Shown here piece by piece: positions 1 through 64,000 of a stretch of DNA of 64,000 nt (position 1 is the stretch's first letter; each line of letters starts with the position of its first letter). Location: the IMG/VR virus record IMGVR_UViG_3300037466_001335, positions 1 to 64,000 of that record; one strand, given 5' to 3'. This stretch comes from a virus (lineage: Duplodnaviria > Caudoviricetes). The notes under the pieces are model-generated. The model had not been told where the DNA came from. It saw nothing but the letters and a program-made list of their open reading frames with translations, and did not search any database. The translations under genes were made by a program, and so were the position numbers.

Positions 1-1876
1 CAACCACTGTATTGTCCGGCATCGGTGCTTGCGGATATCCACTAATCGACATAATCGAAATTGCCGATGTGCCGGGTTGTGGCTGACTTGAGCCAAGATA
101 ATTGGCAAACGTTAGGATCGGTGCGTCGTAATTGCCAGCAGGGACAACAACACTAACCGTGAATGTATTGGGCGTGACCGTTGTATCAATCGTGACAGCA
201 ACCGTCTGAGTAGCTGCACCGTTAGGATTGCTTGCCGCAGCAGGGACTACAAGCTGACCAGACGTGGCCTTCTCACATGTTCCGCGAATTGTACATGTTT
301 GACCGTCGATAGGGTCTTGAACAAGTGTCAGCGCCCTTGGGCCAACCACCACTACAGCTTGCGTACCAGTTTGAGGTAAGCTAGTCCCACCTGGACCTGT
401 GAACAACAAAACAGGTGCATCATAGCTCCCAGGAGGAAGCGCAGCAGACACTGTGAAGGTGTTTGGCGTTACAGTTGTATTAATGGTAACCGCAATAGAC
501 GGGCTCGCGATGCCTGGATTGGTCGCTGATGCAGGAACGGTCAATTGTCCCGATGTGGCATTTTGCACTGTCCCGTGAATCGTAAGGACTTGTGCTGTTG
601 TCACATCATCCTGCACCAAGCTTAAGGCTTGTGGGCCTACAACATCAATAGCACCAAGCGGATTTGACCCAACAACAGTGTAGTAAGTGTTAGCAACGGA
701 AAAGCTTAATGTATAGCGTCCTGCTTTCACAGCATTAAACGTTGCTGTGAATGTGCCGGTGCCAAAAACAATATTTACCGGACCTTGTGCAACACCGGAG
801 TTGTATGGTGTCGACGTAACAGCAAGCGCTGCTGTGCCGCTTGTCGGGCTTCCTGTCGTAGTGCCTGTGATTACAACATTCTGATTAGTGGTCGTAATGT
901 TTGTAACTGTTGCTGTAGGCGCTTTAATACTAGATGGCGTTTCCCACGCACCGATATCGCAAGACACACCTTGTTGACGAACGCCTGTAATTGTTTGTGT
1001 GTTGTCAATGCTAGGAGCCACACCCGCATCAATTAAACCTGAGCCTGTCTTGACCCTGAAGTCATTTACAGTGTCAACAAATTGGTTGGCATAGACAAGA
1101 TTTGGCTTGTTGTTTGTGCCAAATAGAATGCTGCCATCGCTGGCATTGTTGGAACCTACGAAATCTGAACGAGTAGAGAAAGCGCTACATCCAAACCCTG
1201 CGCTATTTGTCAGCTTAGCTGCTGCAATATCACTACCGAAAGCTGGCAATGTCGCAGCAGCTAGATTTGACAGTCGTACGACAGTGATATTCTCAGCAGA
1301 GGGGGAAACACCGTACGCGTTAAAGTGCAGACCCTCTGACGCAGCTCCTGTTAGGATAACATATGTATTTCGAACAGACCCCGACTTGACTTGGATTGCT
1401 CGTGCGACAGCATTGTTGCCAGCGAACTCAACCAAGCAGTTTGTTGCCAAGCCATTTCCAACTGTACCAGTGACACCTATTGAGGTTACACCACCAACAC
1501 CAGATGACTTGATTTGTAAGCCATCCAGTGTTACATAATCACCAACATTAATATGTGTTGCATAATTAATGTTAAAGTTTACTGCTACACCGTTCGCTGG
1601 ATTGTACCTCAGAGCGTTCGTCAGAAGATTTACGTTATCCCTGAAACCTTGCCCTGCTGCTGGACGCACCACGAGATTGTGAGTTGCGTCCACTGTCTTG
1701 CCCGAGAAATTCCAAACTGCTGCTGGAACAAACTCGGAGTCATTGTACAATTCAAATACATAAGCTACATCAGCAGCAACCCAGTCATTAGGTGTAGAAG
1801 CCCAAGCCGCTGCAACTGTAGCAAAATCCCTGCCAGAAGCTGCGCTACCAATCTTGAGTGTAGTGATAGTTGCCAT
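1..1876 (-). CDS. Large virion fibre/surface protein, partial (runs off window start): parallel beta-helix-like N-terminus ending in a DIGAWE motif, then Ig-like repeats
   Basis: Missing from the ORF track because it has no stop in the window. Hand translation from ATG at 1876 gives MATITTLKIGSAASGRDFATVAAAWAST..., open in the stretches I checked down to position 2. TTVTPNTFTVS recurs about 98 aa apart. Confidence 0.75.
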   Translation of the reverse strand, partial: MATITTLKIGSAASGRDFATVAAAWASTPNDWVAADVAYVFELYNDSEFVPAAVWNFSGKTVDATHNLVVRPAAGQGFRDNVNLLTNALRYNPANGVAVNFNINYATHINVGDYVTLDGLQIKSSGVGGVTSIGVTGTVGNGLATNCLVEFAGNNAVARAIQVKSGSVRNTYVILTGAASEGLHFNAYGVSPSAENITVVRLSNLAAATLPAFGSDIAAAKLTNSAGFGCSAFSTRSDFVGSNNASDGSILFGTNNKPNLVYANQFVDTVNDFRVKTGSGLIDAGVAPSIDNTQTITGVRQQGVSCDIGAWETPSSIKAPTATVTNITTTNQNVVITGTTTGSPTSGTAALAVTSTPYNSGVAQGPVNIVFGTGTFTATFNAVKAGRYTLSFSVANTYYTVVGSNPLGAIDVVGPQALSLVQDDVTTAQVLTIHGTVQNATSGQLTVPASATNPGIASPSIAVTINTTVTPNTFTVSAALPPGSYDAPVLLFTGPGGTSLPQTGTQAVVVVGPRALTLVQDPIDGQTCTIRGTCEKATSGQLVVPAAASNPNGAATQTVAVTIDTTVTPNTFTVSVVVPAGNYDAPILTFANYLGSSQPQPGTSAISIMSISGYPQAPMPDNTVV

Positions 1877-1936
1877 TATACATCCTCATAGGTTAACGCA
1901 GAACACACATCTGCAAATAAAATTTTATACTGCATC

Positions 1937-4762
1937 TCAGTCTTTCGGGCCAACTTCTGTTGGAGGTAAGAACGGACCATGCGCAGGGAAAAGGTATGTC
2001 ATTGAATAAGCTTGACCCGCTGCTCTCTTAACGAGGTAGCTGTCATACTCAGCTTGCAGTTTTGCGATGGCGTCTCCTAAACGAGCATTAGGATAATCCG
2101 GCCAATAGTCTCTACGCGCCTTTAAATACTGCATGTACAAGTGCGGGCAACCTGTCTGCTCCTCGGCCCTGTCATCGTACGCAGTTAAAAATCGCTTAAA
2201 TCTTTGAGGGTATAAATAGGTTGTAGCAGTATTCCTATCTATTGTTGGCGACAAAATCGGTAGGTATTGATCTAACATGGCTTTTTGTGCCACCCAATCA
2301 GCAGGAACGTCAGCAACAGTGTACTGAGTGGCAGAAGCCTTCCCTACGATAGCAATGGCATAATACGCATCTCTGCAATCCGTGTCCATAACGTAGTCAA
2401 TGACAAATCGGTCAAGATTACGAATCATCATGTCTAAGGCGACTCGGCATTTATCACTGCGTTTGCGCATTGCTGCCCACATCCCAACTTGACGCATTAG
2501 CGTAAGCGTGTGCACCATATACAGACCTAACGAGCCCCCTGCTGTCTGGTACGTATCACCACTGGGGTTGATGCTGACAGCAGTTCCTAGATTGCGGATA
2601 GCTGCTGAAAAAATAGTCTGTTCGTTGTCTATGAAAGCTGGCTTGTAAATCTTATCGTAAAGAAGTTCCAACTCAATCTGGAGACGTGCTTCAATGTCTT
2701 CTTTGGAATACCCTAATGGGTGCTCTGTAGCCACTTTCCAAGCCATTACGTGAGCTAACACGCGCCAAGCATGAATGCGCTGGCCGTAATAACCCTTGGG
2801 ATCGGTTGTGGGGGGTGCACTACCTAAAGCACTCATCCATTGCGTATCGAAATCGTGTTTGGCTGCAATAGCGTGCATTGGACTATTCAACATGAATGCC
2901 CACCATCCCGCATTGCAATAACTGTGCAAGGAATCCCGCTGCCATCCAGAGTAATACATATAACCTTCCGGATCGTTGTGGAACGCAGTTCGGCTCTTAC
3001 CATTAATGATCGCACAAATATCGATAGAAACTTGCGGACCTAGAGGTTTTCCCAAAGTCGCGTAAGCTGTCTCAATGCCGTAGTAGGCACCAACAAATAT
3101 CCACGAACTCTTAAGCATATCTGCTTTTGGCAAAGATTCAAAAGTTTGGACGTTGCGAATCCAATGGTTAGAGTGGTTAAAGTAAGCCATGCCCCAACCT
3201 TCCAACATGTCTCTAATAGGCACATTACCTTCAGGTCTTTTCCAATTAGGATTGGCAGCATAAATTGCCAACACAGATGGGCATGACGCACGATCAAAAC
3301 GTTGACCGCCTTTGCCTGTAACCCAATCATGCCCGGACAGACTTCCTGCTTGATACTTATAGCCCATTGCGCGATACCAGGGATAGTGGTCTCGATTTGT
3401 AAACATGGAAGGATCGCGGGGGCGAGATTCGTAAGCAGTCAGATAAGCATTATCTTTTGCTTGGTCGTTCTTCAATGGGTACGGTGGAAGCACATACCAA
3501 TGTGCCATACTATCTGCCTGACCGTATCTATACGCAGCTAACGGGTGATAAGCATTGGAGCTAGGGCCACCGTGCGTACCAAATGTAGGGTGATCGTAAG
3601 AGTAGGTCTCGACACCGGGGAAATATTTACCAGCCTTGGATGAAAGCCGTGTACGCATATTCTGCCAAGGGAGCATCATGCCACAATTGAAACGTGGAAT
3701 AGACGGTTCGTCCGTCGTTTGTACTTCAGAAAGCTGTGGCGAATTGATTGGCAATGTCGGCTTGTCGTTAAAAGCTTTCCACTCGTGTGTGAACAGCGGC
3801 GTCCTGTTCGCTGCACCATTGTTATAACCAGTCTGCGTGTATAGATTGATTTTAAACGGTTGAGGAATAGTCCTGTCAGCCGTATCGGGATTAGAGCATG
3901 GCCCGTATGTGGGCGGCGATGTGGTGTTGTCAATAACAGGCCATTTCGCGCGCACGAACGTGTCCATTGCTGGGTATGTAGACCAACGCCCGTACGGCTT
4001 GAATGACAGCAGCATTTGCTCCAACTGCGTTACGCCGTCTTCTGAATTATAGTTTGATGCAATTAGGAGCAAGCCGCCTAACTCAAAGCGACGTGGCGCA
4101 GCAGGGCTGGTCCATTTAATTGTGTTATCCACTTGATAAATAGCCACGTCACCAATCTCAGCAGCCATCTCAGCGTCTTGAAACACCCAGTCATCCTGTC
4201 GATTTGCTTCTTTAAATGTGGCAATGCCTACGACAACGGGGCTTGCAGGATTAGCCCAATCTACAAGTTCAATAATAGTCGGCGTAGTGGAACGAATCGG
4301 AGGTGCTTTAGGCCCTGTGCCAGACGACAAGAGACGTGGTGCTTTAGTGCCTGTTCCAGATGCAAACGCATAACCAGTGTTTGGCAACCCTGTGGGATTT
4401 CCGGATAGTACAAAATCACAGCCAGATCCTGTGATGCCGAGCGTACCTTGCACCCAATATCCATTTCCCTCCAAGCGCAAAACAGAAGCCCCCGTAGAAA
4501 GATCAGTGGCAGTGTGAATCGTCGTATTAGAAAGCTTACCAAGCCCTGTAATATTACCAGAGGAAATAGTCAAAGGCCCGGACGATTTCATGTTAAGAAA
4601 TTCTGCACCTGTTGTAGCAGGATCGGGCGCAGCACTGTTTGCATCTCTAAAGCAACGCAATGTGCGAACCGATCCTATCGCGTTTTGCAACTTGTTAGCC
4701 CAATCTAGCTTAGTAGTTGCGTTGTCAAGAATTGCCTTAAGATTGGTGCTGTATGTGAGCAT
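1937..4762 (-). CDS. 941-aa hypothetical virion-associated protein
   Basis: Long ORF in the structural operon; Gly/Thr-rich N-terminus, aromatic-rich C-terminus; no family recognised. Confidence 0.65.
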   Translation of the reverse strand: MLTYSTNLKAILDNATTKLDWANKLQNAIGSVRTLRCFRDANSAAPDPATTGAEFLNMKSSGPLTISSGNITGLGKLSNTTIHTATDLSTGASVLRLEGNGYWVQGTLGITGSGCDFVLSGNPTGLPNTGYAFASGTGTKAPRLLSSGTGPKAPPIRSTTPTIIELVDWANPASPVVVGIATFKEANRQDDWVFQDAEMAAEIGDVAIYQVDNTIKWTSPAAPRRFELGGLLLIASNYNSEDGVTQLEQMLLSFKPYGRWSTYPAMDTFVRAKWPVIDNTTSPPTYGPCSNPDTADRTIPQPFKINLYTQTGYNNGAANRTPLFTHEWKAFNDKPTLPINSPQLSEVQTTDEPSIPRFNCGMMLPWQNMRTRLSSKAGKYFPGVETYSYDHPTFGTHGGPSSNAYHPLAAYRYGQADSMAHWYVLPPYPLKNDQAKDNAYLTAYESRPRDPSMFTNRDHYPWYRAMGYKYQAGSLSGHDWVTGKGGQRFDRASCPSVLAIYAANPNWKRPEGNVPIRDMLEGWGMAYFNHSNHWIRNVQTFESLPKADMLKSSWIFVGAYYGIETAYATLGKPLGPQVSIDICAIINGKSRTAFHNDPEGYMYYSGWQRDSLHSYCNAGWWAFMLNSPMHAIAAKHDFDTQWMSALGSAPPTTDPKGYYGQRIHAWRVLAHVMAWKVATEHPLGYSKEDIEARLQIELELLYDKIYKPAFIDNEQTIFSAAIRNLGTAVSINPSGDTYQTAGGSLGLYMVHTLTLMRQVGMWAAMRKRSDKCRVALDMMIRNLDRFVIDYVMDTDCRDAYYAIAIVGKASATQYTVADVPADWVAQKAMLDQYLPILSPTIDRNTATTYLYPQRFKRFLTAYDDRAEEQTGCPHLYMQYLKARRDYWPDYPNARLGDAIAKLQAEYDSYLVKRAAGQAYSMTYLFPAHGPFLPPTEVGPKD

Positions 4763-4798
4763 TGTTACCCTCGTTTTGTCTATTGTCTGATACGCAGA

Positions 4799-5485
4799 TC
4801 ATTCGTTAGCAATATCAATGTACACAGTTCGTTCATCTGTGCGAGCAGGTGTTGTGTTTGTCACGATTTTGCAAGCTACCGTAGAGGGCACTCCAGTTGT
4901 TCCTCCCGATACAAATATTGTCGCAGTTGTGTTGTCGTGGAATACGTCGGCATTATCTACACCAACCGCTGTAAACGTAACATCCGAGATAATTGCCGCG
5001 CCGATGTCCGTGAGCCAATCTGACCAATCGAATGTAATGTCAATTGTGGCATCGGGGTCTTTCAAACCTCTTGGCTTTTTGGAGTCAGTAAGGTTCCACC
5101 ACTTGCTGCCTGTGAAAACTGGGGCAGTGGATTGAACAAAGATAGTTCTGGCTGCGCTGGGTGTAAAGGAAGGAGGTTTTTGTGCTTCAGTTAAACTTGC
5201 GAATAGGCTGCTTGTGGCAGCAAGATTTGCAATCAAATTAACTGAAGTACTTAAACTGGAGGAAACAGCCGACCTTGCGATCAAGCTCGTAGAAAGCTGT
5301 GCTTGTTGGGCTGTAAACACTGCCGCCACAGTCGATGAGGCTTGAACTGTAGCTGTTAAATAAATAGTTGTTGTAAGAGCGGCTGCAACGGCAGAAGTTG
5401 CCAACATGGCACAAGAAAGGGAAGCATTAATAGTGCTTCCGCTAGTTCCTACCGCATTTGTGCCTACTGCATCAAATGTCGACAT
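4799..5485 (-). CDS. Putative fibre adaptor/virion protein
   Basis: Ala/Ser/Thr-rich N-terminus; C-terminal KDPDATIDITFDWSDWL...RTDERTVYI resembles phage fibre-adaptor proteins. Confidence 0.55.
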   Translation of the reverse strand: MSTFDAVGTNAVGTSGSTINASLSCAMLATSAVAAALTTTIYLTATVQASSTVAAVFTAQQAQLSTSLIARSAVSSSLSTSVNLIANLAATSSLFASLTEAQKPPSFTPSAARTIFVQSTAPVFTGSKWWNLTDSKKPRGLKDPDATIDITFDWSDWLTDIGAAIISDVTFTAVGVDNADVFHDNTTATIFVSGGTTGVPSTVACKIVTNTTPARTDERTVYIDIANE

Positions 5486-5495
5486 ACGCTACCCC

Positions 5496-8126
5496 TTATG
5501 CCCAACCAGTACCTTGCGGTGCAGTGAATGTGGAGTACACACTCGCCGACGTGTAGATGCCCATGATCTGGCAGTACAGCGTCCCGGTTACAACGCCGGT
5601 CCACGTGAAGATGAGCGTCCAGCTAACTTGATTGTCGCTCGACACGTAGCACGCGATGGTTGTGCCGCTGCGCACGAACTTAACCCAATCGCTGTTTGCA
5701 GGGATGCGATTCGACACAGCAGTAGTGGCGGTGCCTTGATAGGCCGAGTAGCCCGTCGTCTTCGCCATCATGTCGTAGGGTACAGATGCATAGTTACCGA
5801 CTGTGGCGGTGGTTCGGAAACCAACCATTGGCTGCGTCGAAACGTTGCCCAGTTGCATCATGATCATGCCGTCACCAGCCAAGGCCAGCGACGAGACGGC
5901 ACCGTTGACAGCGGTGGTGTAGTTCGTGTACGTGCTGTTTTCCGCGTACGCGTACGGCGGCGTCGTGGACGTTTCTGTCATGTTGGTCATGCCGGTAAAC
6001 CGTACAGGCGTATTGCCAGCAGCAGCAACGTTGTTTGTGACAGGCTGTGCAGTGAACGTAGCGGCGGGGTTGTTCGACGGGTCTTTGATTCGCGGGTCCG
6101 TTCCAGGGTCCGTGTAGGTCACAAGAATGGTTGTACCATTACTGAACGCCGAGGAGCACGTGACGGACACGATAGTGCCGCTGACTGACGCACTAGAGAT
6201 CGTCTTGGAGGTTCCAGACTCTGTGATCGTGAAGGCAGAGGACGGCGGGTTGCTTGCGGCAAGTGTCTCGGACATCGTGATCTGCACGACGGTCGGGGTG
6301 GCGTTGGCTACTTGAGCACTGACGAAGGTTGGAGGAGTCGTATCCGCAGATGCTACATTATTTGTAACTGTCAAACCTGTGAATGTGATAGCAAGATTAC
6401 CTACCAAATCGCGGAACCCGTTGGTGGCGGGTTGGGTATAACTAACAGAACGCGCAGCCTCACCATTAACAAATGGTTCACCCAAGCCGAGTACAATACT
6501 GCCCGAATTGACTGTCACACTTGTTACAGTGTGCCCACTAACAGTGAACGCAGAAGTCGCTGGTGTGTAAGTCGTATCCAGTGTTTCAGATGCCGTCATT
6601 GTTAACGAGGACGGCGAAGCGTTTGCCACGGTTGCACCGCTCAGCGTGGGTGGAGTGTTGTCCACAGCAGCAACACTGTTTGTGATCGAAACACCAGACT
6701 GACTGGTCATCATGTTGCCGGAAAAGTCACGAATTCCATTTCCCGGCGCGGTGAATGTAAGAGTCCGAGCGGCTTCACCATTGATAAACGAAGGAGTAAC
6801 TGTCAAATACAAAACATTTCCGCTACCTGTTGCCGCAGTTACGGTGTGTCCAGAACTGATCGTGTAAGCCGATGCGACAGGTGGGTATGCAGGATCAAAT
6901 GGTTCAGATAGAGTGGCAGCAATGGTATTTGGCGATGCGTTATAGACAGCCGCCGAGAGAATGGTCGGCGCAGTAGAATCTGTACCACGATAAGTTAAAG
7001 CCTTCCCCAACACAGTGCTGAGTCCGCAACCCATAATACGGGCGCCCGTTGTGTTGTAGTGAACCTTATTCGATGGGGAGAACTGGTAGCCAGATACACC
7101 CGCAACATATGCACAGCGAGAGACTTCTGCTGCTACTTGTTGGTGCGCCAAGTCGATGGGGCCGTAAGCTGCGGTCGTACCGTCTACATTGGCTACGTAC
7201 TCGCCAATCATTCCTGCAATCAGAAACCATGAATTTTGTGCGCCTGTCATGCGATTGCGGAAACCTTGAATAAGCGCTTTCAGGGCAGATGCATAACGAA
7301 TTTGCGAAACCGTATAGGCAGCATCTGATTCTCCCTGCAACCAAATTGTTCCAACAATACGACTGCTAGGATATAACACCTGAGCGGCAGCAAGCGCTGC
7401 GTTCGCTTGTAGAATGGCGTTTTCGTACAGGTAGCCAGATGCGACAAGGCCATTGCTCGTACCGTCTCCAGGAGACCACTCAGCCGTCTGTGCAACCAAG
7501 TACGTAGCGCCTTTTGCGACTGGAACGAGCAACACCTTACGATTGCCAGGAATCATACCGGCATACGTCTTACCAAACCATGTGGCTGGCCCCATACCTG
7601 GGGCGATTGTATAGTGCTTAAGTGGCTCAGTCGCCAGTGCTATTTTCTGGTACGATGAGTCAGTAGGGCAACCACCCCATGCGTAGACACGCGGGTCTGT
7701 AACATCAATGGTGGCATCTGGCGACATCTGCCCTTGCATGTTCGATTGGCCTGCGCAGATGATGATATCGAAGCCAGGATCGTTAGGGTTTGCAGCAGAA
7801 TTCAGAATTGCGGAGGAGTTAACGTTGAATACTGTGAGGGCACCCCCATCAAATGTAACCGCCCGTCCAGCGTTAGAACTGGCGTTAATTTGTGTGCGAG
7901 TCAGTGTCGTTGTGCTAGAAATAGCATATAACCCACTCTCCCAGTTGCCTGTAGCATCTTCCACCATGAAAGGAACATTGGTGTCTCCGACTGAGAAATC
8001 GCCATCGGAAATAGCTTTGGTGAGGTTGCGACATTTGGCAGCAGCAACACCTGTCGTAATAGTTGCTGCCGATGTTCCTGTAGCAGAGAACTTTACGCGA
8101 TCCGCGAATTTATTTCCCATTGCCAC
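5496..8126 (-). CDS. Virion fibre protein with SGNH/SASA (sialate O-acetylesterase/CE6-like) domain and three SwmB-like Ig repeats
   Basis: GQSNM and WLQGESD esterase blocks plus a C-terminal His (NKVH); three ~105-aa repeats starting D-x-T-x-P-T; N-terminal FADRVK...WESG...LTR virion-attachment-type domain. Confidence 0.75.
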   Translation of the reverse strand: MAMGNKFADRVKFSATGTSAATITTGVAAAKCRNLTKAISDGDFSVGDTNVPFMVEDATGNWESGLYAISSTTTLTRTQINASSNAGRAVTFDGGALTVFNVNSSAILNSAANPNDPGFDIIICAGQSNMQGQMSPDATIDVTDPRVYAWGGCPTDSSYQKIALATEPLKHYTIAPGMGPATWFGKTYAGMIPGNRKVLLVPVAKGATYLVAQTAEWSPGDGTSNGLVASGYLYENAILQANAALAAAQVLYPSSRIVGTIWLQGESDAAYTVSQIRYASALKALIQGFRNRMTGAQNSWFLIAGMIGEYVANVDGTTAAYGPIDLAHQQVAAEVSRCAYVAGVSGYQFSPSNKVHYNTTGARIMGCGLSTVLGKALTYRGTDSTAPTILSAAVYNASPNTIAATLSEPFDPAYPPVASAYTISSGHTVTAATGSGNVLYLTVTPSFINGEAARTLTFTAPGNGIRDFSGNMMTSQSGVSITNSVAAVDNTPPTLSGATVANASPSSLTMTASETLDTTYTPATSAFTVSGHTVTSVTVNSGSIVLGLGEPFVNGEAARSVSYTQPATNGFRDLVGNLAITFTGLTVTNNVASADTTPPTFVSAQVANATPTVVQITMSETLAASNPPSSAFTITESGTSKTISSASVSGTIVSVTCSSAFSNGTTILVTYTDPGTDPRIKDPSNNPAATFTAQPVTNNVAAAGNTPVRFTGMTNMTETSTTPPYAYAENSTYTNYTTAVNGAVSSLALAGDGMIMMQLGNVSTQPMVGFRTTATVGNYASVPYDMMAKTTGYSAYQGTATTAVSNRIPANSDWVKFVRSGTTIACYVSSDNQVSWTLIFTWTGVVTGTLYCQIMGIYTSASVYSTFTAPQGTGWA

Positions 8127-8129
8127 TCC

Positions 8130-8573
8130 TTAGTTATCAATTTGGATCGACAGAGATGCAGCACTAAAAATAGGAGCAGCATCACCGCTGTTTACAGTTT
8201 TAGGGGTTGTCAACGTGCCGTACACCCATTCGTTACCCCCTGTGGCTGCATCAAACAAGCCAAGGCCAACAACAGAACCCCAGTTAGCCGTGGGGGCAGG
8301 GAAAGTGATAACACTGTTATTTGATGTCGTGCCGGACGCGCCAGTCGATGCAACAGTGGTGCCTGCACCTTGCGTACCAGCCCAGTTGGCTAACGACGAA
8401 GTGACAGCAACCCGTGCATACGAGCCACCAGACACCTCAACACGCGCAGTACCTGCATCATTATCGGCAGTGGTAAAAAGTCCAACGTAAAAAGTAGCAG
8501 GGGCGTTAAGGGGTTGACCACGGAACACCGCGTCAACGATTTTATTTTCAGCGTAGTCTGTCCAAGCAGCCAT
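8130..8573 (-). CDS. Conserved phage structural protein (tail-fibre-associated type)
   Basis: TDYAENKIVD...YVGLFT...EVSGGSYARVAV...FPAPTANWG pattern typical of a widespread phage virion family. Confidence 0.65.
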   Translation of the reverse strand: MAAWTDYAENKIVDAVFRGQPLNAPATFYVGLFTTADNDAGTARVEVSGGSYARVAVTSSLANWAGTQGAGTTVASTGASGTTSNNSVITFPAPTANWGSVVGLGLFDAATGGNEWVYGTLTTPKTVNSGDAAPIFSAASLSIQIDN

Positions 8574-8607
8574 TTCAATTCCTTTGAGTTATTTGTCTGT
8601 TGTGTTA

Positions 8608-9003
8608 TTATTCACGAATGTAAAGTTCGTACATAATGCAGCCGTCAGTGGACAGCGAAGGGTTGTACTGTTTTACAGTGATAATTTTATAAATCTTATC
8701 GCCAACTTTAAGAAAGTCTCGATTTGGGGAGAGATGGGGGAGCGGAAGTCCTACATCAGTTTTTTGTGGAGGCTGCACGTACACCTGCTTGTCGCCAGTT
8801 TGCACAAGAGTATTCTTCTCTGTACCTACACCCTCTTGTTTACGCACATAGTCAAACACAAGAATGTTGACAGCGTAATCTTGGAATGTGACGACGTTCT
8901 CTGATGTAGACGTGTCGTACTCTTCTGCAATAGCCACCGAAATGTAGCCTTGCATTCCGTATCGGGACATCATAGTAGCGACTGTTCGGTCTAGAATGTT
9001 CAT
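8608..9003 (-). CDS. Head closure/head-tail joining protein
   Basis: Position after the adaptor; VQTGDKQVYV...LKVGDKIYKIITVKQYNP pattern. Confidence 0.6.
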   Translation of the reverse strand: MNILDRTVATMMSRYGMQGYISVAIAEEYDTSTSENVVTFQDYAVNILVFDYVRKQEGVGTEKNTLVQTGDKQVYVQPPQKTDVGLPLPHLSPNRDFLKVGDKIYKIITVKQYNPSLSTDGCIMYELYIRE

Positions 9004-9473
9004 TACGGACTCGGAATTTCAGGGGGTGCAAGATTAGCTACATCGCCGCTGTACGGATCAAATGGACCAATAGCAATTTGATGTAGGCGTTCGTCCGATG
9101 TAGGGCGATTCTGCGCATTCGTGAAGTCTTCTTTGAACTGAAGAATCGGATGCAATTCATCTGCACCAGCAGCGTATGGAAGTGGGCAAACGCCATTAAA
9201 TGCAGGTTCCTTGATAACAAGCTTCAAGAACTCCATATATTGCGCAAAGGCTTGCTGCCCGTACACTTCGATAATGCCAAGCTTGCTTTGGGTATCAAAT
9301 GCAAGGCCAGCGAGAATGTATTGACCACACAAAATGGTAGCAGCGCGAAGATTGTTATTAGTGTCAGCGAGGGCACTATCGTAGACTTCATCAGGAAGTC
9401 GTGGAAGATCTAAATAATCGCCAAGACGGTAGCGCAGCTTACCGATGTTGGAGTTAAGGTCAATAATAGGCAT
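9003..9473 (-). CDS. Head-tail adaptor (connector) protein
   Basis: Directly after capsid terminator; start moved to MPIIDL, which follows a GGAG RBS; LRYRLGD...LPDEVY motif. Confidence 0.6.
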   Translation of the reverse strand: MPIIDLNSNIGKLRYRLGDYLDLPRLPDEVYDSALADTNNNLRAATILCGQYILAGLAFDTQSKLGIIEVYGQQAFAQYMEFLKLVIKEPAFNGVCPLPYAAGADELHPILQFKEDFTNAQNRPTSDERLHQIAIGPFDPYSGDVANLAPPEIPSP

Positions 9474-9494
9474 CTTTTCTCCTAGTAGAATTGA

Positions 9495-9521
9495 CAAAAC
9501 GCCCTCCGTAGAAGGCGTTTC
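9495..9521 (-). terminator. Rho-independent terminator after major capsid gene
   Basis: Minus-strand CGCCUUC-UACG-GAGGGCG hairpin followed by UUUUG. Confidence 0.8.
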
Positions 9522-9535
9522 AGCGATGCTACTGC

Positions 9536-10588
9536 TTAGTTGCTCGACACAACTTTGATGACCGATGCAGGGCGGGTAGTAAAATAGAGGGGTGCTGCCT
9601 CAAGTTCGAACTCTACGAATTCATCTTTCGGGTCGATATATTGACGCACGAAGATTTCTTGACCCGGTTGATTTGCTTCCGACAGTTTATTCGACGGACC
9701 AGCATAACCACGGAACAGGTCGCGGACGCCATCAGCGTATGCGATACCAGTGCTGTCAGCGAAAGCCAGTTCGGTGCCGCCCGTAGGCAGGTTGAACGTG
9801 AAGTCGTACGACACGAACGTGATGCCACGGTGCGTGAAGTGGTCCATGATGCCCCACTGCTCGTACGTCGTCAGGTCATCACGCAGGGCTTGGTTACCTG
9901 CACCATTAGCCATGAAGAACTGATAAGCAGCTTTCATCGAAGCGTGGCTGATAAGCTTGTCAAAGAACGTAGCGTCAACAAGAACCTTAACACCGCCGAT
10001 TGCACCGCCGTTTTGCACGTTGGTAGCAACTTTCTTTTTCAGTTGGCGGATAACCGAATCAACGTTCGTGGACGAGGTTCCCAGCAGGAAGTCCGACGTA
10101 TCTTGGCTGATACCAAATTCGCTGTACATGTCAGCCATCGTGGTGCCGTCCGGGGTTTTGAACACACCCTTCAGTGCTTGCAGCTTCATGTACTCTTGGG
10201 TTTGGTCCCAAGCGCGGCGCATATCAACCATCTTTTCAGCAGTGGCACGACCATACGTTTCCGAATCGGTCGAACCCGGCACGCGCCAGCCTTGGATGTC
10301 TTCGTTGGTGATGCGGTCTTCGTGTTTGAAGTAAGCCAGCTTCAGAGCGAACGTGTCAGCTTTGCGCTCGTGGTTTTCCGTCGATGCTTTGGCACCGCGA
10401 TTGACTTGCGGCAGCAATGTTACGTTTGCGTAGTCTTTGTCGAAGACGATAGCTGTTTGAGCCGTCGATTTGACCGAGAACAGGTTTTGGCTGTTGATGT
10501 AGCCAGCTTGCAGCGGAACTTGCGAAATCGAATCAACGAAATCGGCGTTCTTAAAACTATTGTAATAGTCGCGAATAGTCATGCCCAT
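9536..10588 (-). CDS. Major capsid protein (lambda E-like, HK97 fold)
   Basis: 350 aa; follows decoration gene; host-like codon usage; TQEYMKLQALKG...ADMYSEFGI pattern. Confidence 0.9.
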   Translation of the reverse strand: MGMTIRDYYNSFKNADFVDSISQVPLQAGYINSQNLFSVKSTAQTAIVFDKDYANVTLLPQVNRGAKASTENHERKADTFALKLAYFKHEDRITNEDIQGWRVPGSTDSETYGRATAEKMVDMRRAWDQTQEYMKLQALKGVFKTPDGTTMADMYSEFGISQDTSDFLLGTSSTNVDSVIRQLKKKVATNVQNGGAIGGVKVLVDATFFDKLISHASMKAAYQFFMANGAGNQALRDDLTTYEQWGIMDHFTHRGITFVSYDFTFNLPTGGTELAFADSTGIAYADGVRDLFRGYAGPSNKLSEANQPGQEIFVRQYIDPKDEFVEFELEAAPLYFTTRPASVIKVVSSN

Positions 10589-10623
10589 GTTATAATTCCT
10601 TTAGTATTAGACGCCGTTTTGGC

Positions 10624-11019
10624 TTAGACGCCCGTGCGGACGTGGATGTTTTTAGCACGGAGAGCCGTGTACACAATAGTTTTGTTATTCGAGGAGACAA
10701 CATCTTTGAACAGCAGACCTGTATCCACAACGCCAGCATGACCGACGCGCAGGACAGTCATCGTGTAATCGCCAGGGGTCAGCGACGGGACATCCAGGCC
10801 AGTTTCGATCAGGACAGCGACATCAGCGTTCAGCGTTGCAACATCAGCGTTAGCAACCCATTTGTACTTGCTCGTGCCGTCAAATTGCAGGACAGCGCCG
10901 ACATCCATCCCAGCAGCCACGGTGACAGTGACAGCACGGCGGCAGACGCCTTTATCCGGCATTTCTTCAAAAGCGAGAACGCCCGAGAGTTTATTGCTAC
11001 GAGTAGCGAGTTTGGTCAT
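10624..11019 (-). CDS. Head decoration protein
   Basis: 131-aa beta-rich ORF between scaffold and capsid genes. Confidence 0.65.
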   Translation of the reverse strand: MTKLATRSNKLSGVLAFEEMPDKGVCRRAVTVTVAAGMDVGAVLQFDGTSKYKWVANADVATLNADVAVLIETGLDVPSLTPGDYTMTVLRVGHAGVVDTGLLFKDVVSSNNKTIVYTALRAKNIHVRTGV

Positions 11020-11585
11020 TATTTCGATTCCTTCTTAGCGGTTTTCGTGGGGAGAAATTTGTTAAAATGTTCAACCTTCGGCTCATCGACTTGGGCGTCT
11101 GCCTTGGTTTCAACGCCGACTTCTTTAAACAACTCACTATCAGCTTCGGCAGCAGCATTGGTAGCGAAAATTGCGAGGAAGGAGTCAAACTTCTCATCGC
11201 TCATATCTTCTGTAGCAGCCAGGAAATCAGCAACCTTTTCGGTGCCCATCTTGGTGACAGCTTTTTCTTGGCGGGCTTTTGCTTTAGCAGCCAGAGCGTC
11301 AGCTTTCGCTTGTTCTTCAGCAGCAGCATATGCCGACAGCTTCTCTTCGTACTCAGCTTTCATAGCATCAGCAGCAGCCTTAACCGAAGCCATCTCGGTG
11401 GTCAGCGTAGCCAGTTGAGCCAGGACGGCTTCGTGCGCAGCAAGCTCGATAGTTTGAGCCTTGTCTTCTACACTCATCGTTTCTTCCTTTTCTTGTTCAG
11501 GCAAATCGCCTGTAGGTTTGACTTCTTGCGAAGCCTCCGGGGTTACAGGCGTTACGCCCAACTTCTTTTTAAGATAATCCAGCAT
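11019..11585 (-). CDS. Capsid scaffolding protein (putative)
   Basis: Ala/Glu/Lys coiled-coil composition; lies between protease and decoration genes. Confidence 0.6.
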   Translation of the reverse strand: MLDYLKKKLGVTPVTPEASQEVKPTGDLPEQEKEETMSVEDKAQTIELAAHEAVLAQLATLTTEMASVKAAADAMKAEYEEKLSAYAAAEEQAKADALAAKAKARQEKAVTKMGTEKVADFLAATEDMSDEKFDSFLAIFATNAAAEADSELFKEVGVETKADAQVDEPKVEHFNKFLPTKTAKKESK

Positions 11586-11595
11586 CGTTAATCCT

Positions 11596-12423
11596 TTAAC
11601 TGAGCACGTAATCTACAAACTCGGAACGAGTCATAATTTTGTTGACCAAACCGATTGACAGAGCATCTTGTGCAGAGTACACTCGGGCTTGAGTATCTTT
11701 GAGGTCTTTAGTGGACAAACCAGTGTACTTAGACACATGAGCACGGAAAGCATCACCAAGCTCTGCAACCCGCGTCTGCATGTCGGAAAGAAAGCCTTCG
11801 CGCCAAGAGCCATCGTCTGCGAAAGGAACTTTGTCGCTTCCGTCTGTGACGAATGTACGTTGGATACCTTCGTTCTCAAGCATTTTGCTATCATTGTACA
11901 AACAAATCAGAACGCCGATAGAGCCCACATCTGCATACGGGTTAGCAATCACTTCATCGCACACGCAGATTAAGCCGTACATTGCAGAGCAAGCGCTTCC
12001 GTCAACATAGCCGACAAGACGAACATTGTTAGCATCACACATAGCACGAAGCTCCTCTGCCGTTTCGAAACAGCCGTAAGCTTCGCCACCACCAGAATCT
12101 GCATCCATGATGATAGTTTTAACACCAGCTTCGATAAGGTCGGATGCTTGGTCCAACAGCATCTCGTAGGAGAAACCGCCGCAGAGGCCTTCCCATCCTG
12201 TGGAGCGGTATGTGAGAGGGCCACGAATGGTAAGAACCCCGATGTCACCCGCAGCTTGCAGGCTATCTTCGTCGTCTTGTGGTTGTGGCTCTTGCGGCAG
12301 ATTGAGAAGCCCTGCGTTGCGGGCGTTGAGGTAAGTTTCTACTTCTTGGAAAGCCGTCTTGGAAATCAAGTGCGGCTTGTTTCGAAGGGAGGCGGCAAGC
12401 CGCAAAAGTTTGTGTTTATTCAT
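11596..12423 (-). CDS. Prohead maturation protease, S49 family
   Basis: MDADSGGG, SACSAMY and DVGSIGV motifs. Confidence 0.9.
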   Translation of the reverse strand: MNKHKLLRLAASLRNKPHLISKTAFQEVETYLNARNAGLLNLPQEPQPQDDEDSLQAAGDIGVLTIRGPLTYRSTGWEGLCGGFSYEMLLDQASDLIEAGVKTIIMDADSGGGEAYGCFETAEELRAMCDANNVRLVGYVDGSACSAMYGLICVCDEVIANPYADVGSIGVLICLYNDSKMLENEGIQRTFVTDGSDKVPFADDGSWREGFLSDMQTRVAELGDAFRAHVSKYTGLSTKDLKDTQARVYSAQDALSIGLVNKIMTRSEFVDYVLS

Positions 12424-13259
12424 ATACCGAGTCCTTTATTTTGTCGCCTCTTTTTAGCTGCCTCAGATGCCCTTGCTCTAGACTCTTCAGACCAAACACG
12501 GTTTTTGTTAGCGAGGCGCACTCCTTCTTTCATTTCTTCCGTCCACACCTTGTTCTTGCCGCCTTTTGCTCTAGCCTTTCGGACTTCATCTGTGATGTTG
12601 CTGTAGTCGGCTTCAAGTAATGGGTCGCCTTCTGCCCATATAGTTTGCAGCTTATCTACCATTTCGGCTGACCACAGCTTCCATTCGCAGTCTTCTTCAG
12701 GAACCCAACCTTCCCTGAACTTTCTAAGCATTGACCCTAGCTTCTTCTTGCCAAGGCCAAACGCTCTTGCAAGCAGGACCGGTCCAATTTCGCCAGAATG
12801 TGCTCGGTAACAAATGTAAATTTCTTGCGCAGTAGCCCATACCACAGGATCAGATGATCCATGCTTCCAAGTAGGAACAGCCTTAGCCCTTTCAGATGCT
12901 GCCAACTTGTATTCATCACTTTTCTTCATTTTCTTGCGGGTTTCGTCAGAGTGTTTCTTCCCGAGCATAGGTGCCGAACCGCCTGCTGCTAAATTCCACG
13001 CTAGATTAGGCTCAGGGCGCAACTTGTTCTCAATCAACAAGCAGTATTCATCACTGCCCTCTACAAGAGTTGTGACAACAAGTGTTTCGCCATATTTTCT
13101 AATTGCATTGAATATCGGGTAGTTGGTGCTGTTTTTGGAGTTAGCAGCCGCTCTATGCTCGGCGTAACGCTCTTTAACAGTCTTACTGGTGAAGCCAACG
13201 TAGCCTTTAGAACAATCACCAAAATCTTCAGGCAAGTGTACATGGTAAACAAAAGCCAT
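12420..13259 (-). CDS. Free-standing GIY-YIG homing endonuclease with NUMOD3-like motif
   Basis: FVY...GYVG...RYAEH, AWNLAAGG, GKKHSDETRKKM. Confidence 0.8.
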   Translation of the reverse strand: MAFVYHVHLPEDFGDCSKGYVGFTSKTVKERYAEHRAAANSKNSTNYPIFNAIRKYGETLVVTTLVEGSDEYCLLIENKLRPEPNLAWNLAAGGSAPMLGKKHSDETRKKMKKSDEYKLAASERAKAVPTWKHGSSDPVVWATAQEIYICYRAHSGEIGPVLLARAFGLGKKKLGSMLRKFREGWVPEEDCEWKLWSAEMVDKLQTIWAEGDPLLEADYSNITDEVRKARAKGGKNKVWTEEMKEGVRLANKNRVWSEESRARASEAAKKRRQNKGLGI

Positions 13260-13267
13260 AGTTCTCC

Positions 13268-14749
13268 TTAAGCAGCGTTTTCGCTGTTGCCAACGCTAGA
13301 ATCCTTTGGCCCCGGTTTCTTAGCCGTACCTTCTCCAGGGGTGGTCATTCCCTCGCCGGAGTTGCTAGATTCCATAGTGAATTCAAAATCATCCAGATTA
13401 GAATCTTCAGGAATTTCCTCAATTCCAGCAGCCCTACGAAGGCGATTAACTGTTGGGACATCTTTGATGAACAACCCCACCGATGCACCACGTTGAGTGA
13501 GTTTACCTAACTCGTCTGCGCTCATCTCGGAGATGTCGCCGTAAGTGAACTTCGGCAGCCGTTCTTGGCTCCATGCATTCAGGGCGAAAAGTTGAGGTAC
13601 TAGGTCACTATTCAGCACGTCGGCAATCTCATTCAGACGGTGGCTCATTGCAAGCGACACAAGATTCGTATTAGAGTCCGCTAGAGAAAACGAACCGATT
13701 TGGTCAACTTCTTTAAGAATATCAATACCCAGAGCGGAGTAGACTTCGGTGTGATATCGCTTAATAACGTTATCAATGTTTACGCCGTTGACACCCTTTT
13801 TCTCCATGAGACTGATATCAAAAAGATCGTTACCTTTTTCATCGAGCCTGCGTGGGAAAATAATACCCTTATTAGTGCCTGCTTGAATGGTATCTAGCAA
13901 CTTTTGACATGTCTGATACACCATCTTCATATCGTCAGGCGCATCTGCTGCCATAAATTCAGGTGGCAGCTTAATGAGCGGAAGACCGTTGGACTCTTTA
14001 GCAATCCCAAGAAGTTCTTGGTCACGCAACATGTCCATCTGCTTCCAAGCTTTGTACACGTTTTTCAGCACAGAATTGCCAGTAGGGTCGCCCTTTGTTG
14101 GGTCTGCCCTAAACAGCATAAATTTTTCACGTTTAATTGGGATAAGGCCGTGTTCGTTAGTCTGGTCCATAAACATGGCGCCATGCTCAAGATTGTAAAT
14201 AGATTGTTCACAACCGAGCAATTCACGACCATCTTCCGTGAAAGTCCACCGTACAATAGTGTCTTGTCCGCGAGGAGAGAGCTTACGAAGTCCGACAAGG
14301 CCATCATTAAATTTGCTGCCATTCTTATACAGGCGACGGCGATACACCTTCTCTTCTACAGCAAATCCATATTGCAGATATGTGATAGTATCTGACAGAA
14401 AGGTTGCCCAACTCTCTTCCATGTCGTCCATGCAGGATTGCACGAACTTGGCGCGAGCCTTGTCTTCTTCCGTAGGATTCTCAGGGGGCTCAACTGACCA
14501 CTTTACGCGGGACAGGAGCATGCGGTAGGTATTGAATGCAGACGCAATAACTGCGTCATTCATCATTTCCCGGACTGTACGGTAGAAATTAGGCCAGTGG
14601 AATGCACGCTGCGGGTCATCGATCACTCGTCCCCAAACTGTGCGAGTTCCGACAAAACCCGTTTCACCCAAAGAAATCCGAGGGACAGGCATGCCTTCAT
14701 CAGCCGCCAGAGCAGCCGTATTATCTTGTGGCTTCTTTTTAGCGGCCAT
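13268..14749 (-). CDS. Portal protein
   Basis: 493 aa directly after TerL; GDPTGNSVLKNVYKAW and GSFSLAD motifs. Confidence 0.88.
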   Translation of the reverse strand: MAAKKKPQDNTAALAADEGMPVPRISLGETGFVGTRTVWGRVIDDPQRAFHWPNFYRTVREMMNDAVIASAFNTYRMLLSRVKWSVEPPENPTEEDKARAKFVQSCMDDMEESWATFLSDTITYLQYGFAVEEKVYRRRLYKNGSKFNDGLVGLRKLSPRGQDTIVRWTFTEDGRELLGCEQSIYNLEHGAMFMDQTNEHGLIPIKREKFMLFRADPTKGDPTGNSVLKNVYKAWKQMDMLRDQELLGIAKESNGLPLIKLPPEFMAADAPDDMKMVYQTCQKLLDTIQAGTNKGIIFPRRLDEKGNDLFDISLMEKKGVNGVNIDNVIKRYHTEVYSALGIDILKEVDQIGSFSLADSNTNLVSLAMSHRLNEIADVLNSDLVPQLFALNAWSQERLPKFTYGDISEMSADELGKLTQRGASVGLFIKDVPTVNRLRRAAGIEEIPEDSNLDDFEFTMESSNSGEGMTTPGEGTAKKPGPKDSSVGNSENAA

Positions 14750-14776
14750 TATTGCTCCTTTTCTTTACTAGCACGA

Positions 14777-14805
14777 ATTGTACCATTGCAACTGATTCTT
14801 GTCAA
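14777..14805 (-). promoter_or_regulatory. Sigma70-type promoter for the portal/head operon
   Basis: TTGACA-N17-TACAAT on the minus strand. Confidence 0.75.
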
Positions 14806-14825
14806 CATTGTGCAATCTTATGGGA

Positions 14826-16343
14826 TTATAGAGAGGGAATTGGCGACGGTTGTGTGTTCACCTCTAGTGCGAACGAAGGCATAACTTGCTGCCGCATAAG
14901 AAAATTAGCAGCATCGGCCACGGAATCGACTTGGTCATTTTTCTCGTTTCGACCGCCCGTAAAATATTCCATTTCCATCAGAAGATTTTCTACCCATCTG
15001 TCACCCTCTTCGTCACGTACAATCTTAACTTTGCCCGCTTCAGCCATTGCAAAGAATGGTTGGGCGCGTTGAAGCTTACCTGAGTGACCACTAACCTTGA
15101 CAGTCTTAGTAATCAACCCTGCTTCCGAAAGTGTTTGCACAAAGAAGAGGTGGGCAGCGGCACCTCCGGCACCTGGGTCCTTGGGGATAAGAATCGGGAT
15201 ATCTGTACCATCTTTGTACCCTGTCTCCACCACGTCCTTAATAACACCATCTGTAAGTTTCCTATAGCGCCTGATATGCTCAATGTACAGGGTCCCATCG
15301 GGTGTACGACTCAAAAGCGCCCCTACCGTGTAATCTGGGTCCCTTGACGAATTGTTATGGCTTGGTTCCTCTGATGCAGCAAAGTCATATGCCCTCACCC
15401 TGCCGGTAACTTTGGTTGGAGCCTTATCTACGATTTCAACCCACTCACGTTTGAAATAAGATTCGCCAGCTTCACGTGCTGTCCAAGAACCATGTAAAAA
15501 ACGCAACTGGTTAACATATGGTTGAGACAGAAGATTGGCTAGGTAGCTGTTGTTACGAGGTGGGAGAAGGTACGGGTTATCCATTACTCCGGTCGGAATA
15601 AAGCGGAACGATTTTGGCATGAACAGCTTATCCGCTGGATGCTTTTTAATATCTTCTTCGCTCATTCCACGAGCGTAAACCATTCCCCTTGGTTTGCCGT
15701 GCAACTCAAAACATTCCTCCGGGGAATCTGCCCACAGCACTTGATTCTCAATAGTTGCAAACCAGCGAATCCTGTGTTCTGTGCCCGGTACGGGAACGCC
15801 GTCTGGTCCAAGGCTAAAGTCAACCCACTTCTTCAGAAAACTGTTGATGTCTGGGTTGCAAGACAAAATCATCTGTGGATAAATTTTACTGTGCGCGGAA
15901 CGAATACGCGATAGTAGAAACAACACTTGTTTCTCTGTCCATTTATCGCCAGCCTCATCGATAAGAACTCGTGTAAGCTGGGAACCTTGCCAAGAACCCA
16001 AATCGTCGTCTGATGCAATCGCGGAAAAAGCGATAGATGCCCCAGACTTAAAATTCCACACCATTGCTTGAGATTTGTACTCGCCAGACCAATCTGGGTA
16101 TATACCTTTGCTCTCATCGATTAAGCCACCTTGCCTTTTAAGCTCGGGATAAGTCCGGCGAAAGATTGTACAGCGGAAATAAGGGTCATTTACACCGTCA
16201 AGATTTTTAATCAAGCATGTTGCCGATTTACCCCCACCAGCACCGCCACCAATAAGAATCACATCAGTGGTCTTATCTTGCAAAATTAATTTCTGTTTTT
16301 CACTGGCGGGGCCGTAGACTTTCTTTTGTTTTTTCTCTGTCAT
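14826..16343 (-). CDS. terL: Terminase large subunit
   Basis: Walker A GGAGGGKS, Walker B LIDEAG, nuclease RAYDFA and NDQVDSVAD; start moved to MTEKK. Confidence 0.93.
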   Translation of the reverse strand: MTEKKQKKVYGPASEKQKLILQDKTTDVILIGGGAGGGKSATCLIKNLDGVNDPYFRCTIFRRTYPELKRQGGLIDESKGIYPDWSGEYKSQAMVWNFKSGASIAFSAIASDDDLGSWQGSQLTRVLIDEAGDKWTEKQVLFLLSRIRSAHSKIYPQMILSCNPDINSFLKKWVDFSLGPDGVPVPGTEHRIRWFATIENQVLWADSPEECFELHGKPRGMVYARGMSEEDIKKHPADKLFMPKSFRFIPTGVMDNPYLLPPRNNSYLANLLSQPYVNQLRFLHGSWTAREAGESYFKREWVEIVDKAPTKVTGRVRAYDFAASEEPSHNNSSRDPDYTVGALLSRTPDGTLYIEHIRRYRKLTDGVIKDVVETGYKDGTDIPILIPKDPGAGGAAAHLFFVQTLSEAGLITKTVKVSGHSGKLQRAQPFFAMAEAGKVKIVRDEEGDRWVENLLMEMEYFTGGRNEKNDQVDSVADAANFLMRQQVMPSFALEVNTQPSPIPSL

Positions 16344-16360
16344 ACGAGTCCCTAATAGAA

Positions 16361-16397
16361 ACAACAAAAAGCCACACAGCATCCCTGCCGTGCAGCC
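16361..16397 (-). terminator. Terminator-like hairpin just upstream of terL
   Basis: GGCUGCACGGCA-GGGA-UGCUGUGUGGCU followed by UUUUGUUGU. Confidence 0.6.
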
Positions 16398-16410
16398 TCC
16401 TTTAGAATTC

Positions 16411-16518
16411 GGTGTCACAGCGCTACCCTACCCGCCTGTGATCTTCAGGTGCCAGTACGCACCCCTCTCCACTAGTCCGCTTTCGCGGAGTATGCTCGTC
16501 GGAGCTAGTCCCTTGAGC
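16411..16518 (-). ncRNA. Candidate structured RNA of unknown class
   Basis: Stems UCCGC-GAAA-GCGGA, GGUGC-GUACUG-GCACC, UCACAG/CUGUGA and ACUAG/CUAGU; no credible ORF. Confidence 0.4.
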
Positions 16519-16540
16519 AAATTTGTTACGAGTATTAGTG

Positions 16541-16723
16541 TCAGCCCTCGTCGGCTTTCGCGACCTCGACTTCAGTGTTGCAACCAGCTTCTTCTTTCAC
16601 CGACTCATCTTTCTTCCCGAAGATTGCATCGAAATTATCGTAATAGTTTTTCCAACCTGTTCCACGAGGGCGCGAACCCTTACCTGCATCGGCATAGAAT
16701 GTCTTAGTATTGTTATCACTCAT
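16541..16723 (-). CDS. Small conserved phage protein (60 aa)
   Basis: AAGGAG RBS; AGKGSRPR...NYYDNFDAIFGK motif. Confidence 0.7.
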   Translation of the reverse strand: MSDNNTKTFYADAGKGSRPRGTGWKNYYDNFDAIFGKKDESVKEEAGCNTEVEVAKADEG

Positions 16724-16995
16724 ATCTTCTCCTTGTGTTCGTGCCGTCTTTCCGGCTGTCATCAATGAAGGGACACTCATTTATTCCCCGGCTGGGAGTG
16801 ATCCACGCGAGCCATAAGGCTTTCTGCAATAGCTTCTTCAGGCGTGATGTTGTAAATGCCGGGCCAGATGCCCACCGCTCCACTGAATTTGTGGGCCAGC
16901 GCTCTTTGTGGCACGGAATTCCACCGTGCTCGTTAGCTTCTCGCAGAAGCCTCGTCAGCCGTAAGGCTAACAGTCTCTAAGGTAGTAGAGACGAG

Positions 16996-17068
16996 AGCGG
17001 AATGTCAGGCTTGAACTGACGACATTCTGATTGGAAATCAGATGCTCTACCAACTGAGCTAATCCCGC
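16996..17068 (-). tRNA. tRNA-Gly(TCC), CCA not encoded
   Basis: Cloverleaf: GCGGGAU/AUUCCGC acceptor, UCUGA-UUUCCAA-UCAGA anticodon arm, GUCAG-UUCAAGC-CUGAC T arm, U73. Confidence 0.92.
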
Positions 17069-17210
17069 ATTGTTCTGGCCATAGTGGGCAGAGGCTGCTC
17101 ATCCTCTCGGAGCCGTGAAGCACACGGTTTTATTGCCCAGCCAAGCTTAGTAAATGCAAGCTTCTGACAAAAACCGGCTCTACAGGCCGGATGTGGGTTG
17201 CTTGCGTAGA

Positions 17211-17285
17211 TGGCTAATCCTCAAGGAATCGAACCTTGTCCGTGCGAGGTTTTGGAGACCTGCTGCATACCATATGCTAGGACTA
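17211..17285 (-). tRNA. tRNA-Trp(CCA), atypical, CCA encoded
   Basis: CAAGG-UUCGAUU-CCUUG T arm, CUCCAAA loop, G73-CCA end; short D loop and irregular anticodon stem. Confidence 0.7.
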
Positions 17286-17462
17286 GTTGTAGGGGTGCTC
17301 CGTGCTGGGTTACTAGAACTCACGCGAAGTGAGGGATGTTAATACCAGACTCCGAAGACTTCAGGGAGCGTCCTCCCATTTCTATAAAGTGCACTTTCGC
17401 GGCAAGAGCCGTCTCTGAAGACCGGATTCGGTTTACTCGTGCGTAGACGTTAAAACACTATT

Positions 17463-17534
17463 TGCTGGATGTAGGACTCAAACCCACATTGTCTTTATTA
17501 CAAGTAAAGTGCCTAATCTTTCAGCCAATCCAGC
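17463..17534 (-). tRNA. tRNA-Thr(TGT), CCA not encoded
   Basis: GCUGGAU/AUCCAGC acceptor, CUUUA-CUUGUAA-UAAAG anticodon arm, GUGGG-UUUGAGU-CCUAC T arm. Confidence 0.85.
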
Positions 17535-17844
17535 AAGTAATGCTCTAACTTTTAATTTTCAGGACGCCTCAACTGCTACAAAGCTGATGAGGAGGGGCAC
17601 CTTCACTGTAGAGGAAGCGTCTTGAAAACGGCCTCTTATGGAAGCCGAATGCCAATTCTGAAAGAGCTAAAGGCATGCTCTATAAGCTGTTCCTTCACTA
17701 GCATGCAGAAAGCTTCTAGGAGAGGGTCTTGGCTAATTGGTGCACCTGATGTGGTCGTATTGTCAGTGCGTTCAATCTCAACAAAACCAATTATACACAC
17801 CTTACCGCTTCTTGTCAAATCTTATTAACGCAGGCTCCAAAATA

Positions 17845-17873
17845 TTGACAATAGGGGTATGCCACGGTATAAT
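17845..17873 (+). promoter_or_regulatory. Consensus sigma70 promoter of HNH gene
   Basis: TTGACA-N17-TATAAT. Confidence 0.8.
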
Positions 17874-17900
17874 AGATTTTTAACTTGAAAGGAACGAGCA

Positions 17901-18632
17901 ATGACTGTGCATCTTGAACACATGTCCGATGAGGATATTTTTGAAAAATTTAAATCTACAACACGTCAAAACATGAAGCAATACTATAGAAAGTACGCTG
18001 ACGACCAGACTATGTTGACTCGGCTGGACGTGGCAAAGGCAAAACTCCACGAATACAACTATATGCGTAAGTACGGGGCCAAGAAAGATATCCGGCAACG
18101 TGCAAACACCCTCTGGCAGAGTATGCTGTCTAGGTGCAACGAAGAACGTCAGCTTACACCTGATGGCGTGGCGTATACGGGCGTAACATATTCAGAAAAT
18201 TTTGGTAATTTTGAGTACTTTATGAACTGGTGCATAGGGCAAGTCGGCTTTACAGATAAAGACAGCAATGGATATTCCTTTGAACTTGATAAGGACATTG
18301 TATTGAGAGGAAATAAACAATACAACGAAAACGTTTGTGTCTTTGTTCCAAAAGGGATAAATTTTTTCTTTGTTACTCGTGGTCGTAGAAGTAGTGGATT
18401 ACCTGTAGGTGTGACGCGAGACAGGCATAGCGGAAAATATATCGCACAGATGAAATGCAAGGAGTTGGGAACTCAATACATAGGAAGTTTCGCAACACCA
18501 GAATCTGCAAGAGAAGCTTATAAAAAGTTCAGAAAAGATGCTGCAAATTCCCTTGCTGACAAATGGGAAGGTAAGCTTGACCCTCGCGTGATAATCTCTT
18601 TACGCAACTACGTTGAAAATAATGGAGATTAA
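17901..18632 (+). CDS. HNH-type homing endonuclease with AP2-like C-terminus
   Basis: WQSMLSRC, FEYFMNW, ELDKDI...CVFVPKGIN, LPVGVT...KYIAQ...YIGSF. Confidence 0.75.
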   Translation: MTVHLEHMSDEDIFEKFKSTTRQNMKQYYRKYADDQTMLTRLDVAKAKLHEYNYMRKYGAKKDIRQRANTLWQSMLSRCNEERQLTPDGVAYTGVTYSENFGNFEYFMNWCIGQVGFTDKDSNGYSFELDKDIVLRGNKQYNENVCVFVPKGINFFFVTRGRRSSGLPVGVTRDRHSGKYIAQMKCKELGTQYIGSFATPESAREAYKKFRKDAANSLADKWEGKLDPRVIISLRNYVENNGD

Positions 18633-19003
18633 CCTAATTTGCTAACGTCGCCGAGGTCAACAACAGGCGTATCCCTAAATTCCGGGCTAATGTTGTCAAA
18701 ATCTAACGCTGGAGCATCGTCATCCTCTTGTGCTGTGCTACCAGCACCTACCATACCCCGCAGCTTCACCTCTAGCAGAAGACGCTTCAACTCATCCTCA
18801 TTGACATCCTTAGCCGAATCCGTGTAGAACTTCAACAGCTTTTCAGCAGCGATCATACGCACACGCTCATCTTCACTATCAAGACCCCTCTCAAGCACTT
18901 CGATAGCCTTCTTACTAATCTTCTTAAGATCACGAACAAGTTTGGCAAGCTCATGTGTCTTCTTGAACACAGCTTGCTCTTTAGTTGGTACAAGTTCACC
19001 CAT
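18629..19003 (-). CDS. Terminase small subunit candidate
   Basis: First gene of the leftward unit leading to tRNAs and terL; helical, acidic tail; call is positional only. Confidence 0.4.
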   Translation of the reverse strand: MGELVPTKEQAVFKKTHELAKLVRDLKKISKKAIEVLERGLDSEDERVRMIAAEKLLKFYTDSAKDVNEDELKRLLLEVKLRGMVGAGSTAQEDDDAPALDFDNISPEFRDTPVVDLGDVSKLG

Positions 19004-19036
19004 GTGAACACCCTCCTTAAAATTCTTAACGAGCAA

Positions 19037-19104
19037 ATCTTAGCATATGAAAGATATCTTGTCAATTTTAGGGGCTTGACAGACAGAATTGTTGGGTGTA
19101 CTAT
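19037..19104. promoter_or_regulatory. Back-to-back sigma70 promoters
   Basis: Minus: TTGACA-N17-TAAGAT (19065-19037); plus: TTGACA-N17-TACTAT (19076-19104). Confidence 0.7.
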
Positions 19105-19148
19105 CCACATCACTTGCCTGTCGCAAGCAACCAAACAGGAGGATAAAA

Positions 19149-19306
19149 TGTTGAACGATGTTAAAGTGTACTTCCACGAAGATGGTAAACTTGTTAAATA
19201 CAATGTAGATAGGGTGGATTCTTACAGCGAAGCCATCTCGGTAATCCGCACACAAGTTTATGGCGTACCGCTTACGCGCGCAGTGATGGCCCTGGTGAAC
19301 AAATGA
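19149..19306 (+). CDS. Hypothetical protein
   Basis: GGAGG RBS, MLNDVKVYF start. Confidence 0.6.
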
Positions 19307-19473
19307 ACGACCTCGACCACATCCTGTACGAAGTGGAGCAACAAGAGCGCAACTTTGCTGACTTTGAAGACCTGCGCTTTGCAGAAATCTTCCTAACTGA
19401 CAAAGAAGCAAAAAGTAAGAAAATTGCGCTGCATGTAGGGCGTACCCGCAACAAATCTAAACAACAATCTTAA
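19303..19473 (+). CDS. Hypothetical protein
   Basis: Hand translation MNDLDHILYEVEQQ...; ATGA overlap with previous gene. Confidence 0.55.
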   Translation: MNDLDHILYEVEQQERNFADFEDLRFAEIFLTDKEAKSKKIALHVGRTRNKSKQQS

Positions 19474-19482
19474 GGAGAAACA

Positions 19483-19809
19483 ATGAGCGACATCATCTCA
19501 ACCGAAGTTAAAGAAGGTGCTACCGAGTACAAAACTATCGTCACCCCTAATTTCTACGAAATCGTAAACGAAGTGGTGAGCCACAAAGGATATGGCTGGG
19601 ACATCGATCCTGATCGTGAGCCATTCTTCAGCTTCATCATGTATGAAGTGTATCTTATCCGCAACGCTAATACAATTGCTAAAGCTAAGCAACAGCTTGA
19701 GTCTGCTGAGAGCGGACGTGACGTGATGACTAAAGAGAAACGTCAAGAAATCATGGCTAAGGCTCGTGCTGCTAAGAAGATTAATAAGGATGTGCAAGAT
19801 GAAGGTTAA
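19483..19809 (+). CDS. Hypothetical protein
   Basis: AAGGAG RBS, host-like codon usage. Confidence 0.7.
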   Translation: MSDIISTEVKEGATEYKTIVTPNFYEIVNEVVSHKGYGWDIDPDREPFFSFIMYEVYLIRNANTIAKAKQQLESAESGRDVMTKEKRQEIMAKARAAKKINKDVQDEG

Positions 19810-19999
19810 ATTTGCGAACGCGGAGGTGGATATTTGGAAGCTGCGCAAAGGTGTAGTACTAGAGTTTGCTTCTGAAATTGTGCATCTGTCCGGCGTAGTA
19901 AACCACGATAAAGGTATTGCGATCATGCTTTCATACTGGGACCATGCCGAGAAAATGTGCGAACCTTCCTATGTCACATGGCTTGAACCACATGATTGA
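19799..19999 (+). CDS. Hypothetical protein
   Basis: Overlaps end of previous gene; MKVKFANA start. Confidence 0.5.
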   Translation: MKVKFANAEVDIWKLRKGVVLEFASEIVHLSGVVNHDKGIAIMLSYWDHAEKMCEPSYVTWLEPHD

Positions 20000-20082
20000 C
20001 AGAAAGAAAGCCTAGTGCTATATTGGAGTGTCTAACATCGCTGTTGGGCATTCCTATTAACATTTTTACAAGAGGATAATTA

Positions 20083-20862
20083 ATGTCCAACAATGCTAAG
20101 CGTTTTACACGAAAGCAAAAGACGGGTGAAAAGCCTGTAGTTGAGGTGGTTGCAGGAGAGGTTGTTGTTCCCGTGCAACAAAAGCAACTTACCGTCAAAC
20201 CTGCTAATCCTCGGCAGAAAACTCTCCTTCAATATCTACAAGAAGGACGCCAAGTGGTGTTCGCCATTGGATCAGCGGGTACTGGCAAATCTTTCCTTGC
20301 TGCGTACCACGGCTCTGAACTTCTGCGAGCCAAGAAGATTGACAAGATTTTTCTTGTTCGTGCTAACGTTTCTACAGGTAAGAGTAACGGGGCATTGCCG
20401 GGCACTCTGGAAGAAAAACTGCTCCCGTTCTTCAAGCAGACGCTTGAGCATCTTGGCAAGTTTATGGGCAAAGGTTTCCTCGGCTACTGCTTGACGAGCA
20501 AGAAAGTGGAGATGCTGAGCGTTGAACACATTCGTGGCATGAGCATCGAGAACGCGCTTGTCATTGTGGAGGAAAGTCAGAATCTTACGAAGGAAGAACT
20601 TGAGGCCATTCTTACCCGTATTGGTGATGGATGTCAGCTTGTACTGACGGGCGACCAGAAGCAGAACGACTTGAAGGGTAAGAGCGGGCTGATGGAAACT
20701 GTGGACCTTATCGACTACGTTGTTGGAGAGATGCCTGACTACCTGAGTGACGAAGATTTGCAATGCATGGCACAAAACATCGGTGTTGTTACGTTCACAC
20801 CAGAAGATGTTGTTCGCTCTGGCCTGTGCCGAGCATTCGTCAAGATGTATTACCATAACTAA
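20083..20862 (+). CDS. phoH: PhoH-like ATPase
   Basis: GSAGTGKS, LPGTLEEK, IRGMS, IVEESQN, LTGDQKQND, DVVRSGL. Confidence 0.92.
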   Translation: MSNNAKRFTRKQKTGEKPVVEVVAGEVVVPVQQKQLTVKPANPRQKTLLQYLQEGRQVVFAIGSAGTGKSFLAAYHGSELLRAKKIDKIFLVRANVSTGKSNGALPGTLEEKLLPFFKQTLEHLGKFMGKGFLGYCLTSKKVEMLSVEHIRGMSIENALVIVEESQNLTKEELEAILTRIGDGCQLVLTGDQKQNDLKGKSGLMETVDLIDYVVGEMPDYLSDEDLQCMAQNIGVVTFTPEDVVRSGLCRAFVKMYYHN

Positions 20863-20872
20863 GGAGCAACAC

Positions 20873-21520
20873 ATGGACAAGAAACAAATGGTTCGCTACA
20901 ACGACGATAGCAACCAGTTCCCCATCAGCTTTGAGCCACATCGCTCTGGCACCTACAACATCTACCTGTTCGGCGCTATCGAATGTCCTACACAATTCAT
21001 CGGTGCTATTGAAGTGATGCGTATGGCTACTGAGAACGATACGATTGTTATCCACTTGCAGACCTGTGGCGGTTCTATTGACGCTACTGACACGTTCATC
21101 CAAGCTATGCGTGAATGCGAAGCACCTATCGTTGTACGGGCATCTGGTGGTGTGCACAGCGCTGGCACGCTGATTCTTCTGGAAGCTGACCACTTTACGC
21201 TGTCTGAGAATTTTAGCAGCCTTATCCACAATGGCTCCACTGGTGCAGCAGGTAAGTTCTCCGACTACAAGAGCGAAACAGCTTTCACTGCAAAGTGGTT
21301 TGAACGAGGTCTGCGCACAGCATACGAAGGATTTCTTACGGAAGACGAGATTGATGACGTAATTAAGGGTGTGGACATGTGGTTAGATGCTGACGAGTGG
21401 ATGCGTCGTGCACAAGCTCGTAATGAGTATGCAAAGCGCAAGATGGAAGAAGCTCAGCAACCTTCTAAGAAGCCTCGCACCAAGCGTATCAAGGCCGCGC
21501 AAGAACAACCTGTAGAATGA
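20873..21520 (+). CDS. ClpP-like protease subunit
   Basis: IHLQTCGGS, VHSAGTLI, LIHNGS motifs; AAGGAG RBS at MDKKQ. Confidence 0.8.
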   Translation: MDKKQMVRYNDDSNQFPISFEPHRSGTYNIYLFGAIECPTQFIGAIEVMRMATENDTIVIHLQTCGGSIDATDTFIQAMRECEAPIVVRASGGVHSAGTLILLEADHFTLSENFSSLIHNGSTGAAGKFSDYKSETAFTAKWFERGLRTAYEGFLTEDEIDDVIKGVDMWLDADEWMRRAQARNEYAKRKMEEAQQPSKKPRTKRIKAAQEQPVE

Positions 21521-21526
21521 TTTTTA

Positions 21527-21552
21527 GCCTCGCTTTGTGCGGGGCATTTTTA
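21527..21552 (+). terminator. Rho-independent terminator
   Basis: GCCUCGC/GCGGGGC stem then AUUUUUAUUU. Confidence 0.65.
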
Positions 21553-21624
21553 TTTGTAGAAAACGCTTGCATTCTTACGATAGGTAAGCTACTATAAAGC
21601 GTCAACACAAATTTAGGAGGGAAC

Positions 21625-21876
21625 ATGGAAATTAAACTTACGTACTTTAAACAGAGTGGCAAGTACTACACCTCTGGTAAGTACAACACAAACGTACCAC
21701 CTCACGATGTGGGTACAGATCGTGCTATTGCAAATATGTATGCCATCGCTGATGAGGTGGAGTCTATGCGTTCTGCCAACAAGCTTCCTGGTTTGAATCA
21801 CGGGGCGAGCTTTTTCATTCTGGTAGACTGTGAAGATGGCTTCCCTTGTCTGCTGCGTCCGGTGGGTGAGCAATGA
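21625..21876 (+). CDS. Hypothetical protein
   Basis: GGAGG RBS; LTYFKQSGKYYTSG motif; upstream TTGCAT-N17-TACTAT. Confidence 0.65.
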   Translation: MEIKLTYFKQSGKYYTSGKYNTNVPPHDVGTDRAIANMYAIADEVESMRSANKLPGLNHGASFFILVDCEDGFPCLLRPVGEQ

Positions 21877-22391
21877 ACTCCACATCCATCAGCCTTCTCA
21901 ACGGAGGACACTTCGACTACGAAGCACCTGAGCGTAGCCGTTACACCATTGAGGACATTGCTCGTGGGCTGTCCCACACAGCACGCTTCTCAGGGCAAAC
22001 AGATCGTGTCTACACTGTCGCACAACACAGCTACCTAGTAAGCAAGCTTGTACCGCCTGAACATGCCCTAGAAGGACTTCTGCACGATGGGACAGAGGCG
22101 TTCCTGTGCGACGTTCCTAGCCCCCTGAAACGTATGCTCCCAGGCTACATTGAGCTAGAGAGACGTGCAGAAGCTGACATGTGCAAGCGCTTTGGCATGA
22201 AGTTTCCCTTCCATCCAAGTATTAAGGAAGCTGACATTCGTGTCTTTCTTGCTGAACGTAGGGACATGCAGCCATGTGTCACAGAAGTTTGTTACAAGGG
22301 TTATGAGGCTTATCCTAATAAAATTATTGCATGGGATAGCCACATGAGCTATATTTACTTTATGCGCAGATTTAATGAATTGACAAAATAA
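21873..22391 (+). CDS. HD-domain phosphohydrolase (5'-deoxynucleotidase-like)
   Basis: RFSGQT...YTVAQHS...LLHDGTEA...DVPSPLK...ADIRVFLAE. Confidence 0.85.
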   Translation: MNSTSISLLNGGHFDYEAPERSRYTIEDIARGLSHTARFSGQTDRVYTVAQHSYLVSKLVPPEHALEGLLHDGTEAFLCDVPSPLKRMLPGYIELERRAEADMCKRFGMKFPFHPSIKEADIRVFLAERRDMQPCVTEVCYKGYEAYPNKIIAWDSHMSYIYFMRRFNELTK

Positions 22392-22400
22392 GGAGAACTA

Positions 22401-23387
22401 ATGATTGTATTAAGCTTGTTTGATGGTATGTCTTGTGGTCGTATTGCTCTTGAACGTGCAGGTATTGAAGTGACTAAATACTTTTCCAGTGAGATTGATA
22501 AGCACGCTATCAAAGTTAGCAAAGCTAATTGGAGTGATGTGATTCATATTGGGGATGTTACTAAGGTGCGTTTTGAGGGTGGTGTGCTGTACACAGAGAA
22601 TGGTGATTATGCCGTAGGCAACATTGATTTACTGATTGCAGGTAGTCCCTGTCAAGGTTTTTCAATGGCAGGCAAACAACTCGCTTTTGATGATGAACGA
22701 AGCATGTTGTATTTTGAGTTTGAGAGAATCAAAGATGAGGTCAATCCTTCTTACTTTTTGCTTGAGAACGTCAAAATGAAACAAGAATACAAGGATGTAA
22801 TCACTGAACGACTAGGGGTGCTTCCCGTCGCAGTCAACTCAAACCTTGTGTCTGCGCAAAATCGATATCGCATTTATTGGTCAAACTTACCGATTGAGCA
22901 GCCTAAAGATAAAGGAATCGTATTAAAGGATGTTCTAGAGACTCTAGTAGACACCAAGTATCTTATCAAAGGTGGTAGGCTGGAATGGTTGAATAAGTTT
23001 GGTGATGTCAAGGAGAAAGATGGGTATGTGGCTTTCAATCCAATTAAGGCTAAATGCTTGACGGTTCGGGCCGAACCGTCCTGGAACTGCACCTACATCG
23101 TACAATGGCCTCACGGTAGTAACTCTGGCGGGTTTCGAGCACTTGACGGTAAGACACCAGCACTTACCACGTCTGCTTGGGAGCACAACAATTTACTGCT
23201 GAAAGAGGGGACGGTAAGGAAGCTAACACCTGTGGAGTGTGAACGCCTACAAACCGTACCAGACAATTACACTGCTCATGTGTCAGATAGCCAACGGTAC
23301 AAGATGTTGGGAAACGGCTGGACAGTGGATGTTATCGCGCATATCTTTGAAGGTATTAAACAACAATCTGAAAAATTGGTTGCATAA
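22401..23387 (+). CDS. C5 cytosine DNA methyltransferase
   Basis: SLFDGMSCG, GSPCQGFS, ENV, QNRYRIYW, RKLTPVECERLQ, YKMLGNGW. Confidence 0.92.
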   Translation: MIVLSLFDGMSCGRIALERAGIEVTKYFSSEIDKHAIKVSKANWSDVIHIGDVTKVRFEGGVLYTENGDYAVGNIDLLIAGSPCQGFSMAGKQLAFDDERSMLYFEFERIKDEVNPSYFLLENVKMKQEYKDVITERLGVLPVAVNSNLVSAQNRYRIYWSNLPIEQPKDKGIVLKDVLETLVDTKYLIKGGRLEWLNKFGDVKEKDGYVAFNPIKAKCLTVRAEPSWNCTYIVQWPHGSNSGGFRALDGKTPALTTSAWEHNNLLLKEGTVRKLTPVECERLQTVPDNYTAHVSDSQRYKMLGNGWTVDVIAHIFEGIKQQSEKLVA

Positions 23388-23657
23388 GGAGCTTACAAAA
23401 TGAAAGATTTTCTGTATTGTGCCGCTGTTACGATTGTTATGCTGCTTGTTGGTATTGGGATTCTGCCGGATATGGTGGATGTATGAATTTCTATGTCATG
23501 TGTTTCATCTGCGGGTATATGATTGGGCAGACGTTTATTTATTGGTATTGTTAAGGAGGGTGTATGAAGATTTATGTTGTAATTGTAAAAGATGGCTCAG
23601 ACACTTGGGCTGCTTGTGATTGGGCACCGTTTACTATTGCGCTTGTAGGAGGGTGAT

Positions 23658-23927
23658 GTGGCAAGGAAGACAACACAAGAAGAAATTGACGAGGCAAATC
23701 GACTTCGTGCTGAAGGATTCACTATGGAGGATGTTGCTGAGCGCCTTGGCAGGTCAACACCTTGGGTGTACAAACACACAGACAACACGGGTAAACGAGG
23801 TAAGACTGAGCACCTGACTCTGAAGCAGATTACAGTTGAGGAGAATAAGAAGCTGAAAGATGCTAAGAAGAAGCTTAGAGAAGTTACTTGCATTCCAGTT
23901 GTTTATGGAGGATATAACACAGTATGA
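23658..23927 (+). CDS. HTH DNA-binding protein
   Basis: LRAEGFTMEDVAERLGRSTPWV helix-turn-helix. Confidence 0.7.
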   Translation: MARKTTQEEIDEANRLRAEGFTMEDVAERLGRSTPWVYKHTDNTGKRGKTEHLTLKQITVEENKKLKDAKKKLREVTCIPVVYGGYNTV

Positions 23928-24115
23928 CTAACGACATCATACGTTACGAGGTGAATGAACAAGGGGAGCTTCCTCTTTCTTATGGCAGGTATGTGAGGTT
24001 CGAGGATTATGAGGATAGGGTGCAGTGGCTTCTAGAGAAAGTTACGCGGCTTGAGACAAGATTGAGGGATTGTTACGATGATTACACTCACGAATACGAA
24101 TTTTGGGATATGTGA
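23924..24115 (+). CDS. Hypothetical protein
   Basis: ATGA-coupled small ORF. Confidence 0.55.
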   Translation: MTNDIIRYEVNEQGELPLSYGRYVRFEDYEDRVQWLLEKVTRLETRLRDCYDDYTHEYEFWDM

Positions 24116-24288
24116 TGGAGATTATTAAATATCATCGCAGAGATGGGAATATGGTTGTTGCAGAGGATGGCTTTTGGGTGAAGACTGATGATCATCTTGC
24201 CATTGTTGAGAAGCTGAAGGCGGAAATTGAAGAAGCTTACGAACGAGGGTTCTTCAATGGCGCTTGTACAGGATATGGGCAGGGCTGA
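24115..24288 (+). CDS. Hypothetical protein
   Basis: Coupled small ORF starting MEIIKY. Confidence 0.55.
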   Translation: MEIIKYHRRDGNMVVAEDGFWVKTDDHLAIVEKLKAEIEEAYERGFFNGACTGYGQG

Positions 24289-24359
24289 GTTGTAGCCGTC
24301 GCTCGCAGGCTCGCTAGGGGAAGCTCTGGTGGGCTTTATTTTGGTCTGGGTGCACAATG

Positions 24360-24388
24360 TTGACAAGATGCAATAACAATGCTATAAT
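24360..24388 (+). promoter_or_regulatory. Consensus extended -10 sigma70 promoter
   Basis: TTGACA-N17-TATAAT with TG at -15/-14. Confidence 0.8.
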
Positions 24389-24435
24389 TCTCCTACTGTA
24401 AACGTCGTCTAAGAATAACGAAAGTGAGAGATAAT

Positions 24436-24888
24436 ATGGATAAGATTTGTTTTGAGTGTGATGCGCCTGCAACAGAGGAACATCATGTGATTCCAGAGAG
24501 TCTAGGCGGTACACGAACAGTGCCGCTGTGCGGGCCTTGTCACAATCGAGTGCATGACGGAAACTGGAAGCGACGGGATAACCACTCTGAGCTTACAAAG
24601 GAAGGTCTGCGGAGAGCCAAGGCTCGTGGTGTTAAACTTGGAAATCATACTAATTCAGAGTATGCAAGAAATAAAGGCAGGGAGTCACTTATTGCGAAGT
24701 CTGATGCTTTTGCTTTGAAAATATATGAAATTATTTTACCTCTGAAAAATCAAGGTTGGGTTTTGGACAAGATAGCAGAATACCTCAATTCTGAAAATAT
24801 TGCAACAGCTAGAGGTGGTAAGTGGCACAATAAATCTGTTAGTAATGTATGGATGAGGGCAAAGAGGCTACTTGAAGAAAAAGCTTGA
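24436..24888 (+). CDS. HNH endonuclease fused to serine-recombinase arm and DNA-binding domain
   Basis: CFEC...EHHVIPESLGG...LCGPCHNRVH, then TKEGLRRAKARGVKLGN...IATARGGKW, which aligns with the C-terminal half of the next gene. Confidence 0.8.
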   Translation: MDKICFECDAPATEEHHVIPESLGGTRTVPLCGPCHNRVHDGNWKRRDNHSELTKEGLRRAKARGVKLGNHTNSEYARNKGRESLIAKSDAFALKIYEIILPLKNQGWVLDKIAEYLNSENIATARGGKWHNKSVSNVWMRAKRLLEEKA

Positions 24889-24913
24889 CGAGCCCTTTTT
24901 ATTTGTATATCAT
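24885..24913 (+). promoter_or_regulatory. Sigma70 promoter of the serine recombinase
   Basis: TTGACG-N17-TATCAT. Confidence 0.6.
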
Positions 24914-24943
24914 ACACATATCTAAACGTCTCTGGAGCAAATC

Positions 24944-25609
24944 GTGACTAAATCTTTCATCGGTGTGTGCCGCGTCTCCACCCGTGAACAGGGCCAGTCT
25001 AAGAACGGCCTTGAAAGCCAACGTGCTGAAATAGAACGCTGGGCGAAGCATCATGGGTACAACCTTGTTACGATCATGGATGAGGTGATTTCTGGCAGCA
25101 CCCCTCTGAAGGATCGCCCTGTGATGTCGGCTGCTCTGCTTCTTGCTAAGAAGATGAAGGCGCAAGTTGTGGTGACGAAGAGTGATCGATGCTCTCGTGA
25201 CTTCGACATCTCCCGCGAGTTGATGCAGAAGAAAAAGCAGGTTGTGGCAATTGATCTGGGGGAGGATGCAGACAGCTTTGTTGAAATCATCTTCTCTGGC
25301 CTTGCTGAGAAAGAGCGCAAGATGATTGGTCAGCGCACTAAGGCAGGCTTGGCTGCTGCTAAGGCTCGTGGTGTTGTGCTGGGTAATCGTACCAATCTTC
25401 CTGAAGCCAGAGAAAAAGCGGCTGCTGCCATCAAAGAGAAGGCTGACAGGTTCGCTGCTCGTGTGCGTCCACCTATCGAACGCATGGTTCATTGTGGGAT
25501 GACTTATGCGGAGATTGCTCAAGAGATGAACGAGCAGCACATTCCTACAGCGCGAGGTGGAGAGTGGAGTGCAACTAGCGTTTGTCGTATCGTTTCTAGA
25601 TGGAAATAA
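24944..25609 (+). CDS. Small serine recombinase (resolvase/invertase family) with C-terminal recombinase-type HTH
   Basis: CRVST (catalytic Ser), SG...RP, DRCSRD, ERKMIGQRTKAGL, IPTARGGEW. Confidence 0.92.
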   Translation: MTKSFIGVCRVSTREQGQSKNGLESQRAEIERWAKHHGYNLVTIMDEVISGSTPLKDRPVMSAALLLAKKMKAQVVVTKSDRCSRDFDISRELMQKKKQVVAIDLGEDADSFVEIIFSGLAEKERKMIGQRTKAGLAAAKARGVVLGNRTNLPEAREKAAAAIKEKADRFAARVRPPIERMVHCGMTYAEIAQEMNEQHIPTARGGEWSATSVCRIVSRWK

Positions 25610-25638
25610 TTTTAAAAATTTACTTTAAGTAACAAAGG

Positions 25639-25682
25639 TATCGTGTTGTTTTAAAAGAAATATCTGACAAATATCGTGTTGT
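25639..25682 (+). repeat. Two direct copies of TATCGTGTTGT, 33 bp apart
   Basis: Copies at 25639-25649 and 25672-25682. Confidence 0.85.
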
Positions 25683-25684
25683 GT

Positions 25685-25716
25685 GGGAGGGTGCTTTCGG
25701 GCATGCCTCCCTTTTT
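25685..25716 (+). terminator. Rho-independent terminator ending the plus-strand block
   Basis: GGGAGG...CCUCCC stem then UUUUU. Confidence 0.8.
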
Positions 25717-25899
25717 GCATTTTTGGGATATAAAATTTTCTGTGATGTGGCCCTCTTAAGGACGAAGGGAGGGGGTCAGGTCCAAAAGTATCGCTTAGGC
25801 AGGATCACGGTCTAACAGTGCCCAGGGAGGGCCATGATCGCACCCATCTAGGGTGAAAAATATCAATTCCGCCTCATCGACAAATCTATATGCCCGTTT

Positions 25900-26329
25900 T
25901 GATCTGTGTTTTAGGCACCCTGTAGACTACTCCAAGCACCCTCTTTCGCGTCGCACAGACAGGCCTACCAGCGCACGCTTGCCATCCTCTGCCCCTCATA
26001 CACCTGCACAATCCCCTCTCCATCGCCGCCTAGGCCCCTTCCTAGCCCTCCTATCCCCATTCTGCGCAGCTTCCCTGTCTCACCATCTCTGACCCCCTCT
26101 ATCGCGCTGTCCTGCTGCTGTCCTGTGCCCTTTCGCCTGGATAGGCGCTGCATATGTGCGTACACACTGTCGAAGACAGGCTTCTCGTAGAGATGACACT
26201 GCTACGGATAGCACTTTGGCAACACATAACCCGTTGGTTATGAATAATGTCTGTCACGGAATACCTCTCGTTGATGACAAGGGTTTTCGGATTTTGAGTC
26301 AGGGACGAGTTTTCGTCAAACACAGATCA
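25900..26329. repeat. 12-bp perfect inverted repeat pair
   Basis: TGATCTGTGTTT at 25900-25911 and AAACACAGATCA at 26318-26329. Confidence 0.8.
26261..26302 (+). repeat. Site A of a dispersed 42-bp direct repeat (partner at 44890-44931)
   Basis: ATACCTCTCGTTGATGACA-N9-GGATT-N5-TCAG. Confidence 0.75.
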
Positions 26330-26439
26330 CAGTCTATAATCTAGACCTAATAGCACATCGGATAGAATAGACGCCACTCTGTCCGCAATTAACTGTTATG
26401 GCACACTATACAGCAACACAAAAGCGCTCGCACAAATGG

Positions 26440-26466
26440 CAAAAGCCACCTATACGGTGGCCTGTT
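26440..26466 (-). terminator. Terminator ending the minus-strand early block
   Basis: GGCCACC-GUAUA-GGUGGCU then UUUG. Confidence 0.7.
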
Positions 26467-26485
26467 TAGTGTTGCTTTGCATTCG

Positions 26486-26683
26486 TCAATCGGCTATATA
26501 AGCTGCATATTCCTCATCGTATGGGTACGGTAGATACACAACACCATACACATAAGCACTCTTATTCAGATTGTTGATTGCCCTAATGTACTGCGGGAGT
26601 GTTGTCTTAGTCATGCTGTATTCTACAGTCTCTGTACCATCACGTAGATTCAAGCACACAATGCGACGATTAATTGATTGCAT
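26486..26683 (-). CDS. Hypothetical protein
   Basis: ORF track; GAGG RBS. Confidence 0.55.
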   Translation of the reverse strand: MQSINRRIVCLNLRDGTETVEYSMTKTTLPQYIRAINNLNKSAYVYGVVYLPYPYDEEYAAYIAD

Positions 26684-26821
26684 CTTCTAACCTCTCTTCT
26701 AAGTCTTGCACAATGTCACTATCCACACACTTACAATCAGGACACATACCAATACTCTTAGCGTGCATGCTCCATAGCGTTGCATCACACTCTTTGCATT
26801 TGTTGCTTACGTAGACGTAGC

Positions 26822-27064
26822 TCATTGCACCACCTCAAACAGTTGATTAATTTGTTCGCACGACAACATGTAGCCTTCATTCAGACGGGCAGTCTTAGCT
26901 CGCATAATCTTGATACCCTTGTCTTGCATATGCTTAGGATTGGTGACGGTGAAGACATCGCCAACTTTAACCTTGCAAGCACGTCCAGGACCTTCAAGCT
27001 TCATGCTGAATTCAACTTTAGCCACCAAGTTAGAGAACTGTTCGAGGATCATTTTTAGCTCCAT
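26822..27064 (-). CDS. Hypothetical protein
   Basis: Start refined to MELKMI. Confidence 0.55.
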   Translation of the reverse strand: MELKMILEQFSNLVAKVEFSMKLEGPGRACKVKVGDVFTVTNPKHMQDKGIKIMRAKTARLNEGYMLSCEQINQLFEVVQ

Positions 27065-27496
27065 GTGTTTGTTTGCATCCGATGTAAGAATCGTAGCAAA
27101 ACCTGACAAGCATTACAAGCACTTTGTTTAGAGTGCTTCCTCTAATTCTTATGTTTCTTATTCGTTAGGCCCTATGGTACAAATAATGAGGCGGCATGTC
27201 TCAATCAATCTATCAAAGCTGACTTATCCATTCCATTCTTAGTATTAGCCTTAATGACATGCTGATTAACATGTATTATGGGTTTCATCTCTTCCCCTCG
27301 TTGACCACATTGTAGCAGACATCCTCATCCCTGGACTAATTTCTAATTCTATTCTGTAGTGGGATTCCTAAATCATTTATCCTTCCACTTCCCCTTGTCC
27401 CTCCAAGCACTCCTCACAACATAGCCTATTGCCACAATAGCAAGAACTCCAACAGGAACAAACACTAGGTATTCGAGGATGTCTTCGTAGGTCATG

Positions 27497-27751
27497 TTAC
27501 AACCCCAATTCTTTCAGCAGTGCATCAGCGTCGAAGTCTTCCACACGAGGCTCACTGTACACTTCGCCATCAAGCATAATCACAGCAGTGGCAACGTCAA
27601 GAAAATTGTAGTGCTGCGGATGCGCTTTAGCCTGCTCAATGTGACGCTTAAGATTCTTGATTTCAGAGAACGTGGCAAGCGGGCTTGCAGTTGCTTTGAA
27701 GAACTCATTACCGCTCTTGTCAGTGATACAGATGTTGTGCCAGTCGTTCAT
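27497..27751 (-). CDS. Hypothetical early protein
   Basis: GGAG RBS; TTGACA upstream at 27817-27822. Confidence 0.65.
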   Translation of the reverse strand: MNDWHNICITDKSGNEFFKATASPLATFSEIKNLKRHIEQAKAHPQHYNFLDVATAVIMLDGEVYSEPRVEDFDADALLKELGL

Positions 27752-28137
27752 GATGTTCTCCTAGTTGATGTGTTTGCTGCTCCAATAGACACATCATCTC
27801 ACACTAGAACTTAGCCTGTCAAGCGTTTTAAGCACTATTCCTCTACTTCCCACTCTTGCACATAATACATAAACCTTTCATCTTCTCTTGTCTCGGTAGC
27901 TTTCTCAGCGCCCTCTTCCGTTAAGTGGATGCTCACAATACCATCACAGCCTTCGTCCATCAGTTTCCGTACAACGTAAACAGTAGCCATATCACTCCCC
28001 TCAAATGTAAACAATCTTCCGTTTCATAACATACAACACATCTTCCCTCTTAATCTCTGGGCTATCCTTTAGCAGCCTCTCTATCGCTTCAAGCTTGCTG
28101 CCAGCACACACAATAGCTTTCTCCCATATGTAGCGCT

Positions 28138-28365
28138 CTAGCCCGATGTTCCATTGCATGTAGTTGACTTCGTACATGGCTGTTGCTCCTCACTGACAAG
28201 CGACTTCACATATCTTTCTAGTTTCTCCCAAGCTTCTTTCTCACGATGCTCGTTTTCGTTACTAACATAACCTGTAACACTGTACAGCATCTCATTACGC
28301 GATTGAACAGACGCATAGCTAGAAGCCAGTACGAGAATCTGTTTAGCTTGCTCTTGTGTAATCAT
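28138..28365 (-). CDS. Hypothetical protein
   Basis: GGAG RBS; in tandem small-gene run. Confidence 0.55.
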   Translation of the reverse strand: MITQEQAKQILVLASSYASVQSRNEMLYSVTGYVSNENEHREKEAWEKLERYVKSLVSEEQQPCTKSTTCNGTSG

Positions 28366-28369
28366 AGCA

Positions 28370-28582
28370 TTACTCCGTACCTATCAGTTCAAGATTTTGT
28401 CTATCTGCAAGATCATGCCTGTATTGATCGAAATCAATCATTACATCATTCTCATCCCTCAACACCCATCTCCCACCCATCTGATTATTGTTCGGTGTAC
28501 GGGAATGGTATTCTCTTTTCATTATCCATCTGTTTGTTGGTGATGCATATACATCTCCTAGCATAATCATTGGTATTTTCAT
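28370..28582 (-). CDS. Hypothetical protein
   Basis: Start refined to MKIPMI; GGRWVLRDENDVMIDFDQYRHDL. Confidence 0.55.
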   Translation of the reverse strand: MKIPMIMLGDVYASPTNRWIMKREYHSRTPNNNQMGGRWVLRDENDVMIDFDQYRHDLADRQNLELIGTE

Positions 28583-28806
28583 TCTTCCCTCTCTTCCGGC
28601 AACAAACAGAAATGTGTAGGCATGAACAAATGGGGCCAACGAATGAAGTCATCAGGACGCATGAACTCGTCAATATCATTCACCCAAACACACCAAGGAT
28701 CGCTTGTATAAACGATCTTACCAAGATGCACATCAAACGCCTTCACAACAAACATTTCGTTGCCCTTGACATATTCTCCAAGCTTGTCAATGCTAATCCA
28801 TTTCAT
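28579..28806 (-). CDS. Hypothetical protein
   Basis: AAGGA RBS; coupled to next gene. Confidence 0.55.
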   Translation of the reverse strand: MKWISIDKLGEYVKGNEMFVVKAFDVHLGKIVYTSDPWCVWVNDIDEFMRPDDFIRWPHLFMPTHFCLLPEEREE

Positions 28807-28816
28807 AGCTATTCCT

Positions 28817-29002
28817 TCACATCAAACTAAGATTGTGCGGATGATATTGCTCAGACTCACCTGTACATAGAGACACAACAACATCAACTCCATTCTTGCT
28901 GTTCAGAGCAAATCCTTCCACATGTCCAATCAATCCCTCGTGAGTTTGTACAACTACACCTTTAGCGAATTGTCCAATATTCTCATCAAAGTAAATGTTC
29001 AT
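28817..29002 (-). CDS. Hypothetical protein
   Basis: GGAGGAG RBS. Confidence 0.55.
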   Translation of the reverse strand: MNIYFDENIGQFAKGVVVQTHEGLIGHVEGFALNSKNGVDVVVSLCTGESEQYHPHNLSLM

Positions 29003-29004
29003 AT

Positions 29005-29394
29005 TTATTTCTCCTCCCCAATCTCAATCATCGGCATTGTATTAGCCTTAGCTTGCCATACAGTAACATTCGTATGCGTATTTAAGGACTCGTCAGACAT
29101 CACAATGAGCAATCCCTTATGACTCCTCAACAGCATACACTCTAAATCATCCTCATGGAAGCATACACGAGAAAGCACACGATTGACAATAGCTCGTCTC
29201 ACCCCATTCTTGCCCATAGCCTGTTCCGTGTAGCACCCTCTGTCATAGCCTAGAATGTTGAGGCAATATGTTGTCTTCAGATGTAGGCCTGAGAGGGGAT
29301 TGGCTTTCTCGTTAGCTTGTGTGGCTTTGACGGAGAGACCCATTAAGGCAAGCATGGAGACACAGGATACGATAAGCTTGATGCCGGAGATCAT
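29005..29394 (-). CDS. Hypothetical protein with predicted signal peptide
   Basis: Hydrophobic N-terminus ending ATQA. Confidence 0.55.
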   Translation of the reverse strand: MISGIKLIVSCVSMLALMGLSVKATQANEKANPLSGLHLKTTYCLNILGYDRGCYTEQAMGKNGVRRAIVNRVLSRVCFHEDDLECMLLRSHKGLLIVMSDESLNTHTNVTVWQAKANTMPMIEIGEEK

Positions 29395-29403
29395 GATTGT
29401 TCC

Positions 29404-29520
29404 TCAGAGAATGCCCGCTTTGTGAAAGTCGTAAGCAATAGCAAACGGGATAGCAATGAACGTAGCAGCCGTTGCAGTGATGAACACAATCCATGCTGCG
29501 GTTTCAAGCTTCTTAAACAT
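29404..29520 (-). CDS. Small membrane protein
   Basis: AAGGAG RBS at MFKKLE; one hydrophobic helix. Confidence 0.55.
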   Translation of the reverse strand: MFKKLETAAWIVFITATAATFIAIPFAIAYDFHKAGIL

Positions 29521-29782
29521 GTTGTTCTCCTTGTGTGTTTGTGCATCCAATGAGTCTATTTTAGGACGATTGCACACAGAATGCAAGAAGATTCTTAAAA
29601 TTTTTATGGTTGATTGCTAGCAAGCTCTTTGATAGCGTCTACAAGCCATGACCAATCACCCTCACCGAATGCAGGGCTAGCCTGCTCCACTAGGTCTGCT
29701 GCGGCCTGTGCAACGCTCTTACGGTATTTCTGCACTTCCTCTCTTGTGTATGTTCTAGTTGATGTATCCATACCTAACTACC

Positions 29783-29971
29783 TCATTTAAAGATGGCTGT
29801 AGTGGCCCACACAATACAACACACAAACAGTGCAGGAATTGCCCTAAACAATCTACCCACATCACTGAACGAGCCAAAACCATTAATAGGCCAAAGCACT
29901 ACCCAAACAAATGCAACAAAAGTAACTAATGTTGGAAACATCCACCAAGTAATATCCAGAGTAATATTCAT
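29783..29971 (-). CDS. Small membrane protein
   Basis: Two hydrophobic helices; GGAGGG RBS. Confidence 0.55.
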   Translation of the reverse strand: MNITLDITWWMFPTLVTFVAFVWVVLWPINGFGSFSDVGRLFRAIPALFVCCIVWATTAIFK

Positions 29972-30036
29972 AACAATGCCCTCCCTTTATATCTGTACGC
30001 ATCTTGAAACATCTTACTAAGCTTTGCAAGCACTAT

Positions 30037-30273
30037 TTACAAATCATCATTCAAGCCTTTTTCTTCAAGGAATACTTCTACTGCAATCTTGTAGTCTCCG
30101 CAATGGTATCCTTCAAGTGTTCCTTCAAAGAAAGCCTCTTTAATCAGTGTGATAGCATCACTCTTAGATACAAGTTCTACTAAATTTGGATGATACCGAA
30201 CATGCAAGGGGATCGCTTTCTCATCTACATAATAACAATTTAAAGCTTTGTTGTACCACATTATAGTATTCAT
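30037..30273 (-). CDS. Hypothetical protein
   Basis: ORF track, tandem run. Confidence 0.5.
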   Translation of the reverse strand: MNTIMWYNKALNCYYVDEKAIPLHVRYHPNLVELVSKSDAITLIKEAFFEGTLEGYHCGDYKIAVEVFLEEKGLNDDL

Positions 30274-30277
30274 AACT

Positions 30278-30514
30278 TTATCTCTGTTTCCGTAAAGAAT
30301 CCATTAACCTAACAATCTGAGAAAGCCTTTCTATCATTACATGATATAACTCATCTACCGCAATATCTTTTGTTGTGCAGTACATATACATGCCTTCTCC
30401 ATTGCTTTTTATGGGGAGCCAAAAGTTTAGCAAAGTGGTGTTGTCTACAAAACCGCCTTCAATCTCGGTTAGCGTAATATTGTCTTTGTCAATCAGCCAA
30501 ATTGTATCATACAT
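30278..30514 (-). CDS. Hypothetical protein
   Basis: ORF track, tandem run. Confidence 0.5.
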   Translation of the reverse strand: MYDTIWLIDKDNITLTEIEGGFVDNTTLLNFWLPIKSNGEGMYMYCTTKDIAVDELYHVMIERLSQIVRLMDSLRKQR

Positions 30515-30584
30515 GATATTGTCCCTTCTTAGCTTTCTTCTCTGCCAAATTCTTTTGCAAACATGTTAGCACAAGCGAAAGCCG

Positions 30585-30932
30585 TTAGGCTTGAGTCTTG
30601 GCTGTCTTGGATGCGAGGTCTTCCCGCAGACATGACAGCATCCAGTCAATCCACTGTAGCCTGTAGCGCTTCATACTGTTAGCATTACGGGATAGTTCTG
30701 GTTGATCCCTCTCCAACCATTGATCAAGATATACATAGTTACCTAATCGCTTGCTGATGTAGTCACGAAGATTGTTTGCTGCTAAGCGGTATTTAGACTC
30801 TTCTGTAAGGTAATAAGACCAATAGATTGCAGCACAAATCCCTCTAAACTCCCCACTCTTAATCTTCTTCCTAGCCCTCTGCAATACTTCAATCTTCGCT
30901 TCGAGCATTTCGATGCTATCTTTCTTAGCCAT
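30585..30932 (-). CDS. Hypothetical protein
   Basis: GGAGG RBS; GICAAI...YRLQWIDWML. Confidence 0.6.
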   Translation of the reverse strand: MAKKDSIEMLEAKIEVLQRARKKIKSGEFRGICAAIYWSYYLTEESKYRLAANNLRDYISKRLGNYVYLDQWLERDQPELSRNANSMKRYRLQWIDWMLSCLREDLASKTAKTQA

Positions 30933-30933
30933 G

Positions 30934-31110
30934 TTAGATTTCCTCCAAAATCATCTCACAAATGTCTTCACACGTTGAAAGCCATGTCATTGCATACTCA
31001 GCTTCATGCAAAGACTTGAATTTATAAGCATGACGGTATTCGACCTGCCAACTCCATCCGGCAAAATCTTGTTCGAAATACTTACCGTCACTGTTTTTGA
31101 TGATATACAT
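30934..31110 (-). CDS. Hypothetical protein
   Basis: Start refined to MYIIKN. Confidence 0.55.
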   Translation of the reverse strand: MYIIKNSDGKYFEQDFAGWSWQVEYRHAYKFKSLHEAEYAMTWLSTCEDICEMILEEI

Positions 31111-31339
31111 AATCAAATCCCCCTCTGTTGAAAACTTAAGAGTTCCGCAAGGAACGAGTAAGACGTTGCGAAGCGGCGTACCTACGTTTAAATGCTTTCC
31201 AGCCTTCCCTCTCGAAAGCCTCCTCATACATTCCCTTCTCCGCTTCCTGGCGCTCTTTATTGCTGCCTAGCATGTCATGAATGAGGATGACGAGGGAGAG
31301 GGACATTAAGATGATGGATGGGAGCATGTTAGATTTCCT

Positions 31340-31564
31340 TTAAATGTCAATGACAATATCATAGTCTCGTTGATCTTCTACTTGCATAATTTCCCAAGGT
31401 TCAAGCTTACGATCACTTACCCATTGCCCGTCAGGGTGTTTCCACATAAGCCATCCAGCAAATCTGCCAATCATACATGCAGCATATTGTTCTTGTCCCG
31501 ACTTGGTTTGCAATAGGACGAAACCCTCAGGCATATTCGTATTCGACAAAATGCACTCCTTCAT
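31340..31564 (-). CDS. Hypothetical protein
   Basis: FAGWLMWKHPDGQWVS motif seen in phage proteins. Confidence 0.6.
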   Translation of the reverse strand: MKECILSNTNMPEGFVLLQTKSGQEQYAACMIGRFAGWLMWKHPDGQWVSDRKLEPWEIMQVEDQRDYDIVIDI

Positions 31565-31854
31565 AATTGTTGAAAATCTCCATCAGTGCATCCCATTTGC
31601 TGTTGGCACTTACAAATTTTGTGATGGAATACTCACATCCTGCGGCACCTTTAGGTTTGCCCATGAAAGTGATTTTATACGTCATCATATCATTCCCCTT
31701 ATTCAGCACAACAAACACAAGCCTTCCAGCCCTCCACCCATTGCACAGCGTTATAGCTTCCTCTCATGTATGGACATTGAGACAGCTTGGCATATCCGTA
31801 GAGATGGGCGTTGTATCCTACATTGTATGCGAGGGACATGGCAGGCTCCTATAG

Positions 31855-32052
31855 TTAAATTTCTACAGCATCCAAACACCAGTCTACATTCTTGAGCATA
31901 TCCCATTTCTTTGTGTACTGTTGCTCATGCTCAATTTGTTTAAGTGCTGTTCCTTTTGCATAGTAACTGTCTGTAGACACTACATCAATGTAAGCAAACA
32001 CTTTGTTTGTGTAGCGTTCTTGCACAAACACTAAATATTGTTTCTTGTTCAT
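31855..32052 (-). CDS. Hypothetical protein
   Basis: ORF track, tandem run. Confidence 0.5.
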   Translation of the reverse strand: MNKKQYLVFVQERYTNKVFAYIDVVSTDSYYAKGTALKQIEHEQQYTKKWDMLKNVDWCLDAVEI

Positions 32053-32160
32053 GGTGTTATTAGTATTTCTTAAAGAGGATGATGTAGATAAGATACCCTA
32101 AAACCACTGCAAGCACAAGATATGTTAGCACGGTTAATGTGTCGTCGTATGACATGTCAC

Positions 32161-32337
32161 TCACTTCCTGTATTTCCTGTTAAACAAGATGTTTTCTATT
32201 GTCTCTTCTGCACTCTTGCCGTATCCGTAGCTGTGTACAACAGTTGAAACATCTTCTATGTCAATAGGTTGTTTTCCTTTTGCTACTAACATAAGGTCTA
32301 CTTTTGTTAAGAAGTAATCGTAATCTTTAGGGTCCAT
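32161..32337 (-). CDS. Hypothetical protein
   Basis: Start refined to MDPKDY. Confidence 0.5.
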   Translation of the reverse strand: MDPKDYDYFLTKVDLMLVAKGKQPIDIEDVSTVVHSYGYGKSAEETIENILFNRKYRK

Positions 32338-32338
32338 A

Positions 32339-32533
32339 TTAAGCTTCCAATTCATCAACAAAGAACTTGCACACAAGAGCCAATACAGCAAAACTTACAG
32401 GCATTGCCAGTGCTGTTCCAACACCAACAGCTTGCACGAACAGTACTCCAGCAAACAGAGAGACGCCACAACCAATAACACTCACCATACATACGAACAT
32501 CAGGACAAGTGTAAGTTTTTCTTTGTTGGTCAT
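32339..32533 (-). CDS. Small membrane protein
   Basis: GGAG RBS; two hydrophobic helices; TTGCAC-17-TAAGAT upstream. Confidence 0.6.
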   Translation of the reverse strand: MTNKEKLTLVLMFVCMVSVIGCGVSLFAGVLFVQAVGVGTALAMPVSFAVLALVCKFFVDELEA

Positions 32534-32865
32534 GTTATGCTCCGTGTTTGTTGATTCGATGTGTGTATCTTACCTAAGCTTTCTAAGTTGTGCAAACATT
32601 TTCTTAAGAATTTTATTGTTGCAGAAATGACAAAACCGCCCGTAGGCGGCGAATGTTGCTAGAACGGCGTCCAGTTCTTATCGTACATTGCAAAGTCTTC
32701 GTCTAGTTGCTTCCAGAACTCTGGACCGTCTTGCAACTCTTTCAGTTGTGCAACTTCTGTGTTGACGTAAGATTGCCACACTTCATAATCGATTTCTTCC
32801 ATATTTCCTCTTAAAAGCAAATAACCGCCTCTAGGACGGTTTCTTGTAATTTGTTTGTTTTGCGC

Positions 32866-33624
32866 TTAAAATGACTCGTTCATGGCACTCATAAAGCTGT
32901 CAAAGTCACACTCTTCCACACTGTCCGAAAAAGTGTAATCTTGCACTATGCACTTTTCTACCTCAGGGAAATTTGGTGCGCACTTTTGCGTATAAGTATT
33001 TATAGAGTGCATAAAGTGCATACCTTCATCTGTGCCAGTGTCAGAGTTACGTTCTTCAAGCATAAGAACAATATCATTCAACCTGTCACAGTGCGTCTCT
33101 ACACCCTCAGGGGTAAGGCCACTACCATACAACAGTTTAATGATGGCGTATCTAATGCTCAGATCATAGGATGAATCCAAGTCTAGTTCGCGTCGAAAGT
33201 AAGACACTTGCTCACTAAGGCTAATCATAACGTTGTCAACTGACGACATTAGCATGTTAAAACTAATCCTTGCGTTCTCAGGTTGCATCCAATACGGTCT
33301 AATAAGTGTGTTTGGTTGCTTCTTAATTGCAGCCTTAAACCGTTTGATTGCTTTTTCTTCCATGTCTTGACTTTCCTTGGTGCCATCTTGTGGATAGATA
33401 GATCGAACAAGATACTTGATTTCTGCTACAGTGATTCCAGTAACAGACTGTGCAATCTTAACCGCTTGTTTGATTGCTTCTTTCTCATCCTTGTTCTTCT
33501 CAACATCTTTAAGATTCTTCTTACACCAGTCTACACTATACCCTGTAGATTCAGCAATTTGTTGGTATGTCTGGCCTGCGGCCCGTAGTTCAATGGCTTG
33601 TTGTTTCTTATCTTGTGGCGTCAT
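32866..33624 (-). CDS. 252-aa protein with N-terminal HTH
   Basis: LRAAGQTYQQIAESTGYSVDW; perfect promoter at 33654-33682; hairpin terminator at about 32820-32845. Confidence 0.7.
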   Translation of the reverse strand: MTPQDKKQQAIELRAAGQTYQQIAESTGYSVDWCKKNLKDVEKNKDEKEAIKQAVKIAQSVTGITVAEIKYLVRSIYPQDGTKESQDMEEKAIKRFKAAIKKQPNTLIRPYWMQPENARISFNMLMSSVDNVMISLSEQVSYFRRELDLDSSYDLSIRYAIIKLLYGSGLTPEGVETHCDRLNDIVLMLEERNSDTGTDEGMHFMHSINTYTQKCAPNFPEVEKCIVQDYTFSDSVEECDFDSFMSAMNESF

Positions 33625-33887
33625 AAATTACCTTACATGATTCAATAAGTGTAATTATACACCTTCTTATTAAGCCTGTCAAGTTTGAGTGTATTTATGC
33701 ACTTTGTTTGGTGCAAGAGCGAAGCGAATACAAGAGACAAGATAAATGCCTCTGTGTGAGGCAATACATTGCATCTGCTAGATGTACCATGCGAGAGACA
33801 GCAAACATATCACACCTACGACACACGCAACAGCTAGCATCGTACAAATAATCTTGATCGCATATTTATAGTTATAGGTAGCCTCCG

Positions 33888-34106
33888 TCATACAGCCTCC
33901 AAAATCTTATATCCTACATCTGACGTTTGAATAGCAAGCCTACAGTTGCGAGTGACATATTGTAAAACTTGCTTCACATGCTCTAAATCATCTGTGAACT
34001 CACAACTTGTGTATCGACCTCCAAGAGATAAATTTACTAACAATGTTTGCTCGTAACTATTTGTGTACAGCAAAGCGTAGAGTTTCTTCACACTACCAAT
34101 CCCCAT
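33888..34106 (-). CDS. Hypothetical protein
   Basis: ORF track. Confidence 0.4.
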   Translation of the reverse strand: MGIGSVKKLYALLYTNSYEQTLLVNLSLGGRYTSCEFTDDLEHVKQVLQYVTRNCRLAIQTSDVGYKILEAV

Positions 34107-34257
34107 TCCCGATGTTAAGATACTGGTCTAAGGCATAACCCCATCCTGATAACCACATATAGTAATCATCTGTGCCGACCGGGTAGGGATTATCTACAGA
34201 CTTCTGCTGAGCATTGTAAGCCTCGTAGCCTTCACTAAATGGTGTTGTCATCGTCGT

Positions 34258-34440
34258 CTACTCTATTCTATCACGCCAATGAATTCCACCGTCTTTAGCA
34301 CACCTAATAGCCTGTTCTAATTTGCGTATCATTTCTTCAGCATCTGATATGCTCTGCAATCGAATTGAAAATGTACAATCGTCAGATATACAATATTCAA
34401 TGTATATCATGTCAAGCATGACACTTATTTCAATATCCAT
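34258..34440 (-). CDS. Hypothetical protein
   Basis: ORF track; purine-rich RBS. Confidence 0.5.
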   Translation of the reverse strand: MDIEISVMLDMIYIEYCISDDCTFSIRLQSISDAEEMIRKLEQAIRCAKDGGIHWRDRIE

Positions 34441-34442
34441 GT

Positions 34443-34636
34443 TTAATCCCCCGTCCTATCCCTCGGCACATCCCCTTGCCAAAACCCTGTATTCTCTAAT
34501 GGGTCATCCATCCACCGGTCCCATACCTCACACCCATCATACCCAAAATCTAGGCACACAGCGCATCAGCGCAAACGTGATGTTTCTTGCAAAGGGTTTT
34601 AAGCTCTGCAATAAAGTTGTCATATTTGGTCGTCAT
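34443..34636 (-). pseudogene. Small gene frameshifted by an 8-nt tandem duplication
   Basis: MTTKYDNFIAELKTLCKKHHV... stops early; deleting one TGCGCTGA unit joins it to LDFGYDGCEVWD...GD* and gives 61 aa. Confidence 0.55.
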
Positions 34637-34644
34637 TTGTCGCC

Positions 34645-34884
34645 TCAATAACCGTTCACGACATATTCTGGCAACCCATCGCACAGCCCCTCACGCTTAA
34701 GAATTGGCAACACTTTAGCCGCAATCTCTGCATTCGATAACCCTTTGTGCTTGCTGAAAACGTCTTTCATAAGCTCTTTCTGTCTCTCTTGAAACTTAGA
34801 AAGCTTGGTAAGGTAGTCCGCCCATTCTTCCATACCTTGCTTGCCTTGCATAGCTGCTGCAACCATATCAGCGTAGTTAGTCAT
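34645..34884 (-). CDS. Hypothetical protein
   Basis: GGAGG RBS; promoter at 34932-34961. Confidence 0.65.
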   Translation of the reverse strand: MTNYADMVAAAMQGKQGMEEWADYLTKLSKFQERQKELMKDVFSKHKGLSNAEIAAKVLPILKREGLCDGLPEYVVNGY

Positions 34885-34995
34885 CTTATCCTCCCTTTCC
34901 GGCCTCGCCCTCTGCGCTGCCCGTGTGATGTATAGTAGAACACAAAAGGAAAGCTTGTCAAGCCTTACACCAACTCTATTTAAGATACATCATGA

Positions 34996-35238
34996 TTAAA
35001 TAACACCGATTGCGGCGAAATCATCATAAGACATCGTTGAAAGCTGTTCAAAAGTCAAATTAGAAATAATCTTGGCATTCTCCCAATGTTCACCGGGCCG
35101 CATCGGCCGTGCCAACTGCGTGGCACACAAAATAAACCAATGTGGAAATTCGTTCTTATCATAATTTTCCAAATCTTCTGGAACTTTGATGCTTGCTTCG
35201 TTTGCGGCTGCAACTAGCATTTGTGGAAAAATCAACAT
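34996..35238 (-). CDS. Hypothetical protein
   Basis: GAGGAGG RBS; promoter at 35269-35297. Confidence 0.65.
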   Translation of the reverse strand: MLIFPQMLVAAANEASIKVPEDLENYDKNEFPHWFILCATQLARPMRPGEHWENAKIISNLTFEQLSTMSYDDFAAIGVI

Positions 35239-35444
35239 ATATCCTCCTCATGTGTTAACCATGCACCCATTCTATCTAAGCTTTTTAAGCCTGTCAAGCG
35301 CCATATCAATCTTATTTTCGTCACGCGTCACACAAAACAAAAAGGCCACACTACCCATTGCTGGAAAGCATGGCCCCGCGCCGCACGTTAGGCAAAGTGT
35401 TAGAAAGTGGCGCATGAATAGGGTAGATGGTTTGTGATGGCATG

Positions 35445-35651
35445 TCAAGTATTGTGTTGTCCTTCCCAATCTTCTGCAATCTTGATGTCAACACGTTTGT
35501 TGCACGAAATGCAGGTAGGTATCGTCTTAGAGACTGTCCGCTGCATTTCTGCTAATGCTGATTCACCCCAAGCACCTACCATATCATAGGATATTACGAG
35601 TTTGTAAGAGAACCCAATGTCACTTCCACATTTTGGGCAACAATCTTTCAT
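35445..35651 (-). CDS. Small zinc-ribbon protein
   Basis: CPKC...CISC. Confidence 0.55.
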   Translation of the reverse strand: MKDCCPKCGSDIGFSYKLVISYDMVGAWGESALAEMQRTVSKTIPTCISCNKRVDIKIAEDWEGQHNT

Positions 35652-35841
35652 TCCCCACCCCCAAACACATCCTCCTCACTCTTCCGCATCCCCTTCAAGC
35701 TAAGCGCTCGATACGTCCTATAATATTTCTTCCACACCATCTTTTCACGCTCCCATTTCTTTCTGCTGTTACGTGGAACTAACACCATAGCATACATGGC
35801 TTGTTTGCCGCCATAGTGGCCTTCTCTGGCATTGCGTGATG

Positions 35842-36099
35842 TCATCTGATGTTCCCTTCCTCGTCAATATTAGCATTAGCAAAAGCTTCCTCGACAAGCA
35901 TTTGTGCAGCTTCAATGATGCCGATGCCTGTCAGGTAAGACAATCCAGCTTCCGCAATGCACCATTGTTGCAAAGATTCGTCGTCAGTGTCAAGCCATGC
36001 ATTTACCATTTCAACAGTTGGAAAAGCTCCGGCGCAGAGCAGACACAGCACTTCTATAAAACGTTGCCTTGTTTTATAAGATTTCCAATTCAATTCCAC
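35842..36099 (-). CDS. Hypothetical protein
   Basis: GAGGAG RBS. Confidence 0.55.
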   Translation of the reverse strand: MELNWKSYKTRQRFIEVLCLLCAGAFPTVEMVNAWLDTDDESLQQWCIAEAGLSYLTGIGIIEAAQMLVEEAFANANIDEEGNIR

Positions 36100-36215
36100 A
36101 ATAGTTTCTCCTCACATCTTAAAGCGATTGTAGGCGTTCGTCGAGCCCGGACATAGTTCGCAACGTCTTTGTTACGATCGTTGAATGTAGGCCCGTTTGG
36201 TGCTTCCTAGGGCTA

Positions 36216-36857
36216 TTATGGATGCCACCCCGGCACATTCAGGCGAACAACAGTGCGGATGCAATCATGTGGCACTGCTACGCTCTCGTGCAACATCGTT
36301 ACATTGCCAGCATACACAACACCGGCTTGCATATCAAGACATTCGAGAGATGACAAGTTAATGTGTGCGCAATCCCCGCCGTCTTTAGGCTTTCCAACAA
36401 ACTCACCATTATAAGCTTTTGCTGCCGTTACAGAAGAGGCAAGAATGATCCCTTCTTGTTGTTCGTAGCTTGCCTCTTCCCAGCTTTGCGCCATACTAAT
36501 ATGACTTCTTCCGGGCCATCCTCCGTGTGTCGGTTGAGATTTATGACTCGGCATACCACCGTGTGCGCTAATCCCTCGATGTCCTCCATGTGCAGAAATT
36601 CCGGGATTCCAATAACCGTCGATGTGCACGCCAGGACGACGGTGCGGGTTACCAGCTTTAACAACGCTTTGATCGACCATCAAATAGATAGGCCCATCAG
36701 TATCAACACCATCAAGCATTGCATCCACAGTGTTTTGCCAATGTTTGATATCTGTCGGTAAACCTTTGTGTTTGTAGAATTCACGCATATAGATGCGTTC
36801 ACCAATTTGATTTGCAAATTTTACGTTTCCGCGCTGCTGCACTACACTTTTTAACAT
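36216..36857 (-). CDS. Putative 2OG-Fe(II) dioxygenase-like protein
   Basis: HRRPGVHIDG (HxD), distal LHES, C-terminal RTVVRL; His/Gly-rich insert. Confidence 0.55.
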   Translation of the reverse strand: MLKSVVQQRGNVKFANQIGERIYMREFYKHKGLPTDIKHWQNTVDAMLDGVDTDGPIYLMVDQSVVKAGNPHRRPGVHIDGYWNPGISAHGGHRGISAHGGMPSHKSQPTHGGWPGRSHISMAQSWEEASYEQQEGIILASSVTAAKAYNGEFVGKPKDGGDCAHINLSSLECLDMQAGVVYAGNVTMLHESVAVPHDCIRTVVRLNVPGWHP

Positions 36858-36901
36858 TTTAATTTCTCCTATCATCCCGCATTAAACGATTAGATAAAGC
36901 T

Positions 36902-37126
36902 TCATTGCACACCTCGAAGAGAAACCACCTTCAAATGACAGCCCTTACGAGGTACATACGAATACTCCTCCTCAAACATTGGCTCATCTTCCCAATAGTT
37001 TCCCCATCCGTCCATATGCCTGTACTGAACATCTCCTGTTTCTTTGTGGATACGCATCGAGTAGTCCAAATTGTAATACCACTGATCGGCAAATAAATAA
37101 TTGAGGATAGCTTTAATGGTTTTCAT
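36902..37126 (-). CDS. Hypothetical protein
   Basis: GGAGG RBS; promoter at 37156-37184. Confidence 0.6.
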   Translation of the reverse strand: MKTIKAILNYLFADQWYYNLDYSMRIHKETGDVQYRHMDGWGNYWEDEPMFEEEYSYVPRKGCHLKVVSLRGVQ

Positions 37127-37212
37127 GATTGCCTCCGTTGTGTTAATGTAGAGCTAGTGTAGGTGCTTAAAAGGCTTGTGTCAAGCTTTATTTGCACGCT
37201 CGTTAGCGATGT

Positions 37213-37420
37213 TCATTTATCAATCTCCGTCAAAATAAACTCAACCTTGTGCACAGACAGTCGCGGCAGATATTGCCATGCATCATCAACCATGTAGTCT
37301 GTAGCCTCAGCAATACATGAAAACACTTTAGCGCCTAATACAGAATTTGTGAGGAACATGTGGCCGTGATACTCTGCAATATATTCTTCGGTTTGTTTGT
37401 CATACAAAACATAATATGTC
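37213..37420 (-). CDS. Hypothetical protein
   Basis: Coupled small ORF starting MTYYVL. Confidence 0.55.
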
Positions 37421-37637
37421 ATTGCACCTTCTCCCAATTGATAAAATCTGCAGGCTCATCGGAGCACCCTTTCAAGCTTTTCGCAAGAGTAAGAATCAAT
37501 TCTTCTGTAAATTGCACATCAGCAACCGCTGAATCTAGGTCAACAATAAATTCTTTCAGTTGCTCATGCGAGAGTGTGGATAGATTGTCGATTAGCGGCT
37601 CTGTGTCAAGCTCGATTTGTGCGTAAAATGTAGTCAT
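37419..37637 (-). CDS. Hypothetical protein
   Basis: Coupled small ORF. Confidence 0.55.
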   Translation of the reverse strand: MTTFYAQIELDTEPLIDNLSTLSHEQLKEFIVDLDSAVADVQFTEELILTLAKSLKGCSDEPADFINWEKVQ

Positions 37638-37939
37638 TCTTCATTCTCCCTAATGTATTGCCTTACAGCGGCATCTGCACACATGCGAAGCGCAACTGTT
37701 GCAACTCCTTCGTTGCCTTCCACCTTATGTGCAGCACTCCAGATGTTGCATAGTTGCTCGTATGACAAACTACTCTTCGGATATTCCTTTTCTGGCTTGA
37801 TGCGGTATTCTGCGTCTTCATCCCAAGTTGGGGCACTACTGAGTGTGTGCCAAGAACTAAAAGATTCATTCCAATATTGAATCTCTGCCCCATCGGCCCA
37901 GGCGTGGATTAGTGCTGCATGACGGTGTGGTTTCATCAT
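37634..37939 (-). CDS. Conserved hypothetical phage protein
   Basis: MKPHRHAALIHAWADGAEIQ...PTWDEDAEYRIKP. Confidence 0.7.
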   Translation of the reverse strand: MMKPHRHAALIHAWADGAEIQYWNESFSSWHTLSSAPTWDEDAEYRIKPEKEYPKSSLSYEQLCNIWSAAHKVEGNEGVATVALRMCADAAVRQYIRENEE

Positions 37940-38118
37940 TCCTCCGTAGTTAATTCATCAATCATCTTAAACAATTCATCCCTCGCCCTATCACGTTCCG
38001 CTAGAGCCACTTCCAATTGCGATTCTGTCCCTTTCCCTTGATAAAACTGTATCATTGCTGTCACTTCGGAGAAATAGGACATCTTAAGCTTTAGCGTGTG
38101 TGCTTGTTGTTTGTTCAT
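37936..38118 (-). CDS. Hypothetical protein
   Basis: Coupled small ORF. Confidence 0.55.
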   Translation of the reverse strand: MNKQQAHTLKLKMSYFSEVTAMIQFYQGKGTESQLEVALAERDRARDELFKMIDELTTEE

Positions 38119-38309
38119 TAATCCTCCCCTTCTGGCTTAGTCCAAGAAATGATTAGAAAATGATCCTTCCATAATTCTAGCTTGACAATGTTAGGCTCGG
38201 TAGCTTTCAGACGATACAACATTCCCATTTGAGCCGAATCGTTCCCGTAATGTTCATACGGCACAGCATCAGGCGCTTGTGAGCTATACCACCATTTTAG
38301 AGTAAGCAT
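38118..38309 (-). CDS. Hypothetical protein
   Basis: Coupled small ORF. Confidence 0.55.
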   Translation of the reverse strand: MLTLKWWYSSQAPDAVPYEHYGNDSAQMGMLYRLKATEPNIVKLELWKDHFLIISWTKPEGED

Positions 38310-38310
38310 G

Positions 38311-38559
38311 TCATTTCCCCTTCATTCTGACAATCTGCTGAATTATGTCAACAGGAACGTTGTTTTCTAGCAAGCTATTCACAAGCTCTAGCCGCTCGGT
38401 GCATTTCGGCCATTTACGAATCCACAACAAAGGTTTGCTATGCTCACTGTACACACGTGCCACCACTGAGCCATCATCGCGCCGAACAGTGACGTTTGCC
38501 AACTGTTTCTTGGATGAATTACTGCTAAAAACTTTGTAGATACCGTGTTGTTCTGCCAT
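38311..38559 (-). CDS. Hypothetical protein
   Basis: Tandem small ORF. Confidence 0.55.
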   Translation of the reverse strand: MAEQHGIYKVFSSNSSKKQLANVTVRRDDGSVVARVYSEHSKPLLWIRKWPKCTERLELVNSLLENNVPVDIIQQIVRMKGK

Positions 38560-38561
38560 GA

Positions 38562-38807
38562 TTACATCTCCCGCATTGCTGCTTTGATCGTCGTTACGCT
38601 GTATGGTGCGCCGTCCGGTGTATGGGTAATGCCATCAGCTTTCAAGTGCGACAGGACAGCTTTTGCCACATCATCGGCCGTGTATCCTCCACGATGCCGC
38701 GCGGCCATTTTGTAATTGCGTGCGAGACGATACAACCCCTCATCGTTATTGATCCACAGAGATACATTCCAGTGGTTCCAATTTTTATGTCCGTTAAACT
38801 TTGCCAT
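38562..38807 (-). CDS. Conserved early phage protein
   Basis: FNGHKNWNHWNVSLWINNDEGLY...TPDGAPYS; AAGGAG RBS. Confidence 0.7.
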   Translation of the reverse strand: MAKFNGHKNWNHWNVSLWINNDEGLYRLARNYKMAARHRGGYTADDVAKAVLSHLKADGITHTPDGAPYSVTTIKAAMREM

Positions 38808-39081
38808 GATGTTCTCCTTGTTTGTTAGCGCCCTATGCGCCTTCCATGTAGAGCATCTTAGACCAGCACACGAAGCCCGTCAAGCCACCAAAGCACAAAT
38901 AGTTAGAGTGTCGCCTCTAAATTATCTAGTAAAATTCTTGTTGACATATCATCCGTAAGAGTGATATTCTGTGTCCATCAGTTCAAGAGTGGCTTTGCCG
39001 CTAATCCAGAGATTGATTAATCCACCCCTGCGCGATTGGTTTGTGAGCGGGCAAAAAGAAAGCGCCCCGAAGGGCGCATGC

Positions 39082-39495
39082 TCATACATCAAACTCAACT
39101 AACGCAAGGAACCCGCTAGTATCCACTGTAACACCGCTGGGAACGTCGTTTAGCTTGAGGATACCGTCTTTAAAGTGATCCTTGCGAATCCTTGCCAGCA
39201 TGCCTAGGAACAGGTCAGAGTTGGCGTACGATCCATACTTAGCATGTGTGCGGAAAGCATGCATATCGCAATGAGAACGTTTCAACACTGGCACAGAGAT
39301 ATACTCGTAAGCAAGCGTGTCGTCCATGTTGAACATCTGTTGCGGTTTTGCGCGGAAAGAGATTTTAGCCATGTTATCACCTAATACTTGCACTAACTGT
39401 ATATCCGTTGCATTTAGTAATATAGACGTTCCAACCGTCAATACTGATGATGTAATCTCGCCAGTGGCCGTCTTCAGTTTCCCAACGTTTATCAC
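39082..39495 (-). CDS. Hypothetical protein
   Basis: ORF track; GCGCCC-UUCG-GGGCGC terminator follows at 39050-39077. Confidence 0.6.
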   Translation of the reverse strand: MINVGKLKTATGEITSSVLTVGTSILLNATDIQLVQVLGDNMAKISFRAKPQQMFNMDDTLAYEYISVPVLKRSHCDMHAFRTHAKYGSYANSDLFLGMLARIRKDHFKDGILKLNDVPSGVTVDTSGFLALVEFDV

Positions 39496-39578
39496 TTACA
39501 ATCGTACCGTAGCGAAGACAGTGTTTTGCGAAAGCTTCGGGCGGTTGGCTGTACATAAACATAGTAGTGCTCATAGTT

Positions 39579-39785
39579 TCACATCCACATGATAGAAGGT
39601 TGATTACGTCCAGCCGCGCGCGCCATTCGGCAGGCTTTATCAAAATGTTCTAGGCAAGCTTCCTTGGCTTTCTTCGCGTCGTCAAAACGTCCGATCTTTA
39701 CAGGTTTTTGGTCATAGTCGTCTCCGTCATCTTTAATCTTGTGCAGCGATGCAAGGCCGTTTGCGATGTAGTAGCAGTAGATCAT
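39579..39785 (-). CDS. Hypothetical protein
   Basis: Start MIYCYY; TTGACA-17-TAATAT upstream. Confidence 0.55.
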   Translation of the reverse strand: MIYCYYIANGLASLHKIKDDGDDYDQKPVKIGRFDDAKKAKEACLEHFDKACRMARAAGRNQPSIMWM

Positions 39786-40158
39786 TTTGTTACCCCTTCT
39801 CGTTTCGTTGAACATGTAGCCATATTAGAGCATGCAATCTGACGTGTCAAGCACTAAAAGCAAAACAAGCAAATTTCTTAGTGTTTTATGCGCCTCTATA
39901 TAGCATGTCTCTAGGACGCATACATCTAGGATGAACATGTAGCGGTCATACAGCTAAACCCTGGCTATCCGCTGTAGCGATATTCATTATCACGACATTC
40001 ATTATCACGATAAGCATTAAAAACAAAAGCCCGCACAAAGGCGAGCTAACAAGAATTTCCAAATTGTAAATACCCCCCCCGTTAATCCCAAGCCCTAAGC
40101 ATTCCTGGCTCGGCAACGAATTTCTCCTCATAATCGTTTTTACAACTTGAAAATAAAA

Positions 40159-40362
40159 TCATCCCTCCATTTTCACCCTCCTAGCCGCCATCCCTTGAAA
40201 TTCCCAATAGAATGGATCAATCACCATGTGAGTGTTTAGCATCCTAACACGTCCTCTTGATCCGTAATTCTTGAGGACAACATATTCGTCCTCGCAGAAT
40301 TCTATAATGTCTAGCGGCTTGAAACGTTCCTCTTTATTTGTTGTGCCTAACACTTTCCTCAT
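40159..40362 (-). CDS. Hypothetical protein
   Basis: ORF track with RBS. Confidence 0.55.
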   Translation of the reverse strand: MRKVLGTTNKEERFKPLDIIEFCEDEYVVLKNYGSRGRVRMLNTHMVIDPFYWEFQGMAARRVKMEG

Positions 40363-40376
40363 ATTCCCTTCTCCAT

Positions 40377-40586
40377 TTACGGCATGATAAGAAGATAACG
40401 AGCAGCTTGTACGAATGTTCGCATTTCAACTGGCAAGTCCCACTTGTCGTCAAACTGGTATCGCAAGTTAAGATGCTCCATCTGTTGAGGCCAATCCTTA
40501 CCGGCAGATGCTTGGTTGATGTAAGCGTAAAGTTCGTAGCCCTGCACGCTTAGAATTGTAATTTCATCTTTCGATAGTTCGGCCAT
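40377..40586 (-). CDS. Hypothetical protein
   Basis: GGAG RBS; TTGACT-18-TACAAT upstream. Confidence 0.55.
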   Translation of the reverse strand: MAELSKDEITILSVQGYELYAYINQASAGKDWPQQMEHLNLRYQFDDKWDLPVEMRTFVQAARYLLIMP

Positions 40587-40644
40587 CCCACTCTCCTGTG
40601 ATTTTGTTTAGTGTGCACATTGTAGAATGGGAATGGTGTGTTAG

Positions 40645-41037
40645 TCAAGTGTTTGTTTGCTTTAGATTCGATAGCTCGCGCTCAAGCTTGCGGATACGGG
40701 CGGCATACGAAGCGGCGAGCATGCGCAATTCGGCAATCTCGGCATCTTTGAAATAGCCCGTGCCGTGCATCTGCTTCGACGCCTCCGTGTTGTAGTGGTC
40801 CGCCATGCGTTCGGGCCAACGCTTCGGCAGGGTGATATCTGCGATATCTTCCCCAATAGGGGAGGAGACAGGAGCGGTTGTATCCACTGACGTGTCTACT
40901 GTGCGGCGGGCAAATGCACGTTTTCGTGCGCAGGGCCAGACATTACCCACTTCGTCGAAGCAAATGTCGCAAGTCTTTCTACAGGCTTCCTCGTCAAACG
41001 CCGCGCGCTCTGCGTCCATGTTCAGTTCAGTGCTCAT
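40645..41037 (-). CDS. Hypothetical protein, GC-rich
   Basis: DAERAAF and EIAELR motifs typical of betaproteobacterial prophage accessory proteins. Confidence 0.6.
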   Translation of the reverse strand: MSTELNMDAERAAFDEEACRKTCDICFDEVGNVWPCARKRAFARRTVDTSVDTTAPVSSPIGEDIADITLPKRWPERMADHYNTEASKQMHGTGYFKDAEIAELRMLAASYAARIRKLERELSNLKQTNT

Positions 41038-41975
41038 TTCTTCTCCTGTTCCGCGTTGGAGGCGATTGCTGCGTCGATGGCGGCGCGCTTGTTTGCCCCT
41101 TTGCCGGCGATCCGTCCGCGTGCGTCCAGCAGGTAGAATTCCTGGTCGATGATCTCGAAATGAAAACCGCTGATGTTCAGTAGCAGGTCCAGCCGTGCCG
41201 TATCGCGGCTGTCCTTTTCCGCAGATGGGGAAGGAGCGGCGCGGTTAGAATCGATTGCGACGCGCGTATAGTTCAGCAGCGCTGGCATGCCGATAGTGCC
41301 CTGAGTAGCCTTTTGCCAGCTATCGGCATTCCATGTGAAATACGAGTTCGCTAACTCGAACACCTGTTCTCCAGATCGCAAATCGAAAGGCACCGCAGAA
41401 GCAGTCTGTTTGATATGCCTAACACAGGCATCCCAGCCACCTCCCCAATAGTCGAGCGGCTTCCAGCCAACGTGGCTATCGTTCTTAAATCGCTCGTTGA
41501 ACGATTCCTCGATTTGCGCCCGCTCATCCGCCAGAGGTGCGCCCGAAGCTTGTCCGGTAAGCGCGGGAGGTTGGGTGGCGATTGCGTTGTTTGCGAAAAG
41601 CGGGACCGGCGAATGCTTCACGCCGTGTTTATCCATCACGCTGTCTATGTCGCCATCGCTGAAAAGTGCGGCCTCCCATGCAACGGTTCCTTCCAGTTGC
41701 GGAACCAGTTCTGGCGGGCAACTTGTGCGTGCACCTTCAAACGTCAGCAGCTTCGGAACCAGCCATGCATCTGGCTTCTGGCCATCAGCCCCGGCAGCGG
41801 CTGTTCCGTCGCTCCCGCTGGCCTTATTATGCTCCAACACAATCTCACACGCAGCATGTCGAGCGTCACGATGGCCTTCTCTGTATGCGTAGTATTCCTG
41901 TGTAGTGGCAAAGTGTGACAGAGTTTTCTTTGTAGTGATGTTCATAATATCCATGTTCAGCTTGTCGATGTTCAT
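41034..41975 (-). CDS. Mosaic hypothetical protein, GC-rich
   Basis: AT-richer N-terminus joined to GC-rich segments (APLADERAQ, RDTARLDLL). Confidence 0.6.
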   Translation of the reverse strand: MNIDKLNMDIMNITTKKTLSHFATTQEYYAYREGHRDARHAACEIVLEHNKASGSDGTAAAGADGQKPDAWLVPKLLTFEGARTSCPPELVPQLEGTVAWEAALFSDGDIDSVMDKHGVKHSPVPLFANNAIATQPPALTGQASGAPLADERAQIEESFNERFKNDSHVGWKPLDYWGGGWDACVRHIKQTASAVPFDLRSGEQVFELANSYFTWNADSWQKATQGTIGMPALLNYTRVAIDSNRAAPSPSAEKDSRDTARLDLLLNISGFHFEIIDQEFYLLDARGRIAGKGANKRAAIDAAIASNAEQEKK

Positions 41976-41976
41976 T

Positions 41977-43002
41977 TCACTCTCCACCATTCAGAAGATA
42001 CGAATTGCTCACAGCTTTGAACGAATACTCGGGATTGCTCAGGCTCTTGAACACAACACCTTCTGCAATCTTGTTGTTGATGCTAGGACGTTCAGCGTAC
42101 GCAAGGAAATCTTGCACAGATTTGAAAGCTGAAAGGTCGTCGTAGTCAATCACAGGAGTATGTTGCAACTCAAGTCGTTTGCAGACGGCATGTCGCACTT
42201 CTGCACCAAGATAGCGTTGTTCGTCAATATCAAAGATGTCAAACACACTAAACTCATGGTGCGCGATACCTTCCCAATTGCCATTGATACCACTACCCCA
42301 CAATTCGCCCTGAATGGCGATGTTTTTACCGTACGCACGAAGCTTTTCTTCTAAGCCAAGTTCAACAGCTTTCTTGATGAAGGCGTTGTCTTTGTTCTCA
42401 TCATTAATCTTCAGTTCCAGGTTACGAGAGCATACACCAAAGTCACCGTTGTTGTAAAAGACCGTCATGCTGCTGCCGTCAATCTTAAGTGTCACTTCGT
42501 ACACATCGTCCAAATGCTCTTGCGTGAAACTCTTGAACACGTTCTGGATGCGCTCTTGATCAGTCTTGCGGAGGAACGAAGGGAAGTATCCCTTGGCTTG
42601 CCCTGCAAGCTGGGGAGACAGGGGGCGCTCCCATTTTTGGATGTTGAGGGCTGCGCTAACGTCTTGGCCGACTACATCCGTATTGGTGGTGGGCGGAAGC
42701 TCGTAGACTACGCTCAGCGGAAGAATCAACCCTTGGCTAAGTTCTCCACGAAGTTTGATCGAACGAAGCCTCTCACCCTTCACACCATTGTATTCGCGAG
42801 GCTCTTTACCTTTCGACAGGAATGGGGCAACTTCGTTAGGAATCCACGAATCGATTTCGCAGAAAACCACGGTCTCCCCTGTTTTATATTGCCCTTTTTC
42901 AACTACGCATTGCCAGCCACCGATTTTCGCAAGCTCAAGTTTTTCAGCGTTGTTGTGAGGGTGTACCAAATCAATTGTTTGAATAGTCGCCATCTGACGC
43001 AT
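41977..43002 (-). CDS. RNA ligase, Rnl2/DRB0094 family
   Basis: N-terminal IDLVHPHNNAEKLELAKIGGWQCVV domain; KIDG, QGELWG, FSVFDI, EGVVFK, FKAVS nucleotidyltransferase motifs. Confidence 0.9.
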   Translation of the reverse strand: MRQMATIQTIDLVHPHNNAEKLELAKIGGWQCVVEKGQYKTGETVVFCEIDSWIPNEVAPFLSKGKEPREYNGVKGERLRSIKLRGELSQGLILPLSVVYELPPTTNTDVVGQDVSAALNIQKWERPLSPQLAGQAKGYFPSFLRKTDQERIQNVFKSFTQEHLDDVYEVTLKIDGSSMTVFYNNGDFGVCSRNLELKINDENKDNAFIKKAVELGLEEKLRAYGKNIAIQGELWGSGINGNWEGIAHHEFSVFDIFDIDEQRYLGAEVRHAVCKRLELQHTPVIDYDDLSAFKSVQDFLAYAERPSINNKIAEGVVFKSLSNPEYSFKAVSNSYLLNGGE

Positions 43003-43378
43003 TTAAATATCTCCTAGCTTTATCTAAAATATAAGGGTTGTCGTTAAACATACCAAGGCCTTTGTTGCAAGCATTGCACAACAAACCTCTCACCTTGTTT
43101 GTCTTATGACAATGATCTACTGCCACAACATCCAGAGGTTGCCCCCGCTTTTTTAACGGCATTCTCATATCTATGCCGCAAATACCGCACTTCCCACACT
43201 GCGCAATCCACCAAGCTTCAAATTCTTCCAGTGTAATGCCATATTTCTTTTGGAGTTGCCAGTCTCTTGCGTAATGTGCCCGATCTGTGGAGTTGTTTGC
43301 AACCTTACATGCGGCACATCGCGTGTACTCAATACGAGTTACAAAATTTTCACAGTCCAAACACTTCTTTTTAGACAC
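42971..43378 (-). CDS. Endonuclease VII-like (His-Me finger) endonuclease
   Basis: YGITLEE...QCGKCGICG...VDHCHKTNKVRGLLCNACNKGLG. Confidence 0.85.
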   Translation of the reverse strand: MSKKKCLDCENFVTRIEYTRCAACKVANNSTDRAHYARDWQLQKKYGITLEEFEAWWIAQCGKCGICGIDMRMPLKKRGQPLDVVAVDHCHKTNKVRGLLCNACNKGLGMFNDNPYILDKARRYLNASDGDYSNN

Positions 43379-43474
43379 TCTGCGTTTTTCTTTTCTCAAG
43401 TTCTTCCTTAAGTTTGTTAAGATGGTCGTATCTTATAGTAAGAATCTTATACTTGTCAAGAACTTTTCGCACAA

Positions 43475-43498
43475 AAGAAAAAGCCCTCCGAAGAGGGC
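43475..43498 (-). terminator. Rho-independent terminator
   Basis: GCCCUC-UUCG-GAGGGC then UUUUCUUUU. Confidence 0.8.
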
Positions 43499-43537
43499 AA
43501 AGTGCTTCACGAGGGAGGGTTGTCTCTGGCGAAACTG

Positions 43538-44200
43538 TTACATAACACCTTGCAGCAGTTTGGCAAGCTTCAGGGCGAATTCCATCATTTTCTCGTCCAC
43601 CTCAGCTTGCGACACGCCCGGACCCGGCACAACAGGCTGCATCAACGTGGGCGACTCCGCAGCCACTTGGCCCAACTCGGACAGATAGCGTTTCATTGCT
43701 GCCTCGCTGCGCTTGTTCGATTTCTTGTTGTAGGCACGCTTCGTCTTGGCCTTCTCTTCAGCCGAACGAACCACCTTTGCACCTTCCGGGTTGTTTGCTG
43801 TCGCAACACCTTTCTGCTCAGGCTTCTTTGTTTCCTTGTCGTGCATCTCCTGCGCAAGCTGTTGCAGCGTTTCCGGTTCGTCCTTCTTTTCCTCATCTTT
43901 CTTGACAAGCACAAGGTTGGCATCGTTAAGCTTGCGAGGCAAAGCCTTCGTCTTCGGAAAGCGTTGACGCACAAGGATGTCATGCTCCGGAATGTTGGCA
44001 TGCTTGGCATACGCACGAGCCACTTGCAGAGCCTGCTCAGGGTTGAGATGTTCCGTGTGCATGTAAAAATCGTAGCCTACTTCCACGTCCTTGCCGTCCA
44101 TGTAGGCTTTGAGACGACCGTTGCCACTTTCTTTCGACTCCACGTCAAAGATGACAGGGGTGTTCGTCAGGGGATAGATTCGTGCGATAACTTGTTTCAT
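43538..44200 (-). CDS. Hypothetical early protein with highly expressed codon usage
   Basis: GGAG RBS; own promoter (TTGACA-17-TAAGAT, about 44325-44352) and terminator. Confidence 0.7.
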   Translation of the reverse strand: MKQVIARIYPLTNTPVIFDVESKESGNGRLKAYMDGKDVEVGYDFYMHTEHLNPEQALQVARAYAKHANIPEHDILVRQRFPKTKALPRKLNDANLVLVKKDEEKKDEPETLQQLAQEMHDKETKKPEQKGVATANNPEGAKVVRSAEEKAKTKRAYNKKSNKRSEAAMKRYLSELGQVAAESPTLMQPVVPGPGVSQAEVDEKMMEFALKLAKLLQGVM

Positions 44201-44430
44201 GATGATGTTGCTCCTATATAGTGTTTGCGTGTATTTAGTTAAGTAGTGCTACTTATGAATTTGTCAGCTTCGACAGCTTTGCTTCTTCTTTGGCATCGCT
44301 GTGTTGCGCTGTCGATGAAGTGCATCTTATCTAATGGTGTTGTACCTGTCAAGCGTGTTAGGTCAAAAACTACAAATATTTCTTGATGTTTGCTGTCGAG
44401 CATGCTAGGAAGTGAAAATTCACAGCCAGC

Positions 44431-44446
44431 CTGTATGCATAAACAG
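44431..44446. promoter_or_regulatory. LexA (SOS) box candidate
   Basis: CTGTATGCATAAACAG matches CTGT-N8-ACAG. Confidence 0.55.
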
Positions 44447-44889
44447 TGGTAGTGTCAGCAAAGTCCTACGTAAATACTCGGGTATGTGAGAATCGCGTGA
44501 TAATTTCCTTGTGCTGAGCATGTTCAAGGTCTATATTGAACACAAGACGAGTGTAATTCTTGCGCTATCTATCTTCTGTACGGCGCTTAACGTTACATTG
44601 TTAGTGAGTGACCTATCAGAATTGATAGGGTGTGCCCTGTAGGGTGAGAGTAGGATGAACACTAGAGATAGTTTTTGAACCGTGTAACTTACGGGTAGGG
44701 CCATCTATCGTCTTTTGAAAAGCAACCGCTATGGATTAGTGGGTAGGGAGAGGTACATTCTGAATTTGCAGCCCTGGAGGTTGCACGGGAGAGATGCGCC
44801 TAGAGGGATGTGAAAGGAATACAGAAGGGCGTGTTGCTGGAGGAGAGTTGGAATAAAGTGTAGAAGAGAATTTAGAGGGGATGCCCAAG

Positions 44890-44931
44890 ATACCCCTCGT
44901 TGATGACATTATGTGCTGGATTCTAGCTCAG
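44890..44931 (+). repeat. Site B of the dispersed 42-bp direct repeat (partner at 26261-26302)
   Basis: ATACCCCTCGTTGATGACA-N9-GGATT-N5-TCAG. Confidence 0.75.
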
Positions 44932-44964
44932 CAGCTAACTTCTCGTTATAAATTGCTGCCAAAT

Positions 44965-45612
44965 TCAGAAATCATTTTTAGCCATCTCCACCATTCGTGT
45001 GCCGAAGAACACAACTTTTTCAGCATCGTACAAGCCATCGTCGTAGCCCTTCTTAGCCACACCTAGTGCTCGTGCTGCACAGGAGCGCCAGATGGCTTTG
45101 AAAGCGTTCCCTTCAGCATAGTTCATGTTGAGCGCTTCGATGATGTCGTTGCACTCGGCTACGTAAGGAGCGCTGTCAGGGTTAGTGGGTTTACTCACTT
45201 CGACTTTATAGTAGCTGACAGACGAGCCTGTGTATTCTTCTGAAGGTTGTTCTTCATCTTGCGTAGCATCCTCTTCCACAACTTCAAAACGGCACTTATG
45301 CCAAGAGGCGTTGATGCCCTCCAACACATAATCTTTCTCAAGATACTCGCCGGTGGCAACATAAATTTCACCACGCTTAAGTGCATACTCGGCGCGTTCA
45401 TCGTCAATACAACGTACGCGAAAAGGGAACTCGGGCTGTTCATCTTGAACTTCCGTGTCATCCACCATCAGCAGCCTTGCACCATGCCCGTGCTCACCGA
45501 GCAAGCGATACCAGCCAGGGGACGCCAAAATACATTCTACAGTGAACACTTTACCAACTTCCCCCTTATACCACAGATCATCGTGTGCACTTTTAATCAC
45601 TTTCACCTTCAT
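44965..45612 (-). CDS. Protein with small N-terminal beta domains and C-terminal DUF3310-like domain
   Basis: YTGSSVSYY...ECNDIIEALNMNYAEGNAFKAIWR...YDAEK. Confidence 0.65.
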   Translation of the reverse strand: MKVKVIKSAHDDLWYKGEVGKVFTVECILASPGWYRLLGEHGHGARLLMVDDTEVQDEQPEFPFRVRCIDDERAEYALKRGEIYVATGEYLEKDYVLEGINASWHKCRFEVVEEDATQDEEQPSEEYTGSSVSYYKVEVSKPTNPDSAPYVAECNDIIEALNMNYAEGNAFKAIWRSCAARALGVAKKGYDDGLYDAEKVVFFGTRMVEMAKNDF

Positions 45613-45781
45613 AACACCCTCCCATAAAATTTGACAACAAGCTGCATCATACTCTCCTACGACGCCACTGTCAAGCCCGTCCTGCTAAGATTGTTGTGCA
45701 GCGTAGCAGGCTTAAAATTGTTGTTGACAAAGCGCTGCGATATGTGAGAGTATGGCTGCACTGAACTAACAAGGAGGGTGT

Positions 45782-46093
45782 ATGAATTTCCCAATTGGAA
45801 GTATTTGCACAATAGTGCAGTCAGGAGATGTTCAAGCAAAATTTGTAGGGCTAGAGTGTACAGTTGTTGAAGGGCCAATTCCTCTGGATACACGCTGTGC
45901 GAACGGGGATTTGGAAGAATTTCAAGGTTATTTGATAGTTGTTGAGGGCATGGGGGACACCGAATTTGGAGTGAAGCCCCAGTCGCTCAAACTTAAGCGC
46001 TACCCAGGACAACTTGACTCTTGGGCAACAGAGAAAGTGAAGCAGCTTTTCACGCCAAATCCAAAACTTGTAGAGGAGATGGTACATGACTAA
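45782..46093 (+). CDS. Hypothetical protein
   Basis: AAGGAGG RBS; first gene of the rightward block. Confidence 0.65.
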   Translation: MNFPIGSICTIVQSGDVQAKFVGLECTVVEGPIPLDTRCANGDLEEFQGYLIVVEGMGDTEFGVKPQSLKLKRYPGQLDSWATEKVKQLFTPNPKLVEEMVHD

Positions 46094-46328
46094 GAATGAA
46101 CTGATGGACTACTGCTGGAGCAGAGACTTTGGCTACACAGAAGTTCTTAACATTGCTTGCCGTTCGAACAGTACGGACATTCCTACGAAAGAGGAATACG
46201 CCAAGTATTCCCATGAGGCATTCGAAAGCATGCTTAGTTGGCTGGATCAGCAGTATGAGGACAGCCGCACGGAAGAACAGCGCGCGAAGGATGAACTAGG
46301 GTTTCCAATGGAGGATCGGGGGCGATGA
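46086..46328 (+). CDS. Hypothetical protein
   Basis: GAGGAG RBS. Confidence 0.6.
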   Translation: MTKNELMDYCWSRDFGYTEVLNIACRSNSTDIPTKEEYAKYSHEAFESMLSWLDQQYEDSRTEEQRAKDELGFPMEDRGR

Positions 46329-46485
46329 ACTACTGCGGTGATACTGACGAAGACTGCACTGCTAACGAAGTATTTTCCAAGCTCGTCAGCGAAGACGAAC
46401 TGAATTTGACACAAAAGTTCATTGCACAAGACTACTTCAAATGGGGCTGGGAAGCTGCATTAGAGTGGGTCAAGAAAGTTGAACG

Positions 46486-46884
46486 TTGAGCACAACAGGG
46501 GCTCTTGTCCTAGTGTTACTCTTGTCGCAAGGCGCACAAGCTAGGAGTGCTGACGAACACTGCAAAGCATACACAATAATGCGTGAAGCGGGGTCTGAGA
46601 GCAAACGAAGCCGTCGTGCTGTCTTAGATGTCCTCGAAAATCGCATGCGTAAGATGCACAAGAGTTGTAAGGCCACTGTGTCGCAAGCGCATCAGTTTTC
46701 TTGGTACAAGCGTGGCATCAAGTTGAAGGTTGACAGAATTCGCTTGCAATCTTATCGAGATGTGGCTACAATGCGCCCTGTGCTGAGAAGCTGTGCAGAA
46801 TTCTTTCACAGCGGGGAGAAGCCAAGCTGGGCAAGGAAGATGAAGTTGGTGCACAAGGAAGAGAAACTTAAATTTTATTGTTAG
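46486..46884 (+). CDS. Cell wall hydrolase (SleB/Hydrolase_2-like) with hydrophobic N-terminus
   Basis: REAGSE...AVLDVLENR...VSQAHQFSWY...FF. Confidence 0.75.
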   Translation: MSTTGALVLVLLLSQGAQARSADEHCKAYTIMREAGSESKRSRRAVLDVLENRMRKMHKSCKATVSQAHQFSWYKRGIKLKVDRIRLQSYRDVATMRPVLRSCAEFFHSGEKPSWARKMKLVHKEEKLKFYC

Positions 46885-46889
46885 GAGGG

Positions 46890-47183
46890 ATGATGAAAGG
46901 TATTTACGAGTTCTTTTGGGACTGTGGCCGTATGGGCGAAGTGGGCGGTACGTTCATTGCAGACAGTAATTTGGTTGATAAAGCCATCGGTAAGCAAGTG
47001 TATTTTGGCGAGATTCTTGGCAAACACAGTGAAGTATATGGCAAACTTGACGAGAGTGACCTTGTGCTGAAGACACAAGATCAAGGCTTTATTGCCAAGT
47101 TCGAAGATATTATGGGTGAAGGTTACAGCACTAGTTACAATCCGCTGGACTATATTGAAACTGACGAAGAGGAGGATGAATGA
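46890..47183 (+). CDS. Conserved hypothetical phage protein
   Basis: FFWDCGRMGEVGG...VYFGEILGKHSEVYG. Confidence 0.7.
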   Translation: MMKGIYEFFWDCGRMGEVGGTFIADSNLVDKAIGKQVYFGEILGKHSEVYGKLDESDLVLKTQDQGFIAKFEDIMGEGYSTSYNPLDYIETDEEEDE

Positions 47184-47500
47184 CTCTTGAACAACTGAAA
47201 GCAATGCTTGACGCAGAGTGCCTGAACGAATACGGCGAAGGTTGCTATGACATCGAGAACATCGATTTTGACGATGAACACGGCCTGAAAGTAGTTGTAT
47301 CTGGCGAATGGGTGCAAGATGGTAAGTATCAATACCACGAAGAGATTGTGCAAGATAATGAAGGCAACTACTTCTGCATCAACAACAATCGCTCCGGTAG
47401 CTATCACACGGATTGGTATTACGGAGAGCCTAGTGTTTGCCAAGTGAAGCGTGTTGAGAAAGTTGTGACGAAAACACTTGTTAACTGGGAGGCTGTGTGA
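47180..47500 (+). CDS. Hypothetical protein
   Basis: Coupled ORF; RSGSYHTDWYY motif. Confidence 0.65.
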   Translation: MTLEQLKAMLDAECLNEYGEGCYDIENIDFDDEHGLKVVVSGEWVQDGKYQYHEEIVQDNEGNYFCINNNRSGSYHTDWYYGEPSVCQVKRVEKVVTKTLVNWEAV

Positions 47501-47727
47501 CAAAAATCTTCGGAATCCTCGACACAGAAACTAACGAGTTTGTGTCGTACAACAGCAAGTGTGCGTGGTCCAAAATTGGCAACGCTAAGAATGCTTTTGC
47601 GTTACATGGGAATGTCTACGATAAATTTGCAGGTTGTTTTGTGAAACCTTATTTCGATGACCAGACACGTTACGTCATCGTTGACTTGACAGAAACTTAC
47701 TATCGATTGGAAGGGCTGGAAAAATGA
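47497..47727 (+). CDS. Hypothetical protein
   Basis: Coupled ORF. Confidence 0.55.
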   Translation: MTKIFGILDTETNEFVSYNSKCAWSKIGNAKNAFALHGNVYDKFAGCFVKPYFDDQTRYVIVDLTETYYRLEGLEK

Positions 47728-47945
47728 AGACTTACGTAGAGGTGGCTTGCACTATTTACAAAACTGCACTTGTGGAAGTTGAGCATGAACGAGACACAAG
47801 TGAAGCAGAAGTTCTTGACATCGCAATGACCGTTGCCAGGGATGAATACTCGGCAGATGACGTTGAAATTGTGGGGATTGACTACACTAAACCGACTAAG
47901 AATAATATGGCAAAGTATGATGACTTTTTGGAGGTAAACGAATGA
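47724..47945 (+). CDS. Hypothetical protein
   Basis: Coupled ORF. Confidence 0.55.
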   Translation: MKTYVEVACTIYKTALVEVEHERDTSEAEVLDIAMTVARDEYSADDVEIVGIDYTKPTKNNMAKYDDFLEVNE

Positions 47946-48145
47946 ACGACGAAATGATGAAGCGCTTTGACGAGAGAATGCAAGAGAAAAAGGCTAATCA
48001 GCCCAAGCTGCACGATTTCACGGCTGAGTTTCGGATTGGGATTAAGGCAAAAGACGAAGAAACGGCACAAGGCACTGTGAAGATTATTGAGCAGATGCTT
48101 ACGCGGTTTGAGGATATTGGATTTGTGGAGGGGAAGTTGAAATGA
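47942..48145 (+). CDS. Hypothetical protein
   Basis: Coupled ORF. Confidence 0.55.
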   Translation: MNDEMMKRFDERMQEKKANQPKLHDFTAEFRIGIKAKDEETAQGTVKIIEQMLTRFEDIGFVEGKLK

Positions 48146-48287
48146 TTGTCATGATGATATTGTACGCCATTCTTGGATTTGTGTTGACTTGTGCAGGTGT
48201 CAGCACGCCTTATCTTGCCGGTGTAGTCGCAGTCGTTGCTTGCATTGACGTGTGGTCACATATCTGTGCTAAGACGGGGAAGATTAA

Positions 48288-48524
48288 ATGACTGACGACG
48301 AACGCAACTTTATTATCGAACTTGAGGCTTTGTCTCGCAAGTACAAAGTGCTAGTCGGCGGCTGTGGCTGCTGCGGAAGCCCTTACCTCACCAAAATTTC
48401 TGATGAATGTGAGTGGGACGAACGAGAGGGCTACACTTACGAGGATCGTCTAGATTGGCTTGAAATGGACGATTATGATTGGGATGAAATGAAGGGTAAG
48501 ATTGTTGGGAAGGAAACGAATTGA
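48288..48524 (+). CDS. Hypothetical protein
   Basis: GGCGCCGSP motif seen in phage proteins. Confidence 0.6.
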   Translation: MTDDERNFIIELEALSRKYKVLVGGCGCCGSPYLTKISDECEWDEREGYTYEDRLDWLEMDDYDWDEMKGKIVGKETN

Positions 48525-49276
48525 GCCGAGAAATTAAATACGAAGAAATTGGTGTAGAACTGATCGACTACATGGGTAGCGATCTTCGCGTATCTAACGT
48601 AGCAAAAGTCAGCTTCAATAAATGGGATGACGAGTCTGTAGAGATTAACGACAAACAGAAAGGCTTGCTGTCATATCTTGCAACTGGCTTGCCAAGCAGC
48701 GAGCGGGATGATTGGGAGAAGCGTGCTAAGGCAAGCACTCATTTCACCCCATACGGACATTGCTTTCTTACGCTGCGTTGCTCTGCCCCGATCTTCCTCG
48801 CACGCCAACTTGTAAAGCATCAGATTGGTCTGTGTTGGAATGAGGAGAGCCGTCGTTACATCACTGAAGATGTTGCACTGTGGTTGCCAGAAGCGGTGCA
48901 CAAGAAACCTGAGAATGCTAAACAGGGCGCGAGTGCTGACGTTCACGAGGATGCGATTTTTTCTTACATCGGCTACTATGGAGAGGTTTATGAAGAACCT
49001 ATGGACATGATTCGCAAGCAGGCAGAGAGTGCTGTGGAAACGTACTACAGACTGATCGAAGGTGGTGTGGCGGGTGAAGAGGCTCGCATGGTTCTCCCAT
49101 TAAACGCTGTAACACACTGGATTTGGAGCGGAAGCTTGATGGCATTTATGCGTGTTGTGAAGCAGCGCGTGGACAGTCATGCGCAAGGGGCAGCACAAGA
49201 GTTTGGACACAAGCTGCTCGCCATCCTCGAAGATAAGTTCCCTGAGAGCGTTAAAGCGTTTGAACTCTCTGCTTGA
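48521..49276 (+). CDS. thyX: FAD-dependent thymidylate synthase
   Basis: HFTPYGH, APIFLARQLVKHQIG...WNEESRRY, EEARMVLP, R...HAQ. Confidence 0.9.
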   Translation: MSREIKYEEIGVELIDYMGSDLRVSNVAKVSFNKWDDESVEINDKQKGLLSYLATGLPSSERDDWEKRAKASTHFTPYGHCFLTLRCSAPIFLARQLVKHQIGLCWNEESRRYITEDVALWLPEAVHKKPENAKQGASADVHEDAIFSYIGYYGEVYEEPMDMIRKQAESAVETYYRLIEGGVAGEEARMVLPLNAVTHWIWSGSLMAFMRVVKQRVDSHAQGAAQEFGHKLLAILEDKFPESVKAFELSA

Positions 49277-49371
49277 CTCAACATTAGTTCTCGTGTAATA
49301 TGGCCTCACGCTCACCACTGCTGATCCCAGCAGAACTTTCGAGCGTAACTTCAATAACAAAGGATATAACC

Positions 49372-49683
49372 ATGAAGAAAATTATCGCTTTCACTGCAAT
49401 GTTCTTTGCCGCTTCGGCAGCGTTCTCGCAAAGCCTGCCTGTGTCGGCGTCTTACGATGGCCGTGTGTCGTCGCCTAGTGTATCTGCTACGGCCACTGCA
49501 CAGGATGTCAGCGCACCGTACATTGGTGCTATGGATTGCTGCACAGTGTCCAATCCTGTCTCGGCTCCGCAGATGACTGCACAAGACGACAGCAGCAATT
49601 CGCTTGCAATGGCGGGCTTGGGCTTTGGCCTGTTTGGTCTAGTTGGCCTGACGAAGTTTGCTCGTCGGAAGAAGCAGAAGTAA
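49372..49683 (+). CDS. Secreted low-complexity protein with PEP-CTERM-like C-terminal anchor
   Basis: Signal peptide MKKIIAF...AFS; ends LAMAGLGFGLFGLVGLTKFARRKKQK; own promoter (TTGACT-17-TAATAT) and UUCG hairpin downstream. Confidence 0.65.
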   Translation: MKKIIAFTAMFFAASAAFSQSLPVSASYDGRVSSPSVSATATAQDVSAPYIGAMDCCTVSNPVSAPQMTAQDDSSNSLAMAGLGFGLFGLVGLTKFARRKKQK

Positions 49684-49734
49684 TTTGTAGAGAGGAGGGC
49701 TTCGGCCCTCTGTTAATTTAACTAAGGAGGGAAT

Positions 49735-49959
49735 ATGAAAAAGCTTATCGCAATCTCAGCAGTGGCTGTCGCTCTGACGGGCTGCACTTCCAAAACCGAG
49801 TACGGTGAATGTATCGGCGTCCTACAAGACAAGAAGCCTGATTTGGAATACAAACTGTCGGGGTGGAACACGTTTCTTGCAGTGGTGTTCGGCGAGACAA
49901 TTGTAGTGCCAATCATGGTTGTCGCTAACGAGCATTCCTGCCCGGTGTCAAAGAAATAA
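49735..49959 (+). CDS. Putative lipoprotein
   Basis: Lipobox LTGC after basic/hydrophobic leader; AAGGAGG RBS. Confidence 0.7.
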   Translation: MKKLIAISAVAVALTGCTSKTEYGECIGVLQDKKPDLEYKLSGWNTFLAVVFGETIVVPIMVVANEHSCPVSKK

Positions 49960-49975
49960 TCATTAAGGAGGTTGT

Positions 49976-50203
49976 ATGATTGCTGTTGCTATTATTGTAG
50001 GGCTTGTGGTATTTGTGTGGGCTGTCATTGCAGCCGTCCGTATTGAAATGGTCTATAAGTACCTTGATCGCAGGATTGATGAAGTTTATGCATCCCCAAA
50101 TTGGTATAAATATGACATCGATATTTCTGGCACTTACAACAAGGCCTTTTGGGATTATCGCAAGTGGAAATACGAAGATTTCTTCCCGGAGGCTGTAGAA
50201 TGA
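49976..50203 (+). CDS. Small membrane protein
   Basis: N-terminal hydrophobic helix; AAGGAGG RBS. Confidence 0.6.
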   Translation: MIAVAIIVGLVVFVWAVIAAVRIEMVYKYLDRRIDEVYASPNWYKYDIDISGTYNKAFWDYRKWKYEDFFPEAVE

Positions 50204-50472
50204 AAAAGGTCAAACAAGGTCACACAAAATTTAAGGTTGTAGTGTATGATCCTGGTAAAATTGAAGGTTATGATGATCGTCATGTTGCATGCGTATATAC
50301 TTGTGCCGTAACAAAAGTTCATGGACATTCAATCTACTATTCGACTGAAAGCGGCCCGTACATCGCACACGTACTATTCTGGCACAACAAGCTGTTCAGC
50401 ACTCGTCGTAAGGCTTTGCGATACGCACGACAGCAAATCGATAAAATCGACAGGGAGAACGGATACAAATGA
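50200..50472 (+). CDS. Hypothetical protein
   Basis: Start MKKVKQ coupled to previous stop. Confidence 0.55.
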   Translation: MKKVKQGHTKFKVVVYDPGKIEGYDDRHVACVYTCAVTKVHGHSIYYSTESGPYIAHVLFWHNKLFSTRRKALRYARQQIDKIDRENGYK

Positions 50473-50620
50473 AACAAGTCTTTGAAGATTTGATCTTGTA
50501 CCTAAAGCTGCAAAGCGGGAATTTCCACTACGAAGCAGAAAATGGCTCTGACGAGTTTGATCTAAGTGCGCTTTGGAGTGAGATTAGAGCGTTCAGCGCA
50601 GAATTTGAGAGGCAGATACA

Positions 50621-50833
50621 ATGAGCATCCTAGACCAAATCGAAACACAATGGCTTTCCTACATTGGGGAGACGGGACGCTCTGCAAAATATTTATTCCT
50701 TGGCTACAAGGAAATTGCGGAGTTGGATAAGGAGCTTGGCATGATTACGTTTCGGCACAAGGATATGGACGTTATTCGTGTTGACCGTGAGAGTCATGTT
50801 TCTTGTGGGAATAAATATCGGGAGGATGTATGA
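50621..50833 (+). CDS. Hypothetical protein
   Basis: GAGG RBS. Confidence 0.5.
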   Translation: MSILDQIETQWLSYIGETGRSAKYLFLGYKEIAELDKELGMITFRHKDMDVIRVDRESHVSCGNKYREDV

Positions 50834-51002
50834 ACAAGTATAAGATTCATATTGAAGATGGCTATATCACTGTGACGCTGCTTAAGGAGGAAGCTGTTCA
50901 GGCATTCTACTTTGATGCCGGGGCTGATGACATTGGCACTGCGCAGGAGTTGTATGATTTGCTTTTGAGCACAGGTGCAGATGTGGATGAGTGGGAGGGT
51001 CG

Positions 51003-51179
51003 ATGAATCTGATTGACATGTACGTTGTGGAAGTGATTGGCGAGCCTTACGAGGCTTATGGTCGGTGGCTGGTCAAAGTAAAGGCTGACGGATGGGGGCA
51101 TGTCTCGGAAAGTACTGTGATGTGCAGAACTCTGGAAGAGGCTGAGAATGTTAAGCCTGGGTTTGTTTATCAGGCATAG
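51003..51179 (+). CDS. Conserved hypothetical phage protein
   Basis: MNLIDMYVVEV...WLVKVKADGWG. Confidence 0.55.
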   Translation: MNLIDMYVVEVIGEPYEAYGRWLVKVKADGWGHVSESTVMCRTLEEAENVKPGFVYQA

Positions 51180-51187
51180 GAGGGTTG

Positions 51188-52840
51188 ATGGGTTACGAGC
51201 GAAAGGGTAAGGACTACAAAGATATGACTGAATTCGTACCAAAAGAGAAAGTGCAAGACGTGCTTGAGTATCCGTTCGTGGATATTCCGGCACGAGGGAT
51301 TCGTAAGGAAACTTGCGAAAAATTTGGCGTACGGGCTGCGTTGTCACAAAAGGACGGCAAGACTGTAGAGGCAGTGTACTTCCCTTCGTACAACCAAAAA
51401 GGCAAGCTAACAGGCTTCAAGAAACAAGACCTCACAAAAGATAAGAGCGAAACTTTTCACTGGACTACGGTAGGTAGCGTCAACATTGGTAACAAAATGT
51501 TTGGTCAAGATGTCGCGGAGAAAGTTCAGCGAAAGCGCAATAATCTTATCGCAACAGAGGGCGAATGGGACGCAATGAGCGTTTATCAAGCTTGTGTGGA
51601 TGATGTCAAGGGAACAAAGTTTGCTGGGATGGAACCCTTTGCTGTAAGTATTCCGCTAGGCACTGCTAATGCGGTAGAGTCGTTCCTTCACAATAATGAC
51701 TTTGTACACAGCTTTGAGGGCTGCACCTTCTTTTTTGATGACGACTATTGCACGCCAGCGGAGAAGAAGAAAAACATTATGAAGGGACATGAAGCACGAG
51801 AGGCTGTTGCCAACGCTCTTGTGGGTTCGTCCCTTGCAATGTTTGTACTCACACCGGGCGACGGGCACAAGGATGCATCCGACATGATGCAGGCTGGACT
51901 GTCGAAAGAGTTGGCAAAGCTTGTCTCATTTGGTAAGCGTGTCTATAGCGCCGAGAAGATTGTTAAGGCTTCTGACATCAGTTTTGACGAGCTTATCGAA
52001 GCACGAGAAGAGGGCATCTACATCGATTGCTTCCCTGGCCTGATGAAGAAGATTCATGGCTTCCGAAAGCGTGAGCTTGTTCTTGTTACGTCACCCTCCG
52101 GTGTGGGCAAATCGACTGTGACAAGCATCATCGGCAGCGGCTTGCAGAAAGCTGGTGAACGTGTCGGTATGATCTACCTTGAAGAGAACAACAAAGAAAC
52201 TCTTCAGCGCATGGTTGCGGCGGAACTGAAGGTTAACTACAACAAGTTTAAGAACAATCCGCTTAGCTGCGCAAGTCGTGAAGATATCCAAGCAGCTTAT
52301 GATAAAATTGTTGAGAACGATAGTGTTGTTATGCTAGGTCACTTTGGCTCGCTGCCTATTACGGAGCTTATGGCTAAGATTAAGCATATGCACCTTGTAG
52401 AGAAGTGTGGATATATCATTCTTGACCACCTTAGCGTTGTTATCAGCGGCTCTGACATTGCCAACGAGCGCAAGGAGCTTGACATGGTGATGACCGAGCT
52501 TGCTGCGTTCTGTGCTGCAAATGATGTTGGCATTCTTGCTGTGTCGCACATCAACCGCACTGCCGCTCAAGACTTCAAACCCCCAAAGGGTGAGGAAGAT
52601 CAACCATTTTGGGTGAAGGTGACTAAGGAAATGATGAGAGGTAGTGCGGCCCTTGAGCAGCTTAGCTGGATTATCATTGGCCTGGAGCCTCAGATTATGC
52701 CAGATCGTAGCCGTGGAAATGTTCGCACTACAGTGCTCAAGAATCGCCCATGGAGCTATCTTGGCGTCGCTGATGAGTTTTCGATTGATGAGGATACATG
52801 GGAAGTGTTGCTGGCAGATCAAGTTGTGCCGCAATTCTAA
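51188..52840 (+). CDS. T7 gp4-like DNA primase-helicase
   Basis: TOPRIM TEGEWDAMS and FDDD; SF4 helicase SPSGVGKST, IILDHL, MRGSAALEQLS, VLKNR. Confidence 0.92.
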   Translation: MGYERKGKDYKDMTEFVPKEKVQDVLEYPFVDIPARGIRKETCEKFGVRAALSQKDGKTVEAVYFPSYNQKGKLTGFKKQDLTKDKSETFHWTTVGSVNIGNKMFGQDVAEKVQRKRNNLIATEGEWDAMSVYQACVDDVKGTKFAGMEPFAVSIPLGTANAVESFLHNNDFVHSFEGCTFFFDDDYCTPAEKKKNIMKGHEAREAVANALVGSSLAMFVLTPGDGHKDASDMMQAGLSKELAKLVSFGKRVYSAEKIVKASDISFDELIEAREEGIYIDCFPGLMKKIHGFRKRELVLVTSPSGVGKSTVTSIIGSGLQKAGERVGMIYLEENNKETLQRMVAAELKVNYNKFKNNPLSCASREDIQAAYDKIVENDSVVMLGHFGSLPITELMAKIKHMHLVEKCGYIILDHLSVVISGSDIANERKELDMVMTELAAFCAANDVGILAVSHINRTAAQDFKPPKGEEDQPFWVKVTKEMMRGSAALEQLSWIIIGLEPQIMPDRSRGNVRTTVLKNRPWSYLGVADEFSIDEDTWEVLLADQVVPQF

Positions 52841-52895
52841 TTGACACAGGCGTAAATTTGCTCTACAATACGCCTAACATTCTTAAGGAGGGTAC

Positions 52896-53471
52896 ATGAA
52901 TAATATGAAGATTCGCATCGAGTCGCCAACACATTGCCACTATATGCAAGATGCCTTATTCTCAGCGGGCTATAGCTGGAGTACCACAGGCCCGAAAGAA
53001 CGTCTCGAGGCCTGTGGGAACGAAGCAGCATGGATTTTTGCATATGATGATGGTCGTTTAACTTGGGATCACGGAGCGGAGTACGGAGAGGACCATCCAA
53101 ACGATGAGTATATTTGGACGCCACAAAAGTGCTTTGTGAAACGTTCCGAGTATTACAAGCAGCCTGAGACGAGGGCTGACAAGATGGAGCAAGGTATTCT
53201 TAACAAGTATCTTCCTCATGGCAATTACTCTCAGGTATTGTTCACTACAGAAGGTGCTGTTGAACGAAAGTTTAACATTGGACAATTGACGTACGACATA
53301 CAGTTAATCTCCAAAGAAGAACATCAACGTCTTCGTAAGATGGACATTCTTCGTGCAATGTTGAAGAAGCTTGAGCAGAAGGAAGATGTGCCGGACGAGT
53401 GGCATGAGGAGTTGAATCAGTTGATGTGGGAACGGCAGAATAGTAAGCAATTTATTAAGGAGAAGAACTGA
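52896..53471 (+). CDS. Hypothetical protein
   Basis: Promoter TTGACA-17-TACAAT at 52841-52869; AAGGAGG RBS. Confidence 0.65.
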   Translation: MNNMKIRIESPTHCHYMQDALFSAGYSWSTTGPKERLEACGNEAAWIFAYDDGRLTWDHGAEYGEDHPNDEYIWTPQKCFVKRSEYYKQPETRADKMEQGILNKYLPHGNYSQVLFTTEGAVERKFNIGQLTYDIQLISKEEHQRLRKMDILRAMLKKLEQKEDVPDEWHEELNQLMWERQNSKQFIKEKN

Positions 53472-53833
53472 TGAGTGGTTATCAAGAAGCTATGGAAGCA
53501 GCAGGTGCTAAGGTGCTGGCGTTTGAAAGCTTTGGTAGTTATCAAGGCGAGTGGTTTGCAAAAGTTGATTACAATGGCGACGTTGGTTGGATTACTGGAT
53601 CGTTTGGCTCTTGCTCCTACTGCGATGCGTTTGAGGGCGAGTTCGGTTGGAGCGATTACGAACATCCGGATTATCAAGAGCGTCTAGCAGATTTCGGACG
53701 TACGTATCTTGACACAATTCTACAACAAGAAAAACAAGAAGAGCTATTGCAGTCAGCATTGGATGGGCGAGACGGCCACTGGTATTACGAAGACTATCAG
53801 GCAACTTTGGAATTTGTGAAAGGTAATCGATAA
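53471..53833 (+). CDS. Conserved hypothetical phage protein
   Basis: FGSYQGEW...GSFGSCSYCDAFE. Confidence 0.65.
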   Translation: MSGYQEAMEAAGAKVLAFESFGSYQGEWFAKVDYNGDVGWITGSFGSCSYCDAFEGEFGWSDYEHPDYQERLADFGRTYLDTILQQEKQEELLQSALDGRDGHWYYEDYQATLEFVKGNR

Positions 53834-54267
53834 TGAAAGCAGCATTGATTCAAGTTCAACTGGGCCTGAACGCCCAAGTGTTGCGAGGGCTTTATGAGGA
53901 GATTGCGAATCTGCGTAAGGCGAGGAAGCATTTTAATGAAGAAGCTGACAAGTTTGTTAAAGAGTCACTTGACCACGCTGCAAATGAAGACTTTACAAGG
54001 GCAGGAGATGTAAACCATTTGGCAGTGCAGCACAAGGAACAAGCCGCCGTCTACACGCCGTATATCAAGAAATTTGCCAAGCGTATTAAAGCGATTGAGG
54101 CTGTGCAGAAGGCTCTGAAGCAAGACTTGAAGACGGAGCAAGCGGTGGAAGCATGGCAGAATGAAGAGAGCTACGAATGGGACTTTAGCAAATCTTTGGG
54201 AGAGCAGTCTTACACCACCATGCACGGGTATATGGATAGCAATGGTAATATTGTGTGGGTGGAGTGA
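53833..54267 (+). CDS. Hypothetical coiled-coil protein
   Basis: Coupled ORF. Confidence 0.55.
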   Translation: MKAALIQVQLGLNAQVLRGLYEEIANLRKARKHFNEEADKFVKESLDHAANEDFTRAGDVNHLAVQHKEQAAVYTPYIKKFAKRIKAIEAVQKALKQDLKTEQAVEAWQNEESYEWDFSKSLGEQSYTTMHGYMDSNGNIVWVE

Positions 54268-54578
54268 TGCATTTCTTCATGTTCAGCAGTGGCGAGTATA
54301 GCGACTACTGTGTTGGCGGAATGTACATGTGCGATCATATTGTAACTGAAGAGGAGTGGCAGCAGTTTGCTAAGGATAAGCACGAGCAGATTCAAGAAGC
54401 TCGTATTAGTAGTCTCGATAAATACCGAGCACGTACTGGATTGAACACGTCAGAGTGGTACAAAAGCGACGAGTACAAGGAATATTGCAAGTATGCGGAG
54501 GAGAATAGCCCTGAAGATTTGTTCGTCAAGGCACACAACATGAAGCGTGTAGAGTACACAGAACTGTGGGAGTATTGA
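54267..54578 (+). CDS. Hypothetical protein
   Basis: FSSGEYSDY motif; TGATG coupling. Confidence 0.6.
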   Translation: MHFFMFSSGEYSDYCVGGMYMCDHIVTEEEWQQFAKDKHEQIQEARISSLDKYRARTGLNTSEWYKSDEYKEYCKYAEENSPEDLFVKAHNMKRVEYTELWEY

Positions 54579-54579
54579 T

Positions 54580-54807
54580 GTGGCTACAGTAAACATTACC
54601 GCATGGGACATCGCAGAAAAACTCGGCCTTGTATTTGTTGGCGAAATTTGGGACGACGATCTGTGTCATGCTGTGTTCAAGTACAATTTTCACGGCAAGG
54701 AGATTGTGGATGATCTGTGGTATGAGACTACAGAGGATGCTAAGAACTCTGTTGCGGAAGAGTTGCTGAGGGATATTGGGAAGTATTTGGCTGGGATTAT
54801 TGATTAG
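54580..54807 (+). CDS. Hypothetical protein
   Basis: Tandem ORF before polymerase. Confidence 0.55.
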   Translation: MATVNITAWDIAEKLGLVFVGEIWDDDLCHAVFKYNFHGKEIVDDLWYETTEDAKNSVAEELLRDIGKYLAGIID

Positions 54808-54815
54808 GGGGATGT

Positions 54816-56756
54816 GTGGGGATTTTTGCGGCAGATATTGAAACGACTGGGTTGTTGGAACAGATGCAGAAGCAGGCCAACCCAAAGCTGCACAACTTCT
54901 GCGCGATTGACATTGATACGCCCCACACTATTCTTTTTGAGGGGCATCAGCGAAAAGACTTGCAAGAGTTTCTGAATGCAGGGCACACGCTTGTTATGCA
55001 TAATGGCAAGCTGTTCGACATGGAAGCACTCAAGCTTTTTGGCTATGATGTGTCCCGTGTGAATCTTATCGACTCACTTGCGCTTAGCTGGTATCTTGAG
55101 CCTAATCGCATGAAGCATGGCTTGGCGGAATACGGGGAAGAGTTTGGCGTACCGAAGCCTGAGATTGAAGATTGGGAGAATCAGACGCAGGAAGAGTATA
55201 ACCATCGTGTAACTGAAGACTGCAAGATTCAAAAGAAGCTGTGGCAGCGTCAAGTGGCGAAGCTGAATGTGTTGTATGGCAAAGAGCCTGATGCACACAA
55301 GAAAATTATTGCCTACCTGATGCAGAAGATGGAGGAGTTTCGCCAACAGCAGGAAAACCGCTGGACGCTGGATGTAGAGGCTGCGGAGAAGCTTCAGGCA
55401 GAGCTTGAGAAGGCTATTGAGGAGAAGACTGAGGCGTTGCGTCAAGTAATGCCGAAGGTGCCAGAGTATGTTGTGCGAAAGCGGCCTGCGCAGCCATACA
55501 AAAAGAATGGTGAACTTTCTGAGGCTGGCAAACGTTGGATGGAAATTACGAATGCTGCTGGATTTGATTTATCGCACACCGAAGATATCAAGGTTGTGAA
55601 GGACTGGAAAATTGGCAACCCTGCATCACATTCCCAGATTAAAGCGTGGCTGGATAGCTTGGGATGGGAGCCCATCACCTTCAAGTTCATTCGTGGTGAA
55701 AATGGTGAGCCGGATCGCAACATCCCTCAGATCAACCTGAAGGGCGGCGAGATTTGCCAATCTGTGAAGGATTTGATTCCGAAGTGTGCAGGTATTGAAC
55801 ACATTGCAGGTTTGGGTATTCTCAATCACAGGCTTGGTGTTGTGAAGGGGTTCTTGCGGGATCACATTGATGGCGAGCTAACAGCGCGTATGCAAGGCTT
55901 TACCAATACGCTCAGGGTGCAACATCGCGAAATCGTGAATCTGCCGAGTTTGCGCGTCAAGTATGGTGAGGAACTTCGAGGTTTGCTGATGGCACGCCCT
56001 GGGATGAAGCTGCTTGGCTCGGACGAATCGTCGTTAGAGGACCGCCTCAAACACCATTTCCAATGGAAGCTTGACCCGGAGTATGTCAAATCTCAGATGA
56101 CTAAAGGTTTTGATCCGCACAACACAATTGCTGTGATTGCAGGATTGATGACCCAAGCTGATGCAGACTGGTATTCGCAATACAAAGCGCTTCCAAAGAA
56201 CGAGCACACGGAAGGGGGTGATAAGAAGTTTGAGAAGATTGATGCTGTTCGTGCTGTTGGCAAAAGTACTAACTACGCGTGTCAGTACGGGGCAGGGGCT
56301 GCAACAATTGCTCGCACTGCGAAAGTTAGCATGGCGGTTGCTAAGAAGTTGCACGCCGCGTACCACAAGATGAACTGGTCAATTGCTAAGATCGCTAGTA
56401 TGATGGTTGTTAAGAAGACTGATTTTGGCGACTGGCAGCTTAACCCCATCAACAAGATGTGGTATTCCCTGCGCTCTGACAAGGATAGGTTCTCTACGCT
56501 GATTCAAGGTACTGGCGCCTACACGTTGGACTTGTGGCTTTACCACTGCGAGCGGCTTGCCAAGCAACGTGGTTTGCATTGGAAACTGTTGGGGCAAATG
56601 CACGACGAACTGATCGCCGAAGTGCCAGAGGGTGAAGAGGAAGTTTACCGCACGCTTGTTGCAGATGCTATGGGCAAGGTAAACGATCAACTGAAGCTTA
56701 ACAGGGAGCTTGCATGCGATATTAATTTTGGAGATAGGTATAGTGACATCCACTAA
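54816..56756 (+). CDS. DNA polymerase, family A, with 3'-5' exonuclease
   Basis: ExoI DIET, HNGKLFD; motif A GSDESSLE, motif B R...KSTNYACQYG, motif C MHDE. Confidence 0.93.
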   Translation: MGIFAADIETTGLLEQMQKQANPKLHNFCAIDIDTPHTILFEGHQRKDLQEFLNAGHTLVMHNGKLFDMEALKLFGYDVSRVNLIDSLALSWYLEPNRMKHGLAEYGEEFGVPKPEIEDWENQTQEEYNHRVTEDCKIQKKLWQRQVAKLNVLYGKEPDAHKKIIAYLMQKMEEFRQQQENRWTLDVEAAEKLQAELEKAIEEKTEALRQVMPKVPEYVVRKRPAQPYKKNGELSEAGKRWMEITNAAGFDLSHTEDIKVVKDWKIGNPASHSQIKAWLDSLGWEPITFKFIRGENGEPDRNIPQINLKGGEICQSVKDLIPKCAGIEHIAGLGILNHRLGVVKGFLRDHIDGELTARMQGFTNTLRVQHREIVNLPSLRVKYGEELRGLLMARPGMKLLGSDESSLEDRLKHHFQWKLDPEYVKSQMTKGFDPHNTIAVIAGLMTQADADWYSQYKALPKNEHTEGGDKKFEKIDAVRAVGKSTNYACQYGAGAATIARTAKVSMAVAKKLHAAYHKMNWSIAKIASMMVVKKTDFGDWQLNPINKMWYSLRSDKDRFSTLIQGTGAYTLDLWLYHCERLAKQRGLHWKLLGQMHDELIAEVPEGEEEVYRTLVADAMGKVNDQLKLNRELACDINFGDRYSDIH

Positions 56757-57327
56757 GAATTTTAACAGAGACTTAGAAGGTCTTGATGAATTGTTTTACT
56801 ACGACTCTTCCAGCCCAACAGGGTTGAGAAGGAAAACAGATTGGCGATCTGGTAGAAAGCTTGCCACAGTTAGGGCCAAAGTGGGTGACCCAACAGGCAG
56901 TGCTGGAAAAGATTATTATGCTGTCTACGACGGCTCAAAACTTATTCTGGCACATGTTGTTATTTGGATTTTAGAAATGGGTCCGATACCTGATGGGTAC
57001 GTTGTAGACCACATTGATGGTGATGGCTTTAATAACAACATCTCAAATCTGAGGTGCATTAAAGAAAGGCTAAACGCCCAAAACATGAGAAAAATGTCTT
57101 CAAATTCTTCTGGTGTTTGTGGGGTGCACTACCGGGACGGGGAAGGTGAATATCCAAGATGGCTGGCGCAGTGCTACAACCTTGAAAACAAGAGGTTGAG
57201 CAAGTCTTTTAGTGTAAAAAAGTATGGCTACGACGAAGCTTTCCGCCTAGCATGCGAATATCGTGCTAAAATGATTGAAGAACTTAACGCACAAGGTGCA
57301 GGATACACTGAACGACATGGTACGTAA
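56743..57327 (+). CDS. HNH homing endonuclease
   Basis: LAHVVIW...VVDHIDGDGFNNNISNLR; AP2-like GVCGVH...KSFSVKKYG. Confidence 0.85.
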   Translation: MTSTKNFNRDLEGLDELFYYDSSSPTGLRRKTDWRSGRKLATVRAKVGDPTGSAGKDYYAVYDGSKLILAHVVIWILEMGPIPDGYVVDHIDGDGFNNNISNLRCIKERLNAQNMRKMSSNSSGVCGVHYRDGEGEYPRWLAQCYNLENKRLSKSFSVKKYGYDEAFRLACEYRAKMIEELNAQGAGYTERHGT

Positions 57328-57330
57328 CAA

Positions 57331-57525
57331 ATGAAATCCAAATATTATTTCGAAGGCCGTGCAGCCTACTCTCGCGGCATCACCACCAACCCTTACACGA
57401 ACGGAGATGACGAACGTGCAGCAGAACACTGGCAAGACGGCTTCGACGCCTGCGAACAAGAGTTTTTCGACAACGAATACGTCACCAACGTTCGGAGCAG
57501 GAATGTACAGTGGTCGTATGAATGA
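57331..57525 (+). CDS. Hypothetical protein
   Basis: EGRAAY...NPY...WQDGF motif. Confidence 0.55.
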   Translation: MKSKYYFEGRAAYSRGITTNPYTNGDDERAAEHWQDGFDACEQEFFDNEYVTNVRSRNVQWSYE

Positions 57526-57588
57526 GCGGGATGTGGCTTGGAATGGGCATACTTGGCAAAAAGTACCAAACAAATATTTTGAGGACTA

Positions 57589-58080
57589 ATGATGGACGAC
57601 AGACGCTACAACGGGAAGTACGACGCTCTGAGAATTATCGACGAAACTCTTCCACCACAATCTGCTGCCAAGTTTCACCACGGAAGTCGTAAACCGTATG
57701 ACTACGAGCAACCTGTATTGGACGTAGCAAAAGCTGCTATGGCAGAAGTTGGCGGGTTTAGGAATGTCACACAGGAGAAGATTATGAAAGCAACTTATAT
57801 CAACCTGCCATACTGGCCTTTCGATGTCGAAGAAGGGTTGATGCGACGAATTCAAGAAGTCAATTCTTGGTTTGGTCGTTGGCTACCTTCAAAACCACTA
57901 TTCCGTGTAGCTTTGACGAATGATCAATGGCCAGATTTGACGACTAAGAATGAAGCCCGTGCAATGTTCACTTTCTTTGTCAGAAATGATGACGAAGTGC
58001 ACCCTACATTACCGCCTGACGGTGGCGAGTACGAGCAGTGGATTCAGATTGCTAACGTGCTGTTCTTTGTGGAGAAGTAG
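57589..58080 (+). CDS. Hypothetical protein
   Basis: GAGG RBS. Confidence 0.6.
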   Translation: MMDDRRYNGKYDALRIIDETLPPQSAAKFHHGSRKPYDYEQPVLDVAKAAMAEVGGFRNVTQEKIMKATYINLPYWPFDVEEGLMRRIQEVNSWFGRWLPSKPLFRVALTNDQWPDLTTKNEARAMFTFFVRNDDEVHPTLPPDGGEYEQWIQIANVLFFVEK

Positions 58081-58256
58081 AATGATCCCTCAAACAGAAA
58101 AATTAGAATACGCCGGAAAGAAGTACGAACTGCGTTCAGATTGTTTTGGATGCGATTTGTACAGCATTTCCGACGATGGCACAGCAACAGCTATGCACTA
58201 TCCTGCAAACTGGATTAGCATCGAAGATTTCTTGAAACTTAAACACCTGAACGAAA

Positions 58257-58691
58257 ATGGTATCTCGCCATAAACCTACACGAGAGCAACGAGCAGCCAC
58301 ACATGCTGCAACTGACGCAGACTATACTATCTTAGCACAACACGTTGTCTCAGCAGTTATTGCAAAGTGCCGAGATATCGTAATCCGCTTCCCTTATTTT
58401 GTGGCGCTTCCTGATGATTGGCCTCGCGGGATTCTTGTGAAGCGTGACGAATCCTATAATTACTACCGTGTTAAGGTCTTCAAGGCAGCGGATTGGATGT
58501 TTAAGCATGGGTATCTACAACAGGATGCCAAGGGGCTTGTCAAGAGCATGCGCAGCGTCGTTAACATGACAGGCGAAGCCGACAGACTTCTTACAACACC
58601 TGAGCAAGAATTCTTAAAAGGCAGTAAGATTTCTGTTGACAACGACGAAGCGAATCTGTATAATTCTACATCTGAAACTACGGAGGAATGA
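58257..58691 (+). CDS. Conserved hypothetical phage protein
   Basis: FPYFVALPDDWPRG motif; internal TTGACA-17-TATAAT at 58636-58664. Confidence 0.6.
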   Translation: MVSRHKPTREQRAATHAATDADYTILAQHVVSAVIAKCRDIVIRFPYFVALPDDWPRGILVKRDESYNYYRVKVFKAADWMFKHGYLQQDAKGLVKSMRSVVNMTGEADRLLTTPEQEFLKGSKISVDNDEANLYNSTSETTEE

Positions 58692-58897
58692 TGACGAAAC
58701 AAGAAATTGTACGGGAATTGTACCTTATGCGAGACAACAAGGACCGGCTTCTGTACGCATTGCACCAGCAAGAAGCTGAGATTACTAAGTATGAAGAGAT
58801 GCTAAAAAAGATGAAACAACTGGAGGCAGAGTGAATGAATTATCGTATCGCCTAATGCTTGTAAAAATCGGCTTTCTGCTACTATGGGAGAATATTC

Positions 58898-59146
58898 TTG
58901 ACCTATTCCGACAAGCCTAATTTCTATGTGCGACGTATCAATCTTCGTGGCCTTGAGCTTGACGTAGAGTTTCGATTCTATCAAGGCATCCCTGCCACGA
59001 ACGATGAGCCAGAGTCGCCTGAAGAGTTAATGATTGAAGCTGTGTTTCTTGATGAGCATGACATAATCCACCTCATCGGGAACAAAACCTTCTTAGAGAT
59101 TGAGAAGGAAATTTATAAATTGTTTGATGATAAAGGAGATGTATGA
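58898..59146 (+). CDS. Hypothetical protein
   Basis: ORF track, tandem. Confidence 0.55.
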   Translation: MTYSDKPNFYVRRINLRGLELDVEFRFYQGIPATNDEPESPEELMIEAVFLDEHDIIHLIGNKTFLEIEKEIYKLFDDKGDV

Positions 59147-59421
59147 AATTATTTGGTAAATTTGTCCTGGGCCTGATTGCAACAGGTTTCCATGCGTTCG
59201 TAATTACGATGCTTTGGAGTTGGTTCGCTGTCGCAACATTTGGCTTGCCTGCTCTGTCCATTGTAGCTGTATTTGGATTTGAACTGTTGGTTAATACGTT
59301 TATGTTCAATCCTTACAAAACTGAAGTGCAAAAGAAAGAAGGCACGCAAGCGTCTCTCGAAATTATCGGCGTGTCTGCATTGACGCTCCTGTCTGGCTTC
59401 CTGCTGCACCTGATGATGTGA
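59143..59421 (+). CDS. Membrane protein
   Basis: Three hydrophobic segments; AGGAG RBS. Confidence 0.6.
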   Translation: MKLFGKFVLGLIATGFHAFVITMLWSWFAVATFGLPALSIVAVFGFELLVNTFMFNPYKTEVQKKEGTQASLEIIGVSALTLLSGFLLHLMM

Positions 59422-59427
59422 GGACAC

Positions 59428-59625
59428 ATGTTCATTTTCTATATCGTAAGCTGTGTATTAGCCCTTCTGTTTGTGCTGAGCAATCTTCACTTTGCTGATA
59501 ACAAGCTAAATTGGAAGCAGACTATTTGTTGTGTTGTAGCTAGTCTGACTCCTGTTGTAAACACTGTGTTTGTTATTCTTCTGATTGTTGTGGCTTACAA
59601 GATGGCTAAGGCGGAAGCGGGTTGA
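59428..59625 (+). CDS. Small membrane protein
   Basis: Two hydrophobic helices. Confidence 0.55.
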   Translation: MFIFYIVSCVLALLFVLSNLHFADNKLNWKQTICCVVASLTPVVNTVFVILLIVVAYKMAKAEAG

Positions 59626-59708
59626 ATGCTGTAAATGCGTCCTGCATTCTCAGGACAAAGCCTGCGCTGGCTTAGCGCAATTTAATTTAACTTAAAAGGA
59701 AATACAAA

Positions 59709-60740
59709 TTGAAACCACGTAATATTAATGCTCCTGCACGTAACACCGAAAACTCTGAACAAAAAGCATACGTGCCCATCCTCCCTGAAGATGGTTTGGT
59801 TGCTGTTCAAGTGGGCCTTCTCGTTGATCTGGGTAGCCACAAAAAGCTGCCTAAGTTTGCCAAAGACAATGCTGGTAATCGTGAAAAAGACGAAGACACC
59901 GGAGAAGACAAAATCCTGTGGCCCAAAGATGGCGCTGTAGAGCAGAAAATTGCATGCTACATTGATCTGCTGGACCAGACTCATGACTACGAAGGTGACA
60001 TTGGTGTGAAGAACATTCGTCTACCGCTACACCCTGTCAATCGTGGCATGTCGGATGGTCTGAACTTCACTACTGTTGCTCCACGTGATCCGAAGACGAA
60101 TGCGTACATCAAGGGTCGTCCGTGGATTCTTGCAGGTACGTCCAACTTCTATAAGATTGCTGGTGTGACGAAGTATGAAGACGGTACGAAAGTTAGTGAT
60201 GTTATCTTCAAGGCAGACTATAAGAATGCTAAGCTGAATGACATCTCGCAACTGCTCGGCAAGCCGTTCATGTTCAATCTGGAAGTGAAGGTGCAAGAGA
60301 AGGACGACAAGAAGTTTGTCAACACCAAACTCAAGTCGCCTGTGCCGCTGATGAAGGGCATGAAGCCTGCTGATCCTCTGATGCCTGCAATTTCGGTCAA
60401 CTTTGACGACGAAGACCTGCTGGAAGAAAAGGAAGAACTGGGCGGTGTAGCTAAGTTCGACTTGCTCCGTCTTGCTGATTTGCGTAAGATTGTTCTGGCT
60501 GAAGAGTACGCGGGCTCGAAGATGCAAGAAGCTGTGATTGAGCGAAATGGCAAAGATGGTGAGAAAGAAATCATCGCCAAGGCCAAGGAGATCGCAGAGA
60601 AGATTGTTGAAGGTGACAAAGACCTGCAAGAAATCTTTGCTAAGTATCCGAATGGTAAGCCGGGTGTTGAAGGCGAAGCTGCTCCAGTGGCACAGCCGAA
60701 GGCTCCTGACTTTGATGATATCGAAGATACGCCGTTTTAG
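59709..60740 (+). CDS. Putative single-stranded DNA-binding protein
   Basis: Replication cluster; acidic tail DFDDIEDTPF; LIDLG/QLLGKPF-type pattern; highly expressed codon usage. Confidence 0.6.
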   Translation: MKPRNINAPARNTENSEQKAYVPILPEDGLVAVQVGLLVDLGSHKKLPKFAKDNAGNREKDEDTGEDKILWPKDGAVEQKIACYIDLLDQTHDYEGDIGVKNIRLPLHPVNRGMSDGLNFTTVAPRDPKTNAYIKGRPWILAGTSNFYKIAGVTKYEDGTKVSDVIFKADYKNAKLNDISQLLGKPFMFNLEVKVQEKDDKKFVNTKLKSPVPLMKGMKPADPLMPAISVNFDDEDLLEEKEELGGVAKFDLLRLADLRKIVLAEEYAGSKMQEAVIERNGKDGEKEIIAKAKEIAEKIVEGDKDLQEIFAKYPNGKPGVEGEAAPVAQPKAPDFDDIEDTPF

Positions 60741-60747
60741 GATGTAG

Positions 60748-61287
60748 ATGGAGACGCCGGTCACTAAGGCATGCTTTAAGTGCGGAGAGACTAAACCCCT
60801 CTCCGACTTTTACAAGCACTCAGAAATGGCAGATGGTCACGTCAACAAATGTAAGGAATGTAATAAACTAGACGTTAGAAGTAATCGTAAAAAGCGCGAA
60901 GACTATTACAATGCTTATGACAGGTTGAGAAGTACAAAACCTGAACGTAAAGAGTATCGTAAAAAGAACGAGCAAAAGCCCGAAAGAAAGGCCAAGATAC
61001 AGGCTTATAAAAGGGTATGGCACTCTGAATACGATATGAAAAAGAAGGCGGCAACGACCGCAGTTGGGAATGCTTTGCGCGACGGTAAGTTGGAAAAGTG
61101 GCCGTGTTGGGTTTGTGGAACTACTGAAAACATAGAAGGTCATCATGTTCACTATGATATGCCTCTAGACGTGATTTGGCTGTGCACAAAACATCATGCA
61201 GAGGTTCACCGTGACTACGATCACGAACAAGACATTATTCTGCTTGAAACCACAGAAAAAGGCAGTCGTTGGAAACAAGACGACTGA
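60748..61287 (+). CDS. Zn-binding HNH-like protein
   Basis: CFKC...CKEC N-terminus; CWVCG...EGHHVHYDMPLDVIWLCTKHH. Confidence 0.7.
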   Translation: METPVTKACFKCGETKPLSDFYKHSEMADGHVNKCKECNKLDVRSNRKKREDYYNAYDRLRSTKPERKEYRKKNEQKPERKAKIQAYKRVWHSEYDMKKKAATTAVGNALRDGKLEKWPCWVCGTTENIEGHHVHYDMPLDVIWLCTKHHAEVHRDYDHEQDIILLETTEKGSRWKQDD

Positions 61288-61334
61288 CATACGCCCTACT
61301 CCGAGATGGGTGGGGCTTTTCTTTTAGGGACATT

Positions 61335-62294
61335 ATGAAGACAATTGCAATTGTTGACGCAGATATTCTCGCCTTCAGGTGCAGTGCTGCAAATGCGACA
61401 CGTAGTATCCGAGCAACACATAAGATGTCGGGCCAAGTAATTGAGTGCCCGCACCGTACAGCCCTTAAAGAACAGATCAAAGGCGCTTTTGAGTTGGACG
61501 AATTCGATATAGAAGATGTGCAAACCGCAGCAGATATAAGTTTTGCCTTCAATGCAATGAACACTTGCCTAAAAGCGTGGAAACAAAGTGTCGGCGCAAG
61601 CTCGGTTGAGTTATACATTAGCGGCGAGAATAACTTTAGGGATTACTTGCCGCTTCCGACAAAGTATAAAAGCAATCGTTCAGGAATCAAGCCTGTTCAA
61701 CTACAAGAATGCCGTCAATACCTTATTGAACGTAAGAAGGCTGTCGTGGTTAATGGCAAAGAAGTTGACGACCATCTTGCACAACGTTGTTATGAGGGCT
61801 TAAAGCAGGGTATCAAAACAGTCGCAGTTACAAATGATGGCGACCAGAATGGAGTGGCAGGCTGGATGTACAACTGGACTAAGATGAATGAGCCAAAGCT
61901 TATTTGCGGTTTGGGCGACATATGGTTGAATGACGAACGAAATGATTTCGACGGACATGGGCGGAAATTTTTTTATGCTCAGTGGCTATACGGAGACTGG
62001 AACGTTGATCGTTTCAAACCTGCCGAGTTGTCCGGGAAGAAGTTTGGTGTGGTGGCTATGTACAACATTCTTAAAGATTGTAATACGGACAAGGAATGTG
62101 TGCAGGCTGTTTACAACCAGTACTCAAAGTGGTATCCTGAGCCTGTAACATACACAGCGTGGGACGGCGCTGAACACACTAAAGATGTTATCGAAATTAT
62201 GGATATGTATGCTGCTTGCGCACACATGAAGAGGTTCGACGGAGACGTTTTTGACACTCGTAAGCTTCTTAACAAACTGGAGATTGAAGTATGA
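61335..62294 (+). CDS. 5'-3' exonuclease (T7 gp6/T5 D15-like)
   Basis: VDADILAF, NFRDY...YKSNR, EVDD, DGDQ, LYGDWNVD; start refined to MKTIAI. Confidence 0.85.
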   Translation: MKTIAIVDADILAFRCSAANATRSIRATHKMSGQVIECPHRTALKEQIKGAFELDEFDIEDVQTAADISFAFNAMNTCLKAWKQSVGASSVELYISGENNFRDYLPLPTKYKSNRSGIKPVQLQECRQYLIERKKAVVVNGKEVDDHLAQRCYEGLKQGIKTVAVTNDGDQNGVAGWMYNWTKMNEPKLICGLGDIWLNDERNDFDGHGRKFFYAQWLYGDWNVDRFKPAELSGKKFGVVAMYNILKDCNTDKECVQAVYNQYSKWYPEPVTYTAWDGAEHTKDVIEIMDMYAACAHMKRFDGDVFDTRKLLNKLEIEV

Positions 62295-62491
62295 CTAAGG
62301 GAATCGTCTTTGCAGAGCCTGTTCGCTACATGGTGATTGCTACGTGGTATGGCTACAAAATCCTCGACACACTCACTGAAGGCTTCAAAACTGTTAAGCG
62401 CTTTGTAGACTACGACAACGAAGCCCACCTTCGTGCTCATGACTACGCAAGGGAACTGAATATCAAGGAGGGGTATGTCTATTGGTACTAA
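62291..62491 (+). CDS. Hypothetical protein
   Basis: Coupled ORF. Confidence 0.5.
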   Translation: MTKGIVFAEPVRYMVIATWYGYKILDTLTEGFKTVKRFVDYDNEAHLRAHDYARELNIKEGYVYWY

Positions 62492-63020
62492 AGAAGCTTG
62501 GGAGTCTTACCCTGAAATCTGGCCTGATGAGAAAGCCTTCATGTTGTATTTGCGAGGGGCTTTCCGTTCTGTGTGGAGTCGCTACCCTGCCAAGTTAGAG
62601 TGGAAGAAGCGCCAAATGACCCCCCCGCCAGCGGGATACACAGGACGTGCTAAGAATGTTGGGTACTGTGCATTCTGTGGCAAGATGGGATCAGCATCCT
62701 CCTTTGAAGTGGACCACATAGACCAAGCAGGCTCTTTCGGCAACAAGGAAGAAGCTGTGCAGTGGTTCTGGAGGTTGCTAGACACAAACGACAACTGGCA
62801 GCTTGCGTGCAAACCTTGCCACAAAACTAAATCTTACGCTGACAGGATGGGGATTAGTTTTGAAGATGCAAGCGTAGAGAAAGAAGTAATCGCCATTTGC
62901 AAGAAACCTGTCAAAGATGTCAAACAGTTTTGTTACGATTACGGCTACAGTAATGAGCAATTGAGCAATCCAGAGAAACGCCGAATGGCAGTGGAACAAA
63001 TTCTATGCTCTGTAAAATAA
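62475..63020 (+). CDS. Conserved HNH-type endonuclease of the replication cluster
   Basis: LRGAFRSVWSRYP, CAFC, EVDHI, QLACKPCHKTKSY. Confidence 0.8.
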   Translation: MSIGTKEAWESYPEIWPDEKAFMLYLRGAFRSVWSRYPAKLEWKKRQMTPPPAGYTGRAKNVGYCAFCGKMGSASSFEVDHIDQAGSFGNKEEAVQWFWRLLDTNDNWQLACKPCHKTKSYADRMGISFEDASVEKEVIAICKKPVKDVKQFCYDYGYSNEQLSNPEKRRMAVEQILCSVK

Positions 63021-63083
63021 GGCTTGCAATGGCACAACAACTTGTGTAGAATACGTTCTACAACATTCTTAAGGAGAAAGCAG

Positions 63084-63278
63084 ATGGGTGATTTTGGATT
63101 TATCACTGAGTCAAGCTGTGATTATGACGTGTACATCTATGACGAGTGGAACGACGGAAACATATATCTGCACGACACAAGCGGCGGAAGGAGCTACGTC
63201 AATGCGGAAGATATTCCGAAATTGATTAATGCTTTGCAAAAGGCTTACGAATATATCAAACAAAAGGAACAATCATGA
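63084..63278 (+). CDS. Hypothetical protein
   Basis: Promoter TTGCAA-17-TAGAAT upstream; AAGGAG RBS. Confidence 0.6.
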   Translation: MGDFGFITESSCDYDVYIYDEWNDGNIYLHDTSGGRSYVNAEDIPKLINALQKAYEYIKQKEQS

Positions 63279-63463
63279 CCAACGAATTCAGATTCCATTA
63301 CAACGGATTTCGCAGCCTCTACACTGCCAAGCTTCGAGACGATTGGTATCGCGTGTATTTTAATGAAGAGTATGTCGCAGCATTTACGAAGGATGAGATG
63401 AAGCATATGATTGATAGTCAACGTGCACGTATTGTGGAGGAAGATGATGAAGTTGCCGAATAA
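63275..63463 (+). CDS. Hypothetical protein
   Basis: Coupled ORF. Confidence 0.55.
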   Translation: MTNEFRFHYNGFRSLYTAKLRDDWYRVYFNEEYVAAFTKDEMKHMIDSQRARIVEEDDEVAE

Positions 63464-64000
63464 GTTTCAATTTCGTGTGAAGTGCCTACCTGGGTTTACA
63501 CATACCATTTCCAAGAATGCTCACGGTGATTACGAGGTGAAGTGGGCACGAGGGTATCCAAATAAGATTCGTGAAGTCCCTCGTGCGGTGCTTGAAGAGT
63601 GCCGCGTTCACTCCTTGGTTGAGGTTGGCGCGTGGATTGTCGTGAATGACAAGCAGAAGCAAGATGAATTGCCAGATGAGTTTTATTTCAAGCATTCGCA
63701 TTGCCCCGATGACATGCATTTCACGAAACGCTGCGGAGATTTTTATATGACAACGTGGAACTGCGGGACGGAAGAACAACACACAGTTTCCGGTGTCGTA
63801 GATTACGTGAAAAAATTTGGGTGGTGGATTATTCAGGACAAGAAACCTCTCACAGCCGAACAACAACGCCAACTGAACGACTTCAAAGAGCGAATTGCTT
63901 CGCTTGAGCAGTCTATCAAGCTGAATGAGCAGGATGTGGAGCATAAGAGGCGGCTCATTTCAAACTATGAGGCAACGAAGGCAGATTTGCTGAAGAAAAT
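63443..64000 (+). CDS. Hypothetical protein, partial (runs off window end)
   Basis: GGAGG RBS; hand translation MMKLPNKFQFRV... open to 64000 with coiled-coil end. Confidence 0.6.

What the first reader, a model, noticed from the sequence alone, without database searches (positions are those of the whole stretch)
24360..25609. HNH nuclease built on a resolvase arm and DNA-binding domain, in tandem with a full serine recombinase
Seen: the 150-aa protein is a Zn-HNH domain followed by TKEGLRRAKARGVKLGN...KSDAFA...IAEYLNSENIATARGGKW. The next gene, an intact serine recombinase, carries TKAGLAAAKARGVVLGN...KADRFA...IAQEMNEQHIPTARGGEW. Each gene has its own sigma70 promoter. Established: in resolvases this region is the helix-E arm (dimer interface, DNA contact) plus the site-binding domain. 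Inference: the catalytic domain has been swapped for a nuclease. It could be a homing endonuclease aimed at recombinase-type sites, a heterodimer partner or directionality factor, or half of a two-gene mobile cassette. I know of no characterised system with this pairing.
Basis: partly seen in the sequence, partly recalled or inferred. Interest (0 to 1): 0.8.

Follow-up and report, generated by a model that had tools for sequence, protein, structure and literature searches.

The report
Homing-type HNH nuclease with recombinase DNA-binding tail
An uncultured ~89-kb phage carries a small DNA-cutting enzyme (HNH) whose DNA-recognition half descends from serine recombinases; it looks like an optional, selfish "homing" nuclease parked on the promoter of a real recombinase gene, not that recombinase's obligatory partner.

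Summary
ORF 24436-24888 (150 aa) is a compact zinc HNH domain. It is followed by the last turns of recombinase helix E, a linker helix and a recombinase-type helix-turn-helix. This tail aligns without gaps, at 40% identity (E 3e-16), to the tail of the intact serine recombinase at 24944-25609.

Both genes have consensus-like promoters. The nuclease's stop codon lies inside the recombinase's -35 box.

In this phage group the recombinase is always present. The nuclease is present in 10 contigs. It is absent, or replaced by other nuclease-type genes or a second recombinase, in 20.

The fusion is a large, unnamed family seen only in metagenomes. It has at least 100 clusters at 50% identity. Most members have no recombinase nearby. 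Some sit beside psbA or a replicative helicase.

In three unrelated contigs a recombinase lies immediately upstream. In two of them the nuclease's tail matches that neighbour far better than any other recombinase (61-73% aa; 82% nt over 274 nt in one).

Best reading (0.6): a free-standing homing-type HNH endonuclease with a captured recombinase DNA-binding module. The target site is unknown. The same scan reached similar verdicts on sister phages and on archaeal pairs.

The parts
24307..24336 (+). Terminator-like hairpin that closes the upstream block of small ORFs; left border of the variable slot
   Evidence: Scan. The same CGCTCGCAGGCTCGC...GGCGGGCTTTT element precedes the recombinase promoter directly in relatives that lack the nuclease (L035, L036, L042, L044, L051).
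24360..24388 (+). Promoter-like site of the nuclease gene (TTGACA-17-TATAAT, TG-extended)
   Evidence: 12/12 consensus match. Consensus match only; not shown to fire.
24436..24579 (+). Gene A, residues 1-48: compact zinc HNH (His-Me finger) nuclease domain
   Evidence: C5, C8, C32, C35, H16, H17, H36 and H40 are invariant or nearly so in 36 relatives. Profile hits IscB HNH at 4e-9 and McrA at 3.5e-6. AF2 gives beta-beta-alpha (E14-17, E28-31, H33-41) at pLDDT >90. dN/dS 0.018/0.87 against L003.
24580..24888 (+). Gene A, residues 49-150 plus stop: serine-recombinase-derived DNA-binding module (end of helix E, linker helix, truncated Recombinase/HTH_62-type helix-turn-helix)
   Evidence: 40% identical to B 123-219 without gaps. 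PF07508 in 30/36 and HTH_62 in 8/36 relatives. The AF2 helices H50-63, H74-105, H110-119 and H132-149 match B's H111-141 (end), H152-183, H188-197 and H210-218 in order. Weak fold matches to Tn3 resolvase DBD (Z 4.7) and a serine integrase (Z 5.0). dN/dS 0.058/1.29.
24885..24913 (+). Promoter-like site of the recombinase gene (TTGACG-17-TATCAT). The -35 box contains the nuclease's TGA stop. Right border of the variable slot.
   Evidence: In alignment A6, homology among all slot variants (different nuclease alleles, a second recombinase in L060, an unrelated 299-aa ORF in L045) begins exactly at this TTGAC.
24944..25609 (+). Gene B: intact small serine recombinase, 221 aa, GTG start
   Evidence: PF00239 8.9e-25 plus PF07508 1.4e-5. 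Catalytic residues invariant. Gin and gamma-delta resolvase are the nearest solved chains, 9e-6 to 6e-4. Present at this position in all 20 relatives found through the unlinked dNMP-phosphatase gene.
25685..25716 (+). GC-rich hairpin plus T-run after the recombinase gene (terminator-like)
   Evidence: Read from the sequence. Conserved in 8 relatives. Not listed by the pattern scan.

Best explanation
Gene A (24436-24888) encodes a free-standing, homing-type HNH endonuclease. Its N-terminal 48 residues are a minimal zinc-stabilised His-Me finger nuclease. Residues 49-150 are a DNA-binding module inherited from a small serine recombinase: the last turns of helix E, a long linker helix and a three-helix HTH.

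Inferred mechanism. The HTH reads a recombinase-type half-site in the major groove. The helix-E remnant runs back toward the centre of the site, as it does in a bound recombinase subunit. This places the HNH where a recombinase catalytic domain would sit, so the protein nicks or cuts there. Two copies on a dyad site would give a double-strand break.

The break in a phage genome that lacks the gene would be repaired from a co-infecting genome that has it. That would copy the nuclease gene and neighbouring markers. This would explain why the slot in front of the recombinase promoter, and the recombinase allele itself, are far more variable than the flanks.

The recombinase B is a resident gene of this phage group and the likely ancestral donor type of the tail. 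It is not a required partner.

Shown: domain make-up, intact catalytic motif, purifying selection, presence/absence polymorphism, slot borders, family size and contexts. Inferred: nuclease activity, the DNA site, and homing itself.
For: (1) The domains and the similarity to B are described under the observation check.

(2) The gene is optional at a fixed locus. Twenty relatives were found through the unlinked dNMP-phosphatase gene. All carry a serine recombinase here, and only 5 carry the full fusion. Counting all scans, 10 contigs have it and 20 do not.

(3) The same slot holds other mobile-looking genes. These are other alleles of the fusion (61-92% identical beside a recombinase that is 93-94% identical), an HNH with an unrelated tail (L041/48/49/54), 360-414-aa HNH_5/EndoVII proteins (L038, L061), a 299-aa ORF (L045) and a second recombinase paralogue (L060).

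(4) The slot has sharp borders at a conserved terminator and at the recombinase -35 box.

(5) Identity is mosaic. In L010 the flanks are about 90% identical, while A is 46% and the recombinase 43% identical and inverted.

(6) The gene is under purifying selection: dN/dS about 0.04 for A, as for the recombinase.

(7) The family is large. There are 194 cluster representatives at E<=1e-30, mostly 125-200 aa full-length matches. Members are unnamed and known only from metagenomes. None is present in 50,697 cultured phage records.

(8) Elsewhere, members sit at positions typical of homing endonuclease genes: directly after psbA (L068/L074), between a DNA-binding protein and DnaB helicase (L121), and beside another EndoVII/HNH gene (L139).

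(9) There is precedent for nucleases that borrow another protein's DNA-binding domain: ICP1 Odn (PMC8263062) and HEG domain shuffling (PMC10448857).
Against: No cleavage site or target was identified. No near-isogenic plus/minus pair was found that would show an empty site. The closest nuclease-less relatives have something else in the slot or a divergent recombinase.

The structural Asn of the HNH motif is missing in this branch, where the loop is 4 residues shorter. Activity is therefore plausible but unproven. Pfam scores for this protein alone are below the curated cut-offs.

In L013, L020 and L132 a recombinase gene lies immediately upstream. In L020 and L132 the tails are closely matched. 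That fits a functional two-gene module at least as well as a selfish gene, and similar archaeal pairs were noted elsewhere in this scan.
Confidence: 0.6

Rival explanations
1. Weapon against rival elements, Odn-like. The nuclease uses a recombinase-type tail to find and cut the recombination or binding sites of related serine recombinases carried by competing phages, satellites or other mobile elements. It serves the phage rather than only itself.
For: There is experimental precedent for a phage nuclease with a captured DNA-binding domain that cuts the donor's binding sites (PMC8263062, read; PMC10448857). The tails of one nuclease clade (L008, L010, L011) are closer to the type-3 recombinases of nuclease-less sister phages (35-38%) than to their own neighbour (27-30%). 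The gene is under strong purifying selection.
Against: No satellite or rival element with a matching recombinase was identified. The presence/absence pattern and slot turnover are explained equally well by plain homing. The differences in tail identity are small and rest on about 100 columns.
Confidence: 0.15
2. Functional partner of the neighbouring recombinase. It could compete for or mark the recombinase's sites, act as a directionality or regulatory factor, or cut the recombinase's site after recombination (a site-guarding or drive module).
For: Three unrelated contigs have a recombinase immediately upstream of the fusion. In two of them the tails match specifically: L132 at 73% aa and 81.8% nt over 274 nt (next best recombinase 35%), and L020 at 61% aa. 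These pairs are supported in the tree (95* and 99*). Both genes in the window have similar promoters and leaders.
Against: The recombinase occurs without the nuclease in 20 of 30 related contigs. 26 of 29 further fusion loci lack a recombinase within 4 kb. In the window's group the tail does not track its own neighbour. Gene A lacks most of helix E.
Confidence: 0.12
3. Housekeeping phage HNH, for example a terminase-associated or replication/repair nuclease whose tail is just a generic HTH.
For: Many phage HNH proteins have such roles (general knowledge). Fold matches of the tail are to many HTH families at similar Z.
Against: The gene is 8 kb from terL, on the other strand, with its own promoter. 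It is absent from most close relatives, so it cannot be essential. The similarity of the tail to recombinases is specific at sequence level.
Confidence: 0.05

Closest known systems
Free-standing HNH homing endonucleases of phages (T4 Mob proteins, I-HmuI type)
   Same: A small modular protein with an HNH nuclease at one end and a sequence-reading DNA-binding module at the other. It has its own promoter and an intergenic position, is optional among close relatives, and sits in slots where other nuclease genes come and go (the general pattern is described in PMC10448857).
   Different: The DNA-binding module is not one of the modules I know from described HEGs (NUMOD-type HTH, zinc finger or AP2, from memory). 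It is the helix-E end plus a truncated Recombinase/HTH_62 domain of serine recombinases. The HNH is minimal (about 45 aa) and lacks the structural Asn. No homing or cleavage has been shown.
ICP1 Odn, the origin-directed chimeric nuclease (PMC8263062)
   Same: A phage nuclease whose DNA-binding domain is copied from another element's site-specific DNA-binding protein. In Odn this lets it cut that protein's binding sites.
   Different: Odn's borrowed domain resembles the origin-binding replication proteins of the PLE satellite. Here an HNH is joined to a recombinase tail. The donor type is encoded next door in the same genome, not in a parasite. No target is known here.
Small serine recombinases (gamma-delta/Tn3 resolvase, Gin/Hin invertases) and the short PF00239+PF07508 'recombinase family protein' subgroup
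   Same: Gene B is one of these. Gene A shares their C-terminal third: the TKxGLxxAKARGVxLGN end of helix E and the HTH with the RGGxW motif.
   Different: Gene A has no catalytic domain and no nucleophilic serine, so it cannot recombine DNA. It lacks most of helix E.
IscB/Cas9-type and McrA HNH domains
   Same: These are the nearest solved sequences to the nuclease half, with the CxxC...HH...CxxCH..H arrangement. Foldseek places the IscB HNH at rmsd 1.5 over 43 columns.
   Different: These are domains of large RNA-guided or modification-dependent enzymes. Here the domain is guided by a protein HTH.

Membership tests
HNH / His-Me finger endonuclease | Beta-beta-alpha-metal fold with a catalytic His on the first strand and a metal-binding His/Asn on the helix | tested here: met
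   AF2 gives E14-17, E28-31, H33-41 at pLDDT >90. H16, H17, H36 and H40 are invariant in 36 relatives. Profile against PDB: IscB 4e-9, McrA 3.5e-6.
HNH / His-Me finger endonuclease | Pfam HNH or HNH_5 at the curated score | tested here: inconclusive
   This protein scores 22.3 against 27.5 (HNH_5) and 18.5 against 21.4 (HNH), both below cut-off. 31/36 and 26/36 relatives match at E<=0.01.
HNH / His-Me finger endonuclease | Structural Asn (the N of H-N-H) in the loop before the helix | tested here: not met
   The loop is 4 residues shorter here (GGTRTVPLC). The Asn is present only in distant branches (P0033, P0038, P0039, P0052). Many active His-Me fingers vary at this position (PMC5714182), so this is not disqualifying.
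HNH / His-Me finger endonuclease | Metal-dependent nuclease activity | not testable with these tools
   Needs purified protein.
Free-standing homing endonuclease gene | Present or absent at one fixed locus among otherwise collinear relatives | tested here: met
   10 contigs have it and 20 lack it in the same slot between a conserved terminator and the recombinase promoter.
Free-standing homing endonuclease gene | Modular nuclease plus a separate DNA-binding module | tested here: met
   L048 keeps the HNH (66% identical over residues 5-60) with an unrelated tail.
Free-standing homing endonuclease gene | Cuts a site in the allele that lacks the gene; its own genome is immune | not tested
   No site was identified. 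No near-isogenic empty allele was found.
Free-standing homing endonuclease gene | Super-Mendelian inheritance in mixed infection | not testable with these tools
   The phage is uncultured (IMG/VR contig).
Serine recombinase (gene A) | Resolvase catalytic domain with a nucleophilic Ser | tested here: not met
   The recombinase HMM matches A only at positions 121-223. No PF00239 hit.
Serine recombinase (gene B) | Resolvase catalytic domain with nucleophilic Ser, helix E and a C-terminal DNA-binding domain | tested here: met
   PF00239 8.9e-25 over residues 6-144. R10, S12, D81, R82 and R131 invariant. AF2 helix E at 111-141 followed by an HTH.
Odn-like chimeric nuclease (functional analogue) | DNA-binding domain homologous to that of another site-specific DNA-binding protein | tested here: met
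   40% to B in the window; 61% and 73% to the neighbouring recombinase in L020 and L132.
Odn-like chimeric nuclease (functional analogue) | Same nuclease family and donor type as Odn; cleavage of the donor's binding sites | not tested
   By my recollection Odn's nuclease is T5orf172-type; I did not verify this. The nuclease here is HNH. Odn's donor is a PLE origin-binding replication protein; here it is a recombinase. Cleavage was not tested.
Recombination directionality factor / recombinase partner | Physical or functional interaction with the recombinase | not testable with these tools
   Distribution argues against an obligate role. Binding needs an experiment.

The most novel reading that the evidence does not exclude
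The nuclease family keeps its DNA-binding tail matched to whatever serine recombinase is resident. It would do this by repeated capture or gene conversion at the conserved TKxGLxxAKARGVxLG joint. It would then cut recombinase-type sites. The purpose could be to drive itself into recombinase loci, to attack genomes carrying a rival recombinase allele, or to punish loss of a recombinase-borne element. That would be a nuclease whose specificity is 'programmed' by a neighbouring recombinase gene.
Probability: 0.25. Interest if true: 0.8.

Novelty: new variant of a known kind. Interest (0 to 1): 0.55.

Why it matters
It adds a large, unnamed and so far metagenome-only family to the homing-type HNH nucleases. 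It also adds a new kind of targeting module, the DNA-binding tail of serine recombinases.

In two unrelated contigs with an adjacent recombinase, the tail closely matches the recombinase next door. This suggests that such nucleases can pick up, or keep refreshing, their specificity from a resident site-specific recombinase. The only experimentally worked-out parallel I found is ICP1 Odn.

If the target is the recombinase's own site, this would explain why the recombinase locus of these phages is so mosaic. It would also give a natural example of a recombinase-guided nuclease, the mirror image of engineered zinc-finger or TALE recombinases.

It also warns annotators that short 'recombinase family' or 'DNA invertase' calls may be nucleases. 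One relative is labelled 'DNA invertase Pin-like' by its source.

Tried and rejected
The genomic contexts of the metagenomic family members could therefore not be read, and only IMG/VR loci were used.
- Complex prediction on B plus A gave no verdict (ipSAE 0.00 in two runs, controls not run). This is neither support nor evidence against binding.
- Foldseek of the whole A model against PDB gave nothing at E<=0.001. VIA-align gave only middling Z (<=7) to many HTH proteins, including Tn3 resolvase and a serine integrase. The structural evidence for the tail is therefore weak, and the sequence evidence carries the claim. I could not superimpose the two AF2 models, because no tool gave me their coordinates.
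- Megablast of the locus against cultured phages found no match.
- Rfam on 23000-27000 found no match.
- A scan of 185,579 species genomes with close-relative patterns found none.
- Candidate recombinase sites. The TATCGTGTTGT direct repeat behind the recombinase is not conserved in L003 and L005, whose recombinases are 94% identical. The 19-bp motif at 26261 and 44890 is exact in L036-L038, which carry other recombinase types, so it does not co-vary with the recombinase. TAAACGTCNTCT and TCTAAACG are not enriched in the window. Short inverted-repeat searches around both genes, and in L132, gave nothing convincing.
- Empty-site search. L009 against L044, and L045 against A-bearing relatives, align only within the recombinase and distant flanks.
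- AU tests of 'all nuclease tails form one clade' gave p 0.173 and 0.066. Several origins of the tail are therefore likely from local support and shared indels, but are not formally demonstrated.
- Literature searches for this fusion found no description.

Full report
WHAT IS THERE

The window is the first 64 kb of an 80.9-kb IMG/VR viral contig estimated at 63% complete. It encodes terminase, portal, DNA polymerase A, primase-helicase, RNA ligase and three tRNAs. Its terminase is about 37% identical to those of 88-97-kb Pseudomonas myoviruses.

Two co-oriented genes lie at the end of a rightward block. Gene A is at 24436-24888 (150 aa) and gene B is at 24944-25609 (221 aa, GTG start).

B is an ordinary, intact small serine recombinase. 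PF00239 scores 8.9e-25 and there is a short PF07508 piece at the end. The catalytic residues are invariant in an alignment of 38 relatives. Gin and gamma-delta resolvase are the nearest solved chains.

A residues 49-145 align to B residues 123-219 at 40% identity, without a gap, E 3e-16.

THE TWO HALVES OF GENE A

The first 48 residues carry CxxC...HH...CxxCH..H. In 36 relatives C5, C8, C32, C35, H16, H17, H36 and H40 are invariant or nearly so. Pfam scores for this protein alone are below cut-off. However, 31 of 36 relatives hit HNH_5, and a family profile hits the IscB HNH at 4e-9 and McrA at 3.5e-6. The AF2 model (pLDDT 91) shows the beta-beta-alpha unit. The structural Asn of the classical motif is missing in this branch, where the loop is four residues shorter.

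The tail consists of four helices (50-63, 74-105, 110-119, 132-149). They correspond in order to the end of B's helix E (111-141) and to B's helices 152-183, 188-197 and 210-218. Thirty of 36 relatives hit PF07508 and eight hit HTH_62, 'Recombinase-like HTH'. Fold searches give only weak HTH matches, among them the Tn3 resolvase DBD and a serine integrase. A keeps only about 14 residues of helix E, so most of the recombinase dimer interface is gone.

Between the window and L003, dN/dS is about 0.04 for both halves of A and for B. A is therefore a working gene.

IS IT TIED TO THE RECOMBINASE?

I fetched 20 relatives of this phage through an unlinked gene, the dNMP phosphatase at 21873-22391. 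All have a serine recombinase at the same place, in either orientation. These recombinases fall into at least three types that are only 29-45% identical to each other. Only five of the 20 have the full fusion.

Adding the loci found with A itself and with B, 10 contigs carry the fusion and 20 do not. In those 20 the slot varies:
- It is empty, with the terminator directly followed by the recombinase promoter (L042, L044, L051).
- It holds a 360-414-aa HNH_5/EndoVII protein (L038, L061/62).
- It holds an HNH 66% identical to A's over residues 5-60 with an unrelated tail (L041/48/49/54).
- It holds a 299-aa ORF (L045).
- It holds a second, divergent recombinase (L060).

Further HNH genes lie just downstream of the recombinase in L036 and L051-53.

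Homology among all these variants starts exactly at the recombinase -35 box, which contains A's stop codon. On the left the slot ends at a conserved terminator.

Identity is mosaic. L005 has a 93% identical recombinase but a 61% identical nuclease. L010 has about 90% identical flanks, but a 46% identical nuclease and a 43% identical, inverted recombinase.

This is the pattern expected of a homing-endonuclease slot, not of a fixed two-gene unit.

THE FAMILY AT LARGE

A word-indexed search found about 40 full-length relatives, all from metagenomes. A full HMM scan of 1.84 billion cluster representatives found 194 at E<=1e-30. Most of these are 125-200 aa and match end to end. Sampled clusters are unnamed or 'hypothetical'.

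Neither the window's protein nor the L068 family member (the one found beside psbA, below) has a full-length match in 50,697 cultured phage records. Close relatives are absent from 185,579 species genomes.

In 29 further viral loci with a full-length fusion, only three have a recombinase within 4 kb. Others sit directly after psbA (L068, L074), between a DNA-binding protein and the DnaB helicase (L121), or beside another nuclease gene (L139). From general knowledge, these are typical places for free-standing homing endonucleases.

THE LINK IS NOT NOTHING

In the three recombinase-adjacent cases outside this phage group (L013, L020, L132), the recombinase lies immediately upstream. In two of them the nuclease's tail matches that neighbour specifically:
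- In L132 it is 73% identical at protein level (90/123) and 81.8% at nucleotide level over 274 nt, against 35% for the next best recombinase.
- In L020 it is 61% identical, including a lineage-specific TGG..PFGFD linker.
- In L013 it is 43% identical to its neighbour, barely above other recombinases (41%). L013's tail is actually closest to the L132 pair (64% to A_L132).

In a tree of the tails, {A_L020, SR_L020} has 99% SH-aLRT support, and {A_L132, SR_L132, A_L013, SR_L013} has 95%. The joint always falls at the same place, just before TKxGLxxAKARGVxLG. I therefore favour one old fusion whose tail is occasionally overwritten from a neighbouring recombinase by gene conversion, rather than repeated fresh fusions.

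Formally, AU tests do not reject a single clade of all nuclease tails (p 0.17 and 0.066).

In the window's own group the tail does not track its neighbour. It is 36-47% identical to type-1 recombinases generally. One nuclease clade (L008, L010, L011) is slightly closer to the type-3 recombinases of nuclease-less sister phages than to its own type-2 neighbour.

MECHANISM

The best-supported reading is a free-standing HNH endonuclease that reads DNA through a recombinase-type half-site module and behaves as a homing gene.

The geometry is an inference from what is established for resolvase-DNA complexes. The HTH sits in the outer major groove. The helix-E end and arm lead toward the crossover point. 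The nuclease then sits where the catalytic domain would be.

A break in a genome lacking the gene, repaired from a genome carrying it, would spread the gene and co-convert the neighbourhood. That would account for the hypervariable recombinase locus.

Experimental precedent exists for nucleases that borrow another protein's DNA-binding domain to cut its sites: ICP1 Odn (PMC8263062). Domain shuffling among phage HEGs is also documented (PMC10448857).

I found no paper describing an HNH joined to a serine-recombinase tail.

WHAT REMAINS OPEN

The target site is unknown. The repeats proposed nearby do not behave like recombinase sites, and short-repeat searches gave nothing. No near-isogenic empty allele was found.

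A heterodimer test gave no verdict.

EARLIER NOTES OF THIS SCAN

Follow-up reports on sister ~89-kb phages (e1-5899548, e1-5899567, e1-5872825) and on a prophage (e1-5916207) reached the same homing-type reading. Reports on Thermoplasmata and DPANN archaea (e1-5607359, e1-5222212) describe recombinase plus HNH-tail pairs as a recurrent two-gene module. These are unchecked AI notes. I reached my reading before seeing them, and I did not test the archaeal claim. It is the main reason I keep the 'functional partner' rival at more than a token level.

VERDICT

Interest is moderate. It could become high if the nuclease proves to cut recombinase sites and to refresh its specificity from the resident recombinase.

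Noticed in passing
window 25850-26140 (and conserved part 26083-26341): A roughly 300-bp C-rich, pyrimidine-skewed non-coding tract lies between the two convergent gene blocks. Part of the gap is conserved at DNA level in L035, L036, L038 and L048. No Rfam family matches.
   Followed up: partly
window 26261-26279 and 44890-44908: The 19-bp motif ATACCNCTCGTTGATGACA occurs twice in the same orientation in the two large non-coding gaps (chance expectation 0.07). It is exact in L036-L038, which carry other recombinase types, so it is probably a regulatory element of the phage group rather than this recombinase's site.
   Followed up: partly
window 25619-25662: An AT-rich stretch lies between the recombinase stop and its terminator (AAAATTTACTTTAAG ... 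TTGTTTTAAAAGAAATATCTG). It reads as an imperfect inverted repeat and is conserved among phages with the same recombinase type. It is a candidate protein-binding site.
   Followed up: no
window 17901-18632: A 243-aa ORF with a weak AP2-domain hit (E 2e-4, below cut-off). It is related to a 417-aa ORF that sits next to the recombinase in L035. It is possibly another homing-type gene.
   Followed up: no
L060:2284-2913: In one relative the nuclease's slot is occupied by a second, very divergent serine recombinase (23% identical to B; PF00239 4.7e-11). This gives a tandem recombinase pair.
   Followed up: partly
L045:11077-11976: A 299-aa ORF with no Pfam hit occupies the slot in front of an 88% identical recombinase. 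By eye its C-terminus resembles AP2-type domains seen in homing endonucleases.
   Followed up: no
P0121 (902 aa), P0122 (683 aa) and similar: Long metagenomic proteins contain 4-7 tandem copies of the recombinase-type DNA-binding module. Proteins of 220-260 aa have an HNH plus two such modules.
   Followed up: no
L075:3465-4414: Two HNH-recombinase-tail fusion genes lie in tandem in one viral contig.
   Followed up: no
L068:2738-4426 and L074: In cyanophage-like contigs a family member sits directly downstream of psbA (photosystem II D1, phrog_182 1.5e-194). This locus is known for homing endonucleases.
   Followed up: partly
window 22401-23387: The C5 cytosine methyltransferase gene is absent from this position in most relatives. 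In L009 it lies downstream of the recombinase on the other strand. The whole stretch from the dNMP phosphatase gene to the convergent junction is an accessory, shuffled region.
   Followed up: no

Follow-up and report, generated by a model that had tools for sequence, protein, structure and literature searches.

Known elements and the present locus

In phage lambda, the single-copy OOP unit consists of the pO promoter, a 77-nt antisense RNA and a terminator, and sar of P22 is comparable. Lambda nutR combines boxA with a 15-nt boxB hairpin, while putR of HK022 is made of two stem-loops. In T7, the early RNase III sites form stable sense-strand hairpins that are conserved. DNA invertases act on an inverted pair of sites around a small invertible segment by their gene, and res is one three-part site beside the gene. 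PeSL and PmSL of T4-like phages are composite promoter-terminator motifs in the variable early ('hyperplastic') region; in PeSL, a stem-loop is followed by a sigma-70 early promoter, an SD and a start codon, and the motif is found upstream of nearly every small ORF (PMC2839356, PMC4122927).

The window analyzed here (the whole stretch of 64,000 nt) is part of an 80.9-kb (80,925-bp) phage contig, assembled as a circle and called G000 below. Its early block (26486-44200, minus strand) contains about 60 small genes, along with numerous hairpin terminators and sigma-70 promoters close to the consensus. A conserved non-coding element is found at both ends of this block and also inside it, in copies named A, M and B in the order of their positions, plus a weak fourth copy. 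No close relative of this phage was found in the phage database, and at least seven related IMG/VR contigs of 64-93 kb carry copies of the element at the same three or four syntenic places. The relatives are uncultured phages with mosaic but otherwise syntenic genomes, of which the early block is the most variable part.

Each of the known systems shares some features with this element. Like PeSL and PmSL, it is a short conserved motif repeated one-way in a variable early region, with copies that recombine and adjoin indels. Unlike PeSL, it lies 3' of the genes and against them, occurs only three to four times, lacks a consistent promoter and has a long core that resembles no promoter box. A PeSL-type cassette was rejected, given the B and M copies without a consistent promoter and the antisense position 3' of genes; the truer counterpart of PeSL in the window is its many TTGACA promoters with hairpins. 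By its sequence, site A resembles the tiny promoter-hairpin-U-run layout of OOP, which is directed against the early operon and extends over the end of an early gene on its 3' side, but in contrast to single-copy OOP there are three to four paralogues with a common core, and a promoter is recognisable in the A-type copy alone. As with nutR and putR, a conserved signal follows an early gene stop codon just before a terminator, several times per genome; in contrast to them, the element has no conserved structure, and copy A comes after its terminator. The T7 RNase III sites are likewise conserved intergenic elements of about 55 nt, several per early region and in one orientation, but the fold energies of our element are no better than those of shuffled sequences on either strand. 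Finally, the element resembles hix, gix, cix and res in its size (about 26 bp), a central dinucleotide flanked by CC/GG, partial dyad symmetry and the nearby serine recombinase gene. It differs from invertase and res sites in having three to four direct copies over 18 kb, no covariation with the recombinase, no associated rearrangement and a left half without an A-tract.

A conserved family of non-coding elements

An earlier note, made from the sequence alone, had drawn attention to sites A and B as a possible pair. The 19-mer at 26261-26279 and 44890-44908 is indeed present twice on the + strand, with 18/19 identity and a single T/C difference, and the 42-bp pattern is also as described, with GGATT and TCAG blocks at identical spacing and 29/42 identity. 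The two sites were said to lie in the two largest non-coding gaps, which is roughly right (25610-26485, 876 bp; 44222-44964, 743 bp); other ORF-poor stretches have tRNAs or small ORFs inside. The gene for a small serine recombinase (221 aa; 24944-25609, + strand) ends 652 bp before A, in agreement with the distance of about 650 bp given earlier. GC skew, tried as an origin marker, merely mirrors gene orientation.

The pair by itself is of borderline significance, as the earlier note had allowed in saying that an 18/19 match alone could be due to chance. We estimate that an 18/19 repeat would be expected about 0.7 times per orientation in 81 kb. With blastn, the A/B match was the only one found between the two gaps (E-value 0.005), and its E-value was 0.04 when a gap was compared with the genome. 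The whole 80,925-bp genome contains no further copy of the 19-mer with up to four mismatches. A 14/19 match that had been noted on the minus strand at 16757-16775 does exist (against the B variant), but it is a chance match, because 20 genome positions reach at least 13/19. A perfect 19-nt inverted repeat, unrelated to A and B, is also present in the genome.

What shows that the A/B motif is not random is its conservation at collinear positions in the relatives. The earlier note had proposed this comparison, and the motif is syntenic in at least seven of them, hence neither absent nor randomly placed. A chance origin is thereby ruled out, and a functional motif is supported. The idea of a unique pair that brackets the early block did not hold, as there are three to four copies per genome in the same orientation, some of them inside the block. 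In the window, two more copies are found at 40072-40127 and, in weak form, at 27291-27346. A and B are thus two of four copies of a conserved non-coding element family, with starts at 26261, 27291, 40072 and 44890. Every copy is located outside ORFs and on the + strand, opposite to the early genes, and closely follows the 3' end of a gene on the minus strand. A, M and B keep the same order and direction in eight genomes.

The element starts with a C-rich core of 26 nt, containing CCTCGTTGAT and CCCAAGGG. After about 20 variable nt, it continues with a CAACGA box that is an inverted repeat of the core, and in most copies a T-run begins at a fixed distance of 49-50 nt from the element start. In B- and M-type copies, about 35 nt of additional flanking sequence are conserved. 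Copy A (26261-26316) comprises the core (26261-26286), a GATT box, a CGAG box and a T-run (26310-26313), and has orthologues after the recombinase gene in G001, G003, G005, G007, G010, L003, L030 and L036. The weak copy (27291-27378) has a degenerate core, TTTCT at the fixed distance and the conserved right flank ATTCCTAAATCA; its counterpart in G010 lies 1.5 kb to the right of copy A of that genome. In copy M (40072-40161), the right flank reaches the stop codon of the gene at 40159-40362. Orthologues of M are present in G001, G005, G006, G007 and G010, with a degenerate one in G003. Copy B (44890-44967) has its core at 44890-44915 and a degenerate T-run near 44939, and reaches the stop codon of a nucleotide-kinase-like gene (44965-45612, minus strand); its orthologues are in G001, G003, G005, G006, G007, G010, L100 and L103.

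The element is kept where terminase, primase/helicase and recombinase genes are swapped or diverged, and it is absent from two relatives, G004 and G009, with a recombinase 62% identical to the one in the window. Copies within one genome can be homogenised: copies M and B of G006 are identical over at least 55 nt, and the A-type motif GATGACA is present in copy B of G000. A protein-coding repeat was rejected, as the minus-strand reading frame (..NS..SQ..LGINE..) is broken by stops in at least five copies and has no common start. An Rfam search gave no match at the gathering score, but only noise at most (E-values up to 5), and the RNAalifold consensus structure was empty on both strands. Both arms of the one recurrent helix are conserved in sequence, so compensatory changes in it are absent. 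A search for a partner protein by presence/absence profiling was set aside: 11 small proteins track the element, with nothing found for them in Pfam, but the genomes without the element are simply more distant. A scan of metagenomes for the 19-mer returned seven unrelated matches, with no further relatives and no A/B junctions.

A possible stop signal on the + strand

The element probably controls transcription. The best explanation, to which we give a probability of about 0.38 on the basis of sequence, is that each copy may be a transcription-boundary signal that acts on the + strand, with an OOP-like antisense RNA at site A. The conserved core would pair with its 3' box, and the resulting hairpin, followed by a U-run, would stop RNA polymerase. 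The polymerase to be stopped would be one that enters an early operon at its 3' end and transcribes it in antisense. At site A, a conserved sigma-70-type promoter-like sequence about 15 nt upstream would make the element a self-contained unit, with a product of about 60 nt comparable to lambda OOP RNA. The shared core would permit sequence exchange among the copies. The match of 18/19 between A and B in this genome would then be a tract of local gene conversion, and would not set the two apart as a unique bracketing pair. Their near-identity does look like local gene conversion, and we count the homogenisation of paralogues (M and B of G006, B of G000) in favor of this explanation.

Two promoter-like sequences on the + strand flank copy A. 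P1 (26218-26246, TTGGCA-17-TATGAA) ends 14 nt before the copy by window coordinates (gap 26247-26260; listed as 16 nt in the promoter scan). All A-type copies have P1 in an equivalent position, in three different versions of its sequence with P 0.03-0.06 each. P2 (26313-26340, TCGTCA-16-TATAAT) directly follows the T-run, and its -35 and -10 boxes are kept in relatives. Further on, a hairpin terminator at 26445-26461, with equivalent hairpins in relatives, ends the minus-strand early block. The A-type hairpins have energies of -5 to -13 kcal/mol and are followed by a T-run. Together with P1 this amounts, on sequence grounds and for the A-type copies alone, to an OOP-like layout. No consistent + strand promoter was found in the B and M copies, and a general sigma-70 promoter on either strand was rejected, such promoters being limited to P1 of the A-type copies (+ strand) and to copy A of G000 and G005 (minus strand). 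The core was also rejected as a promoter for a phage RNA polymerase, as no such polymerase is found among the large proteins. Transcription on the + strand is likely to reach site B, because relatives have an independent hairpin-plus-T-run terminator for that strand about 70 nt upstream of copy B.

The evidence from predicted folding is mixed. Complementarity between core and 3' box is seen in 16-23 of 27 copies, and in 5 of 19 copies, compared with about one expected, the fold is better than in 95% of sequences whose 3' half was shuffled. Hairpins abutting the T-run have an energy of -8.95 kcal/mol versus -5.25 kcal/mol upstream of 1,200 random T-runs of the same genomes (P 7.5e-6), although the G+C content of the core confounds this comparison. 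Several copies (in L003, G003 and G006) have G-U pairs that are consistent with a + strand RNA alone; as a method of strand assignment, wobble counts singled out no strand. The mean fold z-score is about -0.5, similar on both strands and overall no better than for composition-matched shuffles. A terminator consensus scan did not flag the element hairpins. Many B and M copies have AA between hairpin and T-run, and the T-run is poor in copy B of the window itself. The strictly conserved core sequence, the constant length and, in B and M, the conserved flank that extends past the T-run are not accounted for by a simple terminator.

Alternative explanations

The earlier note had also considered that A and B are recombination sites, packaging signals or operators. 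As packaging signals, they would be recognised or cut by the terminase, and would mark the physical ends of the genome or delimit a long terminal repeat. This fits their location, since the large non-coding gaps that contain them are on both sides of a block of small early genes, similar to long repeats of the T5 type. However, additional copies lie inside the block, and most relatives with the element at the same positions have a large terminase of only 37-57% identity (92% in G010 alone). Moreover, G001, G004, G008 and G009 are plain circles, closed by assembly overlaps of 120-127 nt, with no contig end at A or B. Because the element persists where terminase, primase/helicase and recombinase are swapped or diverged, packaging ends are very unlikely, and the element probably does not package the block. 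Alternatively, the copies may be operators or other DNA sites for a single protein of the phage. The strongest version of this idea would make them crossover or accessory sites of the neighboring small serine recombinase, so that early-gene segments between same-orientation copies could be deleted or shuffled as circles. Sequence rather than structure is conserved, the length is fixed, paralogues exchange sequence and the recombinase gene is 652 bp away. In addition, the sequence is weakly dyad-symmetric around a central AA with CCC/GGG on its sides (mean 4.9/12, versus about 2.9 at other centers). The symmetry reaches 7/12 in B-type copies of relatives, which we take to be gix-like, as we do the right half of site A in the window, which resembles a gix half-site. 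Yet A-type copies have little symmetry (mostly 4-5/12, range 2-6), the values in the window are 4/12 for A and 3/12 for B, and the presumed central dinucleotide, which directly follows the 19-mer, differs between A and B of this genome (AA versus AT). The same core is found beside recombinases spanning 32-95% identity, including those of G005, G007 and G010 with only 32-43%, whereas G004 and G009 lack it despite their 62%-identical recombinase and the same gap layout. No inversion, deletion or reordering between copies was seen in eight genomes, and the metagenome scan for the 19-mer revealed no junction sequences. Sites for a single protein are unlikely; for recombinase sites, this follows from the persistence of the element beside diverged recombinases and its absence beside the 62%-identical one, and the element probably does not cut out the block. 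Programmed site-specific recombination by this recombinase or the neighboring HNH protein, with A-M, M-B or A-B segments excised or exchanged as circles, is decidedly improbable; if true, it would amount to an integron-like cassette system in a lytic phage. The HNH protein has a DNA-binding domain in common with the small serine recombinase.

Two other explanations were considered. The element could act on the minus strand, as a weak promoter with a conserved 5' leader, as a small RNA in a 3' UTR, or as a nut/put-like antitermination signal before terminators, with the core, then G-rich and SD-like (GAGGGG), as a seed or protein-binding site. The copies are co-oriented with the genes in this case, at a nearly fixed distance after stop codons, and a strong minus-strand terminator lies 25 nt beyond copy M (40028-40047), with different hairpin sequences at the same place in relatives. 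In G005, a terminator belonging to the upstream gene precedes the element, so a new transcript may start at the element. A -10-like nAnAAT recurs in a constant position, together with a variable spacer of 17 nt, and the conserved A/T-rich flank would be upstream, similar to an UP element. The promoter-like site in copy A (26291-26319, minus strand, TTGACG-17-CAAAAT) scores well in G000 and G005 (P 0.004 and 0.01), but has a poor -10 in other relatives. The B and M copies and most A-type copies have no consistent sigma-70 promoter, with a -10 that lacks the key A or T; TTGGAAT does not recur as a general promoter box in the rest of the genome, so that a new promoter class marked by it was rejected. 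RNA structure is not conserved according to RNAalifold, and copy A is situated beyond the terminator of the block, with no downstream gene. A minus-strand role is possible but doubtful. The copies could also be conserved linkers for ordinary homologous swapping of early-gene modules between co-infecting relatives, with no dedicated enzyme. This is compatible with a regulatory role, and has likewise been proposed for the PeSL motifs of T4-like phages, a precedent that includes mini-circle excision (PMC4122927). Gene content between the copies differs, in the most variable part of mosaic genomes, paralogues are homogenised, and assembly breaks occur at or next to copies in G006 and in the 45-kb contig behind L006/L100. 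On the other hand, there are just three or four copies for about 60 genes, a 26-nt core is short for efficient homologous exchange, and selection for exchange alone would not preserve the fixed geometry and single orientation. We regard linkers of this kind as quite unlikely.

Implications

With a + strand boundary signal as the best explanation, the repeat that seemed to bracket the early block would be a multi-copy regulatory family, and models based on a unique pair (block excision, terminal repeat) need read-level evidence. Through the shared core, early genes for host takeover could plausibly be shuffled among relatives. If every early operon ends, on its 3' side, with a regulated stop or a small antisense RNA unit, the element would reveal how early genes are insulated or shut off in a large uncultured group of mosaic, myovirus-like phages, and would provide a sequence tag for early-region boundaries in metagenomic contigs.

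Genome layout and the A/B repeat

The window covers the opening 64 kb of one 80,925-bp contig. Because this contig opens inside a gene, it is a circular assembly. Judging from its genes, the source is a tailed phage, with no close cultured phage (top protein identities are 37% for the terminase and 52% for the polymerase). Structural genes, including the large terminase (14826-16418), occupy 1-16418 on the minus strand and are followed by three tRNAs (16995-17535) and by a + strand block at 17.9-25.6 kb encoding a methyltransferase, an HNH protein and a 221-aa serine recombinase (24944-25609). About 60 small minus-strand genes, among them an RNA ligase, make up the early block (26486-44200). 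Beyond it lie a minus-strand kinase-like gene (44965-45612) and, from 45782, a + strand replication block with primase/helicase, DNA polymerase and ribonucleotide reductase. Roughly a dozen promoters close to the TTGACA-17-TAnnAT consensus, together with several hairpin terminators, are also scattered along the minus strand of 26486-45674 (examples of these signals lie at 45674, 44352, 43459, 39850, 35297 and 33682), a PeSL-like spread of many short early transcription units.

An earlier note had proposed two same-orientation 19-mers, at 26261-26279 (site A) and 44890-44908 (site B), as paired sites bounding the early block. Both 19-mers are present, with a single T/C difference, and GGATT and TCAG blocks are equally spaced at the two sites (29/42 identity overall). 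No third copy with up to four mismatches exists in the whole 80,925-bp genome, and the 19-mer was the sole significant match between gap A (25610-26485) and gap B (44222-44964), with an E-value of 0.005, or 0.04 against the genome. Since chance would produce an 18/19 repeat somewhere in a genome of 81 kb about as often as not, the A/B pair alone is not decisive. A perfect 19-nt inverted repeat is found at 37933-37951 and 58676-58694, spanning ribosome-binding regions, so 19-nt repeats here need outside evidence before being called sites. The weaker 14/19 match suggested at 16757 was set aside, as such matches occur about 20 times in the genome.

A multi-copy element in mosaic relatives

Two proteins, the recombinase and that encoded by the first early gene (43538-44200), led to related IMG/VR contigs of 46-93 kb, ten of which (G001-G010, 64-93 kb) were taken whole. 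They are syntenic with the window, yet strongly mosaic. Identity to the window is 37-57% for the large terminase in most relatives (92% in G010), 22-27% for the primase/helicase, 32-95% for the recombinase, and 75-88% in most for the first early protein (47% in G003, 33% in G002). Adjacent genes can range from >90% to <40% identity within one genome pair, and terminase, portal, primase/helicase and recombinase have each been exchanged independently among these genomes and the window.

In relatives, site A persists some 600 bp past the end of the recombinase gene, within otherwise barely alignable DNA, and site B at the collinear spot that separates the first early gene from the kinase-like gene. 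Using a weight matrix from the A/B sites on eleven genomes and a few fragments, we found additional copies, every one on the + strand; those in the window lie at 40072 and, more weakly, at 27291 (sequence read directly). Rather than forming a pair, A and B are members of a multi-copy family with copies also inside the early block. Beyond the positions covered by the matrix, the new copies have in common a T-run beginning exactly 49-50 nt from the element start, and the inner and right-hand copies have a further conserved flank of about 35 nt, terminating in ATTCCAAAATCA.

Mapping against homologues of window genes identified three orthologous loci (A, M and B) in the window's own genome (G000), G001, G005, G007 and G010, with a partial match in G003 and G006 and a looser one in G002. 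Locus A follows the recombinase gene, just past the terminator ending the early block. Locus M abuts the 3' side of the homologues of 40159-40362 and 40377-40586, with a strong minus-strand terminator 25 nt further on, and locus B adjoins the 3' end of the kinase-like gene. G000 and G010 have in common a fourth locus, which lies 1.0-1.5 kb to the right of A. The weight-matrix scan found no copy in the more distant G004, G008 and G009; G004 and G009 still have the recombinase (62% identity) and the identical gap layout.

Anatomy and surrounding signals

In the consensus of 27 copies, the 45 nt preceding the T-run are conserved over most of their length and include both the GGATT and TCAG blocks. 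The core TCGTT forms an inverted repeat with the CAACGA box that immediately precedes the T-run; the two are complementary in 16-23 of the 27 copies. The element is not coding, and this possibility was rejected. Neither an Rfam match nor, on either strand, a consensus RNA structure was found. Single copies fold on average just half a standard deviation better than shuffles (individually significant in 5 of 19). Random T-runs in the same genomes are preceded by less stable hairpins than those that abut the element's T-run (P 7.5e-6), a comparison inflated by the G+C-rich core.

A-type copies are preceded by a conserved sigma-70-like + strand promoter, which is present in three different sequence versions and stops roughly 15 nt short of the element (16-18 nt as given by the promoter scan), and have a second + strand promoter directly 3' of the T-run. 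On neither strand is a promoter found consistently at B and M copies. Relatives carry, some 70 nt upstream of copy B, an independent + strand hairpin-plus-T-run terminator whose stem and loop vary between genomes, indicating that + strand transcription does run towards this copy. Gap A contains a C-rich, G-poor + strand tract (25930-26140) and in gap B it is the minus strand that is C/U-rich. In both gaps the C-rich strand would be the one copied by incoming transcription, a pattern expected of Rho-utilisation sites.

Other features lie near the copies. A conserved + strand purine-rich stretch in gap B (44400-44885) retains blocks in four genomes, including the 9-mer GTAGGATGA and a 7-bp hairpin (~44611-44629), and has its own + strand terminator in relatives. 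The stretch is a candidate for a non-coding RNA some 300 nt long, whose GGA density (2.4 per 100 nt versus 1.3 genome-wide) recalls, as a lead only, Csr/Rsm sponge RNAs. Just past the terminator adjoining copy M, the palindrome TTATCGTGATAA, perfect over 12 bp and recurring in part 15 bp away (39987-40013), looks like an operator; equivalent palindromes are present in G001, G005, G006 and G007. Immediately upstream of copy M, G007 (~29250-29380, oriented coordinates), G001 and G005 have a gene for a roughly 41-aa peptide that combines a single hydrophobic helix with a charged tail, a predicted small membrane protein of the kind found in type I toxin or holin-like genes. Between the recombinase stop codon and terminator, TATCGTGTTGT occurs in two exact copies 33 bp apart (25639-25682), to which the recombinase or the HNH protein might bind. 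The related IMG/VR contig 3300037418_001003 (L006/L100, 45,394 nt) runs from 294 nt ahead of a B-type copy to 79 nt past the start of an A-type copy on the same strand; on each side, assembly seems to have broken off at a border of the variable early block.

Origin and possible role of the copies

After the TTGAT region of the core, orthologous B copies read GATCCCA and A copies GATGACA or GATGCCC. Window copy B has the A-type GATGACA and B-type sequence from there on, and the M and B copies of G006 are identical across at least 55 nt, with the contig end inside the identical stretch. Paralogues are thus occasionally homogenised, and from these sequences we take the 18/19 A/B match to be a homogenised tract over old paralogy.

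All functions considered here are inferred from sequence. We tentatively favor a transcription-boundary signal read on the + strand (probability roughly 0.38), because the element is positioned 3' of every early transcription unit in a single orientation against the genes, and because of its T-run, the complementarity of core and 3' box, and the promoter at A, where the signal would constitute a small antisense RNA unit resembling OOP. In the main rival reading the minus strand is used, and the element might be a weak promoter followed by a conserved leader, a 3'-UTR small RNA, or a nut/put-like pre-terminator signal; we consider this rather unlikely, even with the fixed distance from stop codons, the terminator immediately past copy M and the additional terminator ahead of the element in G005 in its favor.

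The earlier note had also offered recombination sites and packaging signals or terminal repeats, and neither option fared well. Recombinase sites should track the recombinase and be accompanied by rearrangements; the element does not track it, no rearrangements were seen among the compared genomes, and A-type copies, including window site A, have little dyad symmetry. Because B-type copies in relatives attain 7/12 dyad symmetry around a central AA and copies clearly exchange sequence, we keep protein-bound or recombination sites as an improbable reading, and programmed excision via the copies as a still more improbable one. A terminal repeat or packaging signal is barely credible, as it should travel with the terminase, with which the element is not inherited, and copies occur inside the early block too. 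The copies might in addition be passive recombination linkers, a role proposed earlier for PeSL motifs (PMC4122927) and compatible with a signal on either strand.
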